Source: a virus. Taken from it: a stretch of DNA of 64,000 bases. Shown one piece after another: positions 1-64,000 of this stretch (positions within the stretch are counted from its first letter, which is position 1; every line of letters starts with the position of its first letter). A model generated the notes under the pieces. The model had not been told where the DNA came from, searched no databases, and saw only the letters and a list, made by a program, of their open reading frames with translations. The translations under genes and the position numbers were made by a program. The stretch covers positions 20,689-84,688 of IMG/VR virus record IMGVR_UViG_3300020578_000037. One strand, written 5' to 3'.

Positions 1-607
1 AATGAAGTGGTAGCTGTCTAGGTGCTTCAAATAATTCAGCTATATACCTATTTTGTATTAATGTATGCTGTTCCAGGCAAATTGCGAATAATTTCTCGAG
101 ATTAGGTTTTAAAGTTCTCTCAACAAGCGAGCTATTAAATAAATCATAATTATACCACTGGTCATACTGTGGATCTCCTGTGTTATTTCTTCTAAATCTT
201 TGAGGAAATAAACCATGATGCGAAAGCCCTGCATCAATCCAATAAAAATATTCACTATTGAAAGGGTTGCTAGTGACCACTTCATTGAGCCAATCGGTCT
301 TCGAATACATAATTTCGTAGCATCTCATTGGCTCGAGTAAATTACTCGATTTAATTGGTTTCAATCTATCATATAGTTTGGTAGATTTAAGATCCAGTGG
401 TAATATTTTAATATTCTTATTGTGAGATGGCTCTAAAAACCTAGTAACTTTTGGTATGTGTTCTTCTGACGTATAAAGACATAAATTTACATCTGTATTC
501 AATATATTACGCAATGAATATAAGTAATGTAGTTCTCTAGACGTACGTCCGTTAAACTCTGTCTCGTATAAATCATAATATACGCATGAGATAAAGGTTA
601 CGCTCAT
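1..607 (-). CDS. WlaTC/HtrL(YibB)-family glycosyltransferase, 3'-truncated by the window edge
   Basis: Not in the ORF track. Manual translation from ATG at 607 gives MSVTFISCVYYDLY...RCYEIMYSKTDWLNEVVTSNPFNSEYFYWIDAGLSHHG; NPFxSxYFxWIDAG is typical of HtrL-like proteins. Confidence 0.7.
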   Translation of the reverse strand, partial: MSVTFISCVYYDLYETEFNGRTSRELHYLYSLRNILNTDVNLCLYTSEEHIPKVTRFLEPSHNKNIKILPLDLKSTKLYDRLKPIKSSNLLEPMRCYEIMYSKTDWLNEVVTSNPFNSEYFYWIDAGLSHHGLFPQRFRRNNTGDPQYDQWYNYDLFNSSLVERTLKPNLEKLFAICLEQHTLIQNRYIAELFEAPRQLPLH

Positions 608-619
608 TATATTATGAGT

Positions 620-1954
620 TTACCCGTCGTGGTTTAATATACCGGTAATAGGGTCTGCCCACCCCTTACTAATACTATGAGGCCATACAATCCAGCTATG
701 TGGCGGCTCTTCAATATTAAACTCTCTCCAAACCTTACAATACTTGTCAGGATCCGCAAACATTCTATCAATCTCACCTCTATCGGCATCTTTACGGTAA
801 ACATCATTACCGTTTTTATCCTTAAACGCTACGCACCAAAAATCATAGTCTTTCTCAGGTACTTGCTCGTATCTAATATCAATACAATGTTTAAAGATTC
901 TTAAGAAAGATTGCTCATATTCTTCCTTAGTCTTAAAATTATTAGGATTAGGCGCTAAATTATTATCCAGCGTAAATCTCTGCACTGCCCTTCTTTTAAA
1001 ATGAAGACCAGAGTAAGCCTCGTAATCAGAAACTGAACGTTCTGTACCAAACCCATACTTACCGAATTTAATTTTCTTGGTATTAGGATCCATTCCAAAG
1101 AGAATTCTATTTCTTTGATGTGAAAGTTTATTTAACTCATACCACTGCTTAACGTCGTCCCAATGCTTTGATCTACCGCGACGAGTATACTCATGCCAGG
1201 CAACAACAATGTGTGGATGGAAGAGATCGTAGCCGTGTGTGAATGACCTTACAGCTAAGTTAATCTCTTCTCCGTGAAAATAATAATAAGGATCATAAGG
1301 AACTTCCTTAATCCACTTACCTAGAGTAAAAATAAAATGGGCTGAAACAAAGCGAGAAGGTATTGGCTCGGATCTCTGCTTATAGTCATCTATTGATGCA
1401 GGGAGAAAAAATACTGCACCTTCAGGAATAAATCTATCAAAATTCATTTTCCAAGGAATCATAATACGTTCAGCAGGATCATTATCAGGATTGAAGCTAG
1501 AAATATAGCCTGTAAGCAAAGGCTTTTTATGTCCTTTATCTTGAAGCTGCTTTATCATATTAATGCACTTTTCATCCCAATCCTTTACAAACCTATGATG
1601 GCTATCAATCTGTAAATGATATTCTTCATCTTGATATTTGTCCTGTATCATACTACGGGCCCAGCATGTACCTTTGCTTTCCATACATGGAATGGGTATT
1701 ACCCTAAATCTTTTATCATCCGTAAATTCTGCTAACGTTTCAGTATCATCTCGCTGCCAGCAAATACCGAAAACTAGATTGTCAGGATTTTTAGCATTAG
1801 CGATACAATCTCTTATTGTAGGTAGTAACTGAGGATCGCGGTATGAAGCAATAGATATAAATATTTTATCACTTCCTGAAGACTTTTTAGTTGTCGATTT
1901 TGATTTAGTTAAAGATTTAGATACAGCTTTAGATTTAGTAATTTTTCTTTTCAC
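620..1954 (-). CDS. GT60-like UDP-GlcNAc:polypeptide/hydroxyproline GlcNAc transferase (Gnt1-like)
   Basis: Motifs IFISIASYRDP, QIDSHHRF (DxH), SAHFIF, VPYDP and FHGEE; GTG start. Confidence 0.85.
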   Translation of the reverse strand: MKRKITKSKAVSKSLTKSKSTTKKSSGSDKIFISIASYRDPQLLPTIRDCIANAKNPDNLVFGICWQRDDTETLAEFTDDKRFRVIPIPCMESKGTCWARSMIQDKYQDEEYHLQIDSHHRFVKDWDEKCINMIKQLQDKGHKKPLLTGYISSFNPDNDPAERIMIPWKMNFDRFIPEGAVFFLPASIDDYKQRSEPIPSRFVSAHFIFTLGKWIKEVPYDPYYYFHGEEINLAVRSFTHGYDLFHPHIVVAWHEYTRRGRSKHWDDVKQWYELNKLSHQRNRILFGMDPNTKKIKFGKYGFGTERSVSDYEAYSGLHFKRRAVQRFTLDNNLAPNPNNFKTKEEYEQSFLRIFKHCIDIRYEQVPEKDYDFWCVAFKDKNGNDVYRKDADRGEIDRMFADPDKYCKVWREFNIEEPPHSWIVWPHSISKGWADPITGILNHDG

Positions 1955-1960
1955 TAAATT

Positions 1961-1988
1961 ATTTTATTAGATAGTCAGCAAAAATCAA
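1961..1988 (-). promoter_or_regulatory. sigma70-like promoter of the GT60 gene (TTGATT-N16-TAAAAT-N6-GTG)
   Basis: Read directly; same geometry as nine other promoters in the window. Confidence 0.6.
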
Positions 1989-3766
1989 TAGTAGTAAATC
2001 GTTATAGTAACACTGACTATAGTACCTGAATCTCTAGGAGTAAAGTCTTCTATATATAATTTCCAAGTACCGTTAATATTTGCTGGTGTAGCATTATTAT
2101 ATACGCCTAAATTAGCAACATACGGCCCTGCAGGGCATCCATTTATCAGATCAAAGTCTACCTCACTAGATGCGGTAAATGGTTTAAATGTACCTGCTGA
2201 AGTACCATCCCATACTTGAGAAGCTAATTGATCGAAGGTAACTGTTATTGGCGTATCTCCTATTCCTTCTCCTGTATTATAAGAAAGCAAAGTAGCAACA
2301 CCTGCAGGTGAAACTAAAAGTATTCCTAAGTCTTCATTATAGCTATGAGTTAAATTATTAAGTGTAACAGTAATATTATATGCATTGCTAGGTACACCAG
2401 AGACATTAATATTAAGCGGGTAGGGAGTTGCTATACCGAAAGAGGGTATTGCAATACCACCGGTAGATGTAAATGAAAGAGCAGCTTTAGGTGACGGCGT
2501 CATAGTAGGTGTTGCGGTAGGCGTTCTAGTATTTGTCGGTGTAATAGTAGGGGTTCTAGTTACTGTTGGTGTAGAGGTGTTCGTAGGTGTACTCGTACGT
2601 GTAGGGCCAGGTGTTCTAGTCACTGTAGGAGTATTAGTGGGCGTTCTTGTATTTGTTGGTGTGTTAGTTGTTGTTCTTGTCACTGTAGGAGTGTTAGTGG
2701 GCGTTCTTGTAGTAGTAGGTGTGGGTGAAGGTGATCTTGTAAAAGTAGGTGTGTATGTAGGGGTAAAGGTATATGTAGGGGTAACGGATGGAGTTCTAGT
2801 GTATGTTGGTGTATTTGTTGGTGTTGGTGTGTTTGTAGGTGTCTCAGTAGGTGTACTAGTGTTTGTTGGGGTTATAGAAATTGTAGGGGTTAATGAAATT
2901 GTTGGTGTGTTTGTGGGTGTTTCTGAGGGTGTTAATGAAAGTGTAGGTGTAAGAGACGGTGAAACAGAAATAGTAGGTGTATTAGATGGTGTAGAAGTAT
3001 TTGTGGGTGTAATAGAAGGTGTTGGTGTGGGTGTCAGGAAAAATGCATTAGCGTTAATACTCTTTATAGCTAATACAGCTGCATTAATATCAGTTGGAAA
3101 GTTCATGGGACCAAAGCTATAACCAATAGCAGGAAATACTGTTGGTGATATAGAATAGTTTAATTTATGGTCTACTATATTAATGAACCTATCTTTTATC
3201 TTATGATCTATTACAACTCTAGTACCTAAATCGGTAATTCTGACTCTAAAAGTTCTAAATGACGGTAATGGTTCTTTAGATGGGTCTACATTAGGAGTGA
3301 TTGTTTTTGGTATTTGCCTGTAAAGCTGAAAGGGTTCTGAAAAAGCAGAACTAGATAATGATTCTGTTCTATATAGGGGGTAGAAATCTTGTGATGTACC
3401 GCCTCTTAAAGTAATAGTGTTAGGTAAGGGCGATGCAAATCCACTTATAGTAGGTGTAAGGTTGGTTGAACCAAACTCACCGGTAGAATCGAAACCTATA
3501 GCAAGCTGACAATTTTGCGATCCTTGAAAATCTACTGTAGAAGCTCCTGTTAATGCTCTTAACCCTGCTACACCTAGAGCAGGCCCCGGGCCGCCTCCAG
3601 CAAGCTCTTTATTAGCATCAACAAAAAATAAGCTAAATCCATAATAACCTGATAGAGCATATCCAAAAAAAGCATACTCAAAAGTGACTATAAAATCTTT
3701 AGAAGTGTCTATGGTTTCATAGAAATATAATACTGATGATTTATCTAATGTAGAGAGTGTATACAT
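1985..3766 (-). CDS. Putative virion/receptor-binding protein: L-type lectin-like domain, Thr/Pro mucin-like stalk, proprotein-convertase P-domain
   Basis: N-terminal GFSLFF...[11 protein letters not shown]; about 180 aa of TPT(N/R)T repeats; C-terminal [18 protein letters not shown]...[10 protein letters not shown]; last gene of the baseplate run. Confidence 0.7.
2490..3036 (-). repeat. Low-complexity coding repeat (Thr-Pro-Thr units)
   Basis: Imperfect gtaggtgt/gttggtgt units; near-identical 38-mers at 2613-2650 and 2673-2710 (60 bp period). Confidence 0.9.
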
Positions 3767-3767
3767 A

Positions 3768-6700
3768 TTAAGAATAAGGTTTAAAAATGAATACTCCTTT
3801 TTGAGTATCTAATTCTCCTGGAGGAGCATAACCGTTAAATGTAAATATATTTTTATCTAAATACTCGCCAGATACAACTGCGGCAAAATTAGAAAAGTTA
3901 GTACTATTTACATCGGTAACTAATTTATACATGGAATTATTAATATTAGTTATTTTACCGTTTATATATTTAAAGTACGTTTTAAAAATATAAAATATTT
4001 CTGAAATATCTTTGCCAAGATAACTAATACAGTAGGTACCTGTTTCATTATCGAAATTGAGTAGTGGTTTCTCTATTTCTACTATATTAACATTAATATT
4101 CTTTTCTAATAATGAGAAGTCTTTTAAATCATAATAGGTTAATTTTTCAGTATCAATAAGAGGATATAGTTTAGTGGTCTTAAGTGTATCTACATCTAGA
4201 GAGTAAATTTCAGGATATATCATTTTATAGTTTGTAGCACTAAGATCATAAAAAATAACGGTTTTACAGAAAATAAAATTATTTTCAGTCTCATTAAACC
4301 AAACTGTTGAGAATTTTTCAAAATTAGAATATATTCCTTTTAAGAAATAAGAATCGTTAGCGACAACACTCTTTATTTGGTTTGTATCGTAGTCAAACTG
4401 TATTTTTACAAAAGCTAGATAGTTAATAGTCTCAAATTGTATTACATCATATACAACATCAAAATTAATAATATTGTTATTAATTTCATTAGCTACTTCA
4501 TCATTATATCTTGCAATAACCCCGCTTAATGCTGTAGAAAGTGGTAATATAATAGAAGAATTAGAATTTCTATAATACATATCTCCTAATTCTTTAAATT
4601 TAGAATCAAATAACGATTTCTTTTTATCTAAACCAGTAATTCCTTCAATAACGGTTGTTTCTCTTAATGGTACTTTGTAATTTAGAAAATTATTGTCCTC
4701 GACATAAGATACGTTGAAGTCTAATCCGTTAGCGCACGGTGATACGCCATTAATAGTATAAACATACCCGTTAACTTGGTTAACAGCAGAATATGGAGGC
4801 ACGTACGTAAATATTGCGGGGTTAACATAAGAAGGTCTATAATTGGCATCATAAGGAGTGGCGCCTGCGTCTACTAAAATAGAATAATAAACTAAGATAT
4901 CTTTTGTGAAATCAGGGCTGTCTGATGGAAAATCTACTAAAAGTGTACTATCAGCAGATACAAAAGTTGTACCGTCGTATTCAGAGCATATATATTCATC
5001 TTTTATAATTGCATCACAAAAAGTTTCTGGCTGCATTCTATATGAAATTACAGGATCAATAGATCCTGATAAGAAAAATCTGGGTATGCCTAGATTATAA
5101 GAAGAAGGGTTAGCAAAATATCCTGATCCCGGGGGTATATTAAGTGTGGTTTTTAATGTAACGCCTGAATAGCCGAGATTATCATTAATCACATCGTAGT
5201 TAAATTTAAATCCTGATATAGGGTCAAAAAATAAATGCCCATCTAATGCAAGGCATTTAAGAATATCTAGCTCATTATTATTACGCACATTTGTTAACGC
5301 TTTTTGAGGATTAATATCTTTAAATAAGATATATTCATTGCCGTAAATATCGTTTTTATATTGTACAACGGTTTTAAATTTTGATAAAAGCTTTTCATTT
5401 CTTAAATCTATAGGTAGTTCATTCTGTGGTATAGCTGGGTATATATCAGCGTTAGCCCAAATGTTTCTAATATCAGTTTTAAAAAATTCTTGCGGATCTG
5501 TATATCTTATTACTCCCTGAACTGCAGTATTTAGCGTCTGGTCTCTGCTTTCATATCCTCTAAAAGTTTGATAGTAAGAATGTGTGGTCGGATCACCAAA
5601 TTTAAACTGATTTGAGAAATCTGTTTTTAAAAAATAGCTTAATTCATAGAAATCTATTGGAGTAAAAAATTCTTCTTCTGTAAGCCCAGATACATTACCG
5701 TATTTCTTAGGATCAGGAAAAATATATATCGTGTTTTCTTTGAGTTTAGTTGTGTCGATCTTGTATCTTAATCCAAAATTATTAAAAACGGATAGGCCTA
5801 TTTTATCAGGCTTAAAGAATAATCCTATTTCTTTTGCAGTTTTTATATATTCGGTACTCGGTACTGCAGCTACTGAAGGGTACCTTTTATTTAAATAATT
5901 AGCAAAATCATTATTAGCGGAAAAAAGCATTCCGGAAAGTATTTCGCTGCTTGTCGAGCCTGTAGATACGTAATAAAAATCAGTACCTATAAATTTTTCA
6001 ATACCTGTTTTAATTAAATTTAGATTTAAATTTTCCTGTACTTCTGTGTTTACAGTATTAATAAAATTGCTATCTTTTAGATAATTTAATTGTGATGGGG
6101 TTAGCTGAGGATCAATAGAAAAATTATTATTACCTAGCTCTAGCAAAAAGAACGGATATGAAGATATAGCAGTGACTATACTTTGATTGAAATTTAAAAA
6201 TAAAGTGGGGTCGATATCATATTGATTGAAACTGAACATATCATTTCGTTCCCCTACGCTAACATCATAAGCTGACGCGGGTTTACTTGGGCTTATATCT
6301 AGATAGTTGGTATAAGTGTCGTATAAGTCCTCTACATCAATAATAAGATTGTTTTTTAAAGCGGACAAATCTAAGTTTAATGTACGGGTTAGTTCTGTGA
6401 GGTCATCTGTCTCTAAGCTCTTAGATATTTCATTATAAATCAATTTACCTATGCCAAAATTAGATCCTTTTAAATTATATCTAGTTGTAGCAGATTTTGT
6501 ATCGTCGCGTAATGTACTGTAATACAAACAGATATCTTTTATTTTTTTTGCAAAAAACGGTATAGCTATAGCTAGGTCTCTATTATTAGTATAATCGAGA
6601 TTTTTTAAAAATCTTTTTTCTTCTAATGATGTAAAAGACAATACAATTTCATTGATAAGAGATGTGTATAATAGCTTAGACGTATCTACTTGATCTTTTT

Positions 6701-6908
6701 TAGATAAATTTTTTACTTCATACCAATTGTTTAAGTAAGACTGATATCTATTTAAAAAGTCATCAGCATTAGTAAAAAGGTTGGTGTTATATTTTAGCCA
6801 CTCTTGAAAAGTTAATGGTGAATTAGCATCTACCGGATTATTTGGCTTTTCAAAGGATGTTATTGAAACAGATAATCTTTCATCAATAAATCTGCTAGAA
6901 TTTGACAT
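3768..6908 (-). CDS. Large virion structural protein, possibly baseplate wedge (gp7-like N-terminus)
   Basis: 1046 aa, in the baseplate operon; late box TTAAATA 5 nt before ATG; N-terminal LYY...LKGS resembles the wedge KGT motif (weak). Confidence 0.5.
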
Positions 6909-6916
6909 GTAAGTAT

Positions 6917-9900
6917 TTAATTGTTATATACTATGTTACTACCACTAAGAAACAGGCGTAATCCTTTAGTAAGCTCGTAGCTAATCATATTTTGCATAAT
7001 ACCGTTGTCTTCTGACCAGTTCTTAAAAGAACTGTTATTAAACTGAAGCGTGGTCATTTTATTATTCCAATCAATAATATTGTTAAAAATTGTGTTGTCG
7101 GGTACATAAACGTATTCATAAAACTTATAATAATCAGAAATTTCACTACCAGATAGTTTATTAGGAGCAATTAATCCCCATCCCCAATCATAACTATAGC
7201 TCGAAAGAGGAATTAATGTATTATATGGTGTAGGGGTATTACCTTTATAAATTAAATCTGTATTAACAAGTTTATAGATATCTGAAAATACTTCGTACGC
7301 GACTAACGGAACACCTGAAGATATTGAACTAGTTAATGTATTGAGCTCTGTACCTATATTAACTGGATTAGTTACTGTACCTAAGCTATTGTTAAAAGCT
7401 TCTGCAAATTTATTTGTATCGCCCCATAGATTTTTGTGCTTAATAGATAATAAGTTAACCAATCTCGTTAACTGTGGAGGAAATGGATAGTTATATTGCT
7501 CAAATTGAATAGAAAGTTCATTACAAAATGAAACTAGTTGATCTAAGTTACATTTATCAATATCAGAATTATTATTAACATAGTTTGCTATTTTTTCATA
7601 AATAGTTTTTCCTAATTCATAAGGTTGTGCACTTACATTACCTACAATAGTCCCCAAGAAGTCATCAAAAAATCTATTTTTATCTTCTAAAGATTCAGTA
7701 AAAATAAGTGACTTGTAAAATTCTTGAGCGTTAAAATCTTCATTTACTTTAGAAATATTATACTCTCCGGAAGTAGGATATATGTTAAACGGTGTAGATT
7801 GACCAGATATAGTTCTTGTTATTGTATTAGTATTTACATACTTGTTGACCCATCTTCCGCCTAACCAGTCGCCGTATGCCTGGAAGAGCTTATCTTCAAA
7901 TGTTGATAATTCATTAACTGTAATATTAGGAAAAGCGAGGTCTACATTAGGTAATAAGTTTGCTCCGGTTACAGAAGGTAAGGTAGTATCTATAAAATAC
8001 ATTTTTTTATTAAAATTGTTTATTACCCAAACGAAATCGGAAGAATCGCAAGCTATGCCGCCTATACTGCCGATATAGTTTGTAAAGTTTCCTGATCCGC
8101 CTATAAAGTTTGTTATAGCTCCAGTACCGCCATCAATTCTTGTAAGTGTATCACGATTCTGCACAACCCAAGCGTTTTGCTTACCGTCTACAGTAATATT
8201 ACCTATTAATCTAAAACCAGTCTTCGGATACCCGGGTATTAAATTACCGTTTGAATCAAATTTATAAAGATAATCATCTCTCCCGGTTAAAGTCTTTACA
8301 TTTGTTTTACTTAAATTATATGCTGTTATCCAAACAAATTTATTTCTATCTACACATATCTCTACCGGCGATATAAGTGTAGGGAAAGGAATAACTTTTA
8401 ATAAAGTACCGTAAGGGTCATACTTTACAACAAAATTTGATATAGGGTGTGTATAAGAGACCCATACATTATTCTGTACATCTGTTTCTACTGATGAAGG
8501 TAAAAGTATATTTTCACCCGCAAATCCGCTTAAAGAAGGTATATTATAATCAGAACTAAGAGCATATACTATATTACTCACGTTAGGGTAGGCTACAGAT
8601 TTAATGTAGCCATCGATTGCATCAATTTTTATAGCTGATACAGAGTCAAAAAGTGCTATCCATACATCGCCATTACCATCCATCGCCATACTACCGGGTG
8701 CAGCGCTTTCGAGTTCAGGTGACAATAGATTAGTAGATACAATACCTGTATTAGTAAGCAGAGGATATGAAGAAAGTGAGAATGATGATAATAGTGCTCC
8801 ATTAACATCAAACTTAATTAGAGTATCGTTAGTACCATCAGCAAACCACGTAGTATATTCATCACCTTTGCCTGAACCGGAGGTAGAAACTTGAATAGAA
8901 TATACATTTCTATTTTGTCTTGCATCAAAGTATTTGTTGGATGCAGATATAGATAATGTTAAGAAACCAGGACAAAAGCTATATATTTGCTGTCTGAAAA
9001 ATCTTAATAATAAATTGTATTGTGGTACTGCTATCCAGCCGACTAGAGTATCTTTTGGAAATGAAATAGGGTCTTCTATTACCATAGAAGCTGTTAAAAT
9101 ACAATTTGTAGTAGGTTCGTTAACAGTAAAATACCCTTTATAAAATGCTCCTATCGATTGAGGAATTTCGTCATTAAAATCCTCATAAAATTTTACGCCA
9201 GTGACAGGAGATAATATATTATTTTCGTTTTTAGCTATTCCTATTTTTAAATTATAACCTGTAGGTGGTTGCACGTACGTAACGACAGATGAAGAGGAAA
9301 GAGGTGGATATGTTTTTGTTGTATAGTTCTCATCATCCTTCATTCTAATAACAAACGGAATTTCAGTGTTTTGCCAGCTTATAACTGGCATATTAAAATT
9401 AGTTGCAGAAAGAGCGCCTTCACCATCGATACCATTGCTAGTGATTGATAATGATTGAGCTGGGTTATGTCTTACTTTGATTATAGGCATTACTGCTGGT
9501 TTTAAATTTTGAAAACCAAATTCCGTATATGGAATATATTCATAAGAATTATTATAAAGTGTATATTTGTCATTAAATTTAGAATTATCAAAAGATGCAA
9601 AAATAAAGATTGGTGCGTCGCGTGATGTGTAGTTTTTAGCTGCATCATCAACATAGTAAAAACTAGCGGACCCTGTAGTACCACAAAAAACACTACCTTC
9701 ATCATCTTTACCACAGATTTCTATTTTTTTATTTTGGTTTATTCTTGCGTAAATTTCTGTATTAGAAGTTACTACTCTATCTACTGTTACTAATTCAAAA
9801 TTATCCCCTATTTGTTGAAGTTGATAGAATCTACTTAATGCTCTTAAATGGGACCATTTATCACTTTGAGCTATATTAACATCTAAGTATTCACCATAAG

Positions 9901-10381
9901 CACCAGAAGCATATAAAAATAATGTATATCCTGATCCGCTCAATGCATTGTAAGATTGCCAACTGTTATGTCTTTTTATAATGAGCGGGTCAACTATTTT
10001 GCTAGCAGGAACATCATATATAAATTTTGTATAGTCTTCAAATAATAATTGATCATATATAAAATCGTAAATCTGCACTGTAGGTGAAAAAGAGCTATCA
10101 TATGCATTGCCGTTTTTACCAAATACAGTTAATTTTACAGTGTAATTTCCAGGCCATTTATATTGATGTACGGGAGAAAATGTATTGGATGTTTCACCGT
10201 CACCGAAATCCCAAAATACCTTTTTGTTAGATAAATCATCAGTTTTAAATAATTCTGCGCCTTCTAAAACAGGTGTAAATTTTAAAGGAGTATTGCTTAA
10301 TGTATAGGAAGACAATGTCCTGGTATTAGAATAGTCTCGTATATCAAAATATACGTATGTGTAATTAACACTCTGAGCCAT
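6917..10381 (-). CDS. Baseplate-associated protein with PKD domain and NHL/Vgb-like beta-propeller
   Basis: WDFGDG...PVHQYKWPGNYTVKLTV (PKD); repeated DxxxxVW propeller blades; follows gp6 with a TAATG overlap. Confidence 0.7.
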   Translation of the reverse strand: MAQSVNYTYVYFDIRDYSNTRTLSSYTLSNTPLKFTPVLEGAELFKTDDLSNKKVFWDFGDGETSNTFSPVHQYKWPGNYTVKLTVFGKNGNAYDSSFSPTVQIYDFIYDQLLFEDYTKFIYDVPASKIVDPLIIKRHNSWQSYNALSGSGYTLFLYASGAYGEYLDVNIAQSDKWSHLRALSRFYQLQQIGDNFELVTVDRVVTSNTEIYARINQNKKIEICGKDDEGSVFCGTTGSASFYYVDDAAKNYTSRDAPIFIFASFDNSKFNDKYTLYNNSYEYIPYTEFGFQNLKPAVMPIIKVRHNPAQSLSITSNGIDGEGALSATNFNMPVISWQNTEIPFVIRMKDDENYTTKTYPPLSSSSVVTYVQPPTGYNLKIGIAKNENNILSPVTGVKFYEDFNDEIPQSIGAFYKGYFTVNEPTTNCILTASMVIEDPISFPKDTLVGWIAVPQYNLLLRFFRQQIYSFCPGFLTLSISASNKYFDARQNRNVYSIQVSTSGSGKGDEYTTWFADGTNDTLIKFDVNGALLSSFSLSSYPLLTNTGIVSTNLLSPELESAAPGSMAMDGNGDVWIALFDSVSAIKIDAIDGYIKSVAYPNVSNIVYALSSDYNIPSLSGFAGENILLPSSVETDVQNNVWVSYTHPISNFVVKYDPYGTLLKVIPFPTLISPVEICVDRNKFVWITAYNLSKTNVKTLTGRDDYLYKFDSNGNLIPGYPKTGFRLIGNITVDGKQNAWVVQNRDTLTRIDGGTGAITNFIGGSGNFTNYIGSIGGIACDSSDFVWVINNFNKKMYFIDTTLPSVTGANLLPNVDLAFPNITVNELSTFEDKLFQAYGDWLGGRWVNKYVNTNTITRTISGQSTPFNIYPTSGEYNISKVNEDFNAQEFYKSLIFTESLEDKNRFFDDFLGTIVGNVSAQPYELGKTIYEKIANYVNNNSDIDKCNLDQLVSFCNELSIQFEQYNYPFPPQLTRLVNLLSIKHKNLWGDTNKFAEAFNNSLGTVTNPVNIGTELNTLTSSISSGVPLVAYEVFSDIYKLVNTDLIYKGNTPTPYNTLIPLSSYSYDWGWGLIAPNKLSGSEISDYYKFYEYVYVPDNTIFNNIIDWNNKMTTLQFNNSSFKNWSEDNGIMQNMISYELTKGLRLFLSGSNIVYNN

Positions 10382-12237
10382 TAATACTCCTTAGTAATAG
10401 ACTGTATAGAAGGTGTAATGATTGTTATCTTATTCTTAAAATCTAGTTTATTATTTAAATATGGAAATTTAAAAAACGGTAATTTAAGATCTTGAGTAGT
10501 TATTTGAATGTCATTAAAAGAATAAACGGGATTATAGATTAATAAGCTTATACCAGGTGTTAAAATTGATCTACCATTTTCATTTCTAACTGTATTAATA
10601 GATTTAACACCATCAAGAGCTAAAATTTGATTCGTAATATCTGTTAAACTTATAAAAAGACCTAAATTGTCGTTAACAGTTGAAAAATAATTACTAAAAA
10701 CATCAGATATTTGCTGTTTTAAAGCTTCAGGATTTTTTTTAGCAGTAATATCTCTTGTTATTTCTAGAAAAGAATTTTCAGAGACAGACGGTGATAATAT
10801 TTCTTCTGTGTATTTTACACCGATATCTATAGCCATATATACGGGGTCGTTAATAACTATTTCAGCAGTAGTAAGCTTTACTTGCTGAAGATTATTCATA
10901 ATTAATTGTTTTTGAGCAGAATTTAAATAATTTGCTCTAGATGTAATTGATGTTAATTTTTCTAATTTTGGTACTGCATATATATAGACATTATTAAAAT
11001 TGCAAGAATCAGAAAACTTAACTTGGTTAAAAAGAACTCTACTTTCTTGATTTGGTTGTGTTACCCCGAGATCAAAATAATATTTTACGTGTTCAGATAG
11101 ATAATCCCAATTATTAACAGCTTTTACAGATGAAATAATGTTACTATAATTTTTAAAAAGAAAGTTAGTAAAATCGTCTGATGTTATAAGTCTATACTGG
11201 CTTCTAAAAGTATTGATTGCATTACTTTTTATACTAGATGTATCTTCTATAGATACAAAAGGAGTAGAATCGTCGATGTTTGTAAAATCTATAAGGCTTG
11301 CTTGAGCCGGTGTAAGTAAGTTAAGGTTTTGCGCAATAGTATCGTTTAATACTGTATTAAATTTGGGTGTATTATAGAAAAAGAGCTTATTATTATTTAA
11401 AAGACCTGCACTTACTTCACCTCTAGTACCATCAGACTTTAAATAGTAAATAGCAACTTCATCACCTACATTTAGTTGTTTGCCAGTTACATTATTACCA
11501 AATTTAATTTCATACCTTTGATTTTCGTTTAATCTAATTTCATAAACCTTAGAATCTGCACGCTCTAAAAATAAAGATTGTACCGGTGACCATTTTTCCC
11601 ATTTTGGTGTAGTGACCGTATTATCTTTTACATAAACATCAATATTAAAATGATCAATTAATATATTATCGCCGTTTGTATCTACTAACGTTATTGTAAC
11701 TAATTCAAATGGCTCACCCACCGCGGTATAAGGGGGGTATTCTGAATACTTGCCTTGAAAGAGTAGATTGTTTTCTTGCAAATCGGTAAGAGCTTCAACT
11801 AAAGACGTGCTCTTTGCAAACGTAACATCTGTATTAAAAGAATAAGATATACCGTTAACAGTAAAAAAGGAATATCTAGGTATAGTATATATACCTTGTA
11901 GTAATGCTGATTGACCGGTAGCTAGAAAAGATAGTACGGGGGTTTGATTACCTATAGGATTGTAATTTATAAGCTTAACTATTTTATTAATATTTTCATA
12001 AAGCTCGGCGGTAGTAAAAGTACTCTCAGAACTAGTACGGTTAAGATAGAAAATAAGCACGTTATACGCATAAGCTATAATATCAATTATAGAAGAAATA
12101 TTGCTGCCTTCAAAATTCTGGTCAGTAAAATAATTATTTGTATTTAACCGAGTAGTAATTAAGCTTTTTAAACTTTTAGCATCAAAAGCCACATACCCGT
12201 CTGTAGGTATTTCATAATTATTAAAATTATTGGCCAT
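10381..12237 (-). CDS. gp6: Baseplate wedge subunit gp6
   Basis: FTDQNFEGSNISSIIDIIAY, YEIKFGNNVTGK, QYRLITSDDF. Confidence 0.9.
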   Translation of the reverse strand: MANNFNNYEIPTDGYVAFDAKSLKSLITTRLNTNNYFTDQNFEGSNISSIIDIIAYAYNVLIFYLNRTSSESTFTTAELYENINKIVKLINYNPIGNQTPVLSFLATGQSALLQGIYTIPRYSFFTVNGISYSFNTDVTFAKSTSLVEALTDLQENNLLFQGKYSEYPPYTAVGEPFELVTITLVDTNGDNILIDHFNIDVYVKDNTVTTPKWEKWSPVQSLFLERADSKVYEIRLNENQRYEIKFGNNVTGKQLNVGDEVAIYYLKSDGTRGEVSAGLLNNNKLFFYNTPKFNTVLNDTIAQNLNLLTPAQASLIDFTNIDDSTPFVSIEDTSSIKSNAINTFRSQYRLITSDDFTNFLFKNYSNIISSVKAVNNWDYLSEHVKYYFDLGVTQPNQESRVLFNQVKFSDSCNFNNVYIYAVPKLEKLTSITSRANYLNSAQKQLIMNNLQQVKLTTAEIVINDPVYMAIDIGVKYTEEILSPSVSENSFLEITRDITAKKNPEALKQQISDVFSNYFSTVNDNLGLFISLTDITNQILALDGVKSINTVRNENGRSILTPGISLLIYNPVYSFNDIQITTQDLKLPFFKFPYLNNKLDFKNKITIITPSIQSITKEY

Positions 12238-12242
12238 ATATT

Positions 12243-12722
12243 TTATTCATTTAAAAAGAATCCTGAATTACTTAATGTTCCAACTAATATGAAGCTAGAA
12301 TTATCTATGTTTGTCATAGATAATATTAATTCTACTATATACTGTTGGTTTGCTTCGTCAGCAATAACATTTATTTTTTGAACTGTGACTCTAGGCTCAA
12401 AAGCAGTTATACCCGCTAAGACTTCATTACCTATGCTTAGCGCTACTGATTCACTAATCCTTAAGAAAAGATATTTTGGCAAATTAAGCCCGTATTCTGG
12501 ATTTAATATCCTTTGACCGGGTACTGTAGTGACTAAATTGTATATTGAATTACGTATAGCTGCGTAGTCATAATCTATTTGAATATCTTTTATCTCTCTT
12601 CTCTTCAAAAATTCATTGTTTTTTGTATAACCTAGTTGAAGATCAAGCTTTAAGTCGGTGTATGTATAATCGCTCTGTGTCCTTTCTGGCTGCGCTATTG
12701 TCTGTATATTAATATTAGCCAC
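12243..12722 (-). CDS. gp25: Baseplate wedge subunit gp25
   Basis: AIRNSIYNLVTTVPGQRILNPEYG...FEPRV (GPW/gp25 signature). Confidence 0.9.
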   Translation of the reverse strand: MANINIQTIAQPERTQSDYTYTDLKLDLQLGYTKNNEFLKRREIKDIQIDYDYAAIRNSIYNLVTTVPGQRILNPEYGLNLPKYLFLRISESVALSIGNEVLAGITAFEPRVTVQKINVIADEANQQYIVELILSMTNIDNSSFILVGTLSNSGFFLNE

Positions 12723-12727
12723 ATAGT

Positions 12728-12735
12728 TATTTATA
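12728..12735 (-). promoter_or_regulatory. T4-type late promoter TATAAATA, 5 nt before the gp25 GTG
   Basis: Exact T4 gp55 consensus; gp55 is encoded in this window. Confidence 0.8.
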
Positions 12736-12791
12736 TTACTTTTATTCTTTTAAAAATGGTTTTCTAGTAAGTAAAACAATAAATAATTTAA

Positions 12792-13397
12792 ATGAACAAG
12801 AAGTTTGTTAAACTATACGAATCAGCATTGCAAAGATTTACTAATGGCGGGTTTTTAGCGGGAGATGTAGTGGTTTTTATGAAAGATGCGCTGTCAGATC
12901 CGTGGTTTAAGTCGTTAGGCACCAATACACAAGAAAAAATTAAGAGCATGATTAATAGCGGTCTTAATCTAAGAATTTCTGCAATAAAGAATGTACGTCC
13001 TAATGTCATGGGAGCCGGTAATACAGATTATACCGGTACAGAAGTAAATGTAGATATTACTTCAGAGATTGCACCTGGCAGGTATATGGATTTCGTGACA
13101 GTCCCTGGCAGATTATTAGAACCTGTAAGTTCGTACCCAAATTTACCTGAAGTCCCTGAAATTTTTAAGAAAAATGATCCTTCAAAGAGAGTTAACATTA
13201 AACCTAAAAAGGTTAAGGATGAAGCGGAAGAAGTTCCTTTTCTTAAGCCTGGTGAAACTAGAAAATCAGATATTGGTGGAAAACTGGATACAGGAGATAG
13301 ATCACTTTTAAATAAAAATGTTTCAATACCTTCATCACCTGCTGTGAATCATAAAGACCCAGCCAGCTATACAGCAGCATATTTACCTAAGCGCTAA
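12792..13397 (+). CDS. Hypothetical late protein with CTS-like N-terminus
   Basis: 201 aa; AATAAATA 6 nt before ATG; MNKKFVKLYE. Confidence 0.7.
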   Translation: MNKKFVKLYESALQRFTNGGFLAGDVVVFMKDALSDPWFKSLGTNTQEKIKSMINSGLNLRISAIKNVRPNVMGAGNTDYTGTEVNVDITSEIAPGRYMDFVTVPGRLLEPVSSYPNLPEVPEIFKKNDPSKRVNIKPKKVKDEAEEVPFLKPGETRKSDIGGKLDTGDRSLLNKNVSIPSSPAVNHKDPASYTAAYLPKR

Positions 13398-14320
13398 TAA
13401 TTAGCTAAATTAATTAAACAACTATAGCAATTAATTTCTTGATCTACTACAAAACTGCTTCTATATAAATGCTCAGCAATTACTAATAAAAAATGCTTTT
13501 TAAGCTTTAAATCTTTTTCATTACTGTCAATAAAATTAAATAAATTTCTTAATAACGTAACATAGTCGTTATTAAATTTTGATTCATTTTCTATTAATGC
13601 TTTTCTTAATAAGATAATGTTTTTCTTTTTTATTTCATTAAAGATAAGGTCTAGCACTTCATTATTCTTTATGTTATCTAAGATTAATTTTCCTGTACTT
13701 GAATGCTTTTGCATCTCGTTAATACATTTTCTAAGGTCGGGGTAATTAGATTTAATAAAATCTAATAAAATTGTTTTTTGCGACTGATCAATTTCTATCT
13801 TTTCTGCTTTTAGTATAGATGCACATCTTTTCACAACACCTTCAAGCGGTGGGGTTAAGTCGATACTCTGACACCTGCTTTGTAAAGGTGGTATTACTCT
13901 GTATCTATAATTAGCAGTAAGTATAAATCTTGTAATTTTTGCAAATTCTTCCATTGTATTACGTAAAGCTCTTTGTGCATCTGGTGACAGCCCATCCGTT
14001 TCATCTAATATTATAACCTTAATAGAGCCGTCTATACTTTTTGTTTGTGCAAAGCTAGTAACTTTGTTGCGAATGGTATCGATACCGTTTTCATCACTAG
14101 CATTAATATAAAGGTATTGACATTCTAGAATACTATTAACAATAATTTTAGCTAGAGATGTTTTACCTAAGCCTGGAGTACCTGTAAATAATAAGTTAGG
14201 TATTTCTTTTTTGTTTTTAAATGACTCTATAATTGCTTTATTAGTATCAGATATTATAAAATCATCTAAAGTTTTAGGTCTATACTTTTCAACCCATAAA
14301 TTATTAAAATCTACTTTCAT
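13394..14320 (-). CDS. gp44: Clamp loader AAA+ subunit (gp44/RFC small-like)
   Basis: LWVEKYRP, GTPGLGKT, ILDETD, LQSRC. Confidence 0.95.
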   Translation of the reverse strand: MKVDFNNLWVEKYRPKTLDDFIISDTNKAIIESFKNKKEIPNLLFTGTPGLGKTSLAKIIVNSILECQYLYINASDENGIDTIRNKVTSFAQTKSIDGSIKVIILDETDGLSPDAQRALRNTMEEFAKITRFILTANYRYRVIPPLQSRCQSIDLTPPLEGVVKRCASILKAEKIEIDQSQKTILLDFIKSNYPDLRKCINEMQKHSSTGKLILDNIKNNEVLDLIFNEIKKKNIILLRKALIENESKFNNDYVTLLRNLFNFIDSNEKDLKLKKHFLLVIAEHLYRSSFVVDQEINCYSCLINLANY

Positions 14321-14793
14321 TATTTACCTGAAGAACCAAAACCCTTTTCACCTCTTTGAGATTCTTCTACTTCACCCCATTCAACAGGCATAGAGAGTGT
14401 AAAATAAAGAGCGAATTGCGCGACTCTATCACCTACTTTGACTTGATAATCGGTATCTGTAAGATTATACAGTTTTACTCCTGCGTCGCCTCTGTAGCCA
14501 CTGTCAATAATACCTGGATGCGCCATAATTCCGTGCTTAAAACCTAATCCACTACGAGATTCGACTTTAATCCAATAGCCTTCTGGTATAGATGCAAATT
14601 TAAGCCCAACATCTACTATAGCGCTACCCTTTGCAGGGATTATCTTATCTTCTATAGAATAAACATCGTAACCTGTATCAGATTCATGATTTTTAAACGG
14701 TAATTTTGCAAGCTCATGTATCTTTTTAAACTTTAAGACAGGTAAAAACTTTAAATTAGGATCATTTTCATTAATAATCTTATTATTATACAT
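14320..14793 (-). CDS. dut: Trimeric dUTPase
   Basis: GYDV, RSGL, GIIDSGYRG, RGEKGFGSSG. Confidence 0.95.
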   Translation of the reverse strand: MYNNKIINENDPNLKFLPVLKFKKIHELAKLPFKNHESDTGYDVYSIEDKIIPAKGSAIVDVGLKFASIPEGYWIKVESRSGLGFKHGIMAHPGIIDSGYRGDAGVKLYNLTDTDYQVKVGDRVAQFALYFTLSMPVEWGEVEESQRGEKGFGSSGK

Positions 14794-14799
14794 ATTTCG

Positions 14800-14827
14800 A
14801 TTATAAAAGTGAGTTTATAAAAATCAA
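14800..14827 (-). promoter_or_regulatory. sigma70-like promoter TTGATT-N16-TATAAT-N6-ATG (dut)
   Basis: Read directly. Confidence 0.7.
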
Positions 14828-14845
14828 TAGTAAATAAATATTATT

Positions 14846-15310
14846 ATGAGCGAAGAGCTTAATGAAATGGTCGGTGATTTGTTGTCACAGCTTAATGACG
14901 CGACTGAAAAAGCAAAACAAGCAGAAAAAGAGAAGAATCCGCTAACAAAAGAAAATATGGAAAAGTTTGTTATTGAAAAAGCAGGTAAACTTGTAGAGGA
15001 GAGTATTGAAGTTGTGTCAAATGTGAAGGATTACATATCTTCTGCTCCTGAGAGCAAGGATGTAGGGTCTCTTGCTGAGCTTATTGGTGCTACGGCAACT
15101 GCTATAGAGACACTCAACAAGATAATAGTTACGGACAAAAGAAATGATACAGTTATAAAAGCCAAAGAGATGGATATAGCGTCGCGAAAAGAATTAAAAG
15201 AAGTTGATAGTCAAAATAAACTACTGGCTACTAGAGAACAAGTATTTAAAATGCTAATAGACAGCGCGAATAAGAGTGCTAAAATTATTGATGCTGAGGT
15301 AATTGACTAA
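14846..15310 (+). CDS. Putative terminase small subunit (gp16-like)
   Basis: 154 aa helical protein with helix-(APES)-helix layout like gp16; late box 5 nt upstream. Confidence 0.5.
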   Translation: MSEELNEMVGDLLSQLNDATEKAKQAEKEKNPLTKENMEKFVIEKAGKLVEESIEVVSNVKDYISSAPESKDVGSLAELIGATATAIETLNKIIVTDKRNDTVIKAKEMDIASRKELKEVDSQNKLLATREQVFKMLIDSANKSAKIIDAEVID

Positions 15311-17259
15311 TAATCGTTTTTATTTTTACAGTCAAATAGCTTTGAATTAAATCCTTTCCATAATTCATTAAAATTTGGTATTAATGAAGTAAGTGAACTT
15401 ACAAAACCGTCTAGCTTAGGCAGATTAAACGAAAAGCCCCCTAATTTTGATAATAGAGAAGTAGGATTAAAGTCGACATTTGAATTTGTAAGTAAATCAA
15501 AATTTATATCTGGCGGTTCAGGTAGTTTGAAGTCACAAGCAACGTTTTTAGCTTGTTCAATATTAGAAAGCGAAGCACTTATATTAGGATCTCCGGGTTG
15601 AAGCCCTGTAGCGATTGATCCAATACTAGAAAATTCTGATGAGTTTTTAGACGGTAGAGTGTTAGGTGTATCAAGAGTAGGTTTTTGTGTGGTTTTCTCA
15701 TTATTAGCAACAGTAGATGCCATGTTATTATCGTTTTTTGACTCTTTTAGACCTTGTTTTTGAATATTGGAGTTTAAATTAACTAATTTAGCATTGGGTT
15801 CCTTAACTTTATTTACGGATGCTGCGTTTTTAGCTTTTGCAGATGATGAATTAGATACAGGTATCGGTAGTCTAGTATCATTTTCTTTATTAAGAAATGT
15901 ATTGTTTATAGATTGCGTGTTTTTTGTATTGCTTGTTGTTGCAACGCTTACATTAAGAGAGCTTTTTATCGTTTTATCCTTTAATGAAGGTATAGAAATA
16001 TTTTGTAAGAGATCTAACTGCACTATTTTGTTTTCTATATTTTTTTGAAAATAAATATTTTCTATTTTTTGAATGTTTTTTAAAGTATCTCTAGGATTGT
16101 AAGCTGTATTATCGTTAAAATTACTAAAAAACGCAATGTAAGGCAGGGTGTTTTTAAATTTATCCGTTAAGATACTAACAAGACTGCTTAAGTTATTATA
16201 GAAATCTAAATAAAATTTATAGTCAGTTACAAGATTAGTACCGTGAGCTACTGTAGTATCGGATTTTAGATTTGTTAGTGCGTCGTCTTCTGAAACTTTT
16301 TGAATGTTAATTAAATTATTTCGCTGCAGCGATGTTGTTTTAATATTTAAATCATCATAAACACTTCTAGAAACAGCGCTTAATTTATTTAATACTGAAG
16401 CAGGTAATTGATTAGGCCCTCCCATACTACAAAAAACATCAAAATAAGGTGATACATTATCATTAAATTTAATTTTGCTATTTACAATACTGCCTACACT
16501 ATCGCTAGGACCGCTTAAAACAGAGTCTAACTTTAAAGATAATGAATCTTTTATTTCATTTAATGTGTTGTTAAATTTTTTAAACCAATAAAAAATAAAA
16601 TCGTTGTTTAGGTCATTAAAAACCGTATTATTTAACTGTAAGTAAAACTTTTTTAAGCTAGTTACAGGGTCACCAGATCTTAAAGCTTTCCAATAATTTA
16701 AAGCTAAAGACATCTGCAATGATAGATCACCGGCGTCGAAAGAATTAGCTTCTGATTCTATACCTTTTTGCTTTTTAGATGGCAATACCTGTTGAGGAAT
16801 ATTTTGCGGTGTAACGGTAACTGTTACTTCTTTACTATTAGCTCTTAAGAATGATGTTGCTTCTTCCTTAGTATTAAAAAATAGACATATTACTGGCACG
16901 TTACCTGTGATTTCAATTACCTGAGGTATGATATCGTCTGCTATTCTTTGACCTGCACCTGGTATGTCTACTCTGCTACCTATAGGTATAATAGAGCTAT
17001 TAACAGCTAAACTATTACTTGTTAATTTTTCGTTAGTTATAGAAGAAATTCTTCCCTTATCTGCATTGCTAGAGAAATATGCATCTAGCTTAACATTAAC
17101 TGAATAAGAGGTGCTAGTACTGTTGTTAGAAGAAAGAGGTGAACTAATACTACCAATACTTTCAAGATAATTTGAGTAAAGTTTTATAAACTCTATTGAA
17201 TTGCAGATAGGGTTATCAACTAAATCAGGATAAATAGTTTTTGTTGTTGTTTTTAACAT
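15307..17259 (-). CDS. Virion-associated protein with degenerate 3D (MltA-like) domain
   Basis: LAVNSSIIPIGSRVDIPGAGQRIADD...ICLFF compared with the 3D consensus AVDP..IPLGS.V.I.G.G...AED...IDLY; coupled to the hub gene. Confidence 0.55.
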   Translation of the reverse strand: MLKTTTKTIYPDLVDNPICNSIEFIKLYSNYLESIGSISSPLSSNNSTSTSYSVNVKLDAYFSSNADKGRISSITNEKLTSNSLAVNSSIIPIGSRVDIPGAGQRIADDIIPQVIEITGNVPVICLFFNTKEEATSFLRANSKEVTVTVTPQNIPQQVLPSKKQKGIESEANSFDAGDLSLQMSLALNYWKALRSGDPVTSLKKFYLQLNNTVFNDLNNDFIFYWFKKFNNTLNEIKDSLSLKLDSVLSGPSDSVGSIVNSKIKFNDNVSPYFDVFCSMGGPNQLPASVLNKLSAVSRSVYDDLNIKTTSLQRNNLINIQKVSEDDALTNLKSDTTVAHGTNLVTDYKFYLDFYNNLSSLVSILTDKFKNTLPYIAFFSNFNDNTAYNPRDTLKNIQKIENIYFQKNIENKIVQLDLLQNISIPSLKDKTIKSSLNVSVATTSNTKNTQSINNTFLNKENDTRLPIPVSNSSSAKAKNAASVNKVKEPNAKLVNLNSNIQKQGLKESKNDNNMASTVANNEKTTQKPTLDTPNTLPSKNSSEFSSIGSIATGLQPGDPNISASLSNIEQAKNVACDFKLPEPPDINFDLLTNSNVDFNPTSLLSKLGGFSFNLPKLDGFVSSLTSLIPNFNELWKGFNSKLFDCKNKNDY

Positions 17260-18797
17260 TATTTGCTTTCCTTATTAATAAAAATATCTTTTGAAGAATA
17301 TGTTTTAATACATCTAAGCTCATTATAATAGTCACCGCCTGAAAAAATATGCTTGACTTCAACTATAAAGTATACGCCTAACATTTTATTATCGAAATCT
17401 GTGTATTCATAAGACCCATCTCTATCTATACCTATAAATTTACCAGCTTCTCTATGGGTAGATCCTGGAACTTTAAATAAAACCGTATTATTGAGAAATA
17501 TACTATTAAACAAAACACTATTTCTACCGGCATTTAATCTTTGATTGGGGTTATCGGAAACTGTAAAAGAATGTTTAACGTTTTTATTTTCTTCCCTGTA
17601 TTTTCCAATTAAAAAATTCGAATACGCGCTTTGTTTTGCATACTTACTGAAAGGTAATACATAATTTTGGTTATATGTACTCAGAGAACTAGATGCAGTG
17701 TTGCGTTCTTCTTCTATAGAAAACGTTTTATCATCAAAATCATAGCTATGCACGAGAAAGGTAGCTATCTCTTGTTGAGAATAAAGCCCTGGCATAAAAT
17801 CGTAAGAAAAATTTTGAATAGTACCAAATTTTTGAAAAAATAATGCATTGGAAGGTGTAAATTGTAATTTTTCAAGTGTATATTCATTATTCACATCAGA
17901 GTATGTACCGATTTTAAAGGTTTCTAAATAATACTCGCCGAGCTTTATTCCGCTAGAATCTACACTTACTGATTTAGAGAATATGTCTTTTAAGCTTTCG
18001 AATTTAAATACGGGATTTCCTCTCCCTAATCTTAAAAAAGCTCTGTCGTAATTCGAATCTGCAGAAGATACATGTCTTGATAAAAGATACTCTAAGCAAT
18101 CAATACCTTTAAATTTTGCGGGCGCTGAAAAAAACACGTTAGTACTGCCTTGATCAAACGGCTCACCTATTGTAATAGGTAGTCCGTCTTCTGGAGAAAA
18201 GAATTCTTGTAAAAAATTCTTTACTGCATCACCGGTAAAGACTGTTCTTTCTGTATTATCTGCATTATTACCGGATAAACTTACATAATTTCCTGTTGAA
18301 AAATATGAATTTTTTTCAAGTAAAAGTTCATAATAAAGATCCCAAAAAAATAATTTTTTAAATTTTTCTCCTGCGTTTTCACCGGGTATTTCTTCTGAAT
18401 TATAGATAGCAAAATTAAAAAACAATCTAAATATCTCATCACCTTGTTTAGAATTTTTTGATGAAAAAGGCTGTTCATCGAGTTTAGGCATTATATCTAT
18501 AGAAAGAATATCTCTAGAATCACCTTTAAAAATAAACCCTCTTCCTTGCTGTTGTTTAAGAGAAGAGGGGTTAGATCCAACAGTAATTCCTGAAACTCTT
18601 TCTACTGCGTCAAATGTATTGTTTAAGATAATATAACCTTTGTGAAAATAATTAAAAAATATATCTTCTATTACTAATTGTTTTATAGCGCCGGGTTTTA
18701 ATTCTTGATATCTATTATCGGTATTAAACAATCCTACTTTAAATCTAAATTTCGAAGAATTAATAATAGTATCAAAATCTATAATAGAAGTAGACAT
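17259..18797 (-). CDS. Baseplate hub protein (gp27-like)
   Basis: IEDIF...KGYIIL N-terminus; C-terminal VPGSTHREAGKFI...GVYFIVEVKHIF; follows gp53. Confidence 0.7.
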   Translation of the reverse strand: MSTSIIDFDTIINSSKFRFKVGLFNTDNRYQELKPGAIKQLVIEDIFFNYFHKGYIILNNTFDAVERVSGITVGSNPSSLKQQQGRGFIFKGDSRDILSIDIMPKLDEQPFSSKNSKQGDEIFRLFFNFAIYNSEEIPGENAGEKFKKLFFWDLYYELLLEKNSYFSTGNYVSLSGNNADNTERTVFTGDAVKNFLQEFFSPEDGLPITIGEPFDQGSTNVFFSAPAKFKGIDCLEYLLSRHVSSADSNYDRAFLRLGRGNPVFKFESLKDIFSKSVSVDSSGIKLGEYYLETFKIGTYSDVNNEYTLEKLQFTPSNALFFQKFGTIQNFSYDFMPGLYSQQEIATFLVHSYDFDDKTFSIEEERNTASSSLSTYNQNYVLPFSKYAKQSAYSNFLIGKYREENKNVKHSFTVSDNPNQRLNAGRNSVLFNSIFLNNTVLFKVPGSTHREAGKFIGIDRDGSYEYTDFDNKMLGVYFIVEVKHIFSGGDYYNELRCIKTYSSKDIFINKESK

Positions 18798-18798
18798 A

Positions 18799-19161
18799 TT
18801 AAATTAAATTATTTGAAATTTCGTTTAAAATTTGAGTAACATACTGAGGTTTAATAATTTTAATTAAAGATCCTTCTTCCGGAAACTTTATAGGATTAAA
18901 AATATTGTTTGCTAAACATATTAACCACCATAAATCTGTAGTTTTATATGCGTTGTAACTAATCACTGTCCAAGGCATTTTTGTGGTTGCCTGTTGATAA
19001 TAAATCGTAGTTTCGTCTATGTTTTCGGGTAAGTATATTGATTGTAAAAGATTGTAAAAGTAAAAATTATCTTCTGTTTTATATAATTTAAATATATTTT
19101 CATATCTAGTTGTTTTTAGCGGTGGTAGAGATGAAATACTATTTTGATAGTCGCCTTCCAT
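18799..19161 (-). CDS. gp53: Baseplate wedge gp53-like (LysM-like)
   Basis: ISYNAYKTTDLWWLICLANNIFNP; start moved to the ATG at 19161, which lies 5 nt after AATAAGTA. Confidence 0.8.
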   Translation of the reverse strand: MEGDYQNSISSLPPLKTTRYENIFKLYKTEDNFYFYNLLQSIYLPENIDETTIYYQQATTKMPWTVISYNAYKTTDLWWLICLANNIFNPIKFPEEGSLIKIIKPQYVTQILNEISNNLI

Positions 19162-19197
19162 AAGAATACTTATTAAAAAATACAATTAGACAAACCA

Positions 19198-20559
19198 TTA
19201 ACTGTTAGAAGTGTTTATATCAGGTGACAAAATATTAGTATCTACTGATCTAAGGTTAATAGATTCTTGATTGTTTTGTTGTGTCTTAGAGAATGGATTG
19301 AGAATGCTATTAACATTAGGTGAGAGCGTGCTTGCAGATACTACCGGCTCTTTATTTAAAACAGAATACATAAAATTCTTAGTGTCAGGCAATAAACTTT
19401 TTAAGGATATTTGTATTTCATATGCGTCTGGAATAATTGTAGTAATATTTCTTACTGTAGATATGTTAGAAAATCCTCTTACTGTCTTTTTAATTGTATC
19501 TAATCTTAGTTGCCCTGGACCACCTTTACGACTTTCTGTAGTTTTATCAACGCTTAGACTGTCTATAGTAGATAATTCAAAAGAAAGTTCACGTCTAGAT
19601 CCTTTAAAATTAATATTAATTCCTGCTATATAGCAAAATGGTAAAAATTTAACACCAGGTATTTCTACTTGATAAATTACTGGTGGATCGATAATTGCAA
19701 CGTTTTTACGCGATGGTTTATTATTATAAAGTAATAAGAACAATAATTCCCAATTCTTAATTACGTCATTAAATGATGCACTGCCTGTATTAATTAGGGG
19801 AAATGAAAATGAAAGCTCTTCACCTTCGGTTGGGTAATTATAAAATTTTGTTTTTTCTGTAAAAGATATTTGTGTAGGGTTTCTTAGTACGCTAGTTATC
19901 TCAGCAACACCGCCCACAAGATCTGCACCTTTTTGCAGTAACCCGAGTACGGGATTATTAGCATCTGAAGCAAAAGTGTTGCTTTGAGAATTGTTATAGT
20001 TTTCAAAATAAGGTATTAAGAATTGCCATCCAGTAGGCTCTGTTATATATAAATTTTGATAGGGCAGAAGATAGGGATTCTTGTCGTAAATTGAGTTATT
20101 ATCCTGTAAAAAATCAATTTGATTTATTTTACTTTTAACAGCATCGGATGAATTACCTAGGCTTTTACCGGCATCGCTTTGCTTGACCTGGTTTATAAAA
20201 TTGTAAAGGGGATTTTTAATACCATCTGGCAAATTATTAACTATACCTTTAATATTATCTGCAGACGCTCCTAAAGAATACTTGAGCTGAGATATTAAAG
20301 CATTGGTTTTAAGTTTTCTTTCTGTTAAAATTATTTTTGGTACTTCTTGTCTTGATTCTCTTAATTTAGAATAAGTCCAGTAAAAATCAGAAACAACGTC
20401 TACTACTCCGCCTTGTGGTGTCGCCAAGCTTTTACCTATACCAGAGCCTAAAGGTGTGTTATTTGGTGATACTAATAAAGGTGGTTCAACATCAACGTTA
20501 TTATTTTGTGAAAAAGTATTAAAATCTCTTACTCTAGCTATTGAAAATACGTGATCCAT
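19198..20559 (-). CDS. Baseplate-tail tube cap (gp48-like)
   Basis: FSFPL...PPVIYQV...FCYIAGININF pattern and gene position. Confidence 0.55.
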   Translation of the reverse strand: MDHVFSIARVRDFNTFSQNNNVDVEPPLLVSPNNTPLGSGIGKSLATPQGGVVDVVSDFYWTYSKLRESRQEVPKIILTERKLKTNALISQLKYSLGASADNIKGIVNNLPDGIKNPLYNFINQVKQSDAGKSLGNSSDAVKSKINQIDFLQDNNSIYDKNPYLLPYQNLYITEPTGWQFLIPYFENYNNSQSNTFASDANNPVLGLLQKGADLVGGVAEITSVLRNPTQISFTEKTKFYNYPTEGEELSFSFPLINTGSASFNDVIKNWELLFLLLYNNKPSRKNVAIIDPPVIYQVEIPGVKFLPFCYIAGININFKGSRRELSFELSTIDSLSVDKTTESRKGGPGQLRLDTIKKTVRGFSNISTVRNITTIIPDAYEIQISLKSLLPDTKNFMYSVLNKEPVVSASTLSPNVNSILNPFSKTQQNNQESINLRSVDTNILSPDINTSNS

Positions 20560-20569
20560 AAATTATTAT

Positions 20570-22645
20570 TTAAGTTTGAAGTGTTCCAAACCTATTAGAA
20601 AAGTCTCTTCTAAATTCTAGGTTAGATGCTCCTTTTTCACTAAACACAATATTACTATTATTATTACTTACAACAACATTAGAAGAAGCAGATTTTTTGT
20701 CGCTAATATCTTGCAACTTTTCTACACTAGTAGACGCTAATGTTGTTTGTTTTTGCTGCAGTTCTATCGATTGACTAAATTTGCCTTTAATTTCTTTTAA
20801 AACAGCAGTCAATTCTACTACGTTTTTATCAAGTGAAGTAGTAGATGAATACAGATCATTAAAGCTACTAATACTCTTCTCTGTAACATTGCTGGAAGTT
20901 TCTCTAATGCTTTGTGTTTTAACGTTAAACTCAGCCATAGGTTTAGAGAGAGCCTCTTTTAATTGTGTAATCTTTCGTAGTTTCGAAAGCTCCTCTTCGC
21001 TTAACGAAGATGCAAGTGTTGTAATACCTTCTTTAACCTTGGTCATCTCATCTTTAAATGCATCTCCGTATTTTTTCTCGGAAACACTAGCTAATAATGT
21101 GGTTAAACTATCTATTCCTTTAGTAGCTTTATCGATATTTTCAGCATTTTTAGCTAAACTAAGTATTACTTCTGTGGGGCCACCGCCGCCCACTTTACCA
21201 ACTAAACCCCCTACAGCAGACGCTACTCCTCCTCCTAGTGTCGCAGCACCAAACCCTGCAATAGCAAATCCTAGTGTGGTTATAGCTCCTGCAGTTGCAA
21301 GTATTCTAGTGGGCTCTAAATCTAAAAGCCATTTTAGCCCATCAGAAAACTTCTGAAAGATATCTTTTACTGTATCTAATACTTTAGTAGCCACCCTTTC
21401 AAAGAAACCAATAAGTTTATCAAATATATTAAACACACCATTGACTGCATCTTTTAATGCGTTTGCTGCAATAACTAAAGCTTCACCTAGATAAGGGATT
21501 AACAGTTTTATAGCATCGAGTAAATTATTAATAACAGATTTAAGTGTTTCAAAAGCTGCTACTAAAATATCCTTTACATAAGGTGCAAGTTCTTTTATTT
21601 TTTTCAAAACTAACGTTAGTATTCTTTCTAAGGGTGGTATTAATTCTAAAACAATATCTTTTATTGTTTTTATAACAGGTAGTAAAAAATCACTTATAAT
21701 TTTTAAAATTTCAGGTAATTTATCTATAAGCTTTAAAACTACATCCCGTATCATTTCACCTATTTGTACCACAAAAGGTAGTATTGCTGGCAATCTATCT
21801 AAAATAGCTATTACTATGTCTCTAACCCCGCCAAAAAACTTTTCTAAAACAAGAGGTATATTTGCTATTATATATTTAAAAAAATCTACTACCTTCTCGA
21901 TTATTGGTAAAACAATTTTTCCTATAGAATCGATTATCGGTGGTAAACCTGACAATACATTTTTTACTAAGTTATTAATAAAATCAAAAACAATCTTTAA
22001 TGTAGGTATAATTTTTACAAAAAATTTACCTATACTCTCAAAAGCCACTGGCAGTGTCTTTACTAGAAAATCGCCTATAACAGGAATTATTTTAGCTAAA
22101 AAATTGCCTATCTTATCTATGTTTTTTATCAGCATGTAAATTATAGCAACCCCACCTATTGCAGCAATTGCAGCTATTAAAACACCGAATGGGCCACCAC
22201 CACCCATTAATCCGCCGAGCATCCCGAGTATACCACCACCGCCTCCCGATTGCGGCTCTTTCTTTTTTTGCTTTAAAATGTCTGCTTGTTGCTCGGAAAA
22301 CACTCTTTTTAAACTATTAATAGCATTATTAGAAACTCTATCTAAACTTACTTTTATTAAATTTTTCTTTAAAAGATCTTTTGTTTTAGATTCACCGGAC
22401 TTTAAATTTTGCTCAAACTCATCAAGCATTTTATTAAATGCTTTAGCATAAATAGTACCCTTTTCTTCTTCTATCTTTTTTTCACCGGGGGAAAGGCGTG
22501 ATTCTTTTTTACCAGTTAAAGCACTGTATTCGGGTTTTTTAGGATCTTTTTTGGGATCAACTTCACTGTTTTTAACTAGTTGTTCAATTGATACCCCTAT
22601 TTGATTTAGTTTATCTATAAACTGCTGGAACTGTATTTGATCCAT
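20570..22645 (-). CDS. Tail tape-measure-like protein
   Basis: 691 aa of amphipathic helical repeats with Gly-rich hydrophobic segments, between gp26/51 and gp48. Confidence 0.75.
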   Translation of the reverse strand: MDQIQFQQFIDKLNQIGVSIEQLVKNSEVDPKKDPKKPEYSALTGKKESRLSPGEKKIEEEKGTIYAKAFNKMLDEFEQNLKSGESKTKDLLKKNLIKVSLDRVSNNAINSLKRVFSEQQADILKQKKKEPQSGGGGGILGMLGGLMGGGGPFGVLIAAIAAIGGVAIIYMLIKNIDKIGNFLAKIIPVIGDFLVKTLPVAFESIGKFFVKIIPTLKIVFDFINNLVKNVLSGLPPIIDSIGKIVLPIIEKVVDFFKYIIANIPLVLEKFFGGVRDIVIAILDRLPAILPFVVQIGEMIRDVVLKLIDKLPEILKIISDFLLPVIKTIKDIVLELIPPLERILTLVLKKIKELAPYVKDILVAAFETLKSVINNLLDAIKLLIPYLGEALVIAANALKDAVNGVFNIFDKLIGFFERVATKVLDTVKDIFQKFSDGLKWLLDLEPTRILATAGAITTLGFAIAGFGAATLGGGVASAVGGLVGKVGGGGPTEVILSLAKNAENIDKATKGIDSLTTLLASVSEKKYGDAFKDEMTKVKEGITTLASSLSEEELSKLRKITQLKEALSKPMAEFNVKTQSIRETSSNVTEKSISSFNDLYSSTTSLDKNVVELTAVLKEIKGKFSQSIELQQKQTTLASTSVEKLQDISDKKSASSNVVVSNNNSNIVFSEKGASNLEFRRDFSNRFGTLQT

Positions 22646-22681
22646 AAGATTTAAATACTTATGGAATTTTTAGATTTCTAA

Positions 22682-23461
22682 CTACTCTCTAGTAAAAAAA
22701 CCTGAATCTATAGTCAGGTTAACTTCTTTATTGTTAACAACTACCTTTAATGGTAAATTTTCGATCTCCCTAATTTTTGTTATTTTTTCTACTATCTTAT
22801 CTGTAATAACCATTGGTAGTGCTTCTAACGTCTCAACTCTTTGCTTTACAGTGAGTTCTTTAAACTTTACTTCTTCAGAAGAAGTGCCTTCAGTAAGCTT
22901 AACACTGTCAATAAACTTAATTAACTCATAAATGTAAATTTCGCCTACTAAATCTTTTACTTTATCTTCATCTTTAGATTTTTTAGCTTCTAGACTAGAT
23001 AAACATTCAAGATTAATTTTATAGTCTTCCTCTAAAGTAGGTATTTTAAGTACAATTTCTAGGTTGCCTACATTTACTACCCCTGTAAAAGCAGTTAAAT
23101 CAATTTTATCCTTTAAATTCAAATTTGCAGAAAAATCAACGACAACCTTTTCATTGTTATCTACTACTGTGGTAATAGGTCCTAAGGAGTTGGCTCTTAA
23201 AGCTAGTAAAACTAGTGGTTTATCTAAAATTGTAAGAGCTGCTTTGGACTCAAGGTTGCTATTAATAATATTAGTTGTAGCGTTAGAGAAGGTAATAGGT
23301 GATAAAGCTAAATCTAATGCAGTTTTAATAATGTCTTTTTGCTGCTTAATTGAAAGGGGTAATAATGTTATATCTGTACCTAGAGATCTGCTAAATGTAG
23401 TGACTTTATTTTGCTGAGATAGCTGTTTTACCTTAGATAAGAAATTAGATGCACTGCTCAC
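22682..23461 (-). CDS. Baseplate hub assembly protein (gp26-like)
   Basis: PLSIKQQK, LTILDKPLVLLALRANSLG, C-terminal GFF. Confidence 0.7.
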   Translation of the reverse strand: MSSASNFLSKVKQLSQQNKVTTFSRSLGTDITLLPLSIKQQKDIIKTALDLALSPITFSNATTNIINSNLESKAALTILDKPLVLLALRANSLGPITTVVDNNEKVVVDFSANLNLKDKIDLTAFTGVVNVGNLEIVLKIPTLEEDYKINLECLSSLEAKKSKDEDKVKDLVGEIYIYELIKFIDSVKLTEGTSSEEVKFKELTVKQRVETLEALPMVITDKIVEKITKIREIENLPLKVVVNNKEVNLTIDSGFFTRE

Positions 23462-23469
23462 TAAATTAA

Positions 23470-24330
23470 TTATACTCCGTTAAAGGGTTTGCCAGGTAAT
23501 CCAGGTCCTGGTGATTTTTTAGACGCTTCTTCTTGTTTTTTTAGCTCACTTTCATACAGCTTAAGCAAAATAATATTTTCTACAAACGTTTGATTATCAG
23601 TATATTCAGGGGTAAACCCTAGCTTACTGACAAGCAGATATTGCATTTCGTATAACCCGTTTAAATTTGTTTTAAAAATTATTTTTAAAAATTCGATTAA
23701 AGAACTATCGAACGGATTTAATTTAATAGGCTCTTCAATTGTGGGTAATGTAAGTTTTAATGCTTCAAATTCTTCATTTAATAAATCAAAAAACTGTTTT
23801 AAATCATTCATAATAGTTGCAGGTAAGCTATCTACTATTTGCTTTTTTTGATCTAATGAAATATTGGTAAAATCAATAAAGTCGTTATCTACAGATACAT
23901 TTTTAATGAGAAAATTAGATAAATTTAAAAATGTATCAAATAAAAACGTTTTTGGTATCTCGAGTGTTATTTTAAATGGGCCTGAAATAATCTCTTTATT
24001 GAAAGTAGCCTTAAAATTACAGCATGTGTTTAAAAACTTCATTAAGCTAGTTTGTATTGTAGTTTTTTTGTCTATTAATTCTATCTCTGACGAAACACTG
24101 ACACATCTTAACATAAACAAGCAGCAAAATTTATCAAAATTTGATAGAACTTTAAAATCGTGCTTAGAATGAAGGTTTTCTTTTAAAATTTTATTAAAAT
24201 AATCTTCAATAAGATTGTTGTTGTTGTTAAGAATATATTTATTAAGTTCCCTATACTGCTTAAAGCTTAGCTCTTTAAGCTGTAATGTATTTTTACTAAC
24301 TGGCGATTCAAAATTTAAATAGAACGACAT
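23470..24330 (-). CDS. gp26-like/gp51-like fusion (baseplate assembly)
   Basis: N-terminal LSNFDKFCCLFMLRCVSV (gp26-like); C-terminal LNGLYEMQYLLVSKLGFTPEYTDNQTFVE (gp51-like). Confidence 0.6.
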   Translation of the reverse strand: MSFYLNFESPVSKNTLQLKELSFKQYRELNKYILNNNNNLIEDYFNKILKENLHSKHDFKVLSNFDKFCCLFMLRCVSVSSEIELIDKKTTIQTSLMKFLNTCCNFKATFNKEIISGPFKITLEIPKTFLFDTFLNLSNFLIKNVSVDNDFIDFTNISLDQKKQIVDSLPATIMNDLKQFFDLLNEEFEALKLTLPTIEEPIKLNPFDSSLIEFLKIIFKTNLNGLYEMQYLLVSKLGFTPEYTDNQTFVENIILLKLYESELKKQEEASKKSPGPGLPGKPFNGV

Positions 24331-24334
24331 TATA

Positions 24335-25078
24335 TTATTTTAATTTAAGATAACATAACCAAGTATAATCTTTTCTTTCATCAAAAAACAGGGGGTACTT
24401 GTTTATATCTTTTTCAGACAAAAGTGGCTCAGGTGTATTATATTTTTCATCCCAAGGTGTATTCCATCTAGTAAAATTATCTGTAAATATAGGGTATGCT
24501 TCTTGATAAAATTCTAAATTTGAAGTAAGATAAGCTATATCATTTAAATTCTTACTGTGATATGTAACTTCCCCGTTAACATCAATAACATAATCTTGAT
24601 TTGACAGTATTTTCTTAGGGCTATAACAATCACCTTGAAAAGATGGATAGTTATCTTCAACAATAATATTTTTAAAGCCAATTTCTTTACATTTTTTTAT
24701 CCGTTCAAAAGAATTTTGATGATCATCAAAAAATACTAAAACATTTTTATCTTTTACTTCTGTCCAATCAGTAACTAAAAAGTCTTGTGTTTGATATTTT
24801 GCTTTTTTACTTGTATATTCTCTGAGCTGAGGCACAGGGTCAATTGCATAAATCTCGCTCTCTGGGCTAGCGTTTTCAAACAACCAAGTACTTTGCCCTT
24901 TCCATACCCCGCTTTCTATTATAATCTCCGGTTTTAGCTTTTTTGTAATTACCCAGGTTGCAAACATGTGTGGCGATTTCATACCGCCTTGATTATTTTT
25001 GATAGGCTTATTTAAATAGAGAGAGTAAAATTCGTCTAAACAAGAAAGCGCTTCTTCACGCGAGTAAAATTGATTCAC
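24335..25078 (-). CDS. Class I SAM-dependent methyltransferase-like protein
   Basis: IIESGVWKGQSTW, AIDP, FFDDH, IVEDNY. Confidence 0.6.
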   Translation of the reverse strand: MNQFYSREEALSCLDEFYSLYLNKPIKNNQGGMKSPHMFATWVITKKLKPEIIIESGVWKGQSTWLFENASPESEIYAIDPVPQLREYTSKKAKYQTQDFLVTDWTEVKDKNVLVFFDDHQNSFERIKKCKEIGFKNIIVEDNYPSFQGDCYSPKKILSNQDYVIDVNGEVTYHSKNLNDIAYLTSNLEFYQEAYPIFTDNFTRWNTPWDEKYNTPEPLLSEKDINKYPLFFDERKDYTWLCYLKLK

Positions 25079-25098
25079 AAAAAATATTTAAACAGTAA

Positions 25099-26013
25099 TT
25101 ATAAGAATCCAAGTGGGTTAATGCTACCGATGCCATTCTGAAAGCTTGTAACTCTTGGTATAGATCCGTTTGAAATTCTATTAACAATATCAGCAATAGG
25201 TAGATAGAGATTGTTTTCAACAGTATAATTTGAATAAGCCCATCTAGTACTATATGTTGTCAGCTTTGCATCTTCGTAGTCATATGATTGTTCCGCTATT
25301 TGATATGGCATACAATTATAAAAAGTAAATACCTTGTAAGGTATCATTGAAATGCTATGGTAAGTTTTAGTGTAATTTAAAAGTGTCATATTAACTTTCA
25401 TATTCTTAGGATCTTTTTTATTACCAGTGTCCCCAGGTCTAGCCGCCATACCGTAGTGTGATCCGAGTATTACCCAGGGTCTTAGAACAAAATCAATAAA
25501 AGATGTATTCGTTTCACGAAACTCTATTTGTAGTCCTTGCGTAGAAGTAGAGATATCTCTCTTACTACCTAAAACACCGGGTAAAAAGCCTCTGTTGTTG
25601 TTGACCGAGGCAACATCAACTTCATACTGTTCAGTGGGTATAGTAATTGCATGTGCAAATAAACATCCAACTATTTTTTGAAAGGGAAAACTTTTTAAAA
25701 TATTTACTGCAGCTGAGATATTATATCCTTTTTTACTTCCGTCTGTTCGTTCAAGCCCTTGAATTACACTCGATCTTATAGCGGGTGGATATCTATCGAT
25801 TACTATCAACCACTGGGATGAATTAGGTATGGAGGTGAACCACGACTCCATTTGCACAAGGAAATAATCCCTTGCACTAATAATCGGTACACCAGGAATA
25901 TTAAATCCAAATAAATTTACTGCTTGAGGAGCTATTAAAGAATTTGTACCTGCACCAATTCCAGTAAAATTATCGCCTATAGAATTAAGTGCACTAGTAA
26001 ACGGGTTGTTCAC
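25099..26013 (-). CDS. Tail tube-fold protein (gp54/gp19-like initiator)
   Basis: LQIEFRET...FTFYNCMPYQI tube-family pattern; follows gp19. Confidence 0.65.
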   Translation of the reverse strand: MNNPFTSALNSIGDNFTGIGAGTNSLIAPQAVNLFGFNIPGVPIISARDYFLVQMESWFTSIPNSSQWLIVIDRYPPAIRSSVIQGLERTDGSKKGYNISAAVNILKSFPFQKIVGCLFAHAITIPTEQYEVDVASVNNNRGFLPGVLGSKRDISTSTQGLQIEFRETNTSFIDFVLRPWVILGSHYGMAARPGDTGNKKDPKNMKVNMTLLNYTKTYHSISMIPYKVFTFYNCMPYQIAEQSYDYEDAKLTTYSTRWAYSNYTVENNLYLPIADIVNRISNGSIPRVTSFQNGIGSINPLGFL

Positions 26014-26038
26014 CTAATTATTTAATCGGTAACTAATA

Positions 26039-26587
26039 TTAGGACAATTTTCTCCAGTAATGATACGAAACGGTGACAGTAAATTCAACAACACTTCCAG
26101 TGCCTTCAGCTATTGTGTAGCTTAAGGGCCCTACATTTCTTACTGAAACACCTACTAACTGATATTGTGCTACTTTGTTTAGCTCATTATCTAATTGAAC
26201 TAAATCTATGATAGCTGTTTGCTTAGGTGAAAAATAGTTACCGGTAGAATTTGAATCGTCAAAAATATCTGTTGACCATTGTTCAAACTTTTGACGAATT
26301 TGCGAATTTGCGTCAGCATAGAATGTCATCTCATAGCTATCGCTTCCAGGGTAATCAACATTACCAGGAATATTGAATTTTAACCCCATGTACGGTACTT
26401 GAACATTAGTTATATTTCTTCCAGGTAGGCTAGCTGTTTTACAATATACTAAATCGTTTTCATCAAACGTTACAGTGCTTGCTCCGCCAGTATTAATAGA
26501 TAATACTCTAAAGTTAAAATCGCGGGCGAATTCACGCGTTGTTGCTACCCTGTAAAAGTCTGTTATTAATTGATTTACGTCTGCCAT
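26039..26587 (-). CDS. gp19: Tail tube protein gp19
   Basis: CKTASLPG, VPYMG, IRQKFEQW, EFTVTVSYHYW. Confidence 0.9.
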   Translation of the reverse strand: MADVNQLITDFYRVATTREFARDFNFRVLSINTGGASTVTFDENDLVYCKTASLPGRNITNVQVPYMGLKFNIPGNVDYPGSDSYEMTFYADANSQIRQKFEQWSTDIFDDSNSTGNYFSPKQTAIIDLVQLDNELNKVAQYQLVGVSVRNVGPLSYTIAEGTGSVVEFTVTVSYHYWRKLS

Positions 26588-26602
26588 AAAATTATTTATC
26601 TA

Positions 26603-28894
26603 TTACGATACAATCTCCTGGAAGTTTGTACCTGTTCTAGTTGCATAGAAGTTGCAAAGTATGAATTCCGCGGCTCTTACAGGCTTTACATAGATATCAA
26701 TGACAATGGTATTGTCATCAATAATAGCTGATGTGTTGTTTCTTTCATCGCAGATAATTAGATAATCGTAAATGCCTTGTGTATTTTTAGCATTATCAAA
26801 TATTGGTGTAATACTATTGATAATCTGCGTCCTTGTAAAGAGTGTATTGGGTTCAAATACGAAATACTTTAATGTATCTCTTGTAGCTGTCTCAAGATTT
26901 AAGAAAAGACGGCGAACATTGATTCTATCAAATGCGCTTGGTTTTTTCTGTAACGTCTTTTGACCGAAGATAACAAATCCTTCTGCAGGGAAAAACGCTA
27001 CAGGGTTTAAGTTGATCTTATAGAGTTGATCGCGCTGTTTTTGTTTTGGATAAATGCCTATATCTGTTACTCCTGTAAGAACACCTCTTGTAAAGCCTGC
27101 AGGGGCATACCAGGGTTGGAAGTTGTTGTCTGTATTAGCCATTGCAGTTGCTGCAAAGCCTGAGAATGGAACCCAGACTTGCTGATTCGATGCAACGTCA
27201 GCTACTTTAGCAACATTTGCAAATGCGCAAGCGTAGCTTGAATTAATACCCATAAACTGATTCTTTAATGGCCAGTAAATGTCATTTGAGAACGTCTTGC
27301 TAGCAAGATCTAGTGTTTTAATGTTTGATCCTTGAACAAATATATTTGTAATAGCATCAGCAATGAAAAGATGATCTTTTCTATTAAGAGCTAGATTCAA
27401 GAATACATTAGCAACAGCATTATATTTGCTAACCGCATCAGGAACGACTGATGGGTTTTGTACAGCAAGAGATTCAACCATGCTATCATAAGGAACTGTA
27501 TCATCAAAATAACCATTGGTTAAAGGGTTGAATGAATTGACATATACAGTACCCAATCCTGCTTCTAAAGTTACATTAATTGGATATAGATCAACGTTAT
27601 TAAGCTTATCTGTAGCTAATTGAAGTTTGGCGGGTATATTACCGATTACTTTAGTTGTAAGATCGGTGCTTGTATAATCACCCAAGGCAAATAAAGCGCT
27701 TGTAGTACCTAGATCGTCAAGCATTGTTCTGACTGCTCCTGAAGGGGCACCAACACGCGTTTCATACTGTGATGATGTTTCACCTGCTAAAGGTAAATAC
27801 ATTGGCTCGCTTAATAAACGAGCTTTCTTTGTAGGTACACCACTTAAATCAAGCCATGTTGTCCCATTTTTATTAGAGATAGCAGGGTGTACAACAACAG
27901 TAACATTTGTTGATGTTGCGTTTGCTTGTTCAATTGAAAAGCTTACGGGCGGACCACCGTTGGTGCTATTAATTTGTCTGTTAGCATCAAGAGAGCCTGT
28001 ATAGCCTTCTTGTAGTACAAAATCTAGCGCAATTGTATCTGGTGAAAACACCGATTGACGTAATTTAAATACCCCTAAAGTAACTGTATCGTCGAACTGA
28101 TTTGATGAAATATCAAATGTAGGTATATTTTCAACAACTTCTGATACGCTTCCCTGTAAACCTGTTGATGTTGCGCTTAGCGCAAAATTTAATCTTACGT
28201 CAGGTATATTAACATAATCAGAGCCGTAGATCGAAGCTTGTGTTGAATTAATGGATAGTACTTGATTAAAATCGTTAAAAGATGTTGCGGGGTTGAGGTT
28301 TAAGTTATCTATTGCACCGATGTAAGTACCCTCAAATTTTGTATTGATGGAAGATTGTGATTTATTAAGAACAATCATACCAGCAGCGCTTAGTGATGAG
28401 ACATTATTAAATGTCTTTCTGCCGTCAGTATCGTTAGCCCATGAAAAACCATCACCACGTAAAATTGAAAGATATTCAGACTGAGTCAATTTTAAGTGTG
28501 TAGGGCTTCCAAAAAAGTAAGAGCTGTTAGCTAGATTTAATTCTGTTGTAACTGTACCGCTTACATAAGCTTGTACCGGGTAAACTAATGCGCTATAATC
28601 ATCAGATGTATCAATTCCGGTCCCTGCGCCATAAGGTAGTCTGTAAACTAGTAGGTTAGCAGCGGTTCCGAGAACTGCTTTAACTGAATGATAAAAATAA
28701 CGTTCAGCAGCATTTGAAGGTATACCGAAAATTTGCTCGAACTCAGATAATGAAGTAATGCTAATTACTTCGGAAGTAGGTCCTTTTGATGCGAATCCTG
28801 TAACTAATATTGTAGTTGAAGGTGTTCCAACGCTTCTTAATGAAAGATCTATTTCTTGAATTACAACTCCAGGGCTTTGAATTGTGCGTGCCAT
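26603..28894 (-). CDS. gp18: Tail sheath protein gp18
   Basis: SPGVVIQEIDLS, PWYAPAGFTRG, FDRINVRRLF, FVFEPN. Confidence 0.97.
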   Translation of the reverse strand: MARTIQSPGVVIQEIDLSLRSVGTPSTTILVTGFASKGPTSEVISITSLSEFEQIFGIPSNAAERYFYHSVKAVLGTAANLLVYRLPYGAGTGIDTSDDYSALVYPVQAYVSGTVTTELNLANSSYFFGSPTHLKLTQSEYLSILRGDGFSWANDTDGRKTFNNVSSLSAAGMIVLNKSQSSINTKFEGTYIGAIDNLNLNPATSFNDFNQVLSINSTQASIYGSDYVNIPDVRLNFALSATSTGLQGSVSEVVENIPTFDISSNQFDDTVTLGVFKLRQSVFSPDTIALDFVLQEGYTGSLDANRQINSTNGGPPVSFSIEQANATSTNVTVVVHPAISNKNGTTWLDLSGVPTKKARLLSEPMYLPLAGETSSQYETRVGAPSGAVRTMLDDLGTTSALFALGDYTSTDLTTKVIGNIPAKLQLATDKLNNVDLYPINVTLEAGLGTVYVNSFNPLTNGYFDDTVPYDSMVESLAVQNPSVVPDAVSKYNAVANVFLNLALNRKDHLFIADAITNIFVQGSNIKTLDLASKTFSNDIYWPLKNQFMGINSSYACAFANVAKVADVASNQQVWVPFSGFAATAMANTDNNFQPWYAPAGFTRGVLTGVTDIGIYPKQKQRDQLYKINLNPVAFFPAEGFVIFGQKTLQKKPSAFDRINVRRLFLNLETATRDTLKYFVFEPNTLFTRTQIINSITPIFDNAKNTQGIYDYLIICDERNNTSAIIDDNTIVIDIYVKPVRAAEFILCNFYATRTGTNFQEIVS

Positions 28895-28935
28895 ATAAAG
28901 TATTTATGTTTTTTAGGATAAAACTTTTTATTTTT

Positions 28936-29559
28936 TTACAAACTATCTGTCTGATTTACCATTAAAACTTCTAATTGAGAGTAATTAAAAGAAAAGTTTG
29001 TTTCGATTTCGCCATGATCTCTATTATTAAAGTCAATGCCACCTAATGCTGTTGGAAAAGCGTTAATGTATTTAAATTCAAGTGTTCTTTTGTCGTATTC
29101 GTCTAGAGCAAATATTGAAAAGTTAGCTCTATATTGAAGATAGTCAGCTCCTGCTAAATTAGCTTTATTTGCAGGTGTACTCTTGATAAGATTGTCCTGA
29201 TCAAATGCACCTGTCCTTACATTGTTTAGAATGTCTAGCCATTTGTATATAATCCAGTAATTATTAAATCTATTATCTACAGTAAAATTTACGGTTACAG
29301 TTGGATAAGGCTCGCGTGAATAACTTGAACTTACTAAAGTCTGACCTGCATAACGAACATTAACAGGTAATACTTCTATAGTAGGTACAATAATGCCATA
29401 AACAGAAAATTGAAGAGCATCAGGTATTACCTTTTCATTATTACGCTCAAACTTAGTAGATATATCCTTTAAGCATTTTGGTAGATTAAGAATAAATAAA
29501 AATTTATCTTTTCTAGATTTATTAAATGGGCTTTGAGTATAATTTTCTAAATTAGCCAT
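28936..29559 (-). CDS. gp3: Tail tube terminator/completion protein (gp3-like)
   Basis: VNFTVDNRFNNYWIIYKWL, AFPTALGGIDF. Confidence 0.7.
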   Translation of the reverse strand: MANLENYTQSPFNKSRKDKFLFILNLPKCLKDISTKFERNNEKVIPDALQFSVYGIIVPTIEVLPVNVRYAGQTLVSSSYSREPYPTVTVNFTVDNRFNNYWIIYKWLDILNNVRTGAFDQDNLIKSTPANKANLAGADYLQYRANFSIFALDEYDKRTLEFKYINAFPTALGGIDFNNRDHGEIETNFSFNYSQLEVLMVNQTDSL

Positions 29560-29562
29560 ATA

Positions 29563-31275
29563 TTAATTTAATCTTCTCCATCCTTGTGATTCTAATTCTA
29601 TAATATCATCAGATGTAGAGTTTGAAAGATTTTGAGGTATTATAATTGGCATGGGTCTTATACCTTCTTCAGTTAGTTTTTCATTGCTGTAAATAGAGGT
29701 GGGGTTAAGAAAATATTTTATACCATAATCAAGTGATTTTATTTTTAATGGTTTTTTATTTTGATCAAATTGCTCAATTTCAAAATGTTTTTCAACGAGT
29801 TCATTTTCTAATATCATTAATGCCCATATTAAGCTCATCACTCTATCATCCCAGCTGTCAGCACCGGGTTTTGCAGCCCATGTACCGTTAGGATATCTTA
29901 CAAAGTTTTTTAATTCATTTAATGTTTTTAAATCTCTGATTTTTACTGATTTGACTTCGTTTATCCAATAGCGCATATTAATAACGCCTTTGTATTTTGA
30001 ATTAGTATGTGCTAATACACCTAGTTTGTTGAATACTGTACCGCCGATTTTAGGTCCGTAGGAAACAATATTTTCATATGAATGTATATTTCTTAATGAA
30101 TCGACGACTTGTGCCCCGCAATTATTTCTCTCAATAAGAGCAAGAGGAGATCCCCAATGTTGTAATATTTCATGCAACTTAGCGGTAAAATTATAAGGGC
30201 TTATCATTCTATTATGGTATGTTGCAACTTGCTTTATTTCACGAAGATTTGTCATATCTAAAATCTGAATCACGCTTGCTGCTTGGCTAACCCCCTCACT
30301 TATGTCTACCCCTGCAACATAAATTTTTTCTTTATCGGGCTCTTCCCAAAGCAAGTAATGACCTTCATCAAAAACAAATTTTGGTTCAGTGCAATCGGAT
30401 TTCATTTCTTCAAATAATTTTTCATCTAACGCGCTCTCGCCTGTCTGTAAAAAGACGTTACCGAATTCTTGATCAAATGCATCTTTACTGCCTAGTGTTC
30501 TAATTGTATCTTCTTTCCACTTCTCATCACGCCCGGGAAATTCCCACCAATCTACTTTTTCAGCATGCCAGTTATTCTTTTTTTCAACCGCACCAGAATA
30601 AAGTTCATGAAATAAATTACCTGTTCCATTGGGAGTACTTGCAATAAAGATTTTTGATTTTTTAGAAGAAGAAATGATAGGGTATACAGAGTTCCAAAAG
30701 TCCATGACTAAATGATTATCAATAAATGCAAGCTCGTCCAAAATAAGAACATTACAGCTATCACCTCTACCTGCATCACTGCTTGTCGTCGAAATACCTA
30801 TGCTAGATCCGTTTCCTAGTGACATCGATGTTTTACCGTATTCTACTGTTCCCGGTTTAAGGTAATTAGGTAGTTTTTCATAAGCTAATCTAACTCTCTT
30901 AAAAATATTAATAGCGGTTTGCTCTTTGTTGGCTACTATAAGAATACGTTGATCTTCAAAAAAACAAGATATCCATAATGCATAAATGGTCATTAATGTG
31001 GTTTTGCCTATCTGTCTTGATGCTAAAAGAACGACAAACCTTTCATCTCTAAGACTTCTCAAAATCTTTTTTTGATAATTATGAAGTTTTATCTTCATTT
31101 TACCTTGATCTAAATTAGTAATAAAGAAGAATGTTTCTGCAAAATAAATTATATTTTTTCTGCATTTAGCTATATCTTCAACCCATTCCGGATGATCTTC
31201 GTAATTAAAAACTGCCTCGGTTGTAGGTAGATTTTGATTACCCAAATAAAATTGCTTTTCATGTTTTTTAGGCAT
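29563..31275 (-). CDS. gp17: Terminase large subunit gp17
   Basis: ASRQIGKTT, LILDELAF, ASTPNG, GVDISEG, DDRVMSL. Confidence 0.97.
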   Translation of the reverse strand: MPKKHEKQFYLGNQNLPTTEAVFNYEDHPEWVEDIAKCRKNIIYFAETFFFITNLDQGKMKIKLHNYQKKILRSLRDERFVVLLASRQIGKTTLMTIYALWISCFFEDQRILIVANKEQTAINIFKRVRLAYEKLPNYLKPGTVEYGKTSMSLGNGSSIGISTTSSDAGRGDSCNVLILDELAFIDNHLVMDFWNSVYPIISSSKKSKIFIASTPNGTGNLFHELYSGAVEKKNNWHAEKVDWWEFPGRDEKWKEDTIRTLGSKDAFDQEFGNVFLQTGESALDEKLFEEMKSDCTEPKFVFDEGHYLLWEEPDKEKIYVAGVDISEGVSQAASVIQILDMTNLREIKQVATYHNRMISPYNFTAKLHEILQHWGSPLALIERNNCGAQVVDSLRNIHSYENIVSYGPKIGGTVFNKLGVLAHTNSKYKGVINMRYWINEVKSVKIRDLKTLNELKNFVRYPNGTWAAKPGADSWDDRVMSLIWALMILENELVEKHFEIEQFDQNKKPLKIKSLDYGIKYFLNPTSIYSNEKLTEEGIRPMPIIIPQNLSNSTSDDIIELESQGWRRLN

Positions 31276-31295
31276 AAATCTAATAAATACTTAAT

Positions 31296-32213
31296 ATGAA
31301 CGGCACAAGAACACTAGTAGAAATGGGTAATTTCTATGAAAAGCGTGTAATTGAAGAAAAGAAGTCGGTTTTCCCTCCTAAGGATACTTTTAAATTAGCA
31401 GATTCTAAAAAACCTGAAGAGGCACAAGCAGATAAAAAAGCTTTTGTAAAAAATACGGGTCCAGAAAATGCTCAAGGTGTTAATAAAGACATAATAGACA
31501 CCAAAGATAAAAAAATTGCTAAAAAAGAAAACTTTTTTGAACCTGAAAAATTCTCTCAAAATCTTGAAAAAACTGAAACACAAACAATAAATACTTTTAT
31601 GAGTAAATCTATTTTTGACAAGTTGTATGAGGACGTAATGTCCGGTGCACCTGAGGATCTTGAAGCACACGACGCCGAAGCTCTCGGTTTGCCTGGTGAT
31701 AAAGAAGAAGGTGCTGGTGAAGAAGTAACATTCACTCTACCTCGTGATGTTGCACAGAAGCTTTGCGACGTTCTTCAGGCTGCTATAGGTGAAGAAGAAG
31801 CAGGTGATGAAGATAGCGGTGAAGAATCTTCAGCTGGTTCAGAAGAAGCTTCCTCTGATGAAGCTAACGAAGAGAACGCTGAAGAAAAGAAAGACGAAAA
31901 GAAAGACGAGAAAAAAGACGAAGACAATCAAGAAGTTGCCAAAGAAGGCACAGAATTGAAAGAACTTCCCTCGTCAGCTGGCCAGAGTCTACAAAAGAAA
32001 GATAATAAGGTCGGCGATGTAACGAAAAGTTTAACTTCCAGTGGTTCTGGTGATGGTAAAGTCACAGATAAAGTTGGAAATGATGGTGAGAAGGGTCATG
32101 CCCTAGTAGGTGCTGGTGTAAAAGGTGGTGCACCAACATCTCCTAAAGGCAAGGCTAATGTAGTTAACAGCAAGACATCAAAAGTAGGTGCTTATCTTGC
32201 TGGTCTAAAATAA
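31296..32213 (+). CDS. Acidic, low-complexity late protein (possible internal head or scaffold protein)
   Basis: Late box AATAAATA 6 nt upstream; E/D-rich; followed by a terminator. Confidence 0.6.
   Translation: MNGTRTLVEMGNFYEKRVIEEKKSVFPPKDTFKLADSKKPEEAQADKKAFVKNTGPENAQGVNKDIIDTKDKKIAKKENFFEPEKFSQNLEKTETQTINTFMSKSIFDKLYEDVMSGAPEDLEAHDAEALGLPGDKEEGAGEEVTFTLPRDVAQKLCDVLQAAIGEEEAGDEDSGEESSAGSEEASSDEANEENAEEKKDEKKDEKKDEDNQEVAKEGTELKELPSSAGQSLQKKDNKVGDVTKSLTSSGSGDGKVTDKVGNDGEKGHALVGAGVKGGAPTSPKGKANVVNSKTSKVGAYLAGLK
31884..31919 (+). repeat. 3 x 12 bp tandem repeat (EKKD)
   Basis: gaaaagaaagac gaaaagaaagac gagaaaaaagac. Confidence 0.85.
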
Positions 32214-32241
32214 CATACAATAGTCAAAAATAGTAAAAATT

Positions 32242-32273
32242 GGGCCTTAATTTAAATTAAGGCCCTTTTTTTT
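32242..32273 (+). terminator. Rho-independent terminator (perfect 24-bp palindrome plus T8)
   Basis: GGGCCTTAATTTAAATTAAGGCCC followed by TTTTTTTT. Confidence 0.85.
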
Positions 32274-32287
32274 GCTTAAATATCTAT

Positions 32288-32629
32288 ATGACGTTTAGAG
32301 ATTTTTTTGGAAAGCAGTCCGTTAAAGGAAAAAATATAGGTACTAAGAAGCGTCATATGCATCCTGTATTAAGAGATGTATCTTCACACTCAAAGCATCC
32401 CGGGCGTGTTGTACCACATATGCATAGAGCTAAGATGAATAATAGCAAAGTAGAGAGGCTTAAAAGAGTCAATACTGGAAGATATACAATTAATAAAAAC
32501 GAATTAGTACAAATAGAAAAAGAATACAATTTAAAATATGATTTTAAAACGCCTAAAGCTTTAGGTAATACGGGCATTATCTTAAAGCACGACCCGGTAT
32601 TAGGAGTACCTGTAATAGAGAAAAAATGA
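32288..32629 (+). CDS. Basic hypothetical late protein
   Basis: TTAAATA 5 nt before ATG; MTFRDFF N-terminus. Confidence 0.7.
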   Translation: MTFRDFFGKQSVKGKNIGTKKRHMHPVLRDVSSHSKHPGRVVPHMHRAKMNNSKVERLKRVNTGRYTINKNELVQIEKEYNLKYDFKTPKALGNTGIILKHDPVLGVPVIEKK

Positions 32630-33351
32630 GTGTACAATATTATACAGGTAATAAAGACCCTAAAGTTTATCCTTTCTTTTTTGAAGATAATCCCTGCTTT
32701 AGATATACAGATAAAGCAAAAAATAACTGTGAAAGAGAAACGATTTCAAACTACTGGAGAGAGCAAATTAACCTTTATGGGCAAAATGTAGGTTATATTG
32801 TTAATAATACAACAACACTTAGTGCAGATATGCTTTATGGTGAGCAGCCTACACAGAGGTATTCACCACCTCAAAACCTTGTTATAGCAATTAATTTACA
32901 GGAAAATGCATTAATGTTAAGTAAGTTCGGTCTAGTTTCGGATGATGAGGTTACAGCCTTTGTACATATTAGTACATTTTATGCGGTATTTGGATCAGGC
33001 GCAGAGCCTAAATCTGGCGACTTGTTTCAATTAGTAGAATACGGAAGTGATAGGCCTGGAGGTAGAAATGGTAATATATATGAAATAACTCAAAGACTTG
33101 ATCAAGATATAGCGCAAATAAATCCTTTAGCAGGTCATTATGTTTGGTTAATTAAAGCTAAGCGTTTTGAATATTCTTTTGAGCCAGGAGTCGAGCAAGA
33201 AGCGCAAAACCAACAAGTTTTTGATGATACAAAAAATACAACAGTATCAGGTGCAGATAAGCCTTATGCATTTACTGTTGATGATGCTTCGAAAGAAATA
33301 TTTGATTACTCTAAAACAGATTATTCAAATATTTACGGCGGATATTACTAA
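32626..33351 (+). CDS. gp14: Neck/head-closure protein gp14
   Basis: EQINLYGQNVGYI, LYGE, LSKFGL, PKSGDL. Confidence 0.8.
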   Translation: MSVQYYTGNKDPKVYPFFFEDNPCFRYTDKAKNNCERETISNYWREQINLYGQNVGYIVNNTTTLSADMLYGEQPTQRYSPPQNLVIAINLQENALMLSKFGLVSDDEVTAFVHISTFYAVFGSGAEPKSGDLFQLVEYGSDRPGGRNGNIYEITQRLDQDIAQINPLAGHYVWLIKAKRFEYSFEPGVEQEAQNQQVFDDTKNTTVSGADKPYAFTVDDASKEIFDYSKTDYSNIYGGYY

Positions 33352-33632
33352 TTCTCTAAAGGGAAAGAAGCTTCTAAATTATCTGAGTAATAATTAGGTA
33401 AAATTTCTTTTCTTAAAATTGAAATAAATTTATCTCCTTCACTACAAGAATTAAAATTCATTTCTATTTTAGATTTATCACTGCCGTAAAACGTATAAAC
33501 TACTTTATCGTCTTTCTTAGAGATGTTTATTAATGAATATAATATTCCTTGGTTAAAGCCTCTAGTATTTACTAAAGCTCCATAGCGCGCGCCAGGTATT
33601 ATTGAAAAACAGGTTCCGATAATGTAGTGCAT
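33348..33632 (-). CDS. Hypothetical protein
   Basis: 94 aa ORF within a tiled operon. Confidence 0.6.
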   Translation of the reverse strand: MHYIIGTCFSIIPGARYGALVNTRGFNQGILYSLINISKKDDKVVYTFYGSDKSKIEMNFNSCSEGDKFISILRKEILPNYYSDNLEASFPLEN

Positions 33633-33913
33633 TTATTACTTTTATTTAAGCTTATAGTAACATTATGCTCGTTTTGCATTACTTCATCTATCATAGATTC
33701 GAATCTTTCAACAATATACTTTTGAAAGGCTAATGGCTTGACCCAATCTACTTCTTTACCGTTAAGATCCATTTTGAATTGATATGCTTTTCTGCTTATA
33801 ATATCTAGCGCTTCAAGTAAGCAAAGCCATCTTGCATATTCTTCATTCTTAAGCTTATGGCTTTTACTCTTAGCTTCTACCGTTACATATTTTTTTAAAG
33901 GTTCCGATTGCAT
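33599..33913 (-). CDS. Hypothetical protein
   Basis: Likely start MQSEPLKK at 33913 (the track start at 34021 overlaps the upstream gene heavily); RWLCLLEA...KPLAFQKY. Confidence 0.6.
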   Translation of the reverse strand: MQSEPLKKYVTVEAKSKSHKLKNEEYARWLCLLEALDIISRKAYQFKMDLNGKEVDWVKPLAFQKYIVERFESMIDEVMQNEHNVTISLNKSNKCTTLSEPVFQ

Positions 33914-34328
33914 ATCCAAGAATAATAAGGGTAATATCTTTGACATCAAGCAAATTCTTATCTTTATTAAGTGTAGAAAGAATATTATATAAATATTCAA
34001 CAACTGTAGATATACCGACAACTAGTTGTTTGGTGTTGACTTTTATTTGAGATTTATATTCTTCATTAACATCGCTAGTAGTAAGAGTTTGATTCAAAAT
34101 TTCGTTTAACAGATTAATAAAATTTTTAATAATTTGTTTATCACTACTAACATTTGGTTGTAAGAAGGCTAAGCCTTTTTCAAAACTTGCTAATTGCTGT
34201 GTACTTAGTGATTTTTTTATTAGAAGAACTATTTCATCTAATGGCATGGGGGGTATCTCATTCTTTATACTTAAAGAAGTAGACGGTACATCTGCAGTTA
34301 ACTTAGCTATACTTTCAGGTATTTCCAT
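33870..34328 (-). CDS. Hypothetical helical protein
   Basis: 152 aa ORF within a tiled operon. Confidence 0.65.
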   Translation of the reverse strand: MEIPESIAKLTADVPSTSLSIKNEIPPMPLDEIVLLIKKSLSTQQLASFEKGLAFLQPNVSSDKQIIKNFINLLNEILNQTLTTSDVNEEYKSQIKVNTKQLVVGISTVVEYLYNILSTLNKDKNLLDVKDITLIILGYAIGTFKKICNGRS

Positions 34329-34731
34329 TTGGGTTGGCTAATGTAGGTAAATCTGTAGTTACGGGCTCGGTTACTACAGCAGTCTCTGAATTTATTAATA
34401 CACTAATAGTTTTCTTACAATCGCTGCATTTATAATAGTTAGGGGTATTTAAACGCACGGGAATAAAATCTTTAATTTTTTTAAAGCATGGGCATTCAAC
34501 TTCTAGTCCTTGAAAAGATAATTCTTGTAGTCTTTCATTTTCTAGTTTTTTATTTTTTAAAGCGACAACGGCGTTGAGAATAGTACTAAAAGCAAAAAAC
34601 CCTACATACTGAAAAGCGATACCAAATAAAACACCAATAAAAAAACTAAAGTTAAATGCATAGAATGCTGCCCCAAATAATATTGAAATGGCAATAAAAG
34701 GAATTAATTGACTTATAAGTTTTTTAACCAC
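34315..34731 (-). CDS. Membrane protein (two TM helices) with zinc ribbon
   Basis: Hydrophobic N-terminus; CPC...CSDC; promoter TTGCAA-N16-TATAAT-N5-GTG. Confidence 0.7.
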   Translation of the reverse strand: MVKKLISQLIPFIAISILFGAAFYAFNFSFFIGVLFGIAFQYVGFFAFSTILNAVVALKNKKLENERLQELSFQGLEVECPCFKKIKDFIPVRLNTPNYYKCSDCKKTISVLINSETAVVTEPVTTDLPTLANPNGNT

Positions 34732-34744
34732 AACTTATTATATA

Positions 34745-35128
34745 CTATTCTTGCTTTTTTGCAACCGGCGTTTCAACGTTTTTAGCAATACTGTCTATGA
34801 TTTGAACTATATGTTCAAGCTTTTTGTAGATATCGATTACTTTTTCTTTTGCAAGTTCATTTTTCTTTATAACAGGGTTAGATAGTGCCATTTTAAAAAG
34901 TCTTTTAGAGTTTGTAGCATACAAGTATAATTGACCTATTTGTTCTATTACGTTGGGTAAAGGATATGGAAGTATTTTATCGGCCTTAGCAAAGTTAGGA
35001 TTTTGATCTGTAGTTTTATTAAAAAGATCTCTTAATGTAACTTTTTGAGATGCAAGGTCTCTTGAAGCTATACCTGATACCCACTTATTAAATTGCATTA
35101 CTTCTTCAAATAAAAGCTTTCGTTTCAC
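34745..35128 (-). CDS. Hypothetical late protein
   Basis: AATAAATA 5 nt before GTG; MKRKLLFEE. Confidence 0.7.
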   Translation of the reverse strand: MKRKLLFEEVMQFNKWVSGIASRDLASQKVTLRDLFNKTTDQNPNFAKADKILPYPLPNVIEQIGQLYLYATNSKRLFKMALSNPVIKKNELAKEKVIDIYKKLEHIVQIIDSIAKNVETPVAKKQE

Positions 35129-35164
35129 TAAATTATTTATTCATTTATTAATAAATAATAATAT

Positions 35165-35572
35165 ATGAATTTATTCGAACGTAAATTTAGTGTAGTTTTA
35201 GAAGCAGACGCAGCGCCAGCAGCACAAGAACCAACACCCCCTCAAGACGATAAAGAAGCTATGGCTCAAACATTAAATACAGCTACCCCAGAAGATTTTG
35301 ACATTAAGGGCAGAGAGCAAGTAGTTGATCAAAGAAAAGGTGAGCAAATTCAAGCACTTAAGGGATGGATTGAGCAGATTGATTCATTTATTACTTTTTT
35401 AAACGGTACAGATCAAGGGTCAATACAGATGCAATTACACGCTGCTCCGTGTGATTCTATTTTTGAAGATATGGCAAGAAGTGAGAAAAAGAAAATAGCT
35501 AGACTTGCTGCAGAGCTAAGCTCACTAAGCGAAGCTATGAAGGGTTATCTAATTTCGGCTAACGACAGATAG
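35165..35572 (+). CDS. Hypothetical late protein with CTS-like N-terminus
   Basis: AATAAATA 7 nt before ATG; MNLFERKFSVVLE. Confidence 0.7.
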   Translation: MNLFERKFSVVLEADAAPAAQEPTPPQDDKEAMAQTLNTATPEDFDIKGREQVVDQRKGEQIQALKGWIEQIDSFITFLNGTDQGSIQMQLHAAPCDSIFEDMARSEKKKIARLAAELSSLSEAMKGYLISANDR

Positions 35573-36593
35573 AAGTTAATAAAAGCTTTGCTTTAATACC
35601 ATCAAAAGAGTTTTTAATAAAGAAATCTGGTTCTACATAATTTAACTTTTTATCAATTACCATTTCGTTAATATCTTTATATTGTTTCCCTATATCTTCA
35701 GGCCATATAAAAACGGTTTGATTGCTATCAATTAATTTTTGCGTCTTTTTTAAGCTTGCACTATCCTTCCACTGACTATCAAGAACCCATATTTTCTTAT
35801 GAAGCTTAAAAGCAGATATTTGTTCTTCTTGTAATGGAGAGAACATTGTATGGCTATTTTCCTGAATACCGGCAACTGCAGTTCCGTTCTGAACAAAAAA
35901 CGAATCAATTGGACCTTCAAAAATGAAGATATAGTCTAAATTAGAGGAGATTTTATTTATATTATAAAGTGACTTTTCACCATTTATCTTACTTAGATAC
36001 TTTGGATAAAACTTTAAATCTTCATTATATATAGCTCGTGACTGATAAAATATAATTTCATTTTTTAAGTCATAAAACGGTATAACAAGCCGTCTCTTAT
36101 GTGTTTTGTCCTTAAGAGATACCCACAAAGTATCGGGCTTATTAATCGCTGTGGTTAGTCTTCTTTTTTCTGCTAATCCTAGCGCTTCTTGTACGTCTTT
36201 TTGGTCATAATAATATACAATTTGATTTTTATCTAAAATATTAATTGAATCTTTAGGAAGTTTTTCCGGAATTGGTTTAGTTGTTGTATTGACTTTTTTC
36301 TCTAATGCTTCTAATGGAAGGATGTCAAACGATTTAGATTCATCTACAATTTCATTAAAATTGAGATTAGATACTTCTTGAATCCATTTAATAGGGTCGC
36401 TATACCAACCGCAATTATGACAGCAAATCTTATTTTCATCAACTAAATATACACATCGTCTTTTTTTACCCCATGACTTACCTTCACGGCAAATAGGACA
36501 CCCTGCTATAAATGTATTGCTTATTTTCTTAAATTTTGGATAGCCAGCGTACTGATAAAATTTCTGCAGAATATATTCGTGAGGTATAAGCAC
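35559..36593 (-). CDS. gp61: DNA primase gp61
   Basis: Zn finger CPIC...CHNC, RLVIPF, FEGPIDS (TOPRIM), KDINEM. Confidence 0.93.
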   Translation of the reverse strand: MLIPHEYILQKFYQYAGYPKFKKISNTFIAGCPICREGKSWGKKRRCVYLVDENKICCHNCGWYSDPIKWIQEVSNLNFNEIVDESKSFDILPLEALEKKVNTTTKPIPEKLPKDSINILDKNQIVYYYDQKDVQEALGLAEKRRLTTAINKPDTLWVSLKDKTHKRRLVIPFYDLKNEIIFYQSRAIYNEDLKFYPKYLSKINGEKSLYNINKISSNLDYIFIFEGPIDSFFVQNGTAVAGIQENSHTMFSPLQEEQISAFKLHKKIWVLDSQWKDSASLKKTQKLIDSNQTVFIWPEDIGKQYKDINEMVIDKKLNYVEPDFFIKNSFDGIKAKLLLTSICR

Positions 36594-36630
36594 ACTTATA
36601 GTATAAAAGTTATATTAATAAAAACAAGCT

Positions 36631-36834
36631 TTACTTTTCTTCGGGAGTTACAGGCGAGGCTTTATTAAGTTCTTTAATAGAAACTACGCCTTTTTGCAAA
36701 AAGGTGCCTGAAGCAGGGTCTATATAATGTGCTTCAGTAATTTCCTGATTGCCGCGAATGTAAGTCTTGAACGTAGGGCGTACTGGCTGACCACTTATAG
36801 GCGAGACTATTATTTTTGGTGATATCATGTCCAT
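36631..36834 (-). CDS. Small hypothetical late protein
   Basis: Exact TATAAATA (36840-36847) 5 nt before ATG. Confidence 0.7.
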   Translation of the reverse strand: MDMISPKIIVSPISGQPVRPTFKTYIRGNQEITEAHYIDPASGTFLQKGVVSIKELNKASPVTPEEK

Positions 36835-36842
36835 ATTTTTAT

Positions 36843-37139
36843 TTATACTGTCGTACTAGAAAAAACAGTCTTGTTTTTATAATATTGTTTTTTGCAGACT
36901 TCAAATACTTCTTTTGGCAGCTTTTCTACTACATCTATAATTTTATTTTCTATACCAAAATCAAATTTTTCAGACGGTATATCTCTTATTTTCATGTCAG
37001 GTAAAGATAGGAAACTAAACGTATCGTTTTTATCTTCAATAAAAACAAATAATTCACCGAGATACTTACCACCTGTAATAGCGTAAAGATATCTTTTTAC
37101 AGGATGCTTTTTTTTAAAGATCATAAAGCTTTTATACAT
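36843..37139 (-). CDS. Hypothetical protein
   Basis: 98 aa ORF overlapping the stop of the upstream gene. Confidence 0.6.
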   Translation of the reverse strand: MYKSFMIFKKKHPVKRYLYAITGGKYLGELFVFIEDKNDTFSFLSLPDMKIRDIPSEKFDFGIENKIIDVVEKLPKEVFEVCKKQYYKNKTVFSSTTV

Positions 37140-37957
37140 TTTAGTAATGATAGCTCCGTATCTGGTAGCTGAAAATTCAATTTATTAATTTTTTCAGTTG
37201 AAAGACAAGTATTAGATCTTTGAGCTACAATATTTAAATCCGAAGGAGTAACAAAAGACCAATTAGCATTTACCTTGCCATTTTTTTTAAGTAAGTTTGT
37301 TATTTCCAAGGCATTCATAGGCTGTGGATTGACGACATTAAAAATACCAGGAACGAAGTTTTGAATTAATTTATCTACAAATTCACAAAAATCTTCAACA
37401 CAAGTTAAACTATTATTATAGCTAATCAATTTATCGTATTTTAATATCTTTAATAAATAATTTCTTTCTAAATTTAACTTACAAAAAGGCATTCTAATTC
37501 TTAATATCGCGTTGTTTTTTGTATTAGCGACGGTTTCAAATGCATGTTTACTTTTAGAATAAAAGCTTGAGTTAGGATTAAAAACTCCAAAATTAGGTAT
37601 ATCTTCTTCCGTAAAAGCCTTCTCGTAGCCAGTGTATATACAGCCGCTAGATACGTGAATACACTTTCTATCGAAGACCGTACAAAGCTTATCAATTAAA
37701 TTACCTACTGTTACATTATAAAACCAACATTCATTTTTATTGTGCTCGCATCCATCTACGTTAGGTCGACCTGTATATCCGCAGCAATTAATAACATATT
37801 CGAATTTATATGTTTTAAGAATATGTGTTAGTATTTTTTCGTCTGTATAATTTGCTGTGCTTTGCTGAATAGCAATTACATTATAATTTTTAGTTTTTAA
37901 AAATTCTTTTAAAAAAGTACCGATAAAGCCGGTGCCTAATATTAATACATTGGTCAC
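37121..37957 (-). CDS. NDP-4-keto-6-deoxyglucose 3,5-epimerase/4-reductase (RmlD/NRS-ER-like SDR)
   Basis: GTGFIG, GYTGRPNVDGCE, SSGCIY, FYSKSK (YxxxK), LRIRMP. Confidence 0.85.
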   Translation of the reverse strand: MTNVLILGTGFIGTFLKEFLKTKNYNVIAIQQSTANYTDEKILTHILKTYKFEYVINCCGYTGRPNVDGCEHNKNECWFYNVTVGNLIDKLCTVFDRKCIHVSSGCIYTGYEKAFTEEDIPNFGVFNPNSSFYSKSKHAFETVANTKNNAILRIRMPFCKLNLERNYLLKILKYDKLISYNNSLTCVEDFCEFVDKLIQNFVPGIFNVVNPQPMNALEITNLLKKNGKVNANWSFVTPSDLNIVAQRSNTCLSTEKINKLNFQLPDTELSLLKCIKAL

Positions 37958-37981
37958 TATATAATTTTATACTACAGATAA

Positions 37982-38311
37982 TTAATCTCCATAGTTATCT
38001 TTTTGAGAATTAAAGATAAATTTATTCATTAGTGTGCCAAGAGAATCGGCTTCCTGTTGATTGTGAGCTGATATCATGCTGACCGGTTCGCCATTAAAAT
38101 TATAACCTATAAGAATAAAACAATTTAAAAACTCTAAAATTTGACTAGTAAGGACATCGAGATCGGCTTTATTTGAAGCTCTTTCTTTTAACTGATCTCT
38201 TAAATAGGAAACCAATGCTTTGTGAGTGAGGTCTTTTACATCCTTATTTTGATTAGGATCAAAGCCTTTACTAGCACTTTCATCCTTGGATGGCTTTTTG
38301 TCTTTCATCAT
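37982..38311 (-). CDS. Hypothetical protein
   Basis: 109 aa ORF within a tiled operon. Confidence 0.65.
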   Translation of the reverse strand: MMKDKKPSKDESASKGFDPNQNKDVKDLTHKALVSYLRDQLKERASNKADLDVLTSQILEFLNCFILIGYNFNGEPVSMISAHNQQEADSLGTLMNKFIFNSQKDNYGD

Positions 38312-38660
38312 TATTATTTAATCTCCTCGACAAATATCTGCTCTTACCTTGATACTCAACATTATTAGTAATACCGTGTCTTATTAGATAATCAACAATA
38401 ACTTCTATACTATCTGTTTTTATAAAGAAATTTTTAGGTATTCTTCTTCCACCATCATCTATTTCAAATAAAATTTCATTTATATTATTTTTATTTGCAT
38501 AGCATGTTATTAATACAGATGTTTCGCTAGGATTAACCATTATTGTCCACTGACGTGGATCAGACTTACTGTAAACAGCAAATAGCTTTATAACTATAAA
38601 GCCGTTGTCTCTAAGTCTTTTAATAAAATAACTGGGTGTTCTAAGTTTATTCTTACTCAT
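38280..38660 (-). CDS. Hypothetical protein
   Basis: YFIKRLRDNGF...DPRQWT; directly after the clamp gene. Confidence 0.7.
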   Translation of the reverse strand: MSKNKLRTPSYFIKRLRDNGFIVIKLFAVYSKSDPRQWTIMVNPSETSVLITCYANKNNINEILFEIDDGGRRIPKNFFIKTDSIEVIVDYLIRHGITNNVEYQGKSRYLSRRLNNNDERQKAIQG

Positions 38661-39392
38661 TTAATTTGATAGTGCAGAAATAACAAATTTAAATTGTGTT
38701 TTTTCAAAACTTAAATCCATTACAACTACACCCATTTTAGTAACTAAATTAACATTTAGTTCTTTACATCTCATAGAAGAAATTATTCTAAATATTTCAA
38801 AATTCAAGGGTAAGGGTATAGCGAACTGTGTGCCTGAATAATTATCAGAAATTTGAATTCCGTAAGAGTCAATGTTAGGTCTAGTTTTATCAGTTAACTC
38901 GCCAAAAACAATATTATTTTTAACGCTCAAATAAATCTTATTAGATTCAGTTGTAATAGAGCTGCCTTTAATCAAATTAATAATAGAACTGTATGGTAAT
39001 GTAAACTTACCATCAAATTCTAATGAATCGAGCTTGCTAATATTAAGTTTTGGTGTTGAAATAATATTATCATCATAAAGATGGTATTTGAATCTAATAT
39101 TACTATTCGAATAACCTATATGATTTAATGCTACGTCTAGGGTTAAATCTTCTGTTTCTATACAACTAAGGACTCTATACAGTTTCTTTAGATCAGGTAT
39201 ATTAAGAACCTTTTCAAGGTCAATTAAGTTATCATTATAATCACCGCTAACAACTATAGTATTATCGCTTGTAGCAATTAAGCAGTGTAACTTACCTTTA
39301 GAAACGTTAATAACAGCTGAATCGGCAACCCTGCTTAATAAAGAAATATAGGTATTTAAAAAAGCGTCCTTTGAGGATAATTTAAGCTGCAT
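38661..39392 (-). CDS. gp45: Sliding clamp (gp45-like)
   Basis: 243 aa alpha/beta protein, NIPDLKKL, FKYHLYDDNII; context beside gp32. Confidence 0.7.
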   Translation of the reverse strand: MQLKLSSKDAFLNTYISLLSRVADSAVINVSKGKLHCLIATSDNTIVVSGDYNDNLIDLEKVLNIPDLKKLYRVLSCIETEDLTLDVALNHIGYSNSNIRFKYHLYDDNIISTPKLNISKLDSLEFDGKFTLPYSSIINLIKGSSITTESNKIYLSVKNNIVFGELTDKTRPNIDSYGIQISDNYSGTQFAIPLPLNFEIFRIISSMRCKELNVNLVTKMGVVVMDLSFEKTQFKFVISALSN

Positions 39393-39422
39393 TAAAATAT
39401 AATATTAGATAAAAATTAAAAA

Positions 39423-39824
39423 TCAATTATTATCTATTAATTTCGAAAGCTTTCTATCAATAGAATCTAGTCTATCAAATATTAGCTTTGCGTAATTACT
39501 GCTATTAAAATCAAACTCTAATTGATTAGGATCGTTGACTATAGGTGATTGTACAACAACTGCTGCTGCGGGAGCCAAATTTACAGGTACTTGTGGTTGA
39601 GTTACATTAATACCGGCATTAACTGTAGTAGAATAAGTGTTAGGCGCGCTTGAAGGTATGGTGTTTAATACCCTATTAGGGTCCATACTTAGATTGCTTA
39701 GTGTTGCACTCTTACTAACTAAGTTGTTGTTTAGTTCTTTAATTTCTGAAGATAAATGCTGGCCCATAAATTGTAATGTGACTAGCTTTATTTCTTCTGG
39801 AGATAAAGACCTAAAAGAATCCAT
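39423..39824 (-). CDS. Hypothetical protein with QLEFDF (clamp-binding-like) motif
   Basis: DPNQLEFDF followed by a C-terminal coiled coil. Confidence 0.6.
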   Translation of the reverse strand: MDSFRSLSPEEIKLVTLQFMGQHLSSEIKELNNNLVSKSATLSNLSMDPNRVLNTIPSSAPNTYSTTVNAGINVTQPQVPVNLAPAAAVVVQSPIVNDPNQLEFDFNSSNYAKLIFDRLDSIDRKLSKLIDNN

Positions 39825-39825
39825 A

Positions 39826-40677
39826 TTATAAGTCTTTTAACAGCTCATTAATAGATTCATCATCTTCCTTAGAAACAGGCTTAGCTAGTTTCTTAGCTAC
39901 TACGGGAACTGGAGCAGCTGTATTAACAGTTGCTTGTGTACTCTCAATAACATCGCTCTCTTCTTCCTTAGTACCGAAATAATGAACGTCAAGAATAGAC
40001 TTCAATTCATCATAACTCTTTACCGTGACATAGGATTCTAAATCAAACGCTGAATTATAAATTTGCTTATGCGAATCGTCGTCAAGACCTTCGATCTCTT
40101 TAGGAGTAGAAAACTTAGATGAGACGTATGTAGGGTATTCTCCCTGCTTTTCTACTTTAATCTTTAGATTACATCCCTTAGCGGATAAATCAAAAATGCG
40201 AGGACCGAGTTCAGAAGCTTCCTCACCTTCAATAGCATCCATAATAATCTTATGAAGCTGGCGACCAAACCTTAATACCTTTACTTTTCCGTTATTATCA
40301 GAATTAACAGGGTCATTAACTACATAAACATTTACTAACCAATTTTCGCGTCTGCGAATGGCTAATGCCTTTTCTTTTTCCTTTTCAGTACCATTTCTTA
40401 GGATTCTATATCTTTCTTCAGCAATAGGGTCGCGCTGATTCCAAGTAGTCGGGCTTACTGCAGTAACTAGCTGCCCAGTAGTAAAACTATTCCAGCCATA
40501 GGAATAATAATGAAAAAATGTCTTCGAAGGGTCTTTTACGTTAGGTAAAAGGCGTACTGTATAGGTGTTTCCAACATCACACTTTAAATAATCCTTAATT
40601 TTAGAATTTGTAGATTCATTGCTCTTAGTCAAAGCTCCTTTAATACTTTCAAACATCGACGTGGTAAATGTACTCAT
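39826..40677 (-). CDS. gp32: Single-stranded DNA-binding protein gp32
   Basis: VRLLP, NVYVVNDP...NNGKVK, IFDL...GCNLKIK, YVSSKF, acidic tail. Confidence 0.9.
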   Translation of the reverse strand: MSTFTTSMFESIKGALTKSNESTNSKIKDYLKCDVGNTYTVRLLPNVKDPSKTFFHYYSYGWNSFTTGQLVTAVSPTTWNQRDPIAEERYRILRNGTEKEKEKALAIRRRENWLVNVYVVNDPVNSDNNGKVKVLRFGRQLHKIIMDAIEGEEASELGPRIFDLSAKGCNLKIKVEKQGEYPTYVSSKFSTPKEIEGLDDDSHKQIYNSAFDLESYVTVKSYDELKSILDVHYFGTKEEESDVIESTQATVNTAAPVPVVAKKLAKPVSKEDDESINELLKDL

Positions 40678-40707
40678 AATTTAATAATAAATTATATTAT
40701 AAAAAAA

Positions 40708-41346
40708 TCAAGAACAATTTATTATTTTTTTTAAGCCAAGTGTGACTAAATTAATAGCTTTTTTTGAATTAAAGAGCTTTGTCTTAAAAGTAGATATATT
40801 ATTATATGTATCTTCTCCTAAAATAAACTTTATAACCTGTGGGTCTCTTAGCTTAATATTTTTTTCAAAATCATTAAATCCTAGTAAAGCAAAAAGATTG
40901 ACTTTATGTTCTTTTAAATGCAAAATAAAAGAGTACTCATTATTAGTTTTATGAGAAATATAATTTGATGGTGAAATATTATGTTGTTTGCAGAAATTGT
41001 ATATGTACTTTAAGCTGTTTTTAATATTTAAAAGCTGCTCATCGCTATCAGGATCTAAACTTTCTCTTTTTTTCATGTAGAGGGTATAGGCTTTTGTTGC
41101 CTTTAAAGATGTATAATAGTCTAAAGGAAAATAAGACTCGTCAGGGTATATTTCGTAAGGTGCTCTGAAATAATCCTCCTGATTAATATAATTAAATTTT
41201 GTAAAAAAAAGCTTTAGTTTTTTAACTAGTATAAATTTATTTTCATCAAACTTATCAAAATTCTTTCTAAAACGAAAAGGTTGTTTATTAGCAATCTTAG
41301 ATATTTTTAAGAAATTATTATAAATCTGCTTCTCTGAAAACGTCAT
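40708..41346 (-). CDS. Possible helicase loader (gp59-like)
   Basis: 212 aa basic protein adjacent to gp32, as in T4; similarity is weak. Confidence 0.4.
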   Translation of the reverse strand: MTFSEKQIYNNFLKISKIANKQPFRFRKNFDKFDENKFILVKKLKLFFTKFNYINQEDYFRAPYEIYPDESYFPLDYYTSLKATKAYTLYMKKRESLDPDSDEQLLNIKNSLKYIYNFCKQHNISPSNYISHKTNNEYSFILHLKEHKVNLFALLGFNDFEKNIKLRDPQVIKFILGEDTYNNISTFKTKLFNSKKAINLVTLGLKKIINCS

Positions 41347-41562
41347 TCAATAATTGTAGTACTTCCACTTAAATTTTGCAAGCTCTTTTTTAACCTTTTT
41401 AAGTACGCTAGGCTTATAAAAACATCTTTTTAATTTTAACTGCTCTATAACACCCGATTGCATAAATTCTCTATTAAACTTATTATACATTTTTTCAAAA
41501 TAAGCTTTGTCAGTGCTCTTCTTGGTGTTTAATTTAACTTCTGCGTGTACTATATAACTCAT
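41347..41562 (-). CDS. rpsU: Ribosomal protein bS21 homolog
   Basis: 71 aa basic protein; FEKMYNKFNR...SGVIEQLKLKRCFYKPS matches the bS21 pattern. Confidence 0.75.
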   Translation of the reverse strand: MSYIVHAEVKLNTKKSTDKAYFEKMYNKFNREFMQSGVIEQLKLKRCFYKPSVLKKVKKELAKFKWKYYNY

Positions 41563-41854
41563 AAGATTTATTTTTCTTTTTTGCGTTGTTTAAATATTTC
41601 ATTACATATTTACTTTTATATAAGCTAGAATCAAATTGTAAAAAGAATTTTACAGCTGTAAAATCATTTTTTAAATCACAATATAAAGTAAAAAGATCTC
41701 TTACTACTTGGTCTTTTAAAATGCATATAAACACATTAGCTAAATTAAGCTTTTTTGTGTGTATAAGTGTTACAAAAGAGCAAAAAGATAGAAATAGATG
41801 TGTAAGCTCGTAATCTGTAATATGTTCTGAGGGATCAAAGCCTTTCACAATCAA
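41534..41854 (-). CDS. Hypothetical protein
   Basis: About 105 aa; start may be the GTG at 41848. Confidence 0.6.
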   Translation of the reverse strand: MIVKGFDPSEHITDYELTHLFLSFCSFVTLIHTKKLNLANVFICILKDQVVRDLFTLYCDLKNDFTAVKFFLQFDSSLYKSKYVMKYLNNAKKKNKSYELYSTRRS

Positions 41855-41889
41855 TCTTAATTATTGACTATTTATTATAAATCCATCTA

Positions 41890-43212
41890 TTACAACGATA
41901 ATTTAGTTAATGTGTTTATTGACGATGCGCTCCCTTCTGTATCATTAATATGTTCATCCTCAGTAATGGTTAATGTAGAGTAATCTATTCGCATAGAACA
42001 GTGTCCAAAGTTAGGTCCAAACCGGTTTTTCATAAGTCCCATCTTTATAACTCCTAGTTCTTTATCAGTATCTTCTTGCCAAATACTTAATATTACGTCG
42101 CCTGTCATAGCAAGCCCTATACTTTCTGAAATTGTCTTAAGACCGGGGTCAGATATTTCATATCCATCTCTGTTCAACTGTGTCGCAGATACTACAGGAC
42201 AGTTAAATTGATAGGATAAAGCTCTGAGTTGTTCTGTACATATCTTAATTCTCTCATAACTAGTATCCCCTACAGTAGATAGAAGCAGGTTAACGTAATC
42301 TAGTACAATAGCGTCAATCTTAATGCCTTTTTGTGTAAGTTTTTTTATGAAAGCTTTAAGATTATTTACAGTAATTGATGCAGGAGGAAATTCTTTAATA
42401 ATTATTTTTGATGTGGGGTTCTCTACACAGTATTCAGATATCTGACTTTGTAACGTGCTTGATTCTATCTTGAGCTGGCTTAATGGAATCTTTGAAACAC
42501 TAGAGCATAGTCTCTTTGCATATATCATTTCTGGCATTTCTAGAGAGACGAGAAGAACAGTCTTGCCTTGACTTGCTAAATTTATGGCAACGTTTCCTAA
42601 AAAGATACTTTTACCTATGTTTGTCTCTCCTGCAAACAAATACAATGATCTTCCATTTTCTAAAAGCCCGCCGCCGATTTTATCATCAAGCCATTTCCAT
42701 TTCGTTGGTATATATTTTTCAGTGGTGTTTAAATCATCAACAATCTTATCAATATCTACAAATAAATCTAAACCAATGTCTGTTGCTAAGGAAATATTAC
42801 AAGCTTTTTCAAATTTAGTTAAAATTTTAGATGTATCTACTGAATTTTTATTAATGTCATCCACCACATCCATCATGGTATGATAAACGGCTTTCTCTTT
42901 TAAAAACACTTCTGTGTTTGTAGAGAGTTCATCATTATTCAGATTTTTATCTATTCCTGCAAACAAACTGACAACATTTTTTAAAGATGTCTTGAGTTCA
43001 TCAGTAACTAAGTATGATTTTATTTCAGTTATAGTTGGCTTTGTACTTCTCTTTTCGTAAAAGTCGCTAATAATTTGAAAAATGGCTTTAATATCATTAT
43101 TTTTAAAATATATAGGTTTAATGTAATCAACAACAGAAGCTAGATATGTTTCATCTGTAAGACTCTTGTACGCTATTACTGTCTCAAAATAATCTAAATC
43201 TAATTTCCCCAT
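41890..43212 (-). CDS. gp41: DnaB-like replicative helicase gp41
   Basis: AGETNIGKS, SLEM, IKEFP, LDYVNL, SATQLNR, KNRFG. Confidence 0.95.
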   Translation of the reverse strand: MGKLDLDYFETVIAYKSLTDETYLASVVDYIKPIYFKNNDIKAIFQIISDFYEKRSTKPTITEIKSYLVTDELKTSLKNVVSLFAGIDKNLNNDELSTNTEVFLKEKAVYHTMMDVVDDINKNSVDTSKILTKFEKACNISLATDIGLDLFVDIDKIVDDLNTTEKYIPTKWKWLDDKIGGGLLENGRSLYLFAGETNIGKSIFLGNVAINLASQGKTVLLVSLEMPEMIYAKRLCSSVSKIPLSQLKIESSTLQSQISEYCVENPTSKIIIKEFPPASITVNNLKAFIKKLTQKGIKIDAIVLDYVNLLLSTVGDTSYERIKICTEQLRALSYQFNCPVVSATQLNRDGYEISDPGLKTISESIGLAMTGDVILSIWQEDTDKELGVIKMGLMKNRFGPNFGHCSMRIDYSTLTITEDEHINDTEGSASSINTLTKLSL

Positions 43213-43233
43213 AATCCCATTATATATACAGTT

Positions 43234-43905
43234 TTACTTGTTACTACTGTATTCTGATAAAAATTTTTCTTGACTAGCTACAAATCTTTCATCATTCACG
43301 TCAAGGAGACCAGGAGAAATATGGACCACCCATAGAGGTGCTACTCCTAATCTAAGTTGTTTTTTATTTGCATCTATACAGCTAGCAATATCATAATGAT
43401 GAAAGTCGTAATTTTCATTAAACTTCCAGCCTACTGAATTTACTCTTCTTACATCAACACTTAAAAAAAGTCCGTCCAAAATTGCAACTCTATCAGGCGA
43501 AGGGCCAAAATTGGTAACCATTAACTGTTCTTTAGAGCAAGGATGTGCCACCGCACCTCGGAGATTACCGCCGCTAAACCCTCCGCACATCAAGTGCCAT
43601 AATGCAGGTTGAGTTATTTTTGGATTTAAACCACCAGCTAGCCCTACAATATCATAAGCTTTATGAGCTCTCGAAAGTTTTTCAACCATTCTTTTATCAT
43701 CTAAAAATACATCGTCATGAACAAAGACAACATAATCATATTCCTTGCCTTTTGTTGATAAAAATAAATTATACCTCTTACTAAGTCCTGTTGTATTGTC
43801 TTCTGTGCAGTAAAAGTCAAATGTTTTATCTAAAGGATAAACGCTCTTATGTAAGATGGTATCAGTAATTTTATTTCTTGTTACACTGTATACAGCTATT
43901 TTCAT
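43234..43905 (-). CDS. GT-A fold (GT2-like) glycosyltransferase
   Basis: FVHDDV (DxD-like), VGLAG, LDGLFL, DFHHYD; ATGA overlap with the GATase gene. Confidence 0.8.
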   Translation of the reverse strand: MKIAVYSVTRNKITDTILHKSVYPLDKTFDFYCTEDNTTGLSKRYNLFLSTKGKEYDYVVFVHDDVFLDDKRMVEKLSRAHKAYDIVGLAGGLNPKITQPALWHLMCGGFSGGNLRGAVAHPCSKEQLMVTNFGPSPDRVAILDGLFLSVDVRRVNSVGWKFNENYDFHHYDIASCIDANKKQLRLGVAPLWVVHISPGLLDVNDERFVASQEKFLSEYSSNK

Positions 43906-44582
43906 GTAAAAAATGGTGAGTTGGTCGTAAATTTACCAACGCTGGTTATTCCTTCTTTTGTGAGAAGATAGAGCAGTCCTTCTTCAAGTGCAACATAATC
44001 TTTTTCGGGTAGAGAGGAAAATGAATTATTCAAGAAATCTGCATACAATGTACTACCAGAGCGAGCAATATAAATGTTACCGGATTTTTGATTAAAAATC
44101 CAAACACCAAACGTTCCTTGTAAACTTGAAAGCGCTTTTACTATGGCAGTAATTTCATCATCATATTTTAAGAAATTCATCTCAATTAATGGAGCAATAA
44201 CAGAAGAGTCAACTGTGTTATATGATTTTTTGTTTGGTAATTTATTCTTAATACCCTTATCATTCGTAAGAACCCCATTGTGGGCTATTATCCAATCCTT
44301 GTATTGAAAAGGATGTGATGTTTGTGGTGTATAAGATCTTTGTGCAGAGGTTGGTGCTTGTGTATGTCCTAGAAAATAGTTAAAATCGGTAATAGACTTT
44401 TTCTTCTTACCGTATTCAATGGTAAGCTTATTAGAGAGACTAGTAACACCAGCTGTTTTAAGGATAGCATGTACCTTTGTGTTTATCAAAAGCCCGCCGT
44501 AAGAGAAAGTACCTCTTTTCTTATTATTCTTATAGAGTTTAACATAATTGTTAAACTCTTTAGATCCAAATATTCCGCAAAT
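43902..44582 (-). CDS. Class II (Ntn) glutamine amidotransferase, 226 aa, ATT start
   Basis: The frame extends 31 codons upstream of the track start to ATT-TGC-GGA-ATA-TTT-GGA (M-CGIFG); RG, GHTQAPT, HPF, AHNGVL, VDS motifs. Confidence 0.85.
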   Translation of the reverse strand: MCGIFGSKEFNNYVKLYKNNKKRGTFSYGGLLINTKVHAILKTAGVTSLSNKLTIEYGKKKKSITDFNYFLGHTQAPTSAQRSYTPQTSHPFQYKDWIIAHNGVLTNDKGIKNKLPNKKSYNTVDSSVIAPLIEMNFLKYDDEITAIVKALSSLQGTFGVWIFNQKSGNIYIARSGSTLYADFLNNSFSSLPEKDYVALEEGLLYLLTKEGITSVGKFTTNSPFFT

Positions 44583-44590
44583 AGTATATT

Positions 44591-44599
44591 ACCTCCTTA
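44591..44599 (-). promoter_or_regulatory. Perfect Shine-Dalgarno TAAGGAGGT, 8 nt upstream of the ATT start
   Basis: Read directly; preceded by TTGAAT(44625-30)-N16-TATAAT(44603-08). Confidence 0.85.
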
Positions 44600-44631
44600 A
44601 ATATTATAATAGAAACAATAAATAATTCAAG

Positions 44632-45549
44632 ATGAACAAAGATACAAAGTTTATTTTCGAAGCCTATTTAAATAAGAAAGTCGTATCAGAAGCACCTATT
44701 TACGCGGACGACTTAGGGTATACCGGTGATATAGAAAAGGCCCCGGGTAAAGGCTATGGTATAGGCAAGGCTGCAGCTAGAGAAAATAAATCAAAGACAG
44801 AGATAGCAAATCATTTATTAAATGTTATAAAGACTAAGCTCTTTAAGCCCGAAGCACATACAGTTGATGGTAAAGAATATCAGCTTTATTACCCTGGAAG
44901 TAAAATGAAATTTAGATCTGAATTAGAAAATCTCATTAAAAATGAGCTTAAACTCGGATCAACAGAAGCGAGATATACAGCAAGAGTGGTTGACAACTTA
45001 CTAAATGTATTGAGAGTTGATGTTGAAGGTGGTGCTGTTGCTAGCCCGGTTCAGGTTAAGCAAGCTGTAACTGCAGGTGTAGAGGGTAAAGCTACTAATG
45101 CACCGGTAGGTGATTCAACCCCTGCGACTCCTACGACACCTGCTTCAGTATCGGGTGAAAAATCTTTTGTAAAAAATTCTGCAGTCAGATTTATTAAAGA
45201 GTGGCAGCCTATATTTGTTGAATTGCCTGATGAAATTACTGTTAGTAAGGGTGATTTATATGATTCACCGGAATTAAGAAATGAGGTTATTGAAGCTATA
45301 ACTAGAGCCTTTGATGAGTCTAAAGCTAAAGATAAAGAATTGGTTACTGATTTTATAGACTCTTTAAAATATAAAAACAGTTATATACCTTCAGAAGAAG
45401 CTAAGCAAAAAGAGGGTGAAGGTACCGGTGAGGCGCCAAATGTTGAAGATTATCCTGAGGATGATGATGTAACTAGTGAGTTAAGATCCATGGGCGCTAT
45501 AGGCGGTCGTCGTGGCTATGATGCAGGTGGTTTTAGTTACGGAGATTAA
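44632..45549 (+). CDS. Hypothetical late protein with CTS-like N-terminus
   Basis: AATAAATA 7 nt before ATG; MNKDTKFIFEAY...VSE. Confidence 0.75.
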   Translation: MNKDTKFIFEAYLNKKVVSEAPIYADDLGYTGDIEKAPGKGYGIGKAAARENKSKTEIANHLLNVIKTKLFKPEAHTVDGKEYQLYYPGSKMKFRSELENLIKNELKLGSTEARYTARVVDNLLNVLRVDVEGGAVASPVQVKQAVTAGVEGKATNAPVGDSTPATPTTPASVSGEKSFVKNSAVRFIKEWQPIFVELPDEITVSKGDLYDSPELRNEVIEAITRAFDESKAKDKELVTDFIDSLKYKNSYIPSEEAKQKEGEGTGEAPNVEDYPEDDDVTSELRSMGAIGGRRGYDAGGFSYGD

Positions 45550-45563
45550 TTTAGTTTCAAAAA

Positions 45564-46307
45564 TTAAACAGTAATATTTTTACACTTATATTTTTCCCAA
45601 GGTATTGAAATTTTATAGGGTAATGGGTCTATATAACCGGCATCTATAAAGCCTTTTATTCTTAAAGAACAAGCTGTACATTCACCACAAGCTCGTTCTT
45701 CTCCTTCATAACATGTCCAGGTATTCTTAAAATTTACTCCTAGTTTTATACCTAATTTTATAATTTCTGCTTTAGATTTATCGATTAACGGTGCTTGAAT
45801 GGTAATCTTGTTTCTTCGGTTTAAAGCCGATACTTTATTAATTTGCTCTAAGAATTCTTCACTACCATCCCAGAACCCGGCAACGCTATCGGCCTGTGCT
45901 GCTCCATGAAAAACAGTGCTAGCCCCTACGTTCTCTGCTATTGCCAGAGATATACTAAGAAGCATTAAGTTACGGTAAGGTACATAGTTTACCGTTTGTG
46001 GATCGCCCATTACGTCTTTGGCTTTAGCAACTGCAATCTTGTTGTTAAGGAGAGATGAAATCTGACAAATATCCTTAAAAAACGGTAATTTAATGGATTG
46101 ATATGTCACTGGCATGTCCAGTGATTCAATCTGTAGAGTAGCGCATAATAGCTCTTTATCTCTGTGCTTTTGACCGTAGTCATAGTTTACAGCTATGATC
46201 TCATCATACCTACTAGCAGCTAAATGTAGTAGTACAGAGCTGTCCATTCCCCCGGAAATAGGGACTACAGCTTTACTCGACGGGTTCTTCTTCGCCTTGC
46301 GCTTCAT
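45564..46307 (-). CDS. queC: QueC-like PP-loop ATP pyrophosphatase (7-cyano-7-deazaguanine synthase family)
   Basis: SGGMDS, DYGQKH, VPYRN, TWTCY...CGECTAC; likely start is the ATG at 46307 (MKRKAKK). Confidence 0.85.
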   Translation of the reverse strand: MKRKAKKNPSSKAVVPISGGMDSSVLLHLAASRYDEIIAVNYDYGQKHRDKELLCATLQIESLDMPVTYQSIKLPFFKDICQISSLLNNKIAVAKAKDVMGDPQTVNYVPYRNLMLLSISLAIAENVGASTVFHGAAQADSVAGFWDGSEEFLEQINKVSALNRRNKITIQAPLIDKSKAEIIKLGIKLGVNFKNTWTCYEGEERACGECTACSLRIKGFIDAGYIDPLPYKISIPWEKYKCKNITV

Positions 46308-47391
46308 TTGCGTTATACTTGTATTCTTCAGCCAAGCGCTTGTCGAGTTCAGGGATAATAAATTCCTCGTAGAAAGCGGGATCTTTTGCAAATGTCTTTG
46401 CATATCCTAGTTTATCGCCCTTCTTATACTTACCACTTGTGATACCGACGGTATAAGTTGCACCATTTTGTTCAACGATGCCTCTCACTGCTGCCATACC
46501 AAGTAAACCGCTATACTTGTTAAGACCGGTCTTAAAGGATAGATACATTTCTGTCTCTAAAAACGGGGGAAGGAAGCGATTCTTTACAGTTAACGCTCTA
46601 AGCGTTGTACCGCTATATTTGTTAGCTTCAGCTAACTTCTTATCTTCAGCATCCATGGAATCACCTTCACCTTCTTTTTCATGACGCTTAGCTAGCTGTA
46701 CTAAAATACTAGCCATATATACAGGTCCTGAGCCTCCAGCTTGGTTTTTTACAAGACTGGGAAACATTGAAGCCGGGTCATCATATGTATGATTAGTAAA
46801 CAAAATTGTAACGCCGGCTTTAGCGGCTTTAAAGGTCAGAGTACGAAACATACTCTTTAATGATTTTGCACGAAGACCCATATCAGATGCAGATTTATCC
46901 TTAGCTACGTCATCTAGCTCTTTCTGCGATGCTAGGTTACCAAGACTATCAATACTAATAATAAACTTACCTTTTGCATTGTTTTCAATAATACTATCAA
47001 GTAATGCGCTAACTTGATTACGACACTGATCAATAGTATCTACTGGTACATATTTGACATTTTCAGGATCTAAGCCTACACCCTTAGTACTATTCTCATC
47101 AATAGCAATTTCGGTATCAAATATAACAGGGGTAAGGCCTTTCTTTTGCGCGGTAGCAAGGATCTTATTTACAATAAATGTCTTACCTGTCTGACTAGGT
47201 CCAGAGAATCCGGTTATTCTCCCTTTAGGTACACCACCAGCCCTACAACTACCACCAAGTATAGCGTTAAGAGCGTAACATCCAGTATCAAACCACTCAT
47301 CAACTTTGCTAAGTGCATTTTCGTTTAAAAAAGAAGCTTCACTGTTAAGCTTATCTAATGATGCAAATATCTTACTAAGGTCTTTACTCAT
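46273..47391 (-). CDS. uvsX: RecA-like recombinase UvsX
   Basis: GPSQTGKT, FDTE, IDSLGNL, DMGLRAK, TNHTY, KNRF. Confidence 0.93.
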   Translation of the reverse strand: MSKDLSKIFASLDKLNSEASFLNENALSKVDEWFDTGCYALNAILGGSCRAGGVPKGRITGFSGPSQTGKTFIVNKILATAQKKGLTPVIFDTEIAIDENSTKGVGLDPENVKYVPVDTIDQCRNQVSALLDSIIENNAKGKFIISIDSLGNLASQKELDDVAKDKSASDMGLRAKSLKSMFRTLTFKAAKAGVTILFTNHTYDDPASMFPSLVKNQAGGSGPVYMASILVQLAKRHEKEGEGDSMDAEDKKLAEANKYSGTTLRALTVKNRFLPPFLETEMYLSFKTGLNKYSGLLGMAAVRGIVEQNGATYTVGITSGKYKKGDKLGYAKTFAKDPAFYEEFIIPELDKRLAEEYKYNANEAQGEEEPVE

Positions 47392-47431
47392 AGTCCTAGT
47401 ATAATGGAATGTTTAGAGAAAACAAGTAAAA

Positions 47432-47788
47432 TTATTCGTCAAACAACTTAATTACTTGCTCACCGTTATTAGTAGTAGGAGCGGCAACAGGAGCAAATAA
47501 CTTATTATACTGCTCAATCAAGCGAGGATCATTATCTACATCGAGTCCAATAACAATTGTGTCTAGGCTAAACTTCCAAGAAGTTCCATTATTACGCGAC
47601 TTCTCGCCAACAAACTCTCTAAAATAAAGCGGAATAGTTTGTACATTAAGCTGACCATTTTGCGTAGGCTGTACATGAATAATAGCGGGATTCTTAACAG
47701 TAAGAGAATTTTTGTCTGATTCTACTTGTTCAGCTAGAATTGTTCTTCCGATGTGATCAATAAAAGTAATAAGGTTCTTTTGGCTCAT
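47432..47788 (-). CDS. Hypothetical protein (possible Sm/SH3-like fold)
   Basis: 118 aa, LTVKNPAII; has its own -10 box 6 nt upstream. Confidence 0.6.
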   Translation of the reverse strand: MSQKNLITFIDHIGRTILAEQVESDKNSLTVKNPAIIHVQPTQNGQLNVQTIPLYFREFVGEKSRNNGTSWKFSLDTIVIGLDVDNDPRLIEQYNKLFAPVAAPTTNNGEQVIKLFDE

Positions 47789-47821
47789 AAATATATTTTA
47801 TATGTTTCTTTAAAAAATCAA

Positions 47822-50401
47822 CTATACTTTTAGTAGTTCAAATAAATCAGTTTGAACTTGGCTTCCGGGTGATTGAAGCTTCCAGTTCACAGCTTCATAA
47901 AATCTTTCTATTACTGAAAATATAATTTTCTCGAACATCAATTCATGATCGGGTTCAAAAATATCTGCAAATTCTTTAGGATAATTATATTTGTATCCTA
48001 TAGTAGATAAGCCGAATTTGTTAGGCTGCCTAGCATAAAAATATCTAACTTTATCACCTGATGATATTTTTTCATATTTTGTTTTAGTGGAGAACCTGTC
48101 CAATAAGAGATTATAAAAATAAGCAGCTTTAACATGAATAGGCATGTGCTTTGCGGTATTAAAGCCATCGCACTGTGAAGCATATTTTTCATATCCCTTA
48201 ATTCCCATAACGAAAGCTATATCTTCTACAGGCAATTTTTTAAATATATCATAAGTTTCATTAAAAACTTTATTTGTTAAGCTAAGATCTTTTGTAAGTA
48301 GCATGGTTTCAATAATTCTTTTTACATATGGTTTGATAGGTGCGGGCATTGTTGTACGCACAACTTCGACGCCCGTATACTTAAATTTATTACAGGGAAT
48401 ACCCTCTTCATCTAATACATGTAATACATATCGTTTCTTCTGAAGAAATAATCCAGAATCAGCTATAGCTTCTCTTTTAAATACAAATCTACAATCTATA
48501 GAACCTAATGCCTGCTCACCCCATTTAACAATATTTTCATTTAAATAGTCTTCAATATCTTGAACTTGCTTATAATATTCAGGTGCTATTTTTTTATTTT
48601 TATCAAACATTCTTAAACCCGTTCTATCTACTAAGTGCTTTATAGAAATATAAGAGCTATCAGTATCATTGTATATAATAGGGCTCTCCTGCTCTATTTC
48701 TTTGTCTGTTAAATTAGCTTTTTCTTTTATATACAGTTCTAAAAGTCTGTTAGATTCCTTAATAACAGCTTGACCTGTTAGTGTAATAGACTCTGCTAAT
48801 TCGTCATCACCAAGAGGGCTATGCTTATTACCAAAGTAGCCATAAATCGTGTTAATTAAAATCTTGATAGTGTGTTGCGTTATGTTAAGATTATCCATCT
48901 CATGCTTAACCGCTTCTTTTTCTTGATCTGTACTTGTTATGTTTTTTCTTTTTAAAGAATTTAATTTCTTTTTAATTTCGACCCTCTTTTTATAATAATG
49001 GTCCACAATAGAAGGAATAATACCTTTTTCTTTTTGTGTAAAAAGTACTTTTGCTTTAGAGATAGATATTTTTTCTTTTTTAATAAACTCCATAAAACTA
49101 CTGTGTGATAGATTAAAAGTCTGGCCATTAATATGCTTTATGACGATTTCTTTATCATTTTTGTCTATAATTGTACCGACCTTAGTTTCGGGTGATAGGT
49201 TTAAAGTAATCATCACATTAGGATATAGACTGTTAGCATCAAAAGATATAATATGCTCTTGAAATCCTTTTTTCGGCTCAGCGACATATGCACCTGCGTT
49301 TTGTTCCTCAGTAAATCCTGTCTTATTAAAAGTAGGTATGCGTTGATTCTTACTACGTGATCTTATAGCGCATAGACCAGTAATAACAGACAATGATCCA
49401 AGTGCGCCTTCAAACGTAGTAAGACCTGCGTAAGCTATCATTCTTAAAAGCTGTAAGTATTGAAGCTTTTTCTCTAGATTAACGAGCAAATTAACGTCCT
49501 GAATATTATAATCGACAAATAGCTCCCAATTATCATCTGCTAGAGAAGCGAGATTGGTATCGCCGTAATCTACTTTGTTTGCACCGAGCTCTATTTCACC
49601 AATATTGTCTAATTTATATGAATCGCGTAAAGTGGGGCAAAATCTTTTATATATGTCTAGATAGTCTACACACGATACACCTTCAATATGCCAATGTACT
49701 TGTTCTTTACCAAACTTACCAGTAAAAACTATAGGCCTTATATATCCGACTGGAGAGAGTCTTTTAACTTCATCTTCACCTAAAATTCTTGTAATTCTAT
49801 TAATAATGTAAGGTACATCGAAAAATTCGCTATTCCATCCTGAAAGAATATCCGGATAATCAGATGTAAAGTAACTTAGAAATTTTGATAGTAAATCTTT
49901 TTCGGTCTTACAATATATATAAGTACAATTTTCTTTTTTAGTATGATAAGGTTTTAATCCCCACGTTATAAATTGCTTTCTTAACGTATCATAAACAGTT
50001 ATAATATTAATTACATGCTGCGGATCAGAAGGTATAGGGAACGAATCAGGACTATAAGTTTCAATATCAATAAACAGCACTCTTAACTCATTTTTACTAA
50101 ACTCATTTAGCTCGTTTTTTTCCCAAAAAGTGTCAATAAGAAATTGCTGCTGTACGTTAATATTTTCAAAGATTCTTGTTATTTTGTTGTCTTTAATATA
50201 TCTTGAGCGCTCTGCTTGATTCTTGAATCTTTTTTTCTTTAAAGGCGTATTAAAAATACTCTTGCAATCGCTATGATTATTTGTTTCTAAGAAAATATAA
50301 GGTTCAAATGTTGTATCATATGAAATACGTTTGCCCTCCGCGTCCCATGTAAATAGACGCATAACTTGGTCTCTAGGAATATAGGCAACATTACGATACA
50401 C
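47822..50401 (-). CDS. gp43: Family B DNA polymerase gp43
   Basis: DIET, GWNSEFFD, SFDANSLYP, KILINTIYG, YNDTDS, KKRY. Confidence 0.97.
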   Translation of the reverse strand: MYRNVAYIPRDQVMRLFTWDAEGKRISYDTTFEPYIFLETNNHSDCKSIFNTPLKKKRFKNQAERSRYIKDNKITRIFENINVQQQFLIDTFWEKNELNEFSKNELRVLFIDIETYSPDSFPIPSDPQHVINIITVYDTLRKQFITWGLKPYHTKKENCTYIYCKTEKDLLSKFLSYFTSDYPDILSGWNSEFFDVPYIINRITRILGEDEVKRLSPVGYIRPIVFTGKFGKEQVHWHIEGVSCVDYLDIYKRFCPTLRDSYKLDNIGEIELGANKVDYGDTNLASLADDNWELFVDYNIQDVNLLVNLEKKLQYLQLLRMIAYAGLTTFEGALGSLSVITGLCAIRSRSKNQRIPTFNKTGFTEEQNAGAYVAEPKKGFQEHIISFDANSLYPNVMITLNLSPETKVGTIIDKNDKEIVIKHINGQTFNLSHSSFMEFIKKEKISISKAKVLFTQKEKGIIPSIVDHYYKKRVEIKKKLNSLKRKNITSTDQEKEAVKHEMDNLNITQHTIKILINTIYGYFGNKHSPLGDDELAESITLTGQAVIKESNRLLELYIKEKANLTDKEIEQESPIIYNDTDSSYISIKHLVDRTGLRMFDKNKKIAPEYYKQVQDIEDYLNENIVKWGEQALGSIDCRFVFKREAIADSGLFLQKKRYVLHVLDEEGIPCNKFKYTGVEVVRTTMPAPIKPYVKRIIETMLLTKDLSLTNKVFNETYDIFKKLPVEDIAFVMGIKGYEKYASQCDGFNTAKHMPIHVKAAYFYNLLLDRFSTKTKYEKISSGDKVRYFYARQPNKFGLSTIGYKYNYPKEFADIFEPDHELMFEKIIFSVIERFYEAVNWKLQSPGSQVQTDLFELLKV

Positions 50402-50423
50402 AAATAGATTATATATTATTCAA

Positions 50424-50603
50424 TTAAAGGTGCAAAACTATTTTAAATAAAACTATTGCTGAACATATAGCGGCGACTAAGCTAGTAAATGTCCTTAAAA
50501 GCTCTAACTTATGATTATGACGGTCGACCCATATTTCAACCAAATCTCTAAGTCTACCTTCTTCTTCTAATTTTCTAATTTCTTTTTTAGTTAGGTTTTT
50601 CAT
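50424..50603 (-). CDS. Small 59-aa membrane-anchored protein
   Basis: Not in the track. Manual translation MKNLTKKEIRKLEEEGRLRDLVEIWVDRHNHKLELLRTFTSLVAAICSAIVLFKIVLHL fills the gap between the GT-B gene and gp43. Confidence 0.65.
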   Translation of the reverse strand: MKNLTKKEIRKLEEEGRLRDLVEIWVDRHNHKLELLRTFTSLVAAICSAIVLFKIVLHL

Positions 50604-51819
50604 AACTATTTAATGAATTTAATAGCTTTCTATTAGAATCCCCACAAGGAAAATTATATAGTTCATAATACTTCATATAATTGTCGTCATTTTCAAGCCA
50701 CCTTTCTTCAGCAACTTTTCTTGCCTTAGCACACATATTCATGTATCTACCTTTCTTAGAGAGGGTGTCCTCAATTTGACCAATCATTTGCTCACCAGTG
50801 TCAAATTTTATTGGAGCATTTTCATAAGTAACTAAATTTTGACATGCAATTGGTAGCCCGAAGCAACAAGCTTCTATGTATTTTAAATCACTCTTAGCTT
50901 TATTAAATGTGTTGTTTTGAAGTGGTGCGACGAACATATTAGCTTTAAGATTATAAAGCTTCTCAGGATAATTATAGAGATGTTGCCACTGATGGAACTC
51001 TAAATCACCATTGGCGACGTACTGTCTTAATGGCAGGGGAAATGCGCCTAAGAATATCCATCTGTACTTGTGTCTTGTATCAATAATAGCTTTACATACA
51101 TGTGCAAAATCATCTTGTTGATTGATGCGGTTTTCTACATCAAAATGTGCACCTGACCCGGCATATATAATTCTTGGTCTTTTATCAAACTCATCATAAT
51201 TATCAGATATTTTTTTCTCATTATAAAAATGCCCCATCCAATATTTTGGTGGGTAATTTGGAATAATTGTTATGTTTTTGTGCTTTGTTTTATCAAAATA
51301 ATAATCCTTCATGAATTTACATGTCACAGTAATTTCATCACACAAACTCATAATTTGCTGTGCAGTTTCACGAATCTGAGGATCAGTAAATGCTGGCTTA
51401 AACTTATTATAATCGGGAATGTCTTCTTTAAAAACTAAATCATCAATTTCGTAAATTATTCTAAATCCGTGTTGCTTGCTAACTTCTTTTAAAAACTGCA
51501 CAAACCTTAACTGACTCGCTGTAGCTTGTCTTTGAATTCTAACAGCTTTAACGCCTCTAAAATAATTAGGATCAAAGCACATTACTGTACTGCCGTGAAT
51601 AACCATCTTTTGATAAGCATTAAGCATATGCTCTGGCCATATCATTCTCCAGAACCCACAGCCGCTGTAATCTGCGTAATAATTTAATCCTCTAGTAAGT
51701 TCTAATTCTGGTGGCCTAGGAGGGGTCTGCTTTGTGGGGGTGCGTTGACCTTGATTAATAGGTACAAACGGCTGCACAGTAGGCGAAACAAAAGGCGAAA
51801 CGTAAGGAGAGACAACCAT
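50587..51819 (-). CDS. GT-B (GT4-like) glycosyltransferase
   Basis: GCGFWRMIWP, YEIDD, VAPLQNNTFNKAKSDLKYIEA. Confidence 0.8.
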   Translation of the reverse strand: MVVSPYVSPFVSPTVQPFVPINQGQRTPTKQTPPRPPELELTRGLNYYADYSGCGFWRMIWPEHMLNAYQKMVIHGSTVMCFDPNYFRGVKAVRIQRQATASQLRFVQFLKEVSKQHGFRIIYEIDDLVFKEDIPDYNKFKPAFTDPQIRETAQQIMSLCDEITVTCKFMKDYYFDKTKHKNITIIPNYPPKYWMGHFYNEKKISDNYDEFDKRPRIIYAGSGAHFDVENRINQQDDFAHVCKAIIDTRHKYRWIFLGAFPLPLRQYVANGDLEFHQWQHLYNYPEKLYNLKANMFVAPLQNNTFNKAKSDLKYIEACCFGLPIACQNLVTYENAPIKFDTGEQMIGQIEDTLSKKGRYMNMCAKARKVAEERWLENDDNYMKYYELYNFPCGDSNRKLLNSLNSYEKPN

Positions 51820-51827
51820 ATATTATA

Positions 51828-53639
51828 TTATATGCTAACCTCTTTATAATCAACTTTACGGGTAATACCATTACTTTTTTCTAGATATATAATATCTCCG
51901 GTAGCCGCTTTAATGCTTTCTTTTCTATGACTTATAACCATGATACATTCATTAAATTTTTCTACTCTTTCTCTTAATATACCAATAACCAACTCCACAC
52001 CCTTTTCATCGAGACTCGAGTCAAATAATTCATCATATATACTAAAATTAAAAGATATATCTCCTTGAAGACGTCTGATGTCCATAAAGGTGAAAAGACA
52101 TGCTAAGTCAATATTTTTTCTCTCAGCACCGCTAAAATTAAAGTAAGAGCAGGGCTTACCCTTATTATCAACAATCTCTTCTTCAAAATATTCATTAAAC
52201 GTACAGATACAATTTGCGTCCATTTTCTTAAGGTAATAAGCAAGCTTACTATTAAACAGCTGCAACATTTTCTTTACAATATATGATTTTACACCTTCTT
52301 CGGATACAATAAACTTAACTACATCTAAGTTATTTAAAGATATTTTTAATTCCTCAATCTCATTCTTAACTGTCTCTAGCCTTTCGTTTTGTTCTTTAAT
52401 AAATGCATCAAATGAATCGTTGTCCTTTTCAATATCTTTAAGATCTTGTTCCAATTCTACTTGCCACTGGTTTAATTGATTTAATCTTTGCTGTAAGTTT
52501 TCTTTTTCTTTTAGTTTATGCTTATATGCATTGGTATCTTCTCTTAGTAACAGTAGCTTACTTTCAACAGTCTCGCGTGCTTTTTTAAATGTACTTTCAT
52601 CTTTCTTACCGCTCTCAATATCCAAATTATATGTATCTATTTCGGTATTAATCTTATTCTTTTCTGTTTTAATGTGATTTCTATCTGTATCCTTAATTGG
52701 GCGCAAACAAGTAGGGCATACATCTTTATCGGTGCCTACGTTAAGCAGCTTTTTATTAAGCTGTGTTATTAAGGTTGATTTTTCTGAAATAGAATGACGG
52801 ACTTCTTGCAGTTTTTTATCAATCTTTTCTATATTTTTCTCTTGTTCTATAATTTGCTTACCTAAGTCATCAACATTAGGTAGTTCAAAGTTAGTTAATT
52901 TTTTGCTTATATCATTTATTTCAACAATATTATTTTGCTTACGTGTTTCGTATTTTTCTTTCTTTCTTTGTTTTTCAATCAAGAAATTTTCTTTTTGTTT
53001 TTTATGATTTAAGATAGTTTTAGTAATTTCATCATGTTTCGCTACTTCTATATCATAAGTTTTCTTCTTTTCAGCTATATCTACCTTGAGCAAATTTAAC
53101 ATGTTTCCAAAAACACTAAGATTAAAGATATCTTCAATAAATTTTCTTTTCTCTTGCTTTTTCTTAGCCATAAACGGTATAGTATTATTAACCGTCATTA
53201 TTACGCAGTTTTGAAATACTTCAGGTGTACAGTTAAATTTTGATGTTATAAAAGCGTTAGTGTTTGAAATTGAATCTCTGGTTTTATCGTCTCCGTTTAT
53301 ATATATAAAACATTTTGATGGTTCTAATGTTCTTATAATTTGAAGTTCTTCCTTGCTATCAAAATTCTGAATAGTTACATCTAAAATAATTTCACAATTT
53401 TTTTTATTAATATTATTAATAATATTTTCCTTTTTGAGGTCACGTAAAGTCTCACCAAACACACCAAAATAAATTGCATCTGCTACTGTAGATTTACCTA
53501 CGCCGTTTCTTCTGTCTTCCTTATCCTTATTAATACCTGTAATAATATGAAGGCCTTTTTTAAAATCTATTACAACTGGCTGATTACCAACAGATAAAAA
53601 ATTCTTGATACTAATCTTATTAAATTGAATATGTCTCAT
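51828..53639 (-). CDS. gp46: Recombination ATPase gp46 (Rad50/SbcC-like)
   Basis: NFLSVGN, NGVGKST, CPTC hook, FSGAE, DELFDSSLD. Confidence 0.95.
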   Translation of the reverse strand: MRHIQFNKISIKNFLSVGNQPVVIDFKKGLHIITGINKDKEDRRNGVGKSTVADAIYFGVFGETLRDLKKENIINNINKKNCEIILDVTIQNFDSKEELQIIRTLEPSKCFIYINGDDKTRDSISNTNAFITSKFNCTPEVFQNCVIMTVNNTIPFMAKKKQEKRKFIEDIFNLSVFGNMLNLLKVDIAEKKKTYDIEVAKHDEITKTILNHKKQKENFLIEKQRKKEKYETRKQNNIVEINDISKKLTNFELPNVDDLGKQIIEQEKNIEKIDKKLQEVRHSISEKSTLITQLNKKLLNVGTDKDVCPTCLRPIKDTDRNHIKTEKNKINTEIDTYNLDIESGKKDESTFKKARETVESKLLLLREDTNAYKHKLKEKENLQQRLNQLNQWQVELEQDLKDIEKDNDSFDAFIKEQNERLETVKNEIEELKISLNNLDVVKFIVSEEGVKSYIVKKMLQLFNSKLAYYLKKMDANCICTFNEYFEEEIVDNKGKPCSYFNFSGAERKNIDLACLFTFMDIRRLQGDISFNFSIYDELFDSSLDEKGVELVIGILRERVEKFNECIMVISHRKESIKAATGDIIYLEKSNGITRKVDYKEVSI

Positions 53640-54706
53640 AGAGCTAATGCTTTTTTATACAGATCTAAACAATACTTTGATACATTGTTTTTATTCTCGA
53701 TGTCCAGAAGATTGACAAATTCTTCAATTGCTTTATTCATATCAACGCCAGATAAATCAAAATTTTGATCGTCAATAACAGCGATAGAATCATCATAAAG
53801 AGAATAATCAACGCTTAAGCTAAACGGCTTATAAGATGATATTTTTTGTATTAATGCATCGATTGTATCACTCGATATTTTTTTATCTATTATAAGTTTT
53901 ATAATATTATTTTCAATTTGCGCCTTTAAATTTTCAGATTTAGAAGCTTTTTGATCAACGAGATTAGAGATTGATATTTTTTTATGCTTAGGTGAGAGAG
54001 CGTTTTCATGAAAATCATATTTTAAATTAGGTATATCGAGAATGTAATACCCTTTAGAAGATTCTATATCACCGAAATCCATTTCAAACGGATTACCAAC
54101 GTAAACTATAGTCTTGTCATTATATTTACGTTCATCACGGAGATGAAAATGCCCGGTCATAATAAGAGTACCTTTATCTAGTAAATCCTTGGTTTTTAGC
54201 CCATGATCGCAAAGCTTGTGTAAATTCATTTTAAAACTTTCGATTTCCAAATGACCAAAAATAATATCGCTCGTCTCAATATTAGATATATCAGCACCCC
54301 AGGGCAAAAACGTGCATTTCTTACCGTACAGATTATGGTTTTCTATATTACTAATAATTCTAATATTTTTCCAGCCGTTTAAAATAGAAAGTGAATTAAT
54401 ATCTGTCCTGTCTTTATAAAACGAATCATGATTGCCTACTAATATTACAATATTAAAATTTTCCCATTCTTTTAAAATCTGATTAACGATATGGATGGTA
54501 TTAACAGCTATTTCATCTCTATAGTGATATACATCGCCAAGAATAACAATATCTTTTATATTTTTAGCTATAAGCTCTTGCTTAAGCCAGGTAGCCCATT
54601 TAATAGCAGTATCGTGCCATAAATTGCTATTTTGATGCACACCAATGTGTAAATCACCAATACAGCAAACCTGACTTTTATTAAGATTAATTTCCTCTGA
54701 CTTCAT
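53636..54706 (-). CDS. gp47: Recombination nuclease gp47 (Mre11/SbcD-like)
   Basis: GDLHIG, LGDV, GNHD, GHLE, GHFH. Confidence 0.93.
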   Translation of the reverse strand: MKSEEINLNKSQVCCIGDLHIGVHQNSNLWHDTAIKWATWLKQELIAKNIKDIVILGDVYHYRDEIAVNTIHIVNQILKEWENFNIVILVGNHDSFYKDRTDINSLSILNGWKNIRIISNIENHNLYGKKCTFLPWGADISNIETSDIIFGHLEIESFKMNLHKLCDHGLKTKDLLDKGTLIMTGHFHLRDERKYNDKTIVYVGNPFEMDFGDIESSKGYYILDIPNLKYDFHENALSPKHKKISISNLVDQKASKSENLKAQIENNIIKLIIDKKISSDTIDALIQKISSYKPFSLSVDYSLYDDSIAVIDDQNFDLSGVDMNKAIEEFVNLLDIENKNNVSKYCLDLYKKALAL

Positions 54707-55314
54707 GAAGCGGTGTTATAATTATCGTCATCGACCTTATCTGGCTCTACGTATATGTGTGCGCCACCCATTAGCTCCGGATTAATCATGTGTTCTGTAT
54801 AAACCTTTGCTCTATATTCATCTAATGCAGCGTGATGCTTATTTTCCTTCTTAATTCTATTAATAAAGGCATGAAACGCAATAGTTGTAAAGTACGAAAA
54901 AGGACTAAACCCTGTATCAAGCTTAAATTTTTTATTCCTTAATGCAGAGAACATTTTTACTATAGCATCTCCTATCATATCATCTTTATAAGAATAATTG
55001 ATAAAGTTGGGAGCATAAGATAGACCGTTAGCAATTTTAGTGAGGCTTTCTCCGAGCTTTGTTGTTATATGCCCAGATTTATAATACTGTCTTATTTCTT
55101 CTTCGAATTCTTTTCCGTTAACATAATGCACCTTATCTTTAGCTGCAGTTTTTTTAGCTGATGGTGTAACTACTGGTACCTGTATTACTCCAGTTTCAAT
55201 TATTTTCTTCAGCTCGGGATCGAGCTGAGATGTATTACTCTTCTTTTTTAAAGAGCTGGTTTTCTTAACTTTCAATAATTTCTCTGGTAGAGTATTTAAT
55301 TTTTTCTTTTTCAT
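54703..55314 (-). CDS. gp55: Late transcription sigma factor gp55
   Basis: HYVNGKEF, PNFINYSYKDDMIGDA, PFSYFTTIAFHAFINRIKKE. Confidence 0.93.
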   Translation of the reverse strand: MKKKKLNTLPEKLLKVKKTSSLKKKSNTSQLDPELKKIIETGVIQVPVVTPSAKKTAAKDKVHYVNGKEFEEEIRQYYKSGHITTKLGESLTKIANGLSYAPNFINYSYKDDMIGDAIVKMFSALRNKKFKLDTGFSPFSYFTTIAFHAFINRIKKENKHHAALDEYRAKVYTEHMINPELMGGAHIYVEPDKVDDDNYNTAS

Positions 55315-56728
55315 AAAGGTTTATACGTTTGCCCATGTGAGCATGACTATACTTAAATTCATCAGCAATGTCGAATATTATAAGCTTATCCTTATCCTTA
55401 TGCAAGCGAAGGCCTCTACCTATCGATTGGACGATCTTAATTTTAGCTTTGCCTCCGCATGCAAAAATAATAAAATGCAAATTTTTAATATTAATGCCTG
55501 TTGAAAATATTTTCGAAATAGCTACAACAACAATATCATTTCTATTTTCCATTAATGTTCTAATCTTTTCTCTTTCAGCTACTTCTACTTCACCGCGAAT
55601 AAAATAAACCTGCTTATCCGGACATACTTCTTTTATAACTCTATAAAGAGCTTCACCGTGTTCTATAAAATCGACGAGTATTAACGAATTGTTAGTTAAT
55701 TTACATGCGACTTTTGCTATAACCTGATTTCTAAAATTATTTCTAATTAAAAATTTTTGCTCTTCTCTGTAGAGATTGGTTGATGAAATAACAACATCTT
55801 TAAACGGGTCTTCCTTATACTTCAAAATTAAGATTTGTACTTGTACATTACTTACATAGTTTTCTAAGCGTAATTCATGACTATGTTTTTCATAAATTAT
55901 AGGTCCTATCTTACCTATAATATTCCATTGATCTATTAAACCTTCAGGCATAGTTCCTGTAAACCCGAATCTTACGGGTGTTTTAATAATCTTAATAATC
56001 TTATTAATTTCATTTCCTTTTCTAATTTTATGTACCTCATCTACAAATAATGCATCAATAGACGAGATCCAGGATAGATCAGTATTCTTACTTTGTAATA
56101 TTCCAAGATTTGCTATGACAACATTACCGAGATTATTGGTATCTAAATGAGAACTACCTGTCCATTTTTGAATTTTAAAAGGAACATTATAGCTTGTAAA
56201 GTCACCGTATGTTTGCTCTACTAACCCAAGATCGGGTACTATGTACAGGCATTTAAACTTATTACCATGAAGTAAAAATAGTTTAGTTAAAAGAGAAGCT
56301 GCTGTAAGTGTTTTTCCGCCTGCAGTTGCTAGTACAATTGTACCTCTCCCAACAGAAAGCGCTTTTTTTACTATATCGGTTTGATAATCACGAAGCGGTA
56401 TAGATAGAGGGACTATTTCAGTGTTGAACTGTGTATTATTACACCATGTTTTTGATGGTCTTACTATATCATACAATTCATCGTCTGTCTTAACATCACC
56501 AACGTATTGAGTATTAACTAAATGCTTTCTAATTTCATAATAAAGACCGGAATCAAATCTACCTGTAGGAGTAATACAATATGTGCGCTGCGGAAGAAAT
56601 CTTCCATATTTTCGCCTTACAAAAAAAGCAGCTTCATTTTTTACAGAAAAAGCTTCGCGAATATCTTCTAGATTGTCTCCAGAAATTATGCCACAGTTTT
56701 TTTTAGTATCATAAGAAAATGTGATCAT
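55265..56728 (-). CDS. uvsW: SF2 helicase UvsW
   Basis: LRDYQ, TAGGKT, DEVH, GFTGT, QSIGRGLR. Confidence 0.93.
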   Translation of the reverse strand: MITFSYDTKKNCGIISGDNLEDIREAFSVKNEAAFFVRRKYGRFLPQRTYCITPTGRFDSGLYYEIRKHLVNTQYVGDVKTDDELYDIVRPSKTWCNNTQFNTEIVPLSIPLRDYQTDIVKKALSVGRGTIVLATAGGKTLTAASLLTKLFLLHGNKFKCLYIVPDLGLVEQTYGDFTSYNVPFKIQKWTGSSHLDTNNLGNVVIANLGILQSKNTDLSWISSIDALFVDEVHKIRKGNEINKIIKIIKTPVRFGFTGTMPEGLIDQWNIIGKIGPIIYEKHSHELRLENYVSNVQVQILILKYKEDPFKDVVISSTNLYREEQKFLIRNNFRNQVIAKVACKLTNNSLILVDFIEHGEALYRVIKEVCPDKQVYFIRGEVEVAEREKIRTLMENRNDIVVVAISKIFSTGINIKNLHFIIFACGGKAKIKIVQSIGRGLRLHKDKDKLIIFDIADEFKYSHAHMGKRINLYEKEKIKYSTREIIES

Positions 56729-57117
56729 GTAGTTTCAAGCTTAATAATGTCTACTAAATTCTTAATGTCGTATGATGTAGAGCTGAGTGTTTTCTCAGAC
56801 TTTTCAAGCAATTCAATAATTAATTCTGTTTGCTTTATCTTTGTATCAGCTTCTACAATATCACTATGCTTTTCTGCTGTGCGCTCTATTACTGGGATTG
56901 CTAATTTAACAGGGCTTTGTTCTTGAATCTTTTCTACTAATTCTTTCTTAATAAGTTCTCTTCTTTTCTTTAAATCAATTAGTTCTAACTTATGTCTTAT
57001 GCATCTGCCTGCCCATTTATGCTTAATACCGGGTAATTTTAACTGATAATCTTTAAGAATAAGCTCGTCTATTTTTAAGTCGTTCTCTAGTTCTTTTATA
57101 TATTCGTCTAACAGCAT
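56725..57117 (-). CDS. uvsY: Recombination mediator UvsY
   Basis: DLKIDEL...LPGIKHKW, YDIKNLVD; adjacent to uvsW. Confidence 0.8.
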   Translation of the reverse strand: MLLDEYIKELENDLKIDELILKDYQLKLPGIKHKWAGRCIRHKLELIDLKKRRELIKKELVEKIQEQSPVKLAIPVIERTAEKHSDIVEADTKIKQTELIIELLEKSEKTLSSTSYDIKNLVDIIKLETT

Positions 57118-57141
57118 TAATAAATAATAACATAAAGTATT

Positions 57142-57399
57142 ATGAAATCAATAGGTTTATTTGAAGCTGCTTTTATAAAAACACTTAATGAAGATAATGT
57201 TGCAGGTGGTATTGGTAGTGTTTTCGGTCCTGGAACTTTATTTGCAATAGGTACCTCGGGCAATCAATTTCCTTCTCAAACTGACAATGCATATGCCCCG
57301 GGAGATTCAAGGGTGCCTAAAGCTTTAGGGCTTAAGAAAAAGGGTAAAAAAACAAAATTAAAAATACAAAGAAGGCCTTTGCCAGGCTTAGAGCTGTAA
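57142..57399 (+). CDS. Hypothetical protein with CTS-like N-terminus
   Basis: MKSIGLFEAAFIKTLNE; YAPGDSRVP. Confidence 0.65.
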   Translation: MKSIGLFEAAFIKTLNEDNVAGGIGSVFGPGTLFAIGTSGNQFPSQTDNAYAPGDSRVPKALGLKKKGKKTKLKIQRRPLPGLEL

Positions 57400-57411
57400 G
57401 TAAATAGTTAA

Positions 57412-57831
57412 GTGGAACTAGGACATTGGATTCTCGGAGATTCAGTAAAACTGGAAGAATCTACGTTCGGCTTTATTTACGAAATAACTAATACCGCAAC
57501 AAATAAAAAGTATATTGGTAAAAAACAATGTAAGTCGAAGCTTAAAAGAGCTCCGTTAAAAGGAAGAAAGAATAAGCGAATTGAAATAAAAGAATCTGAT
57601 TGGAGAGAATATACCAGCTCTTCTACAGAGCTAAATGAAGATATAAAAAAATACGGTAAGGATAAATTTATTTTTAAAATTTTAAAAACTTGTAATTCAA
57701 AATGGGAGTTAGCCTATTTTGAAATATTTGAGCAAATTAAAAATAATGTTTTATTAAGAGATGATTATTATAATGGTATTATAAATGTAAGAATAGGTCG
57801 ACCGCCAAAAAAATTTCTTGAACAAATTTAA
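57412..57831 (+). CDS. GIY-YIG endonuclease
   Basis: GFIYEITN...KKYIGKK, YFE, YYN. Confidence 0.85.
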   Translation: MELGHWILGDSVKLEESTFGFIYEITNTATNKKYIGKKQCKSKLKRAPLKGRKNKRIEIKESDWREYTSSSTELNEDIKKYGKDKFIFKILKTCNSKWELAYFEIFEQIKNNVLLRDDYYNGIINVRIGRPPKKFLEQI

Positions 57832-57843
57832 ATTACATATATT

Positions 57844-58407
57844 ATGATTCGTAAAATGGAATTTAAACAATATAATTTTAGGTTAATAAATTTTAATCAT
57901 TTATTTGAAAAAAAGATAGAAGTTAATATTATTAATGATCTGCATAAATTTAACCTTATAAAGCCTAAAATCGGCACGCAAGCAAAAAAATTCTTCTATC
58001 ATCATATTATTTTTGGTATTTGCGAACAGCTTCTTAATGAAAAAACAAGTGAGAAAAATGTTGTGTATTTTAATAATACGCAAATCGAAAGTATGCAAAT
58101 TTTAAAATATTTTTCAGAAAAAGACGTTTTGACAGCAATTAATAATATTCTTTTAAAAATAAGAAAACTTCTTCCTATTAAAATTTTTACTACAAATATT
58201 TCCTTTGAATTTTTATCTCATCTACTTTCTAAAAATGATGGTAGAGGCAGCGAAATAGTACTGAGCGTAAGGAATTATCTAGATAAATTTGATATTGAAA
58301 AGTTTACATTTAGTAAAATAAAGACGTTTACTAAGAAAAATGATTTAATTTTCTTAAATAAAGATTACTTTAATCGTCTTAAAACAAAGCAACTTCTTAT
58401 AGTTTAA
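57844..58407 (+). CDS. Hypothetical protein
   Basis: 187 aa ORF. Confidence 0.65.
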   Translation: MIRKMEFKQYNFRLINFNHLFEKKIEVNIINDLHKFNLIKPKIGTQAKKFFYHHIIFGICEQLLNEKTSEKNVVYFNNTQIESMQILKYFSEKDVLTAINNILLKIRKLLPIKIFTTNISFEFLSHLLSKNDGRGSEIVLSVRNYLDKFDIEKFTFSKIKTFTKKNDLIFLNKDYFNRLKTKQLLIV

Positions 58408-58423
58408 TAAGATAAATATATAC

Positions 58424-58870
58424 ATGGGGTTTATTGATTCATTTAACAAATACATGTCTCTTGTAACAGAAGCAGATATGCAGCCTCAAGACGCTGCAGC
58501 GCCAGCACCGGCCGCAGAGGCACCTCAGCCTAATGTCGCGCCTCAGGAAGCTCCTAAAGCAAATTCCGTGCCCCCAGAAGGCTACGTAGATATTGTTAGG
58601 TTGCTAGCAAAAGCCCTGGTAATGAACATACCTGCAGGTTCAATAGACGATCTCTTTACTACACCGATAACTAAAGAAAATGCTACTGAGGTTAGAGAAG
58701 GTCTGCAGGCTGCAATAGCTGCAAACGAAAATTATCAGGATAATCCTCAAAAAATTGAAAATCCACATTTTAAAAAGTTTGTGAATTCAATAAATGAAAA
58801 TAATTTTATGGCAAAGTATAAAGAAATTCTCAATATAATGAAACGGTACAGCAATGATATTGCTGCATAA
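58424..58870 (+). CDS. Hypothetical late protein with CTS-like N-terminus
   Basis: GATAAATA 5 nt before ATG; MGFIDSFNKYMSLVTE. Confidence 0.75.
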   Translation: MGFIDSFNKYMSLVTEADMQPQDAAAPAPAAEAPQPNVAPQEAPKANSVPPEGYVDIVRLLAKALVMNIPAGSIDDLFTTPITKENATEVREGLQAAIAANENYQDNPQKIENPHFKKFVNSINENNFMAKYKEILNIMKRYSNDIAA

Positions 58871-58875
58871 TAAAA

Positions 58876-60171
58876 ATGAAGTCGAAGCCTTACAGGAGCT
58901 TAGATCAAGTTTATCTTTCTGAATCTTTTGCTAAGTCTGTACCCCTATTACCGAGACAACAAGTTTTAAGAGAAGAGCTTAAGCAAGGGAGGGAGAAGCA
59001 TTATACGCAGCCTTCCGTACAATTTCATTTGCCTGGTATAGAGCCTGAAGAAGGAAGAACACTTCCTAAGGCAGAAATGGGAAGGATACTCGGTAGAAAA
59101 ATTAAGAAAACAGAAACTCCTATAGCGTATACTACCCCGGAAGAAGAAAAACAAGGTGAAAGCGAATTAATTGATATAGCTAAAAAAATTATCGGAGGAG
59201 GTGGGGAGGGAGCTGAAGATGCCGCAATGATTATAGTAGGTAAACTTAGAAAAATGAATAATAATAAAGATAAAAATATAGAATACGCAAATGTTAAAGG
59301 TATTTTGGTAGATTTAAGTAAACCTGCAAATAAAATTAATAACCTACCACCGCAGGGTAGAAGTAATTTAGTTGATGTAATATATAAAGAAACAAAAAAT
59401 AAATATCTCACCTCTCCGGAATTGATTAGAGCAATGCTTAATACTGTTGGTAGGGGAAGTGCTAATCTGGGTAAGGTTGAGTTAGGATTAACTATTTTTT
59501 ATAAAAATGCAAGGAAGGCCATAGGCGGGGGTGATATAGAAATTCAAAGAGGTGATTATAATAGCATACCCCTGCAAATTGGAACAGTAACTTATGAAGT
59601 AAAGGGCACCGATGGTAGAATGGGTAAGGGCAACCCTACATTGGCTTTAAAGAATATAGAAACATATATGAATAATTTTTATAAAAAATATAATATTAAT
59701 AAGCAATTTGGTCAAGTAAATAGCGCTGGAGGAGATAATACTACTTTAATTACTAATATTTACATGTGTTTAAATGAAATTGTTAGTATAGAAAGTTCTA
59801 CCATAAAAGATATTTTTGGTCTTATTTTTTATAGTTCACCTAAAGAGATAAAAGATAGCAGTATTAAAAATACTATTTTTAATCAATTTATTGAAGCTTC
59901 AAATAATTTTAAAAAAGAAGCTTTTTCGGGTGCGCTTGGTGAAGAGTTAATTAAGCTACTGTCAACAGCACTACAAATGCAAACATATAAGCTTACTGAT
60001 GGTCAAGACTTTGATAATCTTCTTGCATTTAATGATAACTTTAATGCTTTTATTGTAGATGTAAATGGTTTTGATTTTATGAAATATTATAATATTGTTG
60101 ACAAATATTTTATTATATCTAGACCGAGCTCTGACCAGCAACATGGTACTTTTGGTATTTCATTAAAATGA
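58876..60171 (+). CDS. Possible PD-(D/E)xK nuclease-domain protein
   Basis: LGKVEL...GGGDIEI...YEVKG. Confidence 0.5.
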   Translation: MKSKPYRSLDQVYLSESFAKSVPLLPRQQVLREELKQGREKHYTQPSVQFHLPGIEPEEGRTLPKAEMGRILGRKIKKTETPIAYTTPEEEKQGESELIDIAKKIIGGGGEGAEDAAMIIVGKLRKMNNNKDKNIEYANVKGILVDLSKPANKINNLPPQGRSNLVDVIYKETKNKYLTSPELIRAMLNTVGRGSANLGKVELGLTIFYKNARKAIGGGDIEIQRGDYNSIPLQIGTVTYEVKGTDGRMGKGNPTLALKNIETYMNNFYKKYNINKQFGQVNSAGGDNTTLITNIYMCLNEIVSIESSTIKDIFGLIFYSSPKEIKDSSIKNTIFNQFIEASNNFKKEAFSGALGEELIKLLSTALQMQTYKLTDGQDFDNLLAFNDNFNAFIVDVNGFDFMKYYNIVDKYFIISRPSSDQQHGTFGISLK

Positions 60172-61382
60172 TCACATTCGCACAGTTTATTACTGAGGGT
60201 GGTGTAGCTGGGCATATGGCGCATCCTTTCGATTTACCTGGAGCTAACAGTGGTAGCGGTCTTGTTTCAATTTTTAAAAAAATAGTAAAAAGCTTGCAAA
60301 CAAAACCTTCTGCAGTAAAGATAGATGGTCTTAATACGTCTATTAAATTAATAACAAACCAAGAAGGTAATAAAGAGTTTGCTATGGATAGGGGTTCTAA
60401 TAAAGTAGAAGATGTAGAGGGTGTTACTGTATCAAGATTAGCGCAAAGATTTCCAGAAGGACATGGTATGATTACAACGGGTAAAATAGTATTAGATATT
60501 TTTAACTCTGCTATACCTACAATAGAAAAAGAATTAAAAAAGCTTAAGATGTGGGATAACAATAAAATTCTTTTTAATATGGAATATGTTCAAGGCTCGA
60601 CAAATGTGATAGGCTATGCAAATAATTTTTTAGCTATACACGGTTTAAATGAAATAATAAAAGTCAGAAGCCCAGTAAGAGGAAGTGTAAGCAGAGCATC
60701 GCGTGAAATTTCATATGATAAGAAAGCATTAATGTCACTTATTGAGAAAGTTAAGCCTATAGCATTAAAACAGAATTTTGATGTCGTAAATGAAATAGGT
60801 GTAGAATTAAAAAAGAATGTTGACTTTAATTCTGTTTTAAATTCTGAGTTTGCTGTGACTAAGGATTCAAGGACGTTTGATAAAAAGCCCTTACAATCAT
60901 GGTTATCAAAAGCAAAAAACCCTAGAGCTGAAAAAATTACTCTTGTAGATGGAAGGAAGATATCAGCTATGAGTTTAGAGAATTATAAAAATATTAAAAC
61001 AGGTGTACCTTTAAATTCTTATGCAAAAACTCCTAAAGATGTGCAGAAGGCTATAGATGGTGCAGTATTTTATCACGCAACTATTGTATTAGGAGATGCT
61101 ATAAAAACACAGGCTTCATCAAAACTAGGTGAATTAGATAAGCAAGAAGGTATAGTTGTACGTGATCCTTCTATATCTTCTAACCCAGTAAAAATTACCG
61201 GTAGTTTTATAACTGGAAAAGAATTAGGTAAATTTGCTAGGCGCGGTGAAAATGAAGAGTATGGTGTTCAAGGTCAGCTTGCTAATTCTGACAGAGTTAA
61301 TAAAAATAATAATTATATAACATCACCTCCTTACAGTAAAAACATCTTACATGGTCATCTTACACCGGGAATGAATATATGA
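60168..61382 (+). CDS. Ligase-like covalent nucleotidyltransferase-fold protein
   Basis: VKIDG (motif I), NMEY (III), EGIVVR (IV), VKITG (V); N-terminal GHMAHPFD. Confidence 0.55.
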   Translation: MITFAQFITEGGVAGHMAHPFDLPGANSGSGLVSIFKKIVKSLQTKPSAVKIDGLNTSIKLITNQEGNKEFAMDRGSNKVEDVEGVTVSRLAQRFPEGHGMITTGKIVLDIFNSAIPTIEKELKKLKMWDNNKILFNMEYVQGSTNVIGYANNFLAIHGLNEIIKVRSPVRGSVSRASREISYDKKALMSLIEKVKPIALKQNFDVVNEIGVELKKNVDFNSVLNSEFAVTKDSRTFDKKPLQSWLSKAKNPRAEKITLVDGRKISAMSLENYKNIKTGVPLNSYAKTPKDVQKAIDGAVFYHATIVLGDAIKTQASSKLGELDKQEGIVVRDPSISSNPVKITGSFITGKELGKFARRGENEEYGVQGQLANSDRVNKNNNYITSPPYSKNILHGHLTPGMNI

Positions 61383-62032
61383 AATTCTACGAGCTTGTCC
61401 TAGAAATTCTTCAACATCAAAAAAATAATCTTATTGTTGTTTTTCCGGGTAGATTTCAACCTTTTCATGAAGGGCATAAGAAAATTTACGATTTAGCTAA
61501 AAAACAATTTCCTGGTGCAGATTTTTTTGTAGCTACATCTGATGAAATAGCTAAGGCAAAAGACCCTGAGCGCTATCCATTTAATTTTGCTGAAAAAAAA
61601 GCAATCATGATAGCCGCCGGTGTTCCAGAGAATGAAATTAAATTAGTGAAGCAACCTTACAAGCCTTTAGAAATTTTAAAAGAGTATGATCAAAATATAG
61701 CGAAAGTTATTTATTTAGTAGGTAAAAAAGATATGGAATCGGATCCTAGGTTTGCATTTGGTACTACTACTAAAGGTACACCTACTTACTTTCAACCTTT
61801 TACAGACTTAAACTCAATGCAACCATTTAAAGAACAAGGTGGGCATGGATACATTTACGCACCAACAACTGTAGAATTTAATTTAAATGGTAGAAAAATT
61901 ACAAGCGCTTCGGAGTTGAGGAATCTATATAAAAATTCAAACAATATACTGAGAAAAGATATTATTAAAGCAGTCTTAGGCGGAAAATTTAATCCAAAAA
62001 TCTATAATTTGTTTAACAATAAAATAAAATAA
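61379..62032 (+). CDS. HIGH-family nucleotidyltransferase (cytidylyltransferase/NMNAT-like)
   Basis: GRFQPFHEGH, YPFNFAEK, VGKKD, SASELR. Confidence 0.85.
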   Translation: MKFYELVLEILQHQKNNLIVVFPGRFQPFHEGHKKIYDLAKKQFPGADFFVATSDEIAKAKDPERYPFNFAEKKAIMIAAGVPENEIKLVKQPYKPLEILKEYDQNIAKVIYLVGKKDMESDPRFAFGTTTKGTPTYFQPFTDLNSMQPFKEQGGHGYIYAPTTVEFNLNGRKITSASELRNLYKNSNNILRKDIIKAVLGGKFNPKIYNLFNNKIK

Positions 62033-62035
62033 TTT

Positions 62036-62602
62036 TTATTTTTTATTCTCTAAAAGAACTATTGTTTCAAAAAGAACTTTCTCTAGCGTTTCGCGTGATT
62101 CTCTTTTTAAAACGCTCTGTAATTGCCTAACTAAATCCTCTCCGCCTGCTGAAATAGCCTTAAAAAGATCCTCTTCATTATTTTCTTCTAGGTTACCTCC
62201 GCATACCGCATCTGTGGGTTCAGTTACAGCTTTATAATCCTCATAGCCAAATACCGATTGTATTTGATCATGAGCATTGGTAAGTTTGCTTAAGATCCAT
62301 GCTTCTACATTATCTTTACCGTTCAATATATCATGTAGCATTGCTGAAACTTTATGTATTCTAAATAACAATTGCCGGCACATTTCACCATTACTTTCTG
62401 ATTCATCATTTACTCTGCCTTCACAACCTTCTTCATGTCCTCCCTCACAATTACAATTCTTATTAGGAGGTACTACTTGTGCCATTTTATCAGGAGAAGG
62501 AATAACACCAGAGTTATCAGCCTTAGGGCCTAAGCCCACGCTTTCATTAACGATCTTTTTGTTATATAGATCATTTAATGCATTAAAATCTTTGGCAAAC
62601 AT
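62036..62602 (-). CDS. Hypothetical late protein
   Basis: TTAAATA 5 nt before ATG; VEAWILSKLT helix-bundle motif. Confidence 0.7.
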   Translation of the reverse strand: MFAKDFNALNDLYNKKIVNESVGLGPKADNSGVIPSPDKMAQVVPPNKNCNCEGGHEEGCEGRVNDESESNGEMCRQLLFRIHKVSAMLHDILNGKDNVEAWILSKLTNAHDQIQSVFGYEDYKAVTEPTDAVCGGNLEENNEEDLFKAISAGGEDLVRQLQSVLKRESRETLEKVLFETIVLLENKK

Positions 62603-62634
62603 GTAATTATTTAATCAATTGAATAAATAATTTT

Positions 62635-62922
62635 ATGTTATTTGAAAGAGCGTTTCTAAATGCATTAGAACGGGATATACTAGAAGAAAGTAAAGGCTCA
62701 CGTTGCACTAAAGTAACAGGACAACAATCATCAACGCGCTCTGACAAAAAATATATGAGATGTGTAAAGTCGGGTAGTGGTTATAAAAAAATACATTATG
62801 GTGATCCGAATTTAAGAATTAAAAAATCAAATCCTAAAAAAAGAAAATCTTTTAGAGCTAGACATAAGTGCTCTTCTGCAAAACCCGGTACACCTAAGTA
62901 TTATAGCTGTAAAAACTGGTAG
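62635..62922 (+). CDS. Small basic Cys/His protein of T4-like phages
   Basis: YGDPNLRIKKSNPKKRKSFRARHKC...YYSCKNW; late box 5 nt upstream. Confidence 0.75.
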   Translation: MLFERAFLNALERDILEESKGSRCTKVTGQQSSTRSDKKYMRCVKSGSGYKKIHYGDPNLRIKKSNPKKRKSFRARHKCSSAKPGTPKYYSCKNW

Positions 62923-63308
62923 CCGTTACTTGTTGAGTAGTAAATCTTTTTAAAATTTAACTGATCTAGAAGAGAGCTGCATCCGGTACAGGGTTTAGAA
63001 AAATCTAATTGATTGTTTCTATTAATACGGGTATTAACAATAGTATATTTAGAACAATCCTCTTCTCCAAGCTTTAAAATAGCCGATAATTCTGAATGTA
63101 CACCTATTGTATGTGATATATCTTCACCTTTTCTATTAAAAAAACCAATCTTTAAATTTTTTGGATGAGTTTTATTGGGATTATTAATACCTATTGAAAT
63201 TAGCCGATTCCTTTGAAAAATGAACGAGAAATGCTTACAGCGATAATTACCATGCTTCTTTAGAAGCGCATAAGAAATTTCAGTGCATTTCTTAAAAATA
63301 TTGTCCAT
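62901..63308 (-). CDS. Zn-dependent cytidine/dCMP deaminase-family protein
   Basis: HSE...SKPCTGC; start moved to the ATG at 63308 (TATAAT 6 nt upstream). Confidence 0.8.
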   Translation of the reverse strand: MDNIFKKCTEISYALLKKHGNYRCKHFSFIFQRNRLISIGINNPNKTHPKNLKIGFFNRKGEDISHTIGVHSELSAILKLGEEDCSKYTIVNTRINRNNQLDFSKPCTGCSSLLDQLNFKKIYYSTSNGYQFLQL

Positions 63309-63354
63309 TATTACATTATACATGAAAACATCTTTTTAATCAATAAATATTATA

Positions 63355-64000
63355 GTGCAACCATTTAAAGATTTTTATAAAAACCCTATTTTTGGCGTTA
63401 ATGAATTTATTGAAATTGACGGCTTGGGTAAGCTTAAGGCAAAAATTGATAGCGGTAATGAGGCTTATAACGTATTGCACGGAGTGGATATCTCGGAAGA
63501 CGGTGAAAATATTTCTTTTACTACCGTAGATAATAAAAAAATAAAAGCGCCTCGTGCTGGTGATATTAAAATCCATATTGGTAGCGGGGTAAAAGAAGAT
63601 AGACCTATAGTAAAATTAAATATAAAAATTAATGGTAAAGAATATAAAGATGTGCCTTTTAGTATTGCAGATCGCACAGAGAATGAAGATCCAATTTTAG
63701 TGGGCGAGCCATTTTTAAAAAAGCTAAACGCTCTTATTGATGTAAACAAGCAAGTTCAAGAATCGACAAAATATAGAGTAATTGCTATCGATAAGAAAGA
63801 TCCTCTAGCTAAAGCATGGTTAAAGCCTAACTTTAGTGAAAAGGCGATAAGAAATATAGCAAACAGGCAAAAGACGTTAATTGTTACAAAATCGGGTAGT
63901 CCCAAATTTAAAGGCAAAAATGTTTTAAAAATAGTTAATCCTAATACAAAAAAAGCGTTTGTTGTGTTTAAGAAGAAATCAGAAGCCTCTGAAACCGATA
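63355..64000 (+). CDS. RimK-associated retropepsin-like putative protease, truncated by the window edge
   Basis: Not in the track. GTG start 5 nt after AATAAATA; MQPFKDFY...KAKIDSGN...RPIVKL...FSIADR...PILVG. Confidence 0.75.
   Translation, partial: MQPFKDFYKNPIFGVNEFIEIDGLGKLKAKIDSGNEAYNVLHGVDISEDGENISFTTVDNKKIKAPRAGDIKIHIGSGVKEDRPIVKLNIKINGKEYKDVPFSIADRTENEDPILVGEPFLKKLNALIDVNKQVQESTKYRVIAIDKKDPLAKAWLKPNFSEKAIRNIANRQKTLIVTKSGSPKFKGKNVLKIVNPNTKKAFVVFKKKSEASETD

Follow-up and report, generated by a model that had tools for sequence, protein, structure and literature searches.

In an uncultured phage of a distant T4-like lineage, promoters of both the early and the late class appear to be fused to start codons, and we consider it likely, judging from the arrangement of sequence motifs, that the first genes of transcription units are expressed as leaderless mRNAs while downstream genes are translated by coupling. 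The window analyzed comprises 64,000 nt of the IMG/VR record IMGVR_UViG_3300020578_000037 (84,688 bp). The 85 ORFs considered were called with our own longest-ORF heuristic, many of whose TTG starts may be artefacts, and conservation was followed in about 150 IMG/VR relatives.

Early promoters and their distance to the start codon

The first-pass annotation had listed ten TTGnnn-N16-TAnnnT sites, with a start codon 6 nt (once 5 nt) after the -10 box in all but one. All ten were found at their coordinates, all on the minus strand, and nine are followed at this distance by the first start codon (ATG/GTG) of the longest ORF. This distance is 6 nt for the genes encoding the GT60/GlcNAc-transferase (Pfam PF11397 match; 1952–1988, with TTGATT at 1983–1988, N16, TAAAAT at 1961–1966, N6 and GTG at 1952–1954), dUTPase (14791–14827; TTGATT-N16-TATAAT-N6-ATG), primase (36591–36627; TTGTTT-N16-TATACT-N6-GTG), the sliding clamp of gp45 fold (39390–39426; TTGATT-N16-TATTAT-N6-ATG), the ssDNA-binding protein gp32 (40675–40711; TTGATT-N16-TATTAT-N6-ATG), UvsX (47389–47425; TTGTTT-N16-TATACT-N6-ATG), the gp43 DNA polymerase (50399–50435; TTGCAC-N16-TATAAT-N6-GTG) and UvsY (57115–57151; TTGATT-N16-TATTAT-N6-ATG, the -35 box lying inside the divergent ORF 57142–57399). 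It is 5 nt for ORF 34315–34731 (34729–34764; TTGCAA-N16-TATAAT-N5-GTG), for which relatives were also compared. The gp44 clamp-loader gene comes next after the dUTPase gene, with a 1-nt overlap.

The same 6-nt gap had been proposed for four more minus-strand genes, and it holds for the gp41 helicase (43210–43224; TATAAT at 43219–43224, gggatt, ATG), the RmlD-like gene (37955–37969; TAAAAT at 37964–37969, tatata, GTG), which has no TTG at -35 in this record, ORF 47432–47788 (47786–47821; TTGATT-N15-TAAAAT-N6-ATG) and the deaminase (63306–63343; TTGATT at 63338–63343, N17, TATAAT at 63315–63320, N6, ATG at 63306–63308). The last case depends on the second ATG (63306–63308), which is probably the true start, the longest ORF beginning five codons upstream, at 63323. 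Upstream of ORF 47432–47788, GTTGATTT is retained in 17 of 18 relatives and GTGGATTT is found in L012. Further minus-strand promoters of this type precede ORF 40708–41346 (41344–41381; TTGCAA-N17-TACAAT-N6-ATG), within the end of the bS21 gene, and the glycosyltransferase gene 50587–51819 (51817–51853; TTGATT-N15-TATAAT-N7-ATG), with the -35 box within the end of gp46.

The positioning of the early promoters is genuine and greatly exceeds chance. Counting both strands, the whole record has 118 TTGNNN-N16-TANNNT composites, nine of them at a gap of 5–6 nt before an ORF start and none at any other gap within 0–40 nt of one. When the 50 nt upstream of ORF starts were shuffled 2000 times, the composite occurred at gap 6 on average 0.07 times and never more than twice, versus 8 observed; a histogram of motif positions against a shuffled background thus bears out the proposed spacing. 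TANNNT taken alone gives a weaker signal: it stands at gap 6 in 13 cases, while the shuffles average 4.3 and at least one of the 2000 reached 13. Across positions 31001–51000 of this AT-rich DNA, no excess of sites resembling the generic sigma-70 consensus was found (80, versus 92.9 ± 8.8 in shuffles), so the signal consists in fixed position and conservation rather than in promoter-like sequence itself. The -35 box agrees with TTGACA at just 3–4 of 6 positions, and the spacer is 16 nt, not 17 nt.

In the relatives, box positions and ATG/GTG starts (never TTG) are kept while the flanking bases drift, and in the footprints conservation is confined to -35, the -10 or late box, and the sequence beginning with the start codon. 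Of 23 relatives whose gp43 shows 59–85% protein identity, 22 have an exact TATAAT 5–7 nt ahead of the start codon; the spacer sequence differs among them and the start alternates between ATG and GTG. All 36 distinct clamp upstreams carry TTG-N16/17-TAnnnT at a gap of 5–8 nt (6 in 21, 7 in 10, 5 in 2 and 8 in 3). The primase promoter is kept in 31 of 32 cases (its GTG in 33 of 34 distinct orthologous upstreams), that of gp32 in 22 of 31, and gp41 shows TTG-N16/17 with gap 6–8 in 21 of 25. The 6-nt gap is therefore modal in the early class but not fixed as first described, varying by 1–2 nt around 6 across relatives, which implies that some transcripts carry leaders of 1–2 nt unless the choice of start site shifts.

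That the pattern arises from mis-set start codons, or from chance TAnnnT in AT-rich intergenic DNA, is very hard to credit. The starts do come from a longest-ORF heuristic, and TANNNT alone at gap 6 reaches only about three times its shuffle mean. Yet the composite and the late box are enriched at least 100-fold, alignments with relatives run from residue 1 to residue 1 for gp43, uvsX, gp41, the clamp and others, and the same procedure applied to T4 and Syn9 gave no such peak. Together with the conservation footprints, the enrichments, N-terminal alignments and T4 control largely refute the artefact reading.

The late TAAATA box

The annotation had confined the fused layout to early and middle genes; this proved too narrow, as the early sites are fused but so, too, are gp55-type late promoters. 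The core TAAATA stands 5–7 nt before 23 of the 85 ORF starts, mostly of virion genes (15 at gap 5, 5 at gap 6 and 3 at gap 7, with about 0.09 expected per gap), and precedes 20 of 78 ATG/GTG ORF starts versus 5 of 3826 other ATG/GTG triplets. In 78 structural loci of relatives, 306 of 752 called ORFs have it at gap 5–6 (0.72 expected per gap).

On the minus strand, the box lies 5 nt before the ATG of the 1046-aa ORF 3768–6908 in the structural block (6906–6919), the tail tube gene (26585–26598; 49 distinct upstreams compared), ORF 36631–36834 (36832–36845) and ORF 62036–62602 (62600–62613), and before the GTG of the gp25-like baseplate wedge gene (12720–12733), ORF 25099–26013 (26011–26024; GTG kept in 33 of 34 orthologous upstreams) and ORF 34745–35128 (35126–35139). 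The gap is 6 nt for ORF 24335–25078 (25076–25090, GTG), the tail sheath gene (28892–28906, ATG; 35 distinct upstreams compared) and ORF 37982–38311 (38306–38320, counted to the second ATG, 38308), and 7 nt for ORF 19198–20559 (20557–20572, ATG).

In turn, plus-strand boxes with a 5-nt gap precede ORF 14846–15310 (14835–14848, ATG), back to back with the dUTPase early promoter, ORF 58424–58870 (58413–58426, ATG), ORF 62635–62922 (62624–62637, ATG), 32 nt from the divergent ORF 62036–62602, the SegE-like GIY-YIG endonuclease gene (57401–57414, GTG) and an ORF with its start at 63355 that continues past the window's edge (63344–63357, GTG). For ORF 32288–32629 (32242–32290), TAAATA at 32277–32282, N5 and ATG follow a hairpin (32242–32265) predicted to be a bidirectional terminator. 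The gap is 6 nt for ORF 12792–13397 (12780–12794, ATG) and for ORF 31296–32213 (31284–31298, ATG), whose box falls within the 20 nt separating it from the divergent terminase gene, and 7 nt for ORF 35165–35572 (35152–35167, ATG), which is divergent from ORF 34745–35128 and has the box at gap 5–7 in all 24 relatives with aligned N-termini, and for ORF 44632–45549 (44619–44634; ATTCAAG, ATG). The spacer of the divergent amidotransferase promoter contains the latter box, whose 7-nt gap complements the -35 box of that promoter. An internal plus-strand box in ORF 31296–32213 (31588–31601; N5, in-frame ATG at 31599) possibly directs a nested 204-aa product.

The presumed reader of these boxes is a gp55-like late sigma factor (54703–55314, minus strand; phrog_234, E 1.7e-26). 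Among genes annotated by PHROG, Pfam or fold, sigma-70-type sites stand before those for DNA metabolism, the clamp and glycosyltransferases but before none of the virion genes; the tube, sheath and gp25-like genes are headed by TAAATA. The clamp itself (38661–39392, minus strand) was assigned by its gp45/PCNA fold (predicted structure, pLDDT 90.9; Foldseek E 1e-13 and TM 0.74 to PCNA chains). We thus envisage a host-sigma-type early/middle class, TTGAYT-N16-TATAAT, which ends about 6 nt before the start of replication, recombination and nucleotide genes, and a gp55-type late class, which ends about 5 nt before the start of virion and many small genes.

The boxes might instead be AT-rich, non-SD standby or enhancer sites for ribosomes on long polycistronic mRNAs made from few distant promoters. 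They stand at the usual RBS position, 14 of the 46 ORFs separated by at most 15 nt from a preceding same-strand ORF also have a box, and promoter-like sequence in general is not enriched. However, replication and virion genes are cleanly separated by box and by offset, the late box is identical to the T4 late promoter core in a phage that has a gp55 gene, and the TTG conserved together with the early box (exactly 16 nt upstream at 36 of 50 gap-6 sites in relatives, versus 4 at 17 nt) would be useless to an RBS. Moreover, in Deinococcus an RBS could not take the place of the equivalent motif, which worked as a -10 element (PMC12340547). We regard such a role in translation as improbable.

Start codons, leaders and downstream genes

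The -10 hexamer of sigma-70 promoters spans -12 to -7. Both offsets equal the usual distance from box to +1, so that RNA polymerase would begin transcription at the initial A or G of the start codon. All fused sites have ATG or GTG starts (35/35 in the record and 306/306 in relatives), and TTG, which heads 92 of the 752 called ORFs in relatives, occurs at none of them. SD-like 4-mers at gap 4–10 precede just 4 of 85 ORFs, in line with the first-pass remark that the 6-nt gap leaves no room for an SD.

The sole early promoter that is not fused, the exception already singled out there, serves as an internal control. In the Ntn-type glutamine amidotransferase unit (44580–44630, minus strand; ORF 43902–44582, N-terminus (M)CGIFG), TTGAAT at 44625–44630, N16 and TATAAT at 44603–44608 are followed by a leader with a strong SD, AAGGAGGT, at 44591–44598, then 8 nt and an ATT start at 44580–44582. 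The ATT start and GGAGGT are retained in 10 of 10 relatives.

A fused promoter precedes 28 of 37 unit-head ORFs; a fused box is absent from nine, including the terminase and tape-measure genes and ORF 57142–57399, whose TAAATA is 15 nt upstream. Nearly every unit's first gene would give a leaderless mRNA, with the ribosome loading on the 5'-terminal AUG or GUG. Downstream genes mostly overlap or abut the preceding stop, and among the 46 ORFs that follow another on the same strand at no more than 15 nt, 32 have neither promoter nor SD (eight of these with a 4-nt overlap), which suggests that they are translated by coupling, probably through termination and reinitiation.

A less likely reading, to which we still give some weight, accepts the promoters but has transcription start variably or a few bases upstream, giving leaders of 1–8 nt used by an SD-independent 30S pathway in a host that generally ignores SD, rather than by true initiation at a 5'-terminal AUG. 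In relatives, the gap is often 7–8 nt (in 13 of the 36 clamp upstreams), and their late boxes lie at gap 6 in 113 ORFs versus 193 at gap 5. Such a pathway might be aided by the phage homologue of ribosomal protein bS21 (71 aa; 41347–41562, minus strand; PF01165, 29.9 bits with a cut-off of 27; profile matching 38 PDB bS21 sequences, best E 6e-7), whose aromatic-rich C-terminus ends in KFKWKYYNY; Chen et al. link an aromatic-type C-terminal residue of Bacteroidetes-type bS21 to anti-SD blocking (PMC9723584). Against short leaders, the modal gaps of 6 and 5 place +1 exactly on the start codon, and start codons are purine-initial without exception, as expected if their first base is the initiating nucleotide. 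Bacteroidetes-type promoters carry TTTG after the -10 box, and the early promoters here do not, while the one gene with a strong conserved SD argues for a usable anti-SD, at least in the early phase of infection.

Relation to T4 and to known leaderless systems

Leaderless expression of the core replication genes, as put forward in the first-pass annotation, is supported by the sequence-level tests and by conservation in relatives, and so is the contrast with SD-led T4. Both T4 and Syn9 are leadered under our procedure, SD-like 4-mers in T4 peaking at gaps 5–8 (35 occurrences in 61 ORFs), and T4 late boxes lie 9–39 nt upstream of ORFs, compared with 5–7 nt in this phage. The modal 5-nt gap fits the T4 late box, which spans -13 to -6 (PMC2988020), its last six bases being -11 to -6.

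The kind of layout is already known from phiYS40, Deinococcus and mycobacteria. The early offset of 6 nt fits that of Deinococcus, where an experimentally validated -10 motif is placed about 6–7 bp before leaderless ORFs (PMC12340547). The restriction of fused starts to ATG and GTG matches the mycobacterial rule, by which leaderless initiation requires ATG or GTG and fails with TTG; the same source puts leaderless GTG in E. coli at under 10% of ATG (PMC4633059). The host of the phage is assumed to be able to translate leaderless mRNA with a 5'-GUG. In most messages of this phage, the AUG or GUG is probably the very first codon of the transcript, and in contrast to T4 they would lack a leader that binds the ribosome.

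Probable promoter boxes at the first codons of transcription units

The first-pass annotation reported an early box of the sigma-70 type (TTGnnn-N16-TAnnnT, a -35/-10 pair) at ten sites, typically 6 nt ahead of a start codon, and proposed that the core replication genes are leaderless. We recovered all ten on the minus strand, exactly where they had been placed, and nine of them stand ahead of the most upstream start codon of the longest ORF, with a gap (the nt between box end and start codon) of 6 in eight cases and of 5 in one. The TTGNNN-N16-TANNNT motif occurs 118 times record-wide; within 0-40 nt of the 85 starts called by a longest-ORF heuristic, only those nine occurrences are found. 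When the upstream 50 nt of each ORF were shuffled in 2000 rounds, the mean number of boxes at gap 6 was 0.07 and the maximum 2, against eight observed, and the expected 6-nt enrichment was thus borne out. An artefact would be easier to imagine for the bare TANNNT element, whose 13 cases at gap 6 amount to just three times what shuffles give on average and were equalled by at least one shuffle; given the figures for the complete pair, we regard it as scarcely credible. A generic sigma-70 scan of positions 31001-51000 returned 80 promoter-like sites versus 92.9 in shuffles, i.e., fewer than in the shuffled DNA, and was rejected as a promoter test because the DNA is 32% GC. The evidence for the early boxes is their position and conservation, not their promoter-likeness.

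The four additional 6-nt cases, at gp41, an RmlD-like gene, position 47788 and the deaminase gene, were also upheld. In the last one the arrangement fits the second ATG (63308), which points to this codon as the real deaminase start. Altogether, early-type sites head the genes for dUTPase, primase, clamp, gp32, gp41, UvsX, gp43, UvsY, deaminase and glycosyltransferases. Their -10 box is close to the TATAAT consensus, the -35 box (TTGAYT) agrees with TTGACA in 3-4 of six positions, and the spacer is 16 bp in 36 of the 50 sites of relatives; sigma-70-type promoters carry a TTGACA-like -35 and a TATAAT-like -10 element separated by 17 +/- 1 bp.

The original observation proved too narrow, as a second box class, TAAATA (the core of the T4 gp55-type late promoter), is also fused to start codons, i.e., located 5-7 nt before them. 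Of the 85 ORFs, 15 have TAAATA at gap 5, five at gap 6 and three at gap 7, with approximately 0.09 expected per gap. It precedes 20 of the 78 ATG/GTG ORF starts versus 5 of 3826 other ATG/GTG triplets, and three of these five (31599, 38308 and 63355) open long frames missed or misplaced by the caller. The late box is found before the genes for tube, sheath and a gp25-like protein, before unannotated ORFs in the structural blocks and before small ORFs of either strand. A TATAAATA-type box occupies the -10 position of virion genes, accompanied by no -35 element, and early and late boxes partition by function among the annotated genes. The TAAATA core is invariant since the sites were selected by it; the two bases preceding it show a weak A/T bias, and upstream of the late boxes there is no conservation.

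The gene complement includes the candidate late sigma factor, a gp55 homologue at 54703-55314 (phrog_234, E 1.7e-26). PHROG and Pfam scans revealed T4-type genes for replication and recombination (gp43 polymerase, gp41 helicase, gp61-type primase, gp32, gp44 clamp loader, UvsX, UvsY, gp46/gp47, UvsW-like helicase and dUTPase) and for the virion (baseplate wedge, sheath, tube and large terminase subunit). ORF 38661-39392, labelled gp45 in the first-pass annotation, had no match in sequence-family searches; its AlphaFold model, based on 25 orthologues (pLDDT 90.9), matched PCNA-type clamps in Foldseek (E 1e-13, TM 0.74), so that the label appears valid at the level of the predicted fold.

The -10 hexamer of sigma-70 promoters spans -12 to -7, which sets the +1 position 6 nt after it. 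The T4 late box comprises 8 bp, the first base being -13 (PMC2988020); its last six bases therefore occupy -11 to -6, and +1 follows 5 nt after. The modal gaps observed here, 6 for the early and 5 for the late boxes, are exactly these two offsets, and in both classes transcription would begin at the initial nucleotide of the start codon. In Deinococcus radiodurans, a TANNNT located ~6-7 bp before the ORF was experimentally demonstrated to be a -10 element yielding leaderless mRNA (PMC12340547); by the same spacing, -10-type elements ~6-7 nt before starts occur here above chance, in agreement with the layout of leaderless bacterial genes. That the boxes are translation signals and not promoters would suit their fixed distance from the start codon; with a separate gap for each class that coincides with its promoter offset, we consider this very improbable. 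We favour, as the likely reading of the sequence, that in most units the first gene is transcribed with a leader of 0-2 nt from host-sigma early or gp55 late promoters, and that the downstream genes of a unit would be translated by coupling.

Several local arrangements accompany these boxes. A second TAAATA-N5-ATG (31588-31601, +) lies in frame inside ORF 31296-32213 and could give rise to a nested 204-aa product besides the 305-aa one. A bidirectional terminator hairpin with a 10-bp stem (32242-32265), the only strong hairpin in 31001-51000, is directly followed by the late box and ATG of ORF 32288-32629. Back-to-back promoters lie within a few dozen bases at 44603-44634, 57115-57151, 14791-14848, 35126-35167 and 62600-62637, among them two late boxes pointing apart across 32-36 nt gaps. 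The -35 element of uvsY is situated inside the first codons of ORF 57142-57399, and a SegE-like GIY-YIG homing endonuclease gene (57412-57831, +; PF19835, E 2e-30) has a GTG start with a fused late box.

Start codons, Shine-Dalgarno sequences and the amidotransferase exception

The use of start codons differs among the box classes: the 23 ORFs with a late box begin with ATG (17) or GTG (6), the 12 with a -35 plus -10 pair with ATG (8) or GTG (4), and neither class includes TTG; the seven with a -10 element only comprise four ATG, two GTG and one TTG, and the 43 with no box 35 ATG, two GTG and six TTG. Fused starts are exclusively ATG or GTG, both in the record (35/35) and in its relatives (306/306), with no TTG. 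The absence of Shine-Dalgarno (SD) sequences noted in the first-pass annotation was confirmed, with SD-like 4-mers at gap 4-10 before only 4 of the 85 ORFs; fused genes are not among these four. Among the ORFs at the head of a unit (unit heads), 28 of 37 are fused. Of the ORFs lying no more than 15 nt behind a same-strand ORF, 32 have neither box nor SD, and eight of these 32 overlap by 4 nt.

The nine unfused unit heads include the mis-started deaminase, the amidotransferase, the large terminase (29563-31275, -), the tape measure (20570-22645, -) and two small ORFs (57142-57399, +; 33348-33632, -). Two of the latter four have TAAATA 10 and 15 nt upstream and, therefore, may carry short SD-less leaders. 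Alternatively, the boxes would be real promoters producing short leaders in general, read by an SD-independent pathway; as the prevailing gaps coincide with +1 on the start codon and fused starts exclude TTG, we hold this to be unlikely as an account of the whole set.

Among the unit heads of the record, only the Ntn-type glutamine amidotransferase gene (43902-44582, -; (M)CGIFG; Pfam GATase_6/7) is clearly SD-led. Its promoter (44603-44630) is followed by AAGGAGGT (44591-44598), then 8 nt and ATT-TGC-GGA, the ATT start being located at 44580-44582, with an in-frame TAA three codons upstream. Both the ATT and the GGAGGT are retained in 10 of 10 relatives, while the intervening spacer varies. 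A strong SD where a leader exists argues that the missing SDs elsewhere are no oversight and that the anti-SD of the host is functional. The late box of the divergent ORF 44632-45549 falls within the spacer of the amidotransferase promoter, and the conserved 7-nt gap of this late box (ATTCAAG) is the complement of the amidotransferase -35 element. Close to the amidotransferase gene lies a QueC-like gene, a proximity that hints at a 7-deazaguanine DNA-modification module. The longest QueC-like ORF (45564-46403, -) overlaps the end of uvsX (46273-47391, -) by 131 nt, and the family match starts only at residue 32-44; the true start is probably further downstream, near the uvsX stop.

Conservation in relatives and comparison with known systems

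We scanned IMG/VR loci around gp43 (23 loci), the sheath gene (78, out of at least 585 relatives) and the clamp gene (48). An exact TATAAT precedes gp43 by 5-7 nt in 22 of 23 loci, with gaps of 6 (17 loci), 7 (four) and 5 (one). The six bases of the spacer are variable, and gp43 begins with GTG in 16 loci and with ATG in seven. The clamp gene retains TTG-N16/17-TAnnnT at gap 5-8 in all 36 distinct upstreams; when the count was restricted to distinct upstreams of rows whose N-termini align, the early box was detected for 31 of 32 primase, 21 of 25 gp41 and 22 of 31 gp32 orthologues. Unit-internal genes are box-free in relatives (33/33, 33/33 and 33/34). Start-anchored footprints revealed conservation solely at the -35 element, at the box and in the sequence beginning with the start codon. 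GTG is retained in 33 of 34 upstreams of the primase and, likewise, of ORF 25099-26013. In the 78 structural loci, TAAATA is located at gap 5-6 before 306 of 752 ORFs, with 0.72 expected per gap; these fused starts comprise 235 ATG, 71 GTG and no TTG, against 92 TTG starts among all 752 called ORFs, many of which may be artefacts of the longest-ORF caller. In a more distant sub-lineage represented by two relative loci, L026 and L027 (gp43 ~60% identical), the fusion is kept at the orthologue of ORF 47432 and, in L027, at gp43; it is missing at uvsX and, in L026, at gp43. Individual genes can therefore acquire or lose the layout.

The IMG/VR virus record comprises 84,688 bp, of which the window covers bases 20689-84688; it has an estimated completeness of 39% and a GC content of ~32%. 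Its gp43 gave best tblastn matches of ~30% identity with HTVC008M and cyanophages, and a megablast search of the phage collection with 15 kb yielded no close known phage; by sequence, the phage is remote from every cultured phage. Scans of genome contigs for the host, with the sheath protein and with the bS21 alignment, detected no relative, and no tRNA genes or Rfam families were found.

The contrast drawn with SD-led T4 was sustained. In T4 (70-120 kb, 61 ORFs by the same caller), TAAATA is positioned 9-39 nt upstream of starts and never 5-7, and SD-like 4-mers occur 35 times at gaps 5-8; the leadered, SD-led late layout of T4, with its gaps of 9-39 nt, is not that of the present phage, with gaps of 5-7. 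No fused late box was found at 26 annotated starts of Syn9 (60-110 kb), hence the layout is not general to non-coliphage T4-like phages. In HTVC008M (1-50 kb, 59 ORFs by the same caller), TAAATA lies at gap exactly 5 in seven cases and the SD-like peak is kept at gaps 5-9; no exact TATAAT was found at gap 5-7 before ORFs of this first 50 kb. Together, the three controls indicate a lineage-specific layout, partial in a pelagiphage and near-complete here.

Promoter-early stem-loop (PeSL) cassettes of T4-type phages are repeated early-promoter modules placed before many genes. The early modules described here are similarly repeated, but their defining feature is fusion to the start codon, and no stem-loop in the 50 nt upstream of 14 early promoters was more stable than in shuffles (z -1.4 to +1.8). 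The T4 late system employs gp55, gp33 and gp45 and an 8-bp TATA box from -13 to -6 (PMC2988020, PMC7892883). Shared with it are a gp55 homologue, a gp45-fold clamp and TAAATA before virion genes on both strands with no -35 element; unlike in T4, where an SD lies between late box and start, the box is located 5-7 nt before the start with no SD, and the first two bases of the octamer are not conserved.

Leaderless expression as such has precedents. The large lytic Thermus thermophilus phage phiYS40 uses host RNA polymerase, most of its middle and late transcripts are leaderless, and their translation has been tied to increased IF2 and decreased IF3 (as summarised in PMC3594737), which makes it an experimental precedent for genome-scale leaderless phage expression. 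Here, in contrast, the phage is T4-like, fusion extends to the early class, a T4-type gp55 box marks the late class, and the leaderless transcripts are a prediction. In Deinococcus-Thermus (PMC12340547) and mycobacteria (PMC4633059), the sources likewise describe TANNNT ~6-7 bp before the start, no SD, and ATG or GTG only, the restriction to these two codons being stated for mycobacterial leaderless starts; leadered mycobacterial genes may use ATT with an SD (PMC4633059), as does the amidotransferase here. In those host genomes the leaderless fraction is between about a quarter and a third of the genes, whereas the phage employs the layout at 28 of its 37 unit heads and possesses, in addition, a second promoter class specific to phages. 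The lambda cI mRNA from PRM begins at its own AUG (PMC10491246); there, by contrast, only one regulatory gene is concerned, the rest of the genome being SD-led. We found no published description of a leaderless architecture in T4-like phages, subscription journals and supplements being outside the scope of the search, and in the cyanophage and HTVC008M papers examined "leaderless" occurs only in citations of the GeneMarkS-2 paper.

The bS21 homologue and significance of the layout

The phage encodes a 71-aa homologue of ribosomal protein bS21 (41347-41562, -; PF01165, 29.9 bits, cut-off 27), whose gene has no fused promoter and a start overlapping the preceding called ORF by 29 nt. A profile of nine orthologues matches 38 PDB bS21 sequences (best E 6e-7), the protein is conserved in relatives (11 distinct orthologues), and its Atlas neighbours are viral clusters only. 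Its C-terminus is aromatic-rich (KFKWKYYNY). It is a speculation that bS21 and the leaderless layout are linked. A more far-reaching proposal, to which we give little credence, is that the promoter-start fusion forms half of a takeover of translation initiation: with phage mRNAs almost all leaderless or coupled, the aromatic C-terminus of bS21 would occlude the anti-SD and shift the ribosomes of infected cells from SD-led host mRNAs to 5'-AUG/GUG phage mRNAs, and the SD-led, AUU-initiated early amidotransferase would serve as an intrinsic sensor or timer of the regime. In E. coli, both initiation at AUU and translation of leaderless mRNAs are sensitive to IF3. Chen et al. describe a near-C-terminal aromatic residue of phage bS21, thought to help block the anti-SD, and report that the bS21 of HTVC008M, a cultured T4-like pelagiphage, is incorporated into E. 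coli 70S ribosomes; that paper mentions neither promoters nor leaderless mRNA (PMC9723584).

The leaderless expression of this phage is a prediction from its sequence. If the starts map as predicted, a large and environmentally abundant T4-like branch (at least 585 sheath relatives in IMG/VR) would express nearly its whole genome without ribosome-binding leaders, which would overturn the textbook T4 layout for that branch and imply that the gp55 late system is able to drive leaderless mRNAs. Gene calling in viral metagenomes would be affected, since promoter boxes could be used to fix start codons, as was done for the deaminase, and ribosomes proficient on 5'-GUG would become a hint at the host. 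A concrete hypothesis would be available for the phage bS21 genes, which have long been puzzling, and HTVC008M is cultured and has part of the layout, thus offering an experimental entry point.

What the first reader, a model, noticed from the sequence alone, without database searches (positions are those of the whole stretch)
43902..44630. Hidden AUU start codon with a perfect Shine-Dalgarno restores the catalytic Cys of a glutamine amidotransferase
Seen: the minus strand reads TAAGGAGGT-AATATACT-ATT-TGC-GGA-ATA-TTT-GGA. An in-frame TAA lies three codons upstream and no ATG/GTG/TTG precedes the Cys, so ATT is the only start that yields M-CGIFG. Known: Ntn amidotransferases need Cys as the first residue after Met removal. 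AUU starts (infC, pcnB) are discriminated against by IF3, and IF3 also antagonises leaderless initiation. This is the only strong SD I noticed in front of a gene here. Inference: the gene is deliberately gated by the state of the initiation machinery (IF3 level or anti-SD availability). Gene callers would truncate it.
Basis: partly seen in the sequence, partly recalled or inferred. Interest (0 to 1): 0.82.

Follow-up and report, generated by a model that had tools for sequence, protein, structure and literature searches.

The report
Phage amidotransferase gene starting at ATT
An enzyme gene of an uncultured lake phage really begins at the weak start codon ATT behind the only strong ribosome-binding site in a genome whose other genes have none, and related phages swap this layout cleanly for a plain ATG at the very front of the message.

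Summary
Confirmed. On the minus strand ATT (44582..44580) directly precedes the catalytic Cys codon of a GlmS-type (Ntn, class II) glutamine amidotransferase. AAGGAGGT lies 8 nt upstream and an in-frame TAA three codons upstream.

It is not an error. Among 101 distinct relatives from IMG/VR, all 41 ATT alleles carry GGAGG 8-10 nt upstream. None of the 60 ATG alleles does; most of those with a recognisable promoter place ATG 6-9 nt after the -10 box, a leaderless layout. ATT never varies, while neighbouring codons and the spacer do.

The site is the strongest anti-SD match among 66 ORF starts in the window. The predicted transcript starts at the SD itself. Gene callers truncated 47 of the 120 listed database relatives, including the window's own protein.

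Best reading: a real AUU start. A strong SD is paired with a weak codon as the leadered counterpart of leaderless AUG, so initiation stays limited and IF3-sensitive.

Deliberate gating by IF3, anti-SD or phage bS21 is untested. bS21 occurs in both classes. In 6 of 41 ATT alleles, not this one, a Seg-like homing endonuclease or its remnant sits at the site, so selfish-DNA traffic may have spread the layout.

This scan has already reported the same feature in at least 9 related genomes.

The parts
44625..44630 (-). -35 box TTGAAT of the sigma-70-type early/middle promoter of the amidotransferase gene
   Evidence: TTGAA[TA]-N16-18 followed by a -10 box was found in 35 of 41 ATT alleles. The same promoter class (TTGATT-N16-TAnnAT) sits before uvsX and other genes of the window.
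44603..44608 (-). -10 box TATAAT
   Evidence: In other genes of the window the start codon lies 6 nt after this box. Here GGAGG begins 6 nt after it (AGGAGG 5 nt).
44596..44597 (-). predicted transcription start (inferred from geometry only), at the first bases of AGGAGG
   Evidence: Inference. In ATT alleles GGAGG starts 4-8 nt (mode 6) after the -10 box. In 30 of the 34 ATG alleles with a promoter, ATG starts 6-9 nt after it. No RNA data.
44591..44598 (-). Shine-Dalgarno AAGGAGGT, strongest anti-SD match before any ORF in the window
   Evidence: -13.4 kcal/mol against a mean of -0.9; conserved in 41 of 41 ATT alleles.
44589..44591 (-). in-frame TAA three codons before ATT, closing the frame upstream
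44580..44582 (-). ATT (AUU) start codon
   Evidence: invariant in 41 of 41 ATT alleles, while the Cys codon (TGC 31, TGT 10), codon 3 (8 variants), the Ile codon 4 (ATA 34, ATT 7) and the spacer (27 variants) all vary.
44577..44579 (-). TGC, the catalytic Cys that becomes residue 1 after Met removal
   Evidence: Cys invariant in alignments A1 and A4; family profile aligns to the GlmS glutaminase domain.
43902..44582 (-). full coding sequence of the stand-alone Ntn glutamine amidotransferase (226 codons plus stop)
44487..44489 (-). internal TTG that gene callers took as the start (195-aa truncated product lacking Cys)
   Evidence: P0002.
43234..43905 (-). downstream Glyco_tranf_2_5-like gene whose ATG overlaps the amidotransferase stop (ATGA), so it is probably translationally coupled
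   Evidence: the gene follows in 40 of 40 ATT loci (overlap of 4 nt in 24, of 1 nt in 14; an 8-nt gap in 2).
44534..44559 (-). 11-bp hairpin inside codons 9-17, 24 nt after the start; status uncertain
   Evidence: z = -2.7. ATT alleles average -5.4 kcal/mol against -2.45 for ATG alleles. Covariation is weak.
45564..46307 (-). QueC-like PP-loop gene, likely partner synthetase (context, not part of the start signal)
   Evidence: PF06508, 190.8 bits; adjacent in 5 of 5 long relatives. The first ATG at 46403 overlaps uvsX, so the start is probably at 46307 (inference).
41347..41562 (-). phage bS21 gene (context)
   Evidence: (PF01165, 29.9 bits).

Best explanation
This is a genuine AUU-initiated gene. 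Shown: the amidotransferase frame opens only at ATT; ATT and a strong SD at 8-10 nt are invariant partners in all 41 ATT alleles; ATG alleles lack such an SD and mostly sit at the transcript start. Inferred: the early/middle promoter (TTGAAT-N16-TATAAT) starts the mRNA at or just before AGGAGG. The 30S subunit pairs its anti-SD with this 5'-terminal SD and places AUU, 9 nt downstream, in the P site. fMet-tRNA initiates on AUU, and deformylase and methionine aminopeptidase then expose Cys1, the nucleophile of a GlmS-type glutaminase domain. The overlapping ATGA passes ribosomes to the glycosyltransferase-like gene. In this phage lineage genes are normally translated without a leader, which requires a 5' AUG. 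Once a leader with a perfect SD exists, the weak codon keeps initiation limited. Strong SD with AUU, no leader with AUG, and weak or mis-spaced SD with AUG are therefore interchangeable ways of holding the enzyme's synthesis at one modest level. A strong, well-spaced SD with ATG was not found in the family. Sensitivity to IF3 comes with AUU and may or may not be exploited.
For: Sequence. Family and catalytic motifs; profile against the GlmS glutaminase domain 1xff, E = 2e-9, with the HNG and Asp motifs aligned; Cys2, R23-G24, H101-N102-G103 and D125 invariant in 45 sequences.

Conservation: 18 of 18 nearest loci have ATT plus AGGAGG. Among 101 distinct sequences, 41 of 41 ATT alleles and 0 of 60 ATG alleles have GGAGG at 5-10 nt. 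Fisher p = 3e-29, not corrected for phylogeny. Spacing is 8 nt in 24, 9 nt in 12 and 10 nt in 5.

ATT is selected as a triplet: it is invariant while the neighbouring codons, the next Ile codon (ATA 34, ATT 7) and 27 different spacers vary.

Tree: 7 changes of start codon on the best tree and at least 4 forced by well-supported branches; every independent pair changes SD and codon together.

A search of all IMG/VR for GGAGG-N5-11-ATG-CGIFG found 13 stretches, none from this family.

Geometry: (intergenic 47-52 nt in 28 ATT alleles, 36-41 nt in the 23 ATG alleles where the neighbour gene was found). Leadered ATG alleles with a weak or distant SD: L085, L094, L095.

The layout is unique within 84.7 kb and 157.9 kb of two genomes. 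Contigs from 4 other runs show no variant at 44580.

Literature, passages read: conserved AUU/AUA starts in S. aureus all carry extended SDs and give about 10% of AUG output (PMC13009471). Leaderless mRNAs need AUG and are inhibited by IF3 (PMC8459731).
Against: There is no transcript, ribosome-profiling or protein evidence: no RNA run holds the sequence, so the transcription start, use of AUU and the expression level are all inferred. The sign test on independent pairs is underpowered: 4 supported pairs, p = 0.125. Some 'switches' are one mobile cassette that appears at three places on the tree, so the number of independent origins may be small. An SD-to-start spacing of 8-10 nt is longer than the E. 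coli optimum (recalled). UUG in the +2 frame overlaps the ATT-TGY junction and could compete. The host and its ribosome are unknown.
Confidence: 0.75

Rival explanations
1. Regulatory gate. AUU plus SD makes translation depend strictly on the state of the initiation machinery. It would occur only when IF3 proofreading is relaxed and the anti-SD is free, for example before or after phage bS21 enters the ribosomes. That would time the amidotransferase-glycosyltransferase operon within the infection.
For: This is the lone strong SD in an SD-less genome that encodes bS21 about 3 kb away. Without an AUG, any SD-independent initiation is excluded. IF3 disfavours both AUU and leaderless starts (passages in PMC8459731 and PMC7797042). 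In Flavobacterium a lone strong SD (rpsU) is read preferentially by bS21-less ribosomes (PMC9976891, passages). GTG, TTG, ATA and ATC are never used; only ATT is. Relatives carry an initiator-type tRNA lacking G30, the pair that licenses IF3 release in E. coli (PMC5389676, passages).
Against: bS21 lies next to ATG alleles too. It was found in 12 of 12 window-clade ATT contigs, 0 of 3 other ATT contigs and 5 of 21 ATG contigs, many of them fragments. No IF3 gene is in the record. Leadered ATG alleles with a weak SD exist. The promoters are of sigma-70 type, not the Bacteroidia type as recalled, so an occluded anti-SD in the host is not indicated. An earlier agent found that tmRNA, initiator tRNA and leaderless traits come and go independently (e1-5968214; I did not re-test this). 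ATA would create an out-of-frame ATG with the Cys codon, which alone could exclude it (sequence logic).
Confidence: 0.2
2. Scar of selfish DNA. A Seg-like GIY-YIG homing endonuclease inserts between the -10 box and the start codon of this gene, destroys the leaderless layout and brings an SD and ATT with it. Alleles such as the window's would be what remains after the endonuclease gene was lost or after partial co-conversion. The layout would then be tolerated, not designed.
For: A 244-aa GIY-YIG/NUMOD1-like ORF sits divergently at exactly this site in L045, L052, L058, L059 and L089 (intergenic 787 nt). A 19-residue remnant sits in L067 (191 nt). That is 6 of 41 ATT alleles and 0 of 60 ATG alleles. 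The same cassette occurs at three places on the gene tree, which fits homing. L048 looks mosaic between an ATG sister and a window-clade-like 5' end (my reading). Earlier agents proposed this (e1-5648114, e1-6057304).
Against: The window's 49-nt intergenic region is fully taken up by promoter, SD and spacer, and tblastn found no endonuclease there. 28 ATT alleles have 47-52 nt and no remnant. Within that diversified clade ATT and GGAGG never change while the spacer takes many forms and third positions are saturated, so the layout is maintained by selection whatever its origin. A single T-to-G change would give ATG, yet it is never seen. The Pfam scores of the endonuclease are below cut-off (20.9 against 22.6). 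The direction of events (insertion into an existing ATT allele, or delivery of ATT) is unresolved.
Confidence: 0.2
3. Sequencing error or recent pseudogene. The true codon is ATG, or the gene is dead, or the product starts at the internal TTG without Cys.
For: Gene callers chose TTG 44489.
Against: ATT is present in 41 distinct alleles from many samples. Four further runs show no variant. The 31 codons before the TTG are conserved as protein: variable sites by codon position are 21, 16 and 30 of 31, with about equal synonymous and non-synonymous pairwise differences. A co-evolved SD is present.
Confidence: 0.02

Closest known systems
E. coli infC (IF3) and pcnB, and F. johnsoniae infC (AUA): near-cognate start codons that limit or autoregulate expression
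   Same: A conserved AUU or AUA start without a canonical alternative. Output is low and IF3-sensitive. Automatic annotation misplaces the start; F. johnsoniae infC was mis-annotated by 57 codons (PMC7797042, passages).
   Different: The product here is an Ntn enzyme, not an initiation factor, so no feedback loop is evident. The gene is phage-borne and sits in a genome whose other genes lack an SD. IF3 dependence was not tested.
Conserved AUU/AUA starts with extended SD in Staphylococcus aureus (cvfC1, ccpN, infC; PMC13009471, passages)
   Same: A weak start codon always accompanied by a strong, well-spaced SD, conserved across relatives, giving about 10% of AUG output.
   Different: There the SD is the genomic norm. 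Here it is the exception, lies at the predicted 5' end of the mRNA, and alternates in evolution with a leaderless AUG.
Lone strong SD of rpsU (bS21) in Flavobacteriia (PMC7797042 and PMC9976891, passages)
   Same: One strong SD in a genome that otherwise does not use SDs, with bS21 in the picture.
   Different: rpsU uses AUG and its product occludes the anti-SD, which gives a feedback loop. Here the product is unrelated to the ribosome, the host is unknown, and the promoters are of sigma-70 type.
Glutaminase domain of GlmS and other class II (Ntn) amidotransferases
   Same: Cys directly after the initiator Met, the HNG oxyanion motif and an Asp in the glutamine pocket. The profile match to 1xff has E = 2e-9. 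Pfam GATase_6 and GATase_7 both pass.
   Different: A stand-alone protein of about 227 aa with a family-specific C-terminus (NSPFF). It was found only in viral contigs; no relative turned up in 185,579 species genomes by the pattern search. Its acceptor enzyme is unknown.
Free-standing GIY-YIG homing endonucleases of T4-type phages (Seg family; recalled)
   Same: In 6 of 41 ATT alleles a Seg-like gene or its remnant lies in the intergenic site at the target gene's start, and the cassette moves between alleles.
   Different: Absent from this window and from 35 of 41 ATT alleles. Pfam scores are below cut-off. Cleavage specificity is unknown.
Mammalian mitochondrial initiation: leaderless mRNAs and AUA/AUU starts (PMC11775629, search listing only; a passage on mouse mitochondria in PMC8459731)
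   Same: A translation system dominated by leaderless mRNAs that also accepts AUU.
   Different: There AUU sits at the 5' end without an SD. Here AUU needs an SD and a leader.

Membership tests
Class II (Ntn) glutamine amidotransferase | Cys as first residue of the mature protein (nucleophile) | tested here: met
   Cys follows the ATT start directly and is invariant in 45 aligned relatives. Actual processing of fMet was not tested.
Class II (Ntn) glutamine amidotransferase | Asn-Gly oxyanion motif and Asp of the glutamine pocket | tested here: met
   H101-N102-G103 and D125 are invariant. They align with the HNG and ETD motifs of GlmS chain 1xff. The residue roles are recalled.
Class II (Ntn) glutamine amidotransferase | Family profile match above the curated threshold | tested here: met
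   GATase_6 34.9 bits (cut-off 27); GATase_7 27.5 bits (cut-off 25).
Class II (Ntn) glutamine amidotransferase | Four-layer alpha-beta-beta-alpha Ntn fold | not testable with these tools
AUU-initiated genes of the infC/pcnB kind | AUU is the only possible start and is conserved in orthologues | tested here: met
   TAA lies three codons upstream. ATT is present in 41 of 41 alleles of the ATT class.
AUU-initiated genes of the infC/pcnB kind | Initiation at AUU shown, and repressed by IF3 | not testable with these tools
   No RNA or ribosome data.
SD-gated genes of SD-less organisms (rpsU type) | Lone strong SD in a genome that otherwise lacks SDs | tested here: met
SD-gated genes of SD-less organisms (rpsU type) | Product controls anti-SD availability (feedback) | tested here: not met
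   The product is an amidotransferase.
SD-gated genes of SD-less organisms (rpsU type) | Host ribosome sequesters its anti-SD | not testable with these tools
   Host unknown. The nearest cultured phages are only about 30% identical in gp43. The bS21 search found only phage-like relatives.
Gat-QueC / DpdA 7-deazaguanine DNA modification | DpdA (TGT-family transglycosylase) present | tested here: not met
   PF01702 is absent from the own record and from 5 of 5 long relatives, two of them estimated 100% complete.
Gat-QueC / DpdA 7-deazaguanine DNA modification | Amidotransferase fused to or beside QueC | tested here: inconclusive
   A QueC-like gene lies within about 1-2 kb in the window and in 5 of 5 long relatives. 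It is a separate gene with a divergent gene in between.
Homing-endonuclease insertion cassette (Seg-like) | Endonuclease gene or remnant at the site in this window | tested here: not met
   The 49-nt intergenic region holds only promoter, SD and spacer. tblastn of the endonuclease gives only a weak hit elsewhere, at 57472-57753 (E = 0.007).

The most novel reading that the evidence does not exclude
AUU behind a 5'-terminal perfect SD is a strict read-out of ribosome state in the infected cell. With no AUG to fall back on, the amidotransferase-glycosyltransferase operon is translated only by 30S subunits with a free anti-SD and relaxed IF3 proofreading. The phage itself shifts that state with its bS21 and, as seen in relatives, an initiator tRNA that lacks the G30:C40 pair. 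The lineage would then run two initiation channels, leaderless AUG for almost everything and SD-AUU for one operon, and the ratio between them would time the enzyme.
Probability: 0.15. Interest if true: 0.85.

Novelty: new variant of a known kind. Interest (0 to 1): 0.6.

Why it matters
It is a clean natural case of compensated start signals. Across about a hundred alleles of one gene, strong SD goes with AUU and no leader goes with AUG, with no strong-SD-plus-ATG allele found. It could be used to measure how leaderless and SD-led initiation are balanced, and what phage bS21 and phage initiator tRNAs do to that balance.

There is also a practical point. A whole phage protein family is stored in databases without its catalytic residue: 47 of the 120 listed relatives are truncated. 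Function predictions and structure models built on those entries are wrong at the active site.

My four literature searches found no description of an ATT start in this family. Subscription-only papers and supplementary files were not visible.

Tried and rejected
- **Sequencing error or pseudogene:** rejected.
- **Upstream start with a propeptide:** rejected for the window, where TAA lies three codons upstream. Only L045 and L052 have an in-frame ATG 12 codons upstream, and it is not kept in their cassette mates. L096 and L097 have an in-frame TTG 16 codons upstream.
- **Riboswitch or known RNA at the start:** only a chance-level Rfam hit (TD-2, 22 bits against a gathering score of 48.7, E = 0.66).
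- **Hairpin 24 nt after the start:** present in the window clade. Covariation is no better than controls: 84.4% paired against 82.3% in shuffles, 2 pairs with double changes, and no RNAalifold consensus. Left as inconclusive.
- **Link between ATT and phage bS21:** not supported.
- **Phage RegB, IF3 or peptide deformylase:** none in the 84.7 kb record, which is about 39% complete. The RegB search rang in no control genome either, so all three results are uninformative.
- **Phage tRNA with an anticodon for AUU:** none. The window and the first 21 kb of the record have no tRNA. Relative G007 has tRNA-Met(CAU) only.
- **Expression:** no RNA holder listed.
- **Cellular relatives:** none found by the pattern scan of genome contigs.
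- **Cultured phage relatives of the gene:** none by megablast. tblastn found only two Listeria phage fragments at 27.5% identity.
- **Host inference from bS21:** only 4 close, unnamed or phage-like proteins.
- **A second SD+ATT gene:** none in G000 or G007. G007:54552 lies upstream of an ordinary ATG gene.
- **Rows dropped before counts:** L087 (N-terminus replaced, no Cys) and L091 (too little upstream DNA). Exact duplicates were collapsed from 210 to 101.
- **Supplementary files:** closed and not consulted. Supplements of PMC9976891, PMC7797042 and PMC9723584 (bS21 logos, host tables) might bear on the bS21 comparison.
Full report
**What is there**

The window is the 3' 64 kb of an 84.7 kb IMG/VR virus record, estimated 39% complete. 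It belongs to an uncultured T4-like lake phage with 32% G+C. Its UvsX and gp43 are only 30-34% identical to those of cyanomyophages and Pelagibacter phage HTVC008M.

On the minus strand the 49-nt gap between two divergent genes reads TTGAAT-N16-TATAAT-ATTTA-AGGAGG-T-AATATACT-ATT-TGC-GGA-ATA-TTT-GGA. The in-frame codons before the Cys codon are TAA, TAT, ACT and ATT, so no canonical start can give a protein that contains this Cys.

Read from ATT, the frame encodes 226 residues. They pass Pfam GATase_6 and GATase_7. A profile of the family aligns with the glutaminase domain of GlmS (1xff, E = 2e-9), with the HNG and Asp motifs in register. Cys2, R23-G24, H101-N102-G103 and D125 are invariant in 45 aligned relatives.

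**Is it more than chance or error?**

The nearest database relatives (63-99% identity) are almost all called short, at 174-216 aa starting at internal M/L codons. More distant ones (50-60% identity) are 227-229 aa and start MCGIFG. In all, 47 of the 120 listed relatives are truncated.

I fetched DNA of relatives in four IMG/VR scans. After dropping L087 (no Cys) and L091 (too little upstream DNA) and collapsing duplicates (210 to 101), 41 alleles start with ATT and 60 with ATG.
- All 41 ATT alleles have GGAGG ending 8 nt (24), 9 nt (12) or 10 nt (5) before ATT. Their anti-SD duplex energies run from -10.0 to -13.6 kcal/mol.
- None of the 60 ATG alleles has GGAGG at 5-10 nt; their median energy is +0.35.
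- ATT never varies, while the Cys codon (TGC 31, TGT 10), codon 3 (8 forms) and the spacer (27 forms) do.
- The Ile codon two positions later is mostly ATA (34 of 41), so ATT is kept as a triplet and not as an Ile codon.
- The first 31 codons evolve like coding sequence.
- Contigs from four further lake runs show no variant at the site.

A search of all IMG/VR for a strong SD followed by ATG and the family's first codons found 13 stretches. All were from other amidotransferase families, at most 29% identical.

**Genomic setting**

Across 66 ORF starts the mean anti-SD energy is -0.9 kcal/mol. The ATT site (-13.4) is the strongest, and the next best is -8.9. Of 29 GGAGG in the window, only this one precedes a long frame without an upstream start. 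The same holds for the whole 84.7 kb record and for a 157.9 kb relative.

Many genes of the window have TTGATT-N16-TAnnAT followed after 6 nt by ATG or GTG, for example uvsX at 47391 and the starts at 39392, 41346 and 57117. Others have an ATAAATA box a few bases before the start. This is the geometry of leaderless mRNAs, as earlier notes of this scan said.

In 30 of the 34 ATG alleles with a recognisable promoter, ATG lies 6-9 nt after the -10 box. In the 35 ATT alleles with one, GGAGG begins 4-8 nt (mode 6) after it. The SD thus sits where the 5'-terminal AUG sits in relatives, and the predicted mRNA begins with the SD. The intergenic region is 47-52 nt in 28 ATT alleles and 36-41 nt in the 23 ATG alleles where the neighbour gene was found.

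**Evolution**

On a maximum-likelihood tree of the 101 proteins the start codon changes 7 times, and at least 4 changes are forced by well-supported branches. In every independent pair the SD changes with it. With so few pairs the sign test gives only p = 0.125. The deep, outgroup-like clades are all ATG.

Three ATG alleles (L085, L094, L095) have a leader with a weak or too-distant SD-like run. The three layouts seen are therefore strong SD with ATT, weak or distant SD with ATG, and no leader with ATG. A strong, well-spaced SD with ATG is absent. This pattern is what a constraint on total initiation strength would produce.

**The selfish-DNA lead**

Earlier agents of this scan reported the same ATT-plus-SD amidotransferase in at least 9 other genomes. 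One of them read it as the footprint of a homing endonuclease, and I tested this.

In L045, L052, L058, L059 and L089 a 244-aa ORF with GIY-YIG and NUMOD1 similarity (below Pfam cut-offs) lies divergently between the -10 box and the SD, stretching the gap to 787 nt. L067 keeps a 19-residue remnant in a 191-nt gap. That is 6 of 41 ATT alleles and 0 of 60 ATG alleles.

The same cassette, with its own SD and spacer, sits at three places on the tree, as homing would give. So part of the 'switching' is traffic of one mobile cassette, and the layout may have spread or even arisen that way.

The window's allele has no room for a remnant, however. Within its diversified clade ATT and GGAGG are invariant while the spacer drifts. 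Whatever its origin, the layout is maintained by selection, and the one-step change to ATG is never seen.

**How it most likely works**

Shown: the anatomy and its conservation.

Inferred: transcription from the early/middle promoter starts at AGGAGG. The 30S subunit binds by SD/anti-SD pairing and places AUU in the P site. Initiator tRNA reads AUU, and Met removal exposes Cys1. Ribosomes then pass through the ATGA overlap into the glycosyltransferase-like gene. That gene follows in 40 of 40 ATT loci, overlapping the stop in 38.

Leaderless initiation needs a 5' AUG (passages, PMC8459731), so a non-AUG start requires a leader with an SD. Conversely, a perfect SD with AUG would probably over-produce a free glutaminase. 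Conserved AUU/AUA starts with extended SDs that give about 10% of AUG output are documented in S. aureus (passages, PMC13009471). AUU mRNAs compete poorly and respond to temperature, nutrients and ppGpp (abstract, PMC5499595). IF3 sensitivity therefore comes with the layout.

Whether the phage exploits that sensitivity is open. bS21 lies beside both ATT and ATG alleles, and no RNA data exist.

**Function of the enzyme (side issue)**

A QueC-like PP-loop gene lies within 1-2 kb in the window and in 5 of 5 long relatives. The DpdA/TGT enzyme of 7-deazaguanine DNA modification is absent from all of them, including two genomes estimated complete.

A split amidotransferase made of the glutaminase plus a PP-loop synthetase, serving some other amidation and perhaps linked to the coupled glycosyltransferase-like gene, is my inference. 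No cellular relative was found.

**Comparison and verdict**

The mechanism belongs to a known kind: near-cognate starts compensated by a strong SD, as in infC, pcnB and the S. aureus cases. Several features are new.
- The setting is an SD-less, apparently leaderless phage that encodes bS21.
- The SD sits at the predicted 5' end of the mRNA.
- The layout alternates cleanly with leaderless AUG across a large family.
- Some alleles are linked to a homing endonuclease.
- The family is systematically mis-annotated.

I rate it a new variant of a known kind, with interest 0.6. The boldest reading not excluded is a ribosome-state gate, at a probability of about 0.15.

Noticed in passing
L237:1509-1585 (G007:C1:14018-14094), L238:1501-1574(-), L239:1495-1566, L240:1486-1561: Relatives of this phage encode an initiator-type tRNA-Met(CAU). 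One of them is a 157.9 kb contig of the window's ATT clade. The best E. coli match is the tRNA between argG and rimP (metY), at 79-88% identity. Position 1:72 is a mismatch or wobble and A11:U24 is kept. The anticodon-stem pairs 29:41/30:40/31:39 are AU/CG/GC in three of them and UA/GC/GC in one, against GC/GC/GC in E. coli. The middle G30:C40 pair, essential in E. coli (PMC5389676), is flipped. The AU first pair is the alphaproteobacterial type, which may hint at the host. The tRNA was not found in the window's own incomplete record.
   Followed up: partly
L237:1600-2011 and L239:211-661: A phage-encoded tmRNA (Rfam RF00023, 86.9 and 114.8 bits) lies next to the initiator-type tRNA in two relatives. 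An earlier agent of this scan judged these traits to be unlinked accessories.
   Followed up: no
L045:1425-1500; also L052, L058, L059, L067, L089: The homing-endonuclease cassette carries its own TTGATA-N16-TATAAT promoter. It is followed after 9-10 nt by an ATG that opens an 11-codon upstream ORF. That ORF contains the SD and ends at TAA 4 nt before the amidotransferase ATT. This looks like a termination-reinitiation arrangement and is a different route to the same AUU.
   Followed up: partly
window 44534-44559 (-): An 11-bp hairpin lies inside codons 9-17 of the amidotransferase. It is stronger in ATT alleles of the window clade than in ATG alleles with the same peptide motif. Covariation support is weak.
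   Followed up: yes
window 1954, 14793, 39392, 41346, 47391, 57117, 63308 (all -): Start codons, GTG included, lie exactly 6 nt after a TTGATT-N16-TAnnAT promoter. Many other genes have ATAAATA 5-8 nt before the start. The whole window appears to be expressed from leaderless or nearly leaderless mRNAs.
   Followed up: partly
window 45564-46403 (-): The longest ORF of the QueC-like gene overlaps uvsX by about 130 nt. The real start is probably the ATG at 46307 (MKRKAKK...), which matches the 241-266 aa frames of relatives.
   Followed up: no
window 57472-57753 (+): Weak similarity (27% identity, E = 0.007) to the Seg-like GIY-YIG endonuclease of relatives, within the ORF 57412-57831. This may be another free-standing homing endonuclease in the window.
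   Followed up: no
L087:91-756: One relative has the first residues of the amidotransferase, including the Cys, replaced by unrelated G+C-richer sequence near a contig end. It is either a chimeric assembly or a disrupted allele. It was left out of all counts.
   Followed up: no
G007 (contig of L018): IMG/VR flags this 157.9 kb T4-like contig as 'provirus'. Its first 20 kb has 34-40% G+C and holds tRNA-Glu, tRNA-Thr and tRNA-Met genes. This is more likely a phage tRNA region than host DNA, because the tRNA-Met recurs in three other related phage contigs.
   Followed up: partly
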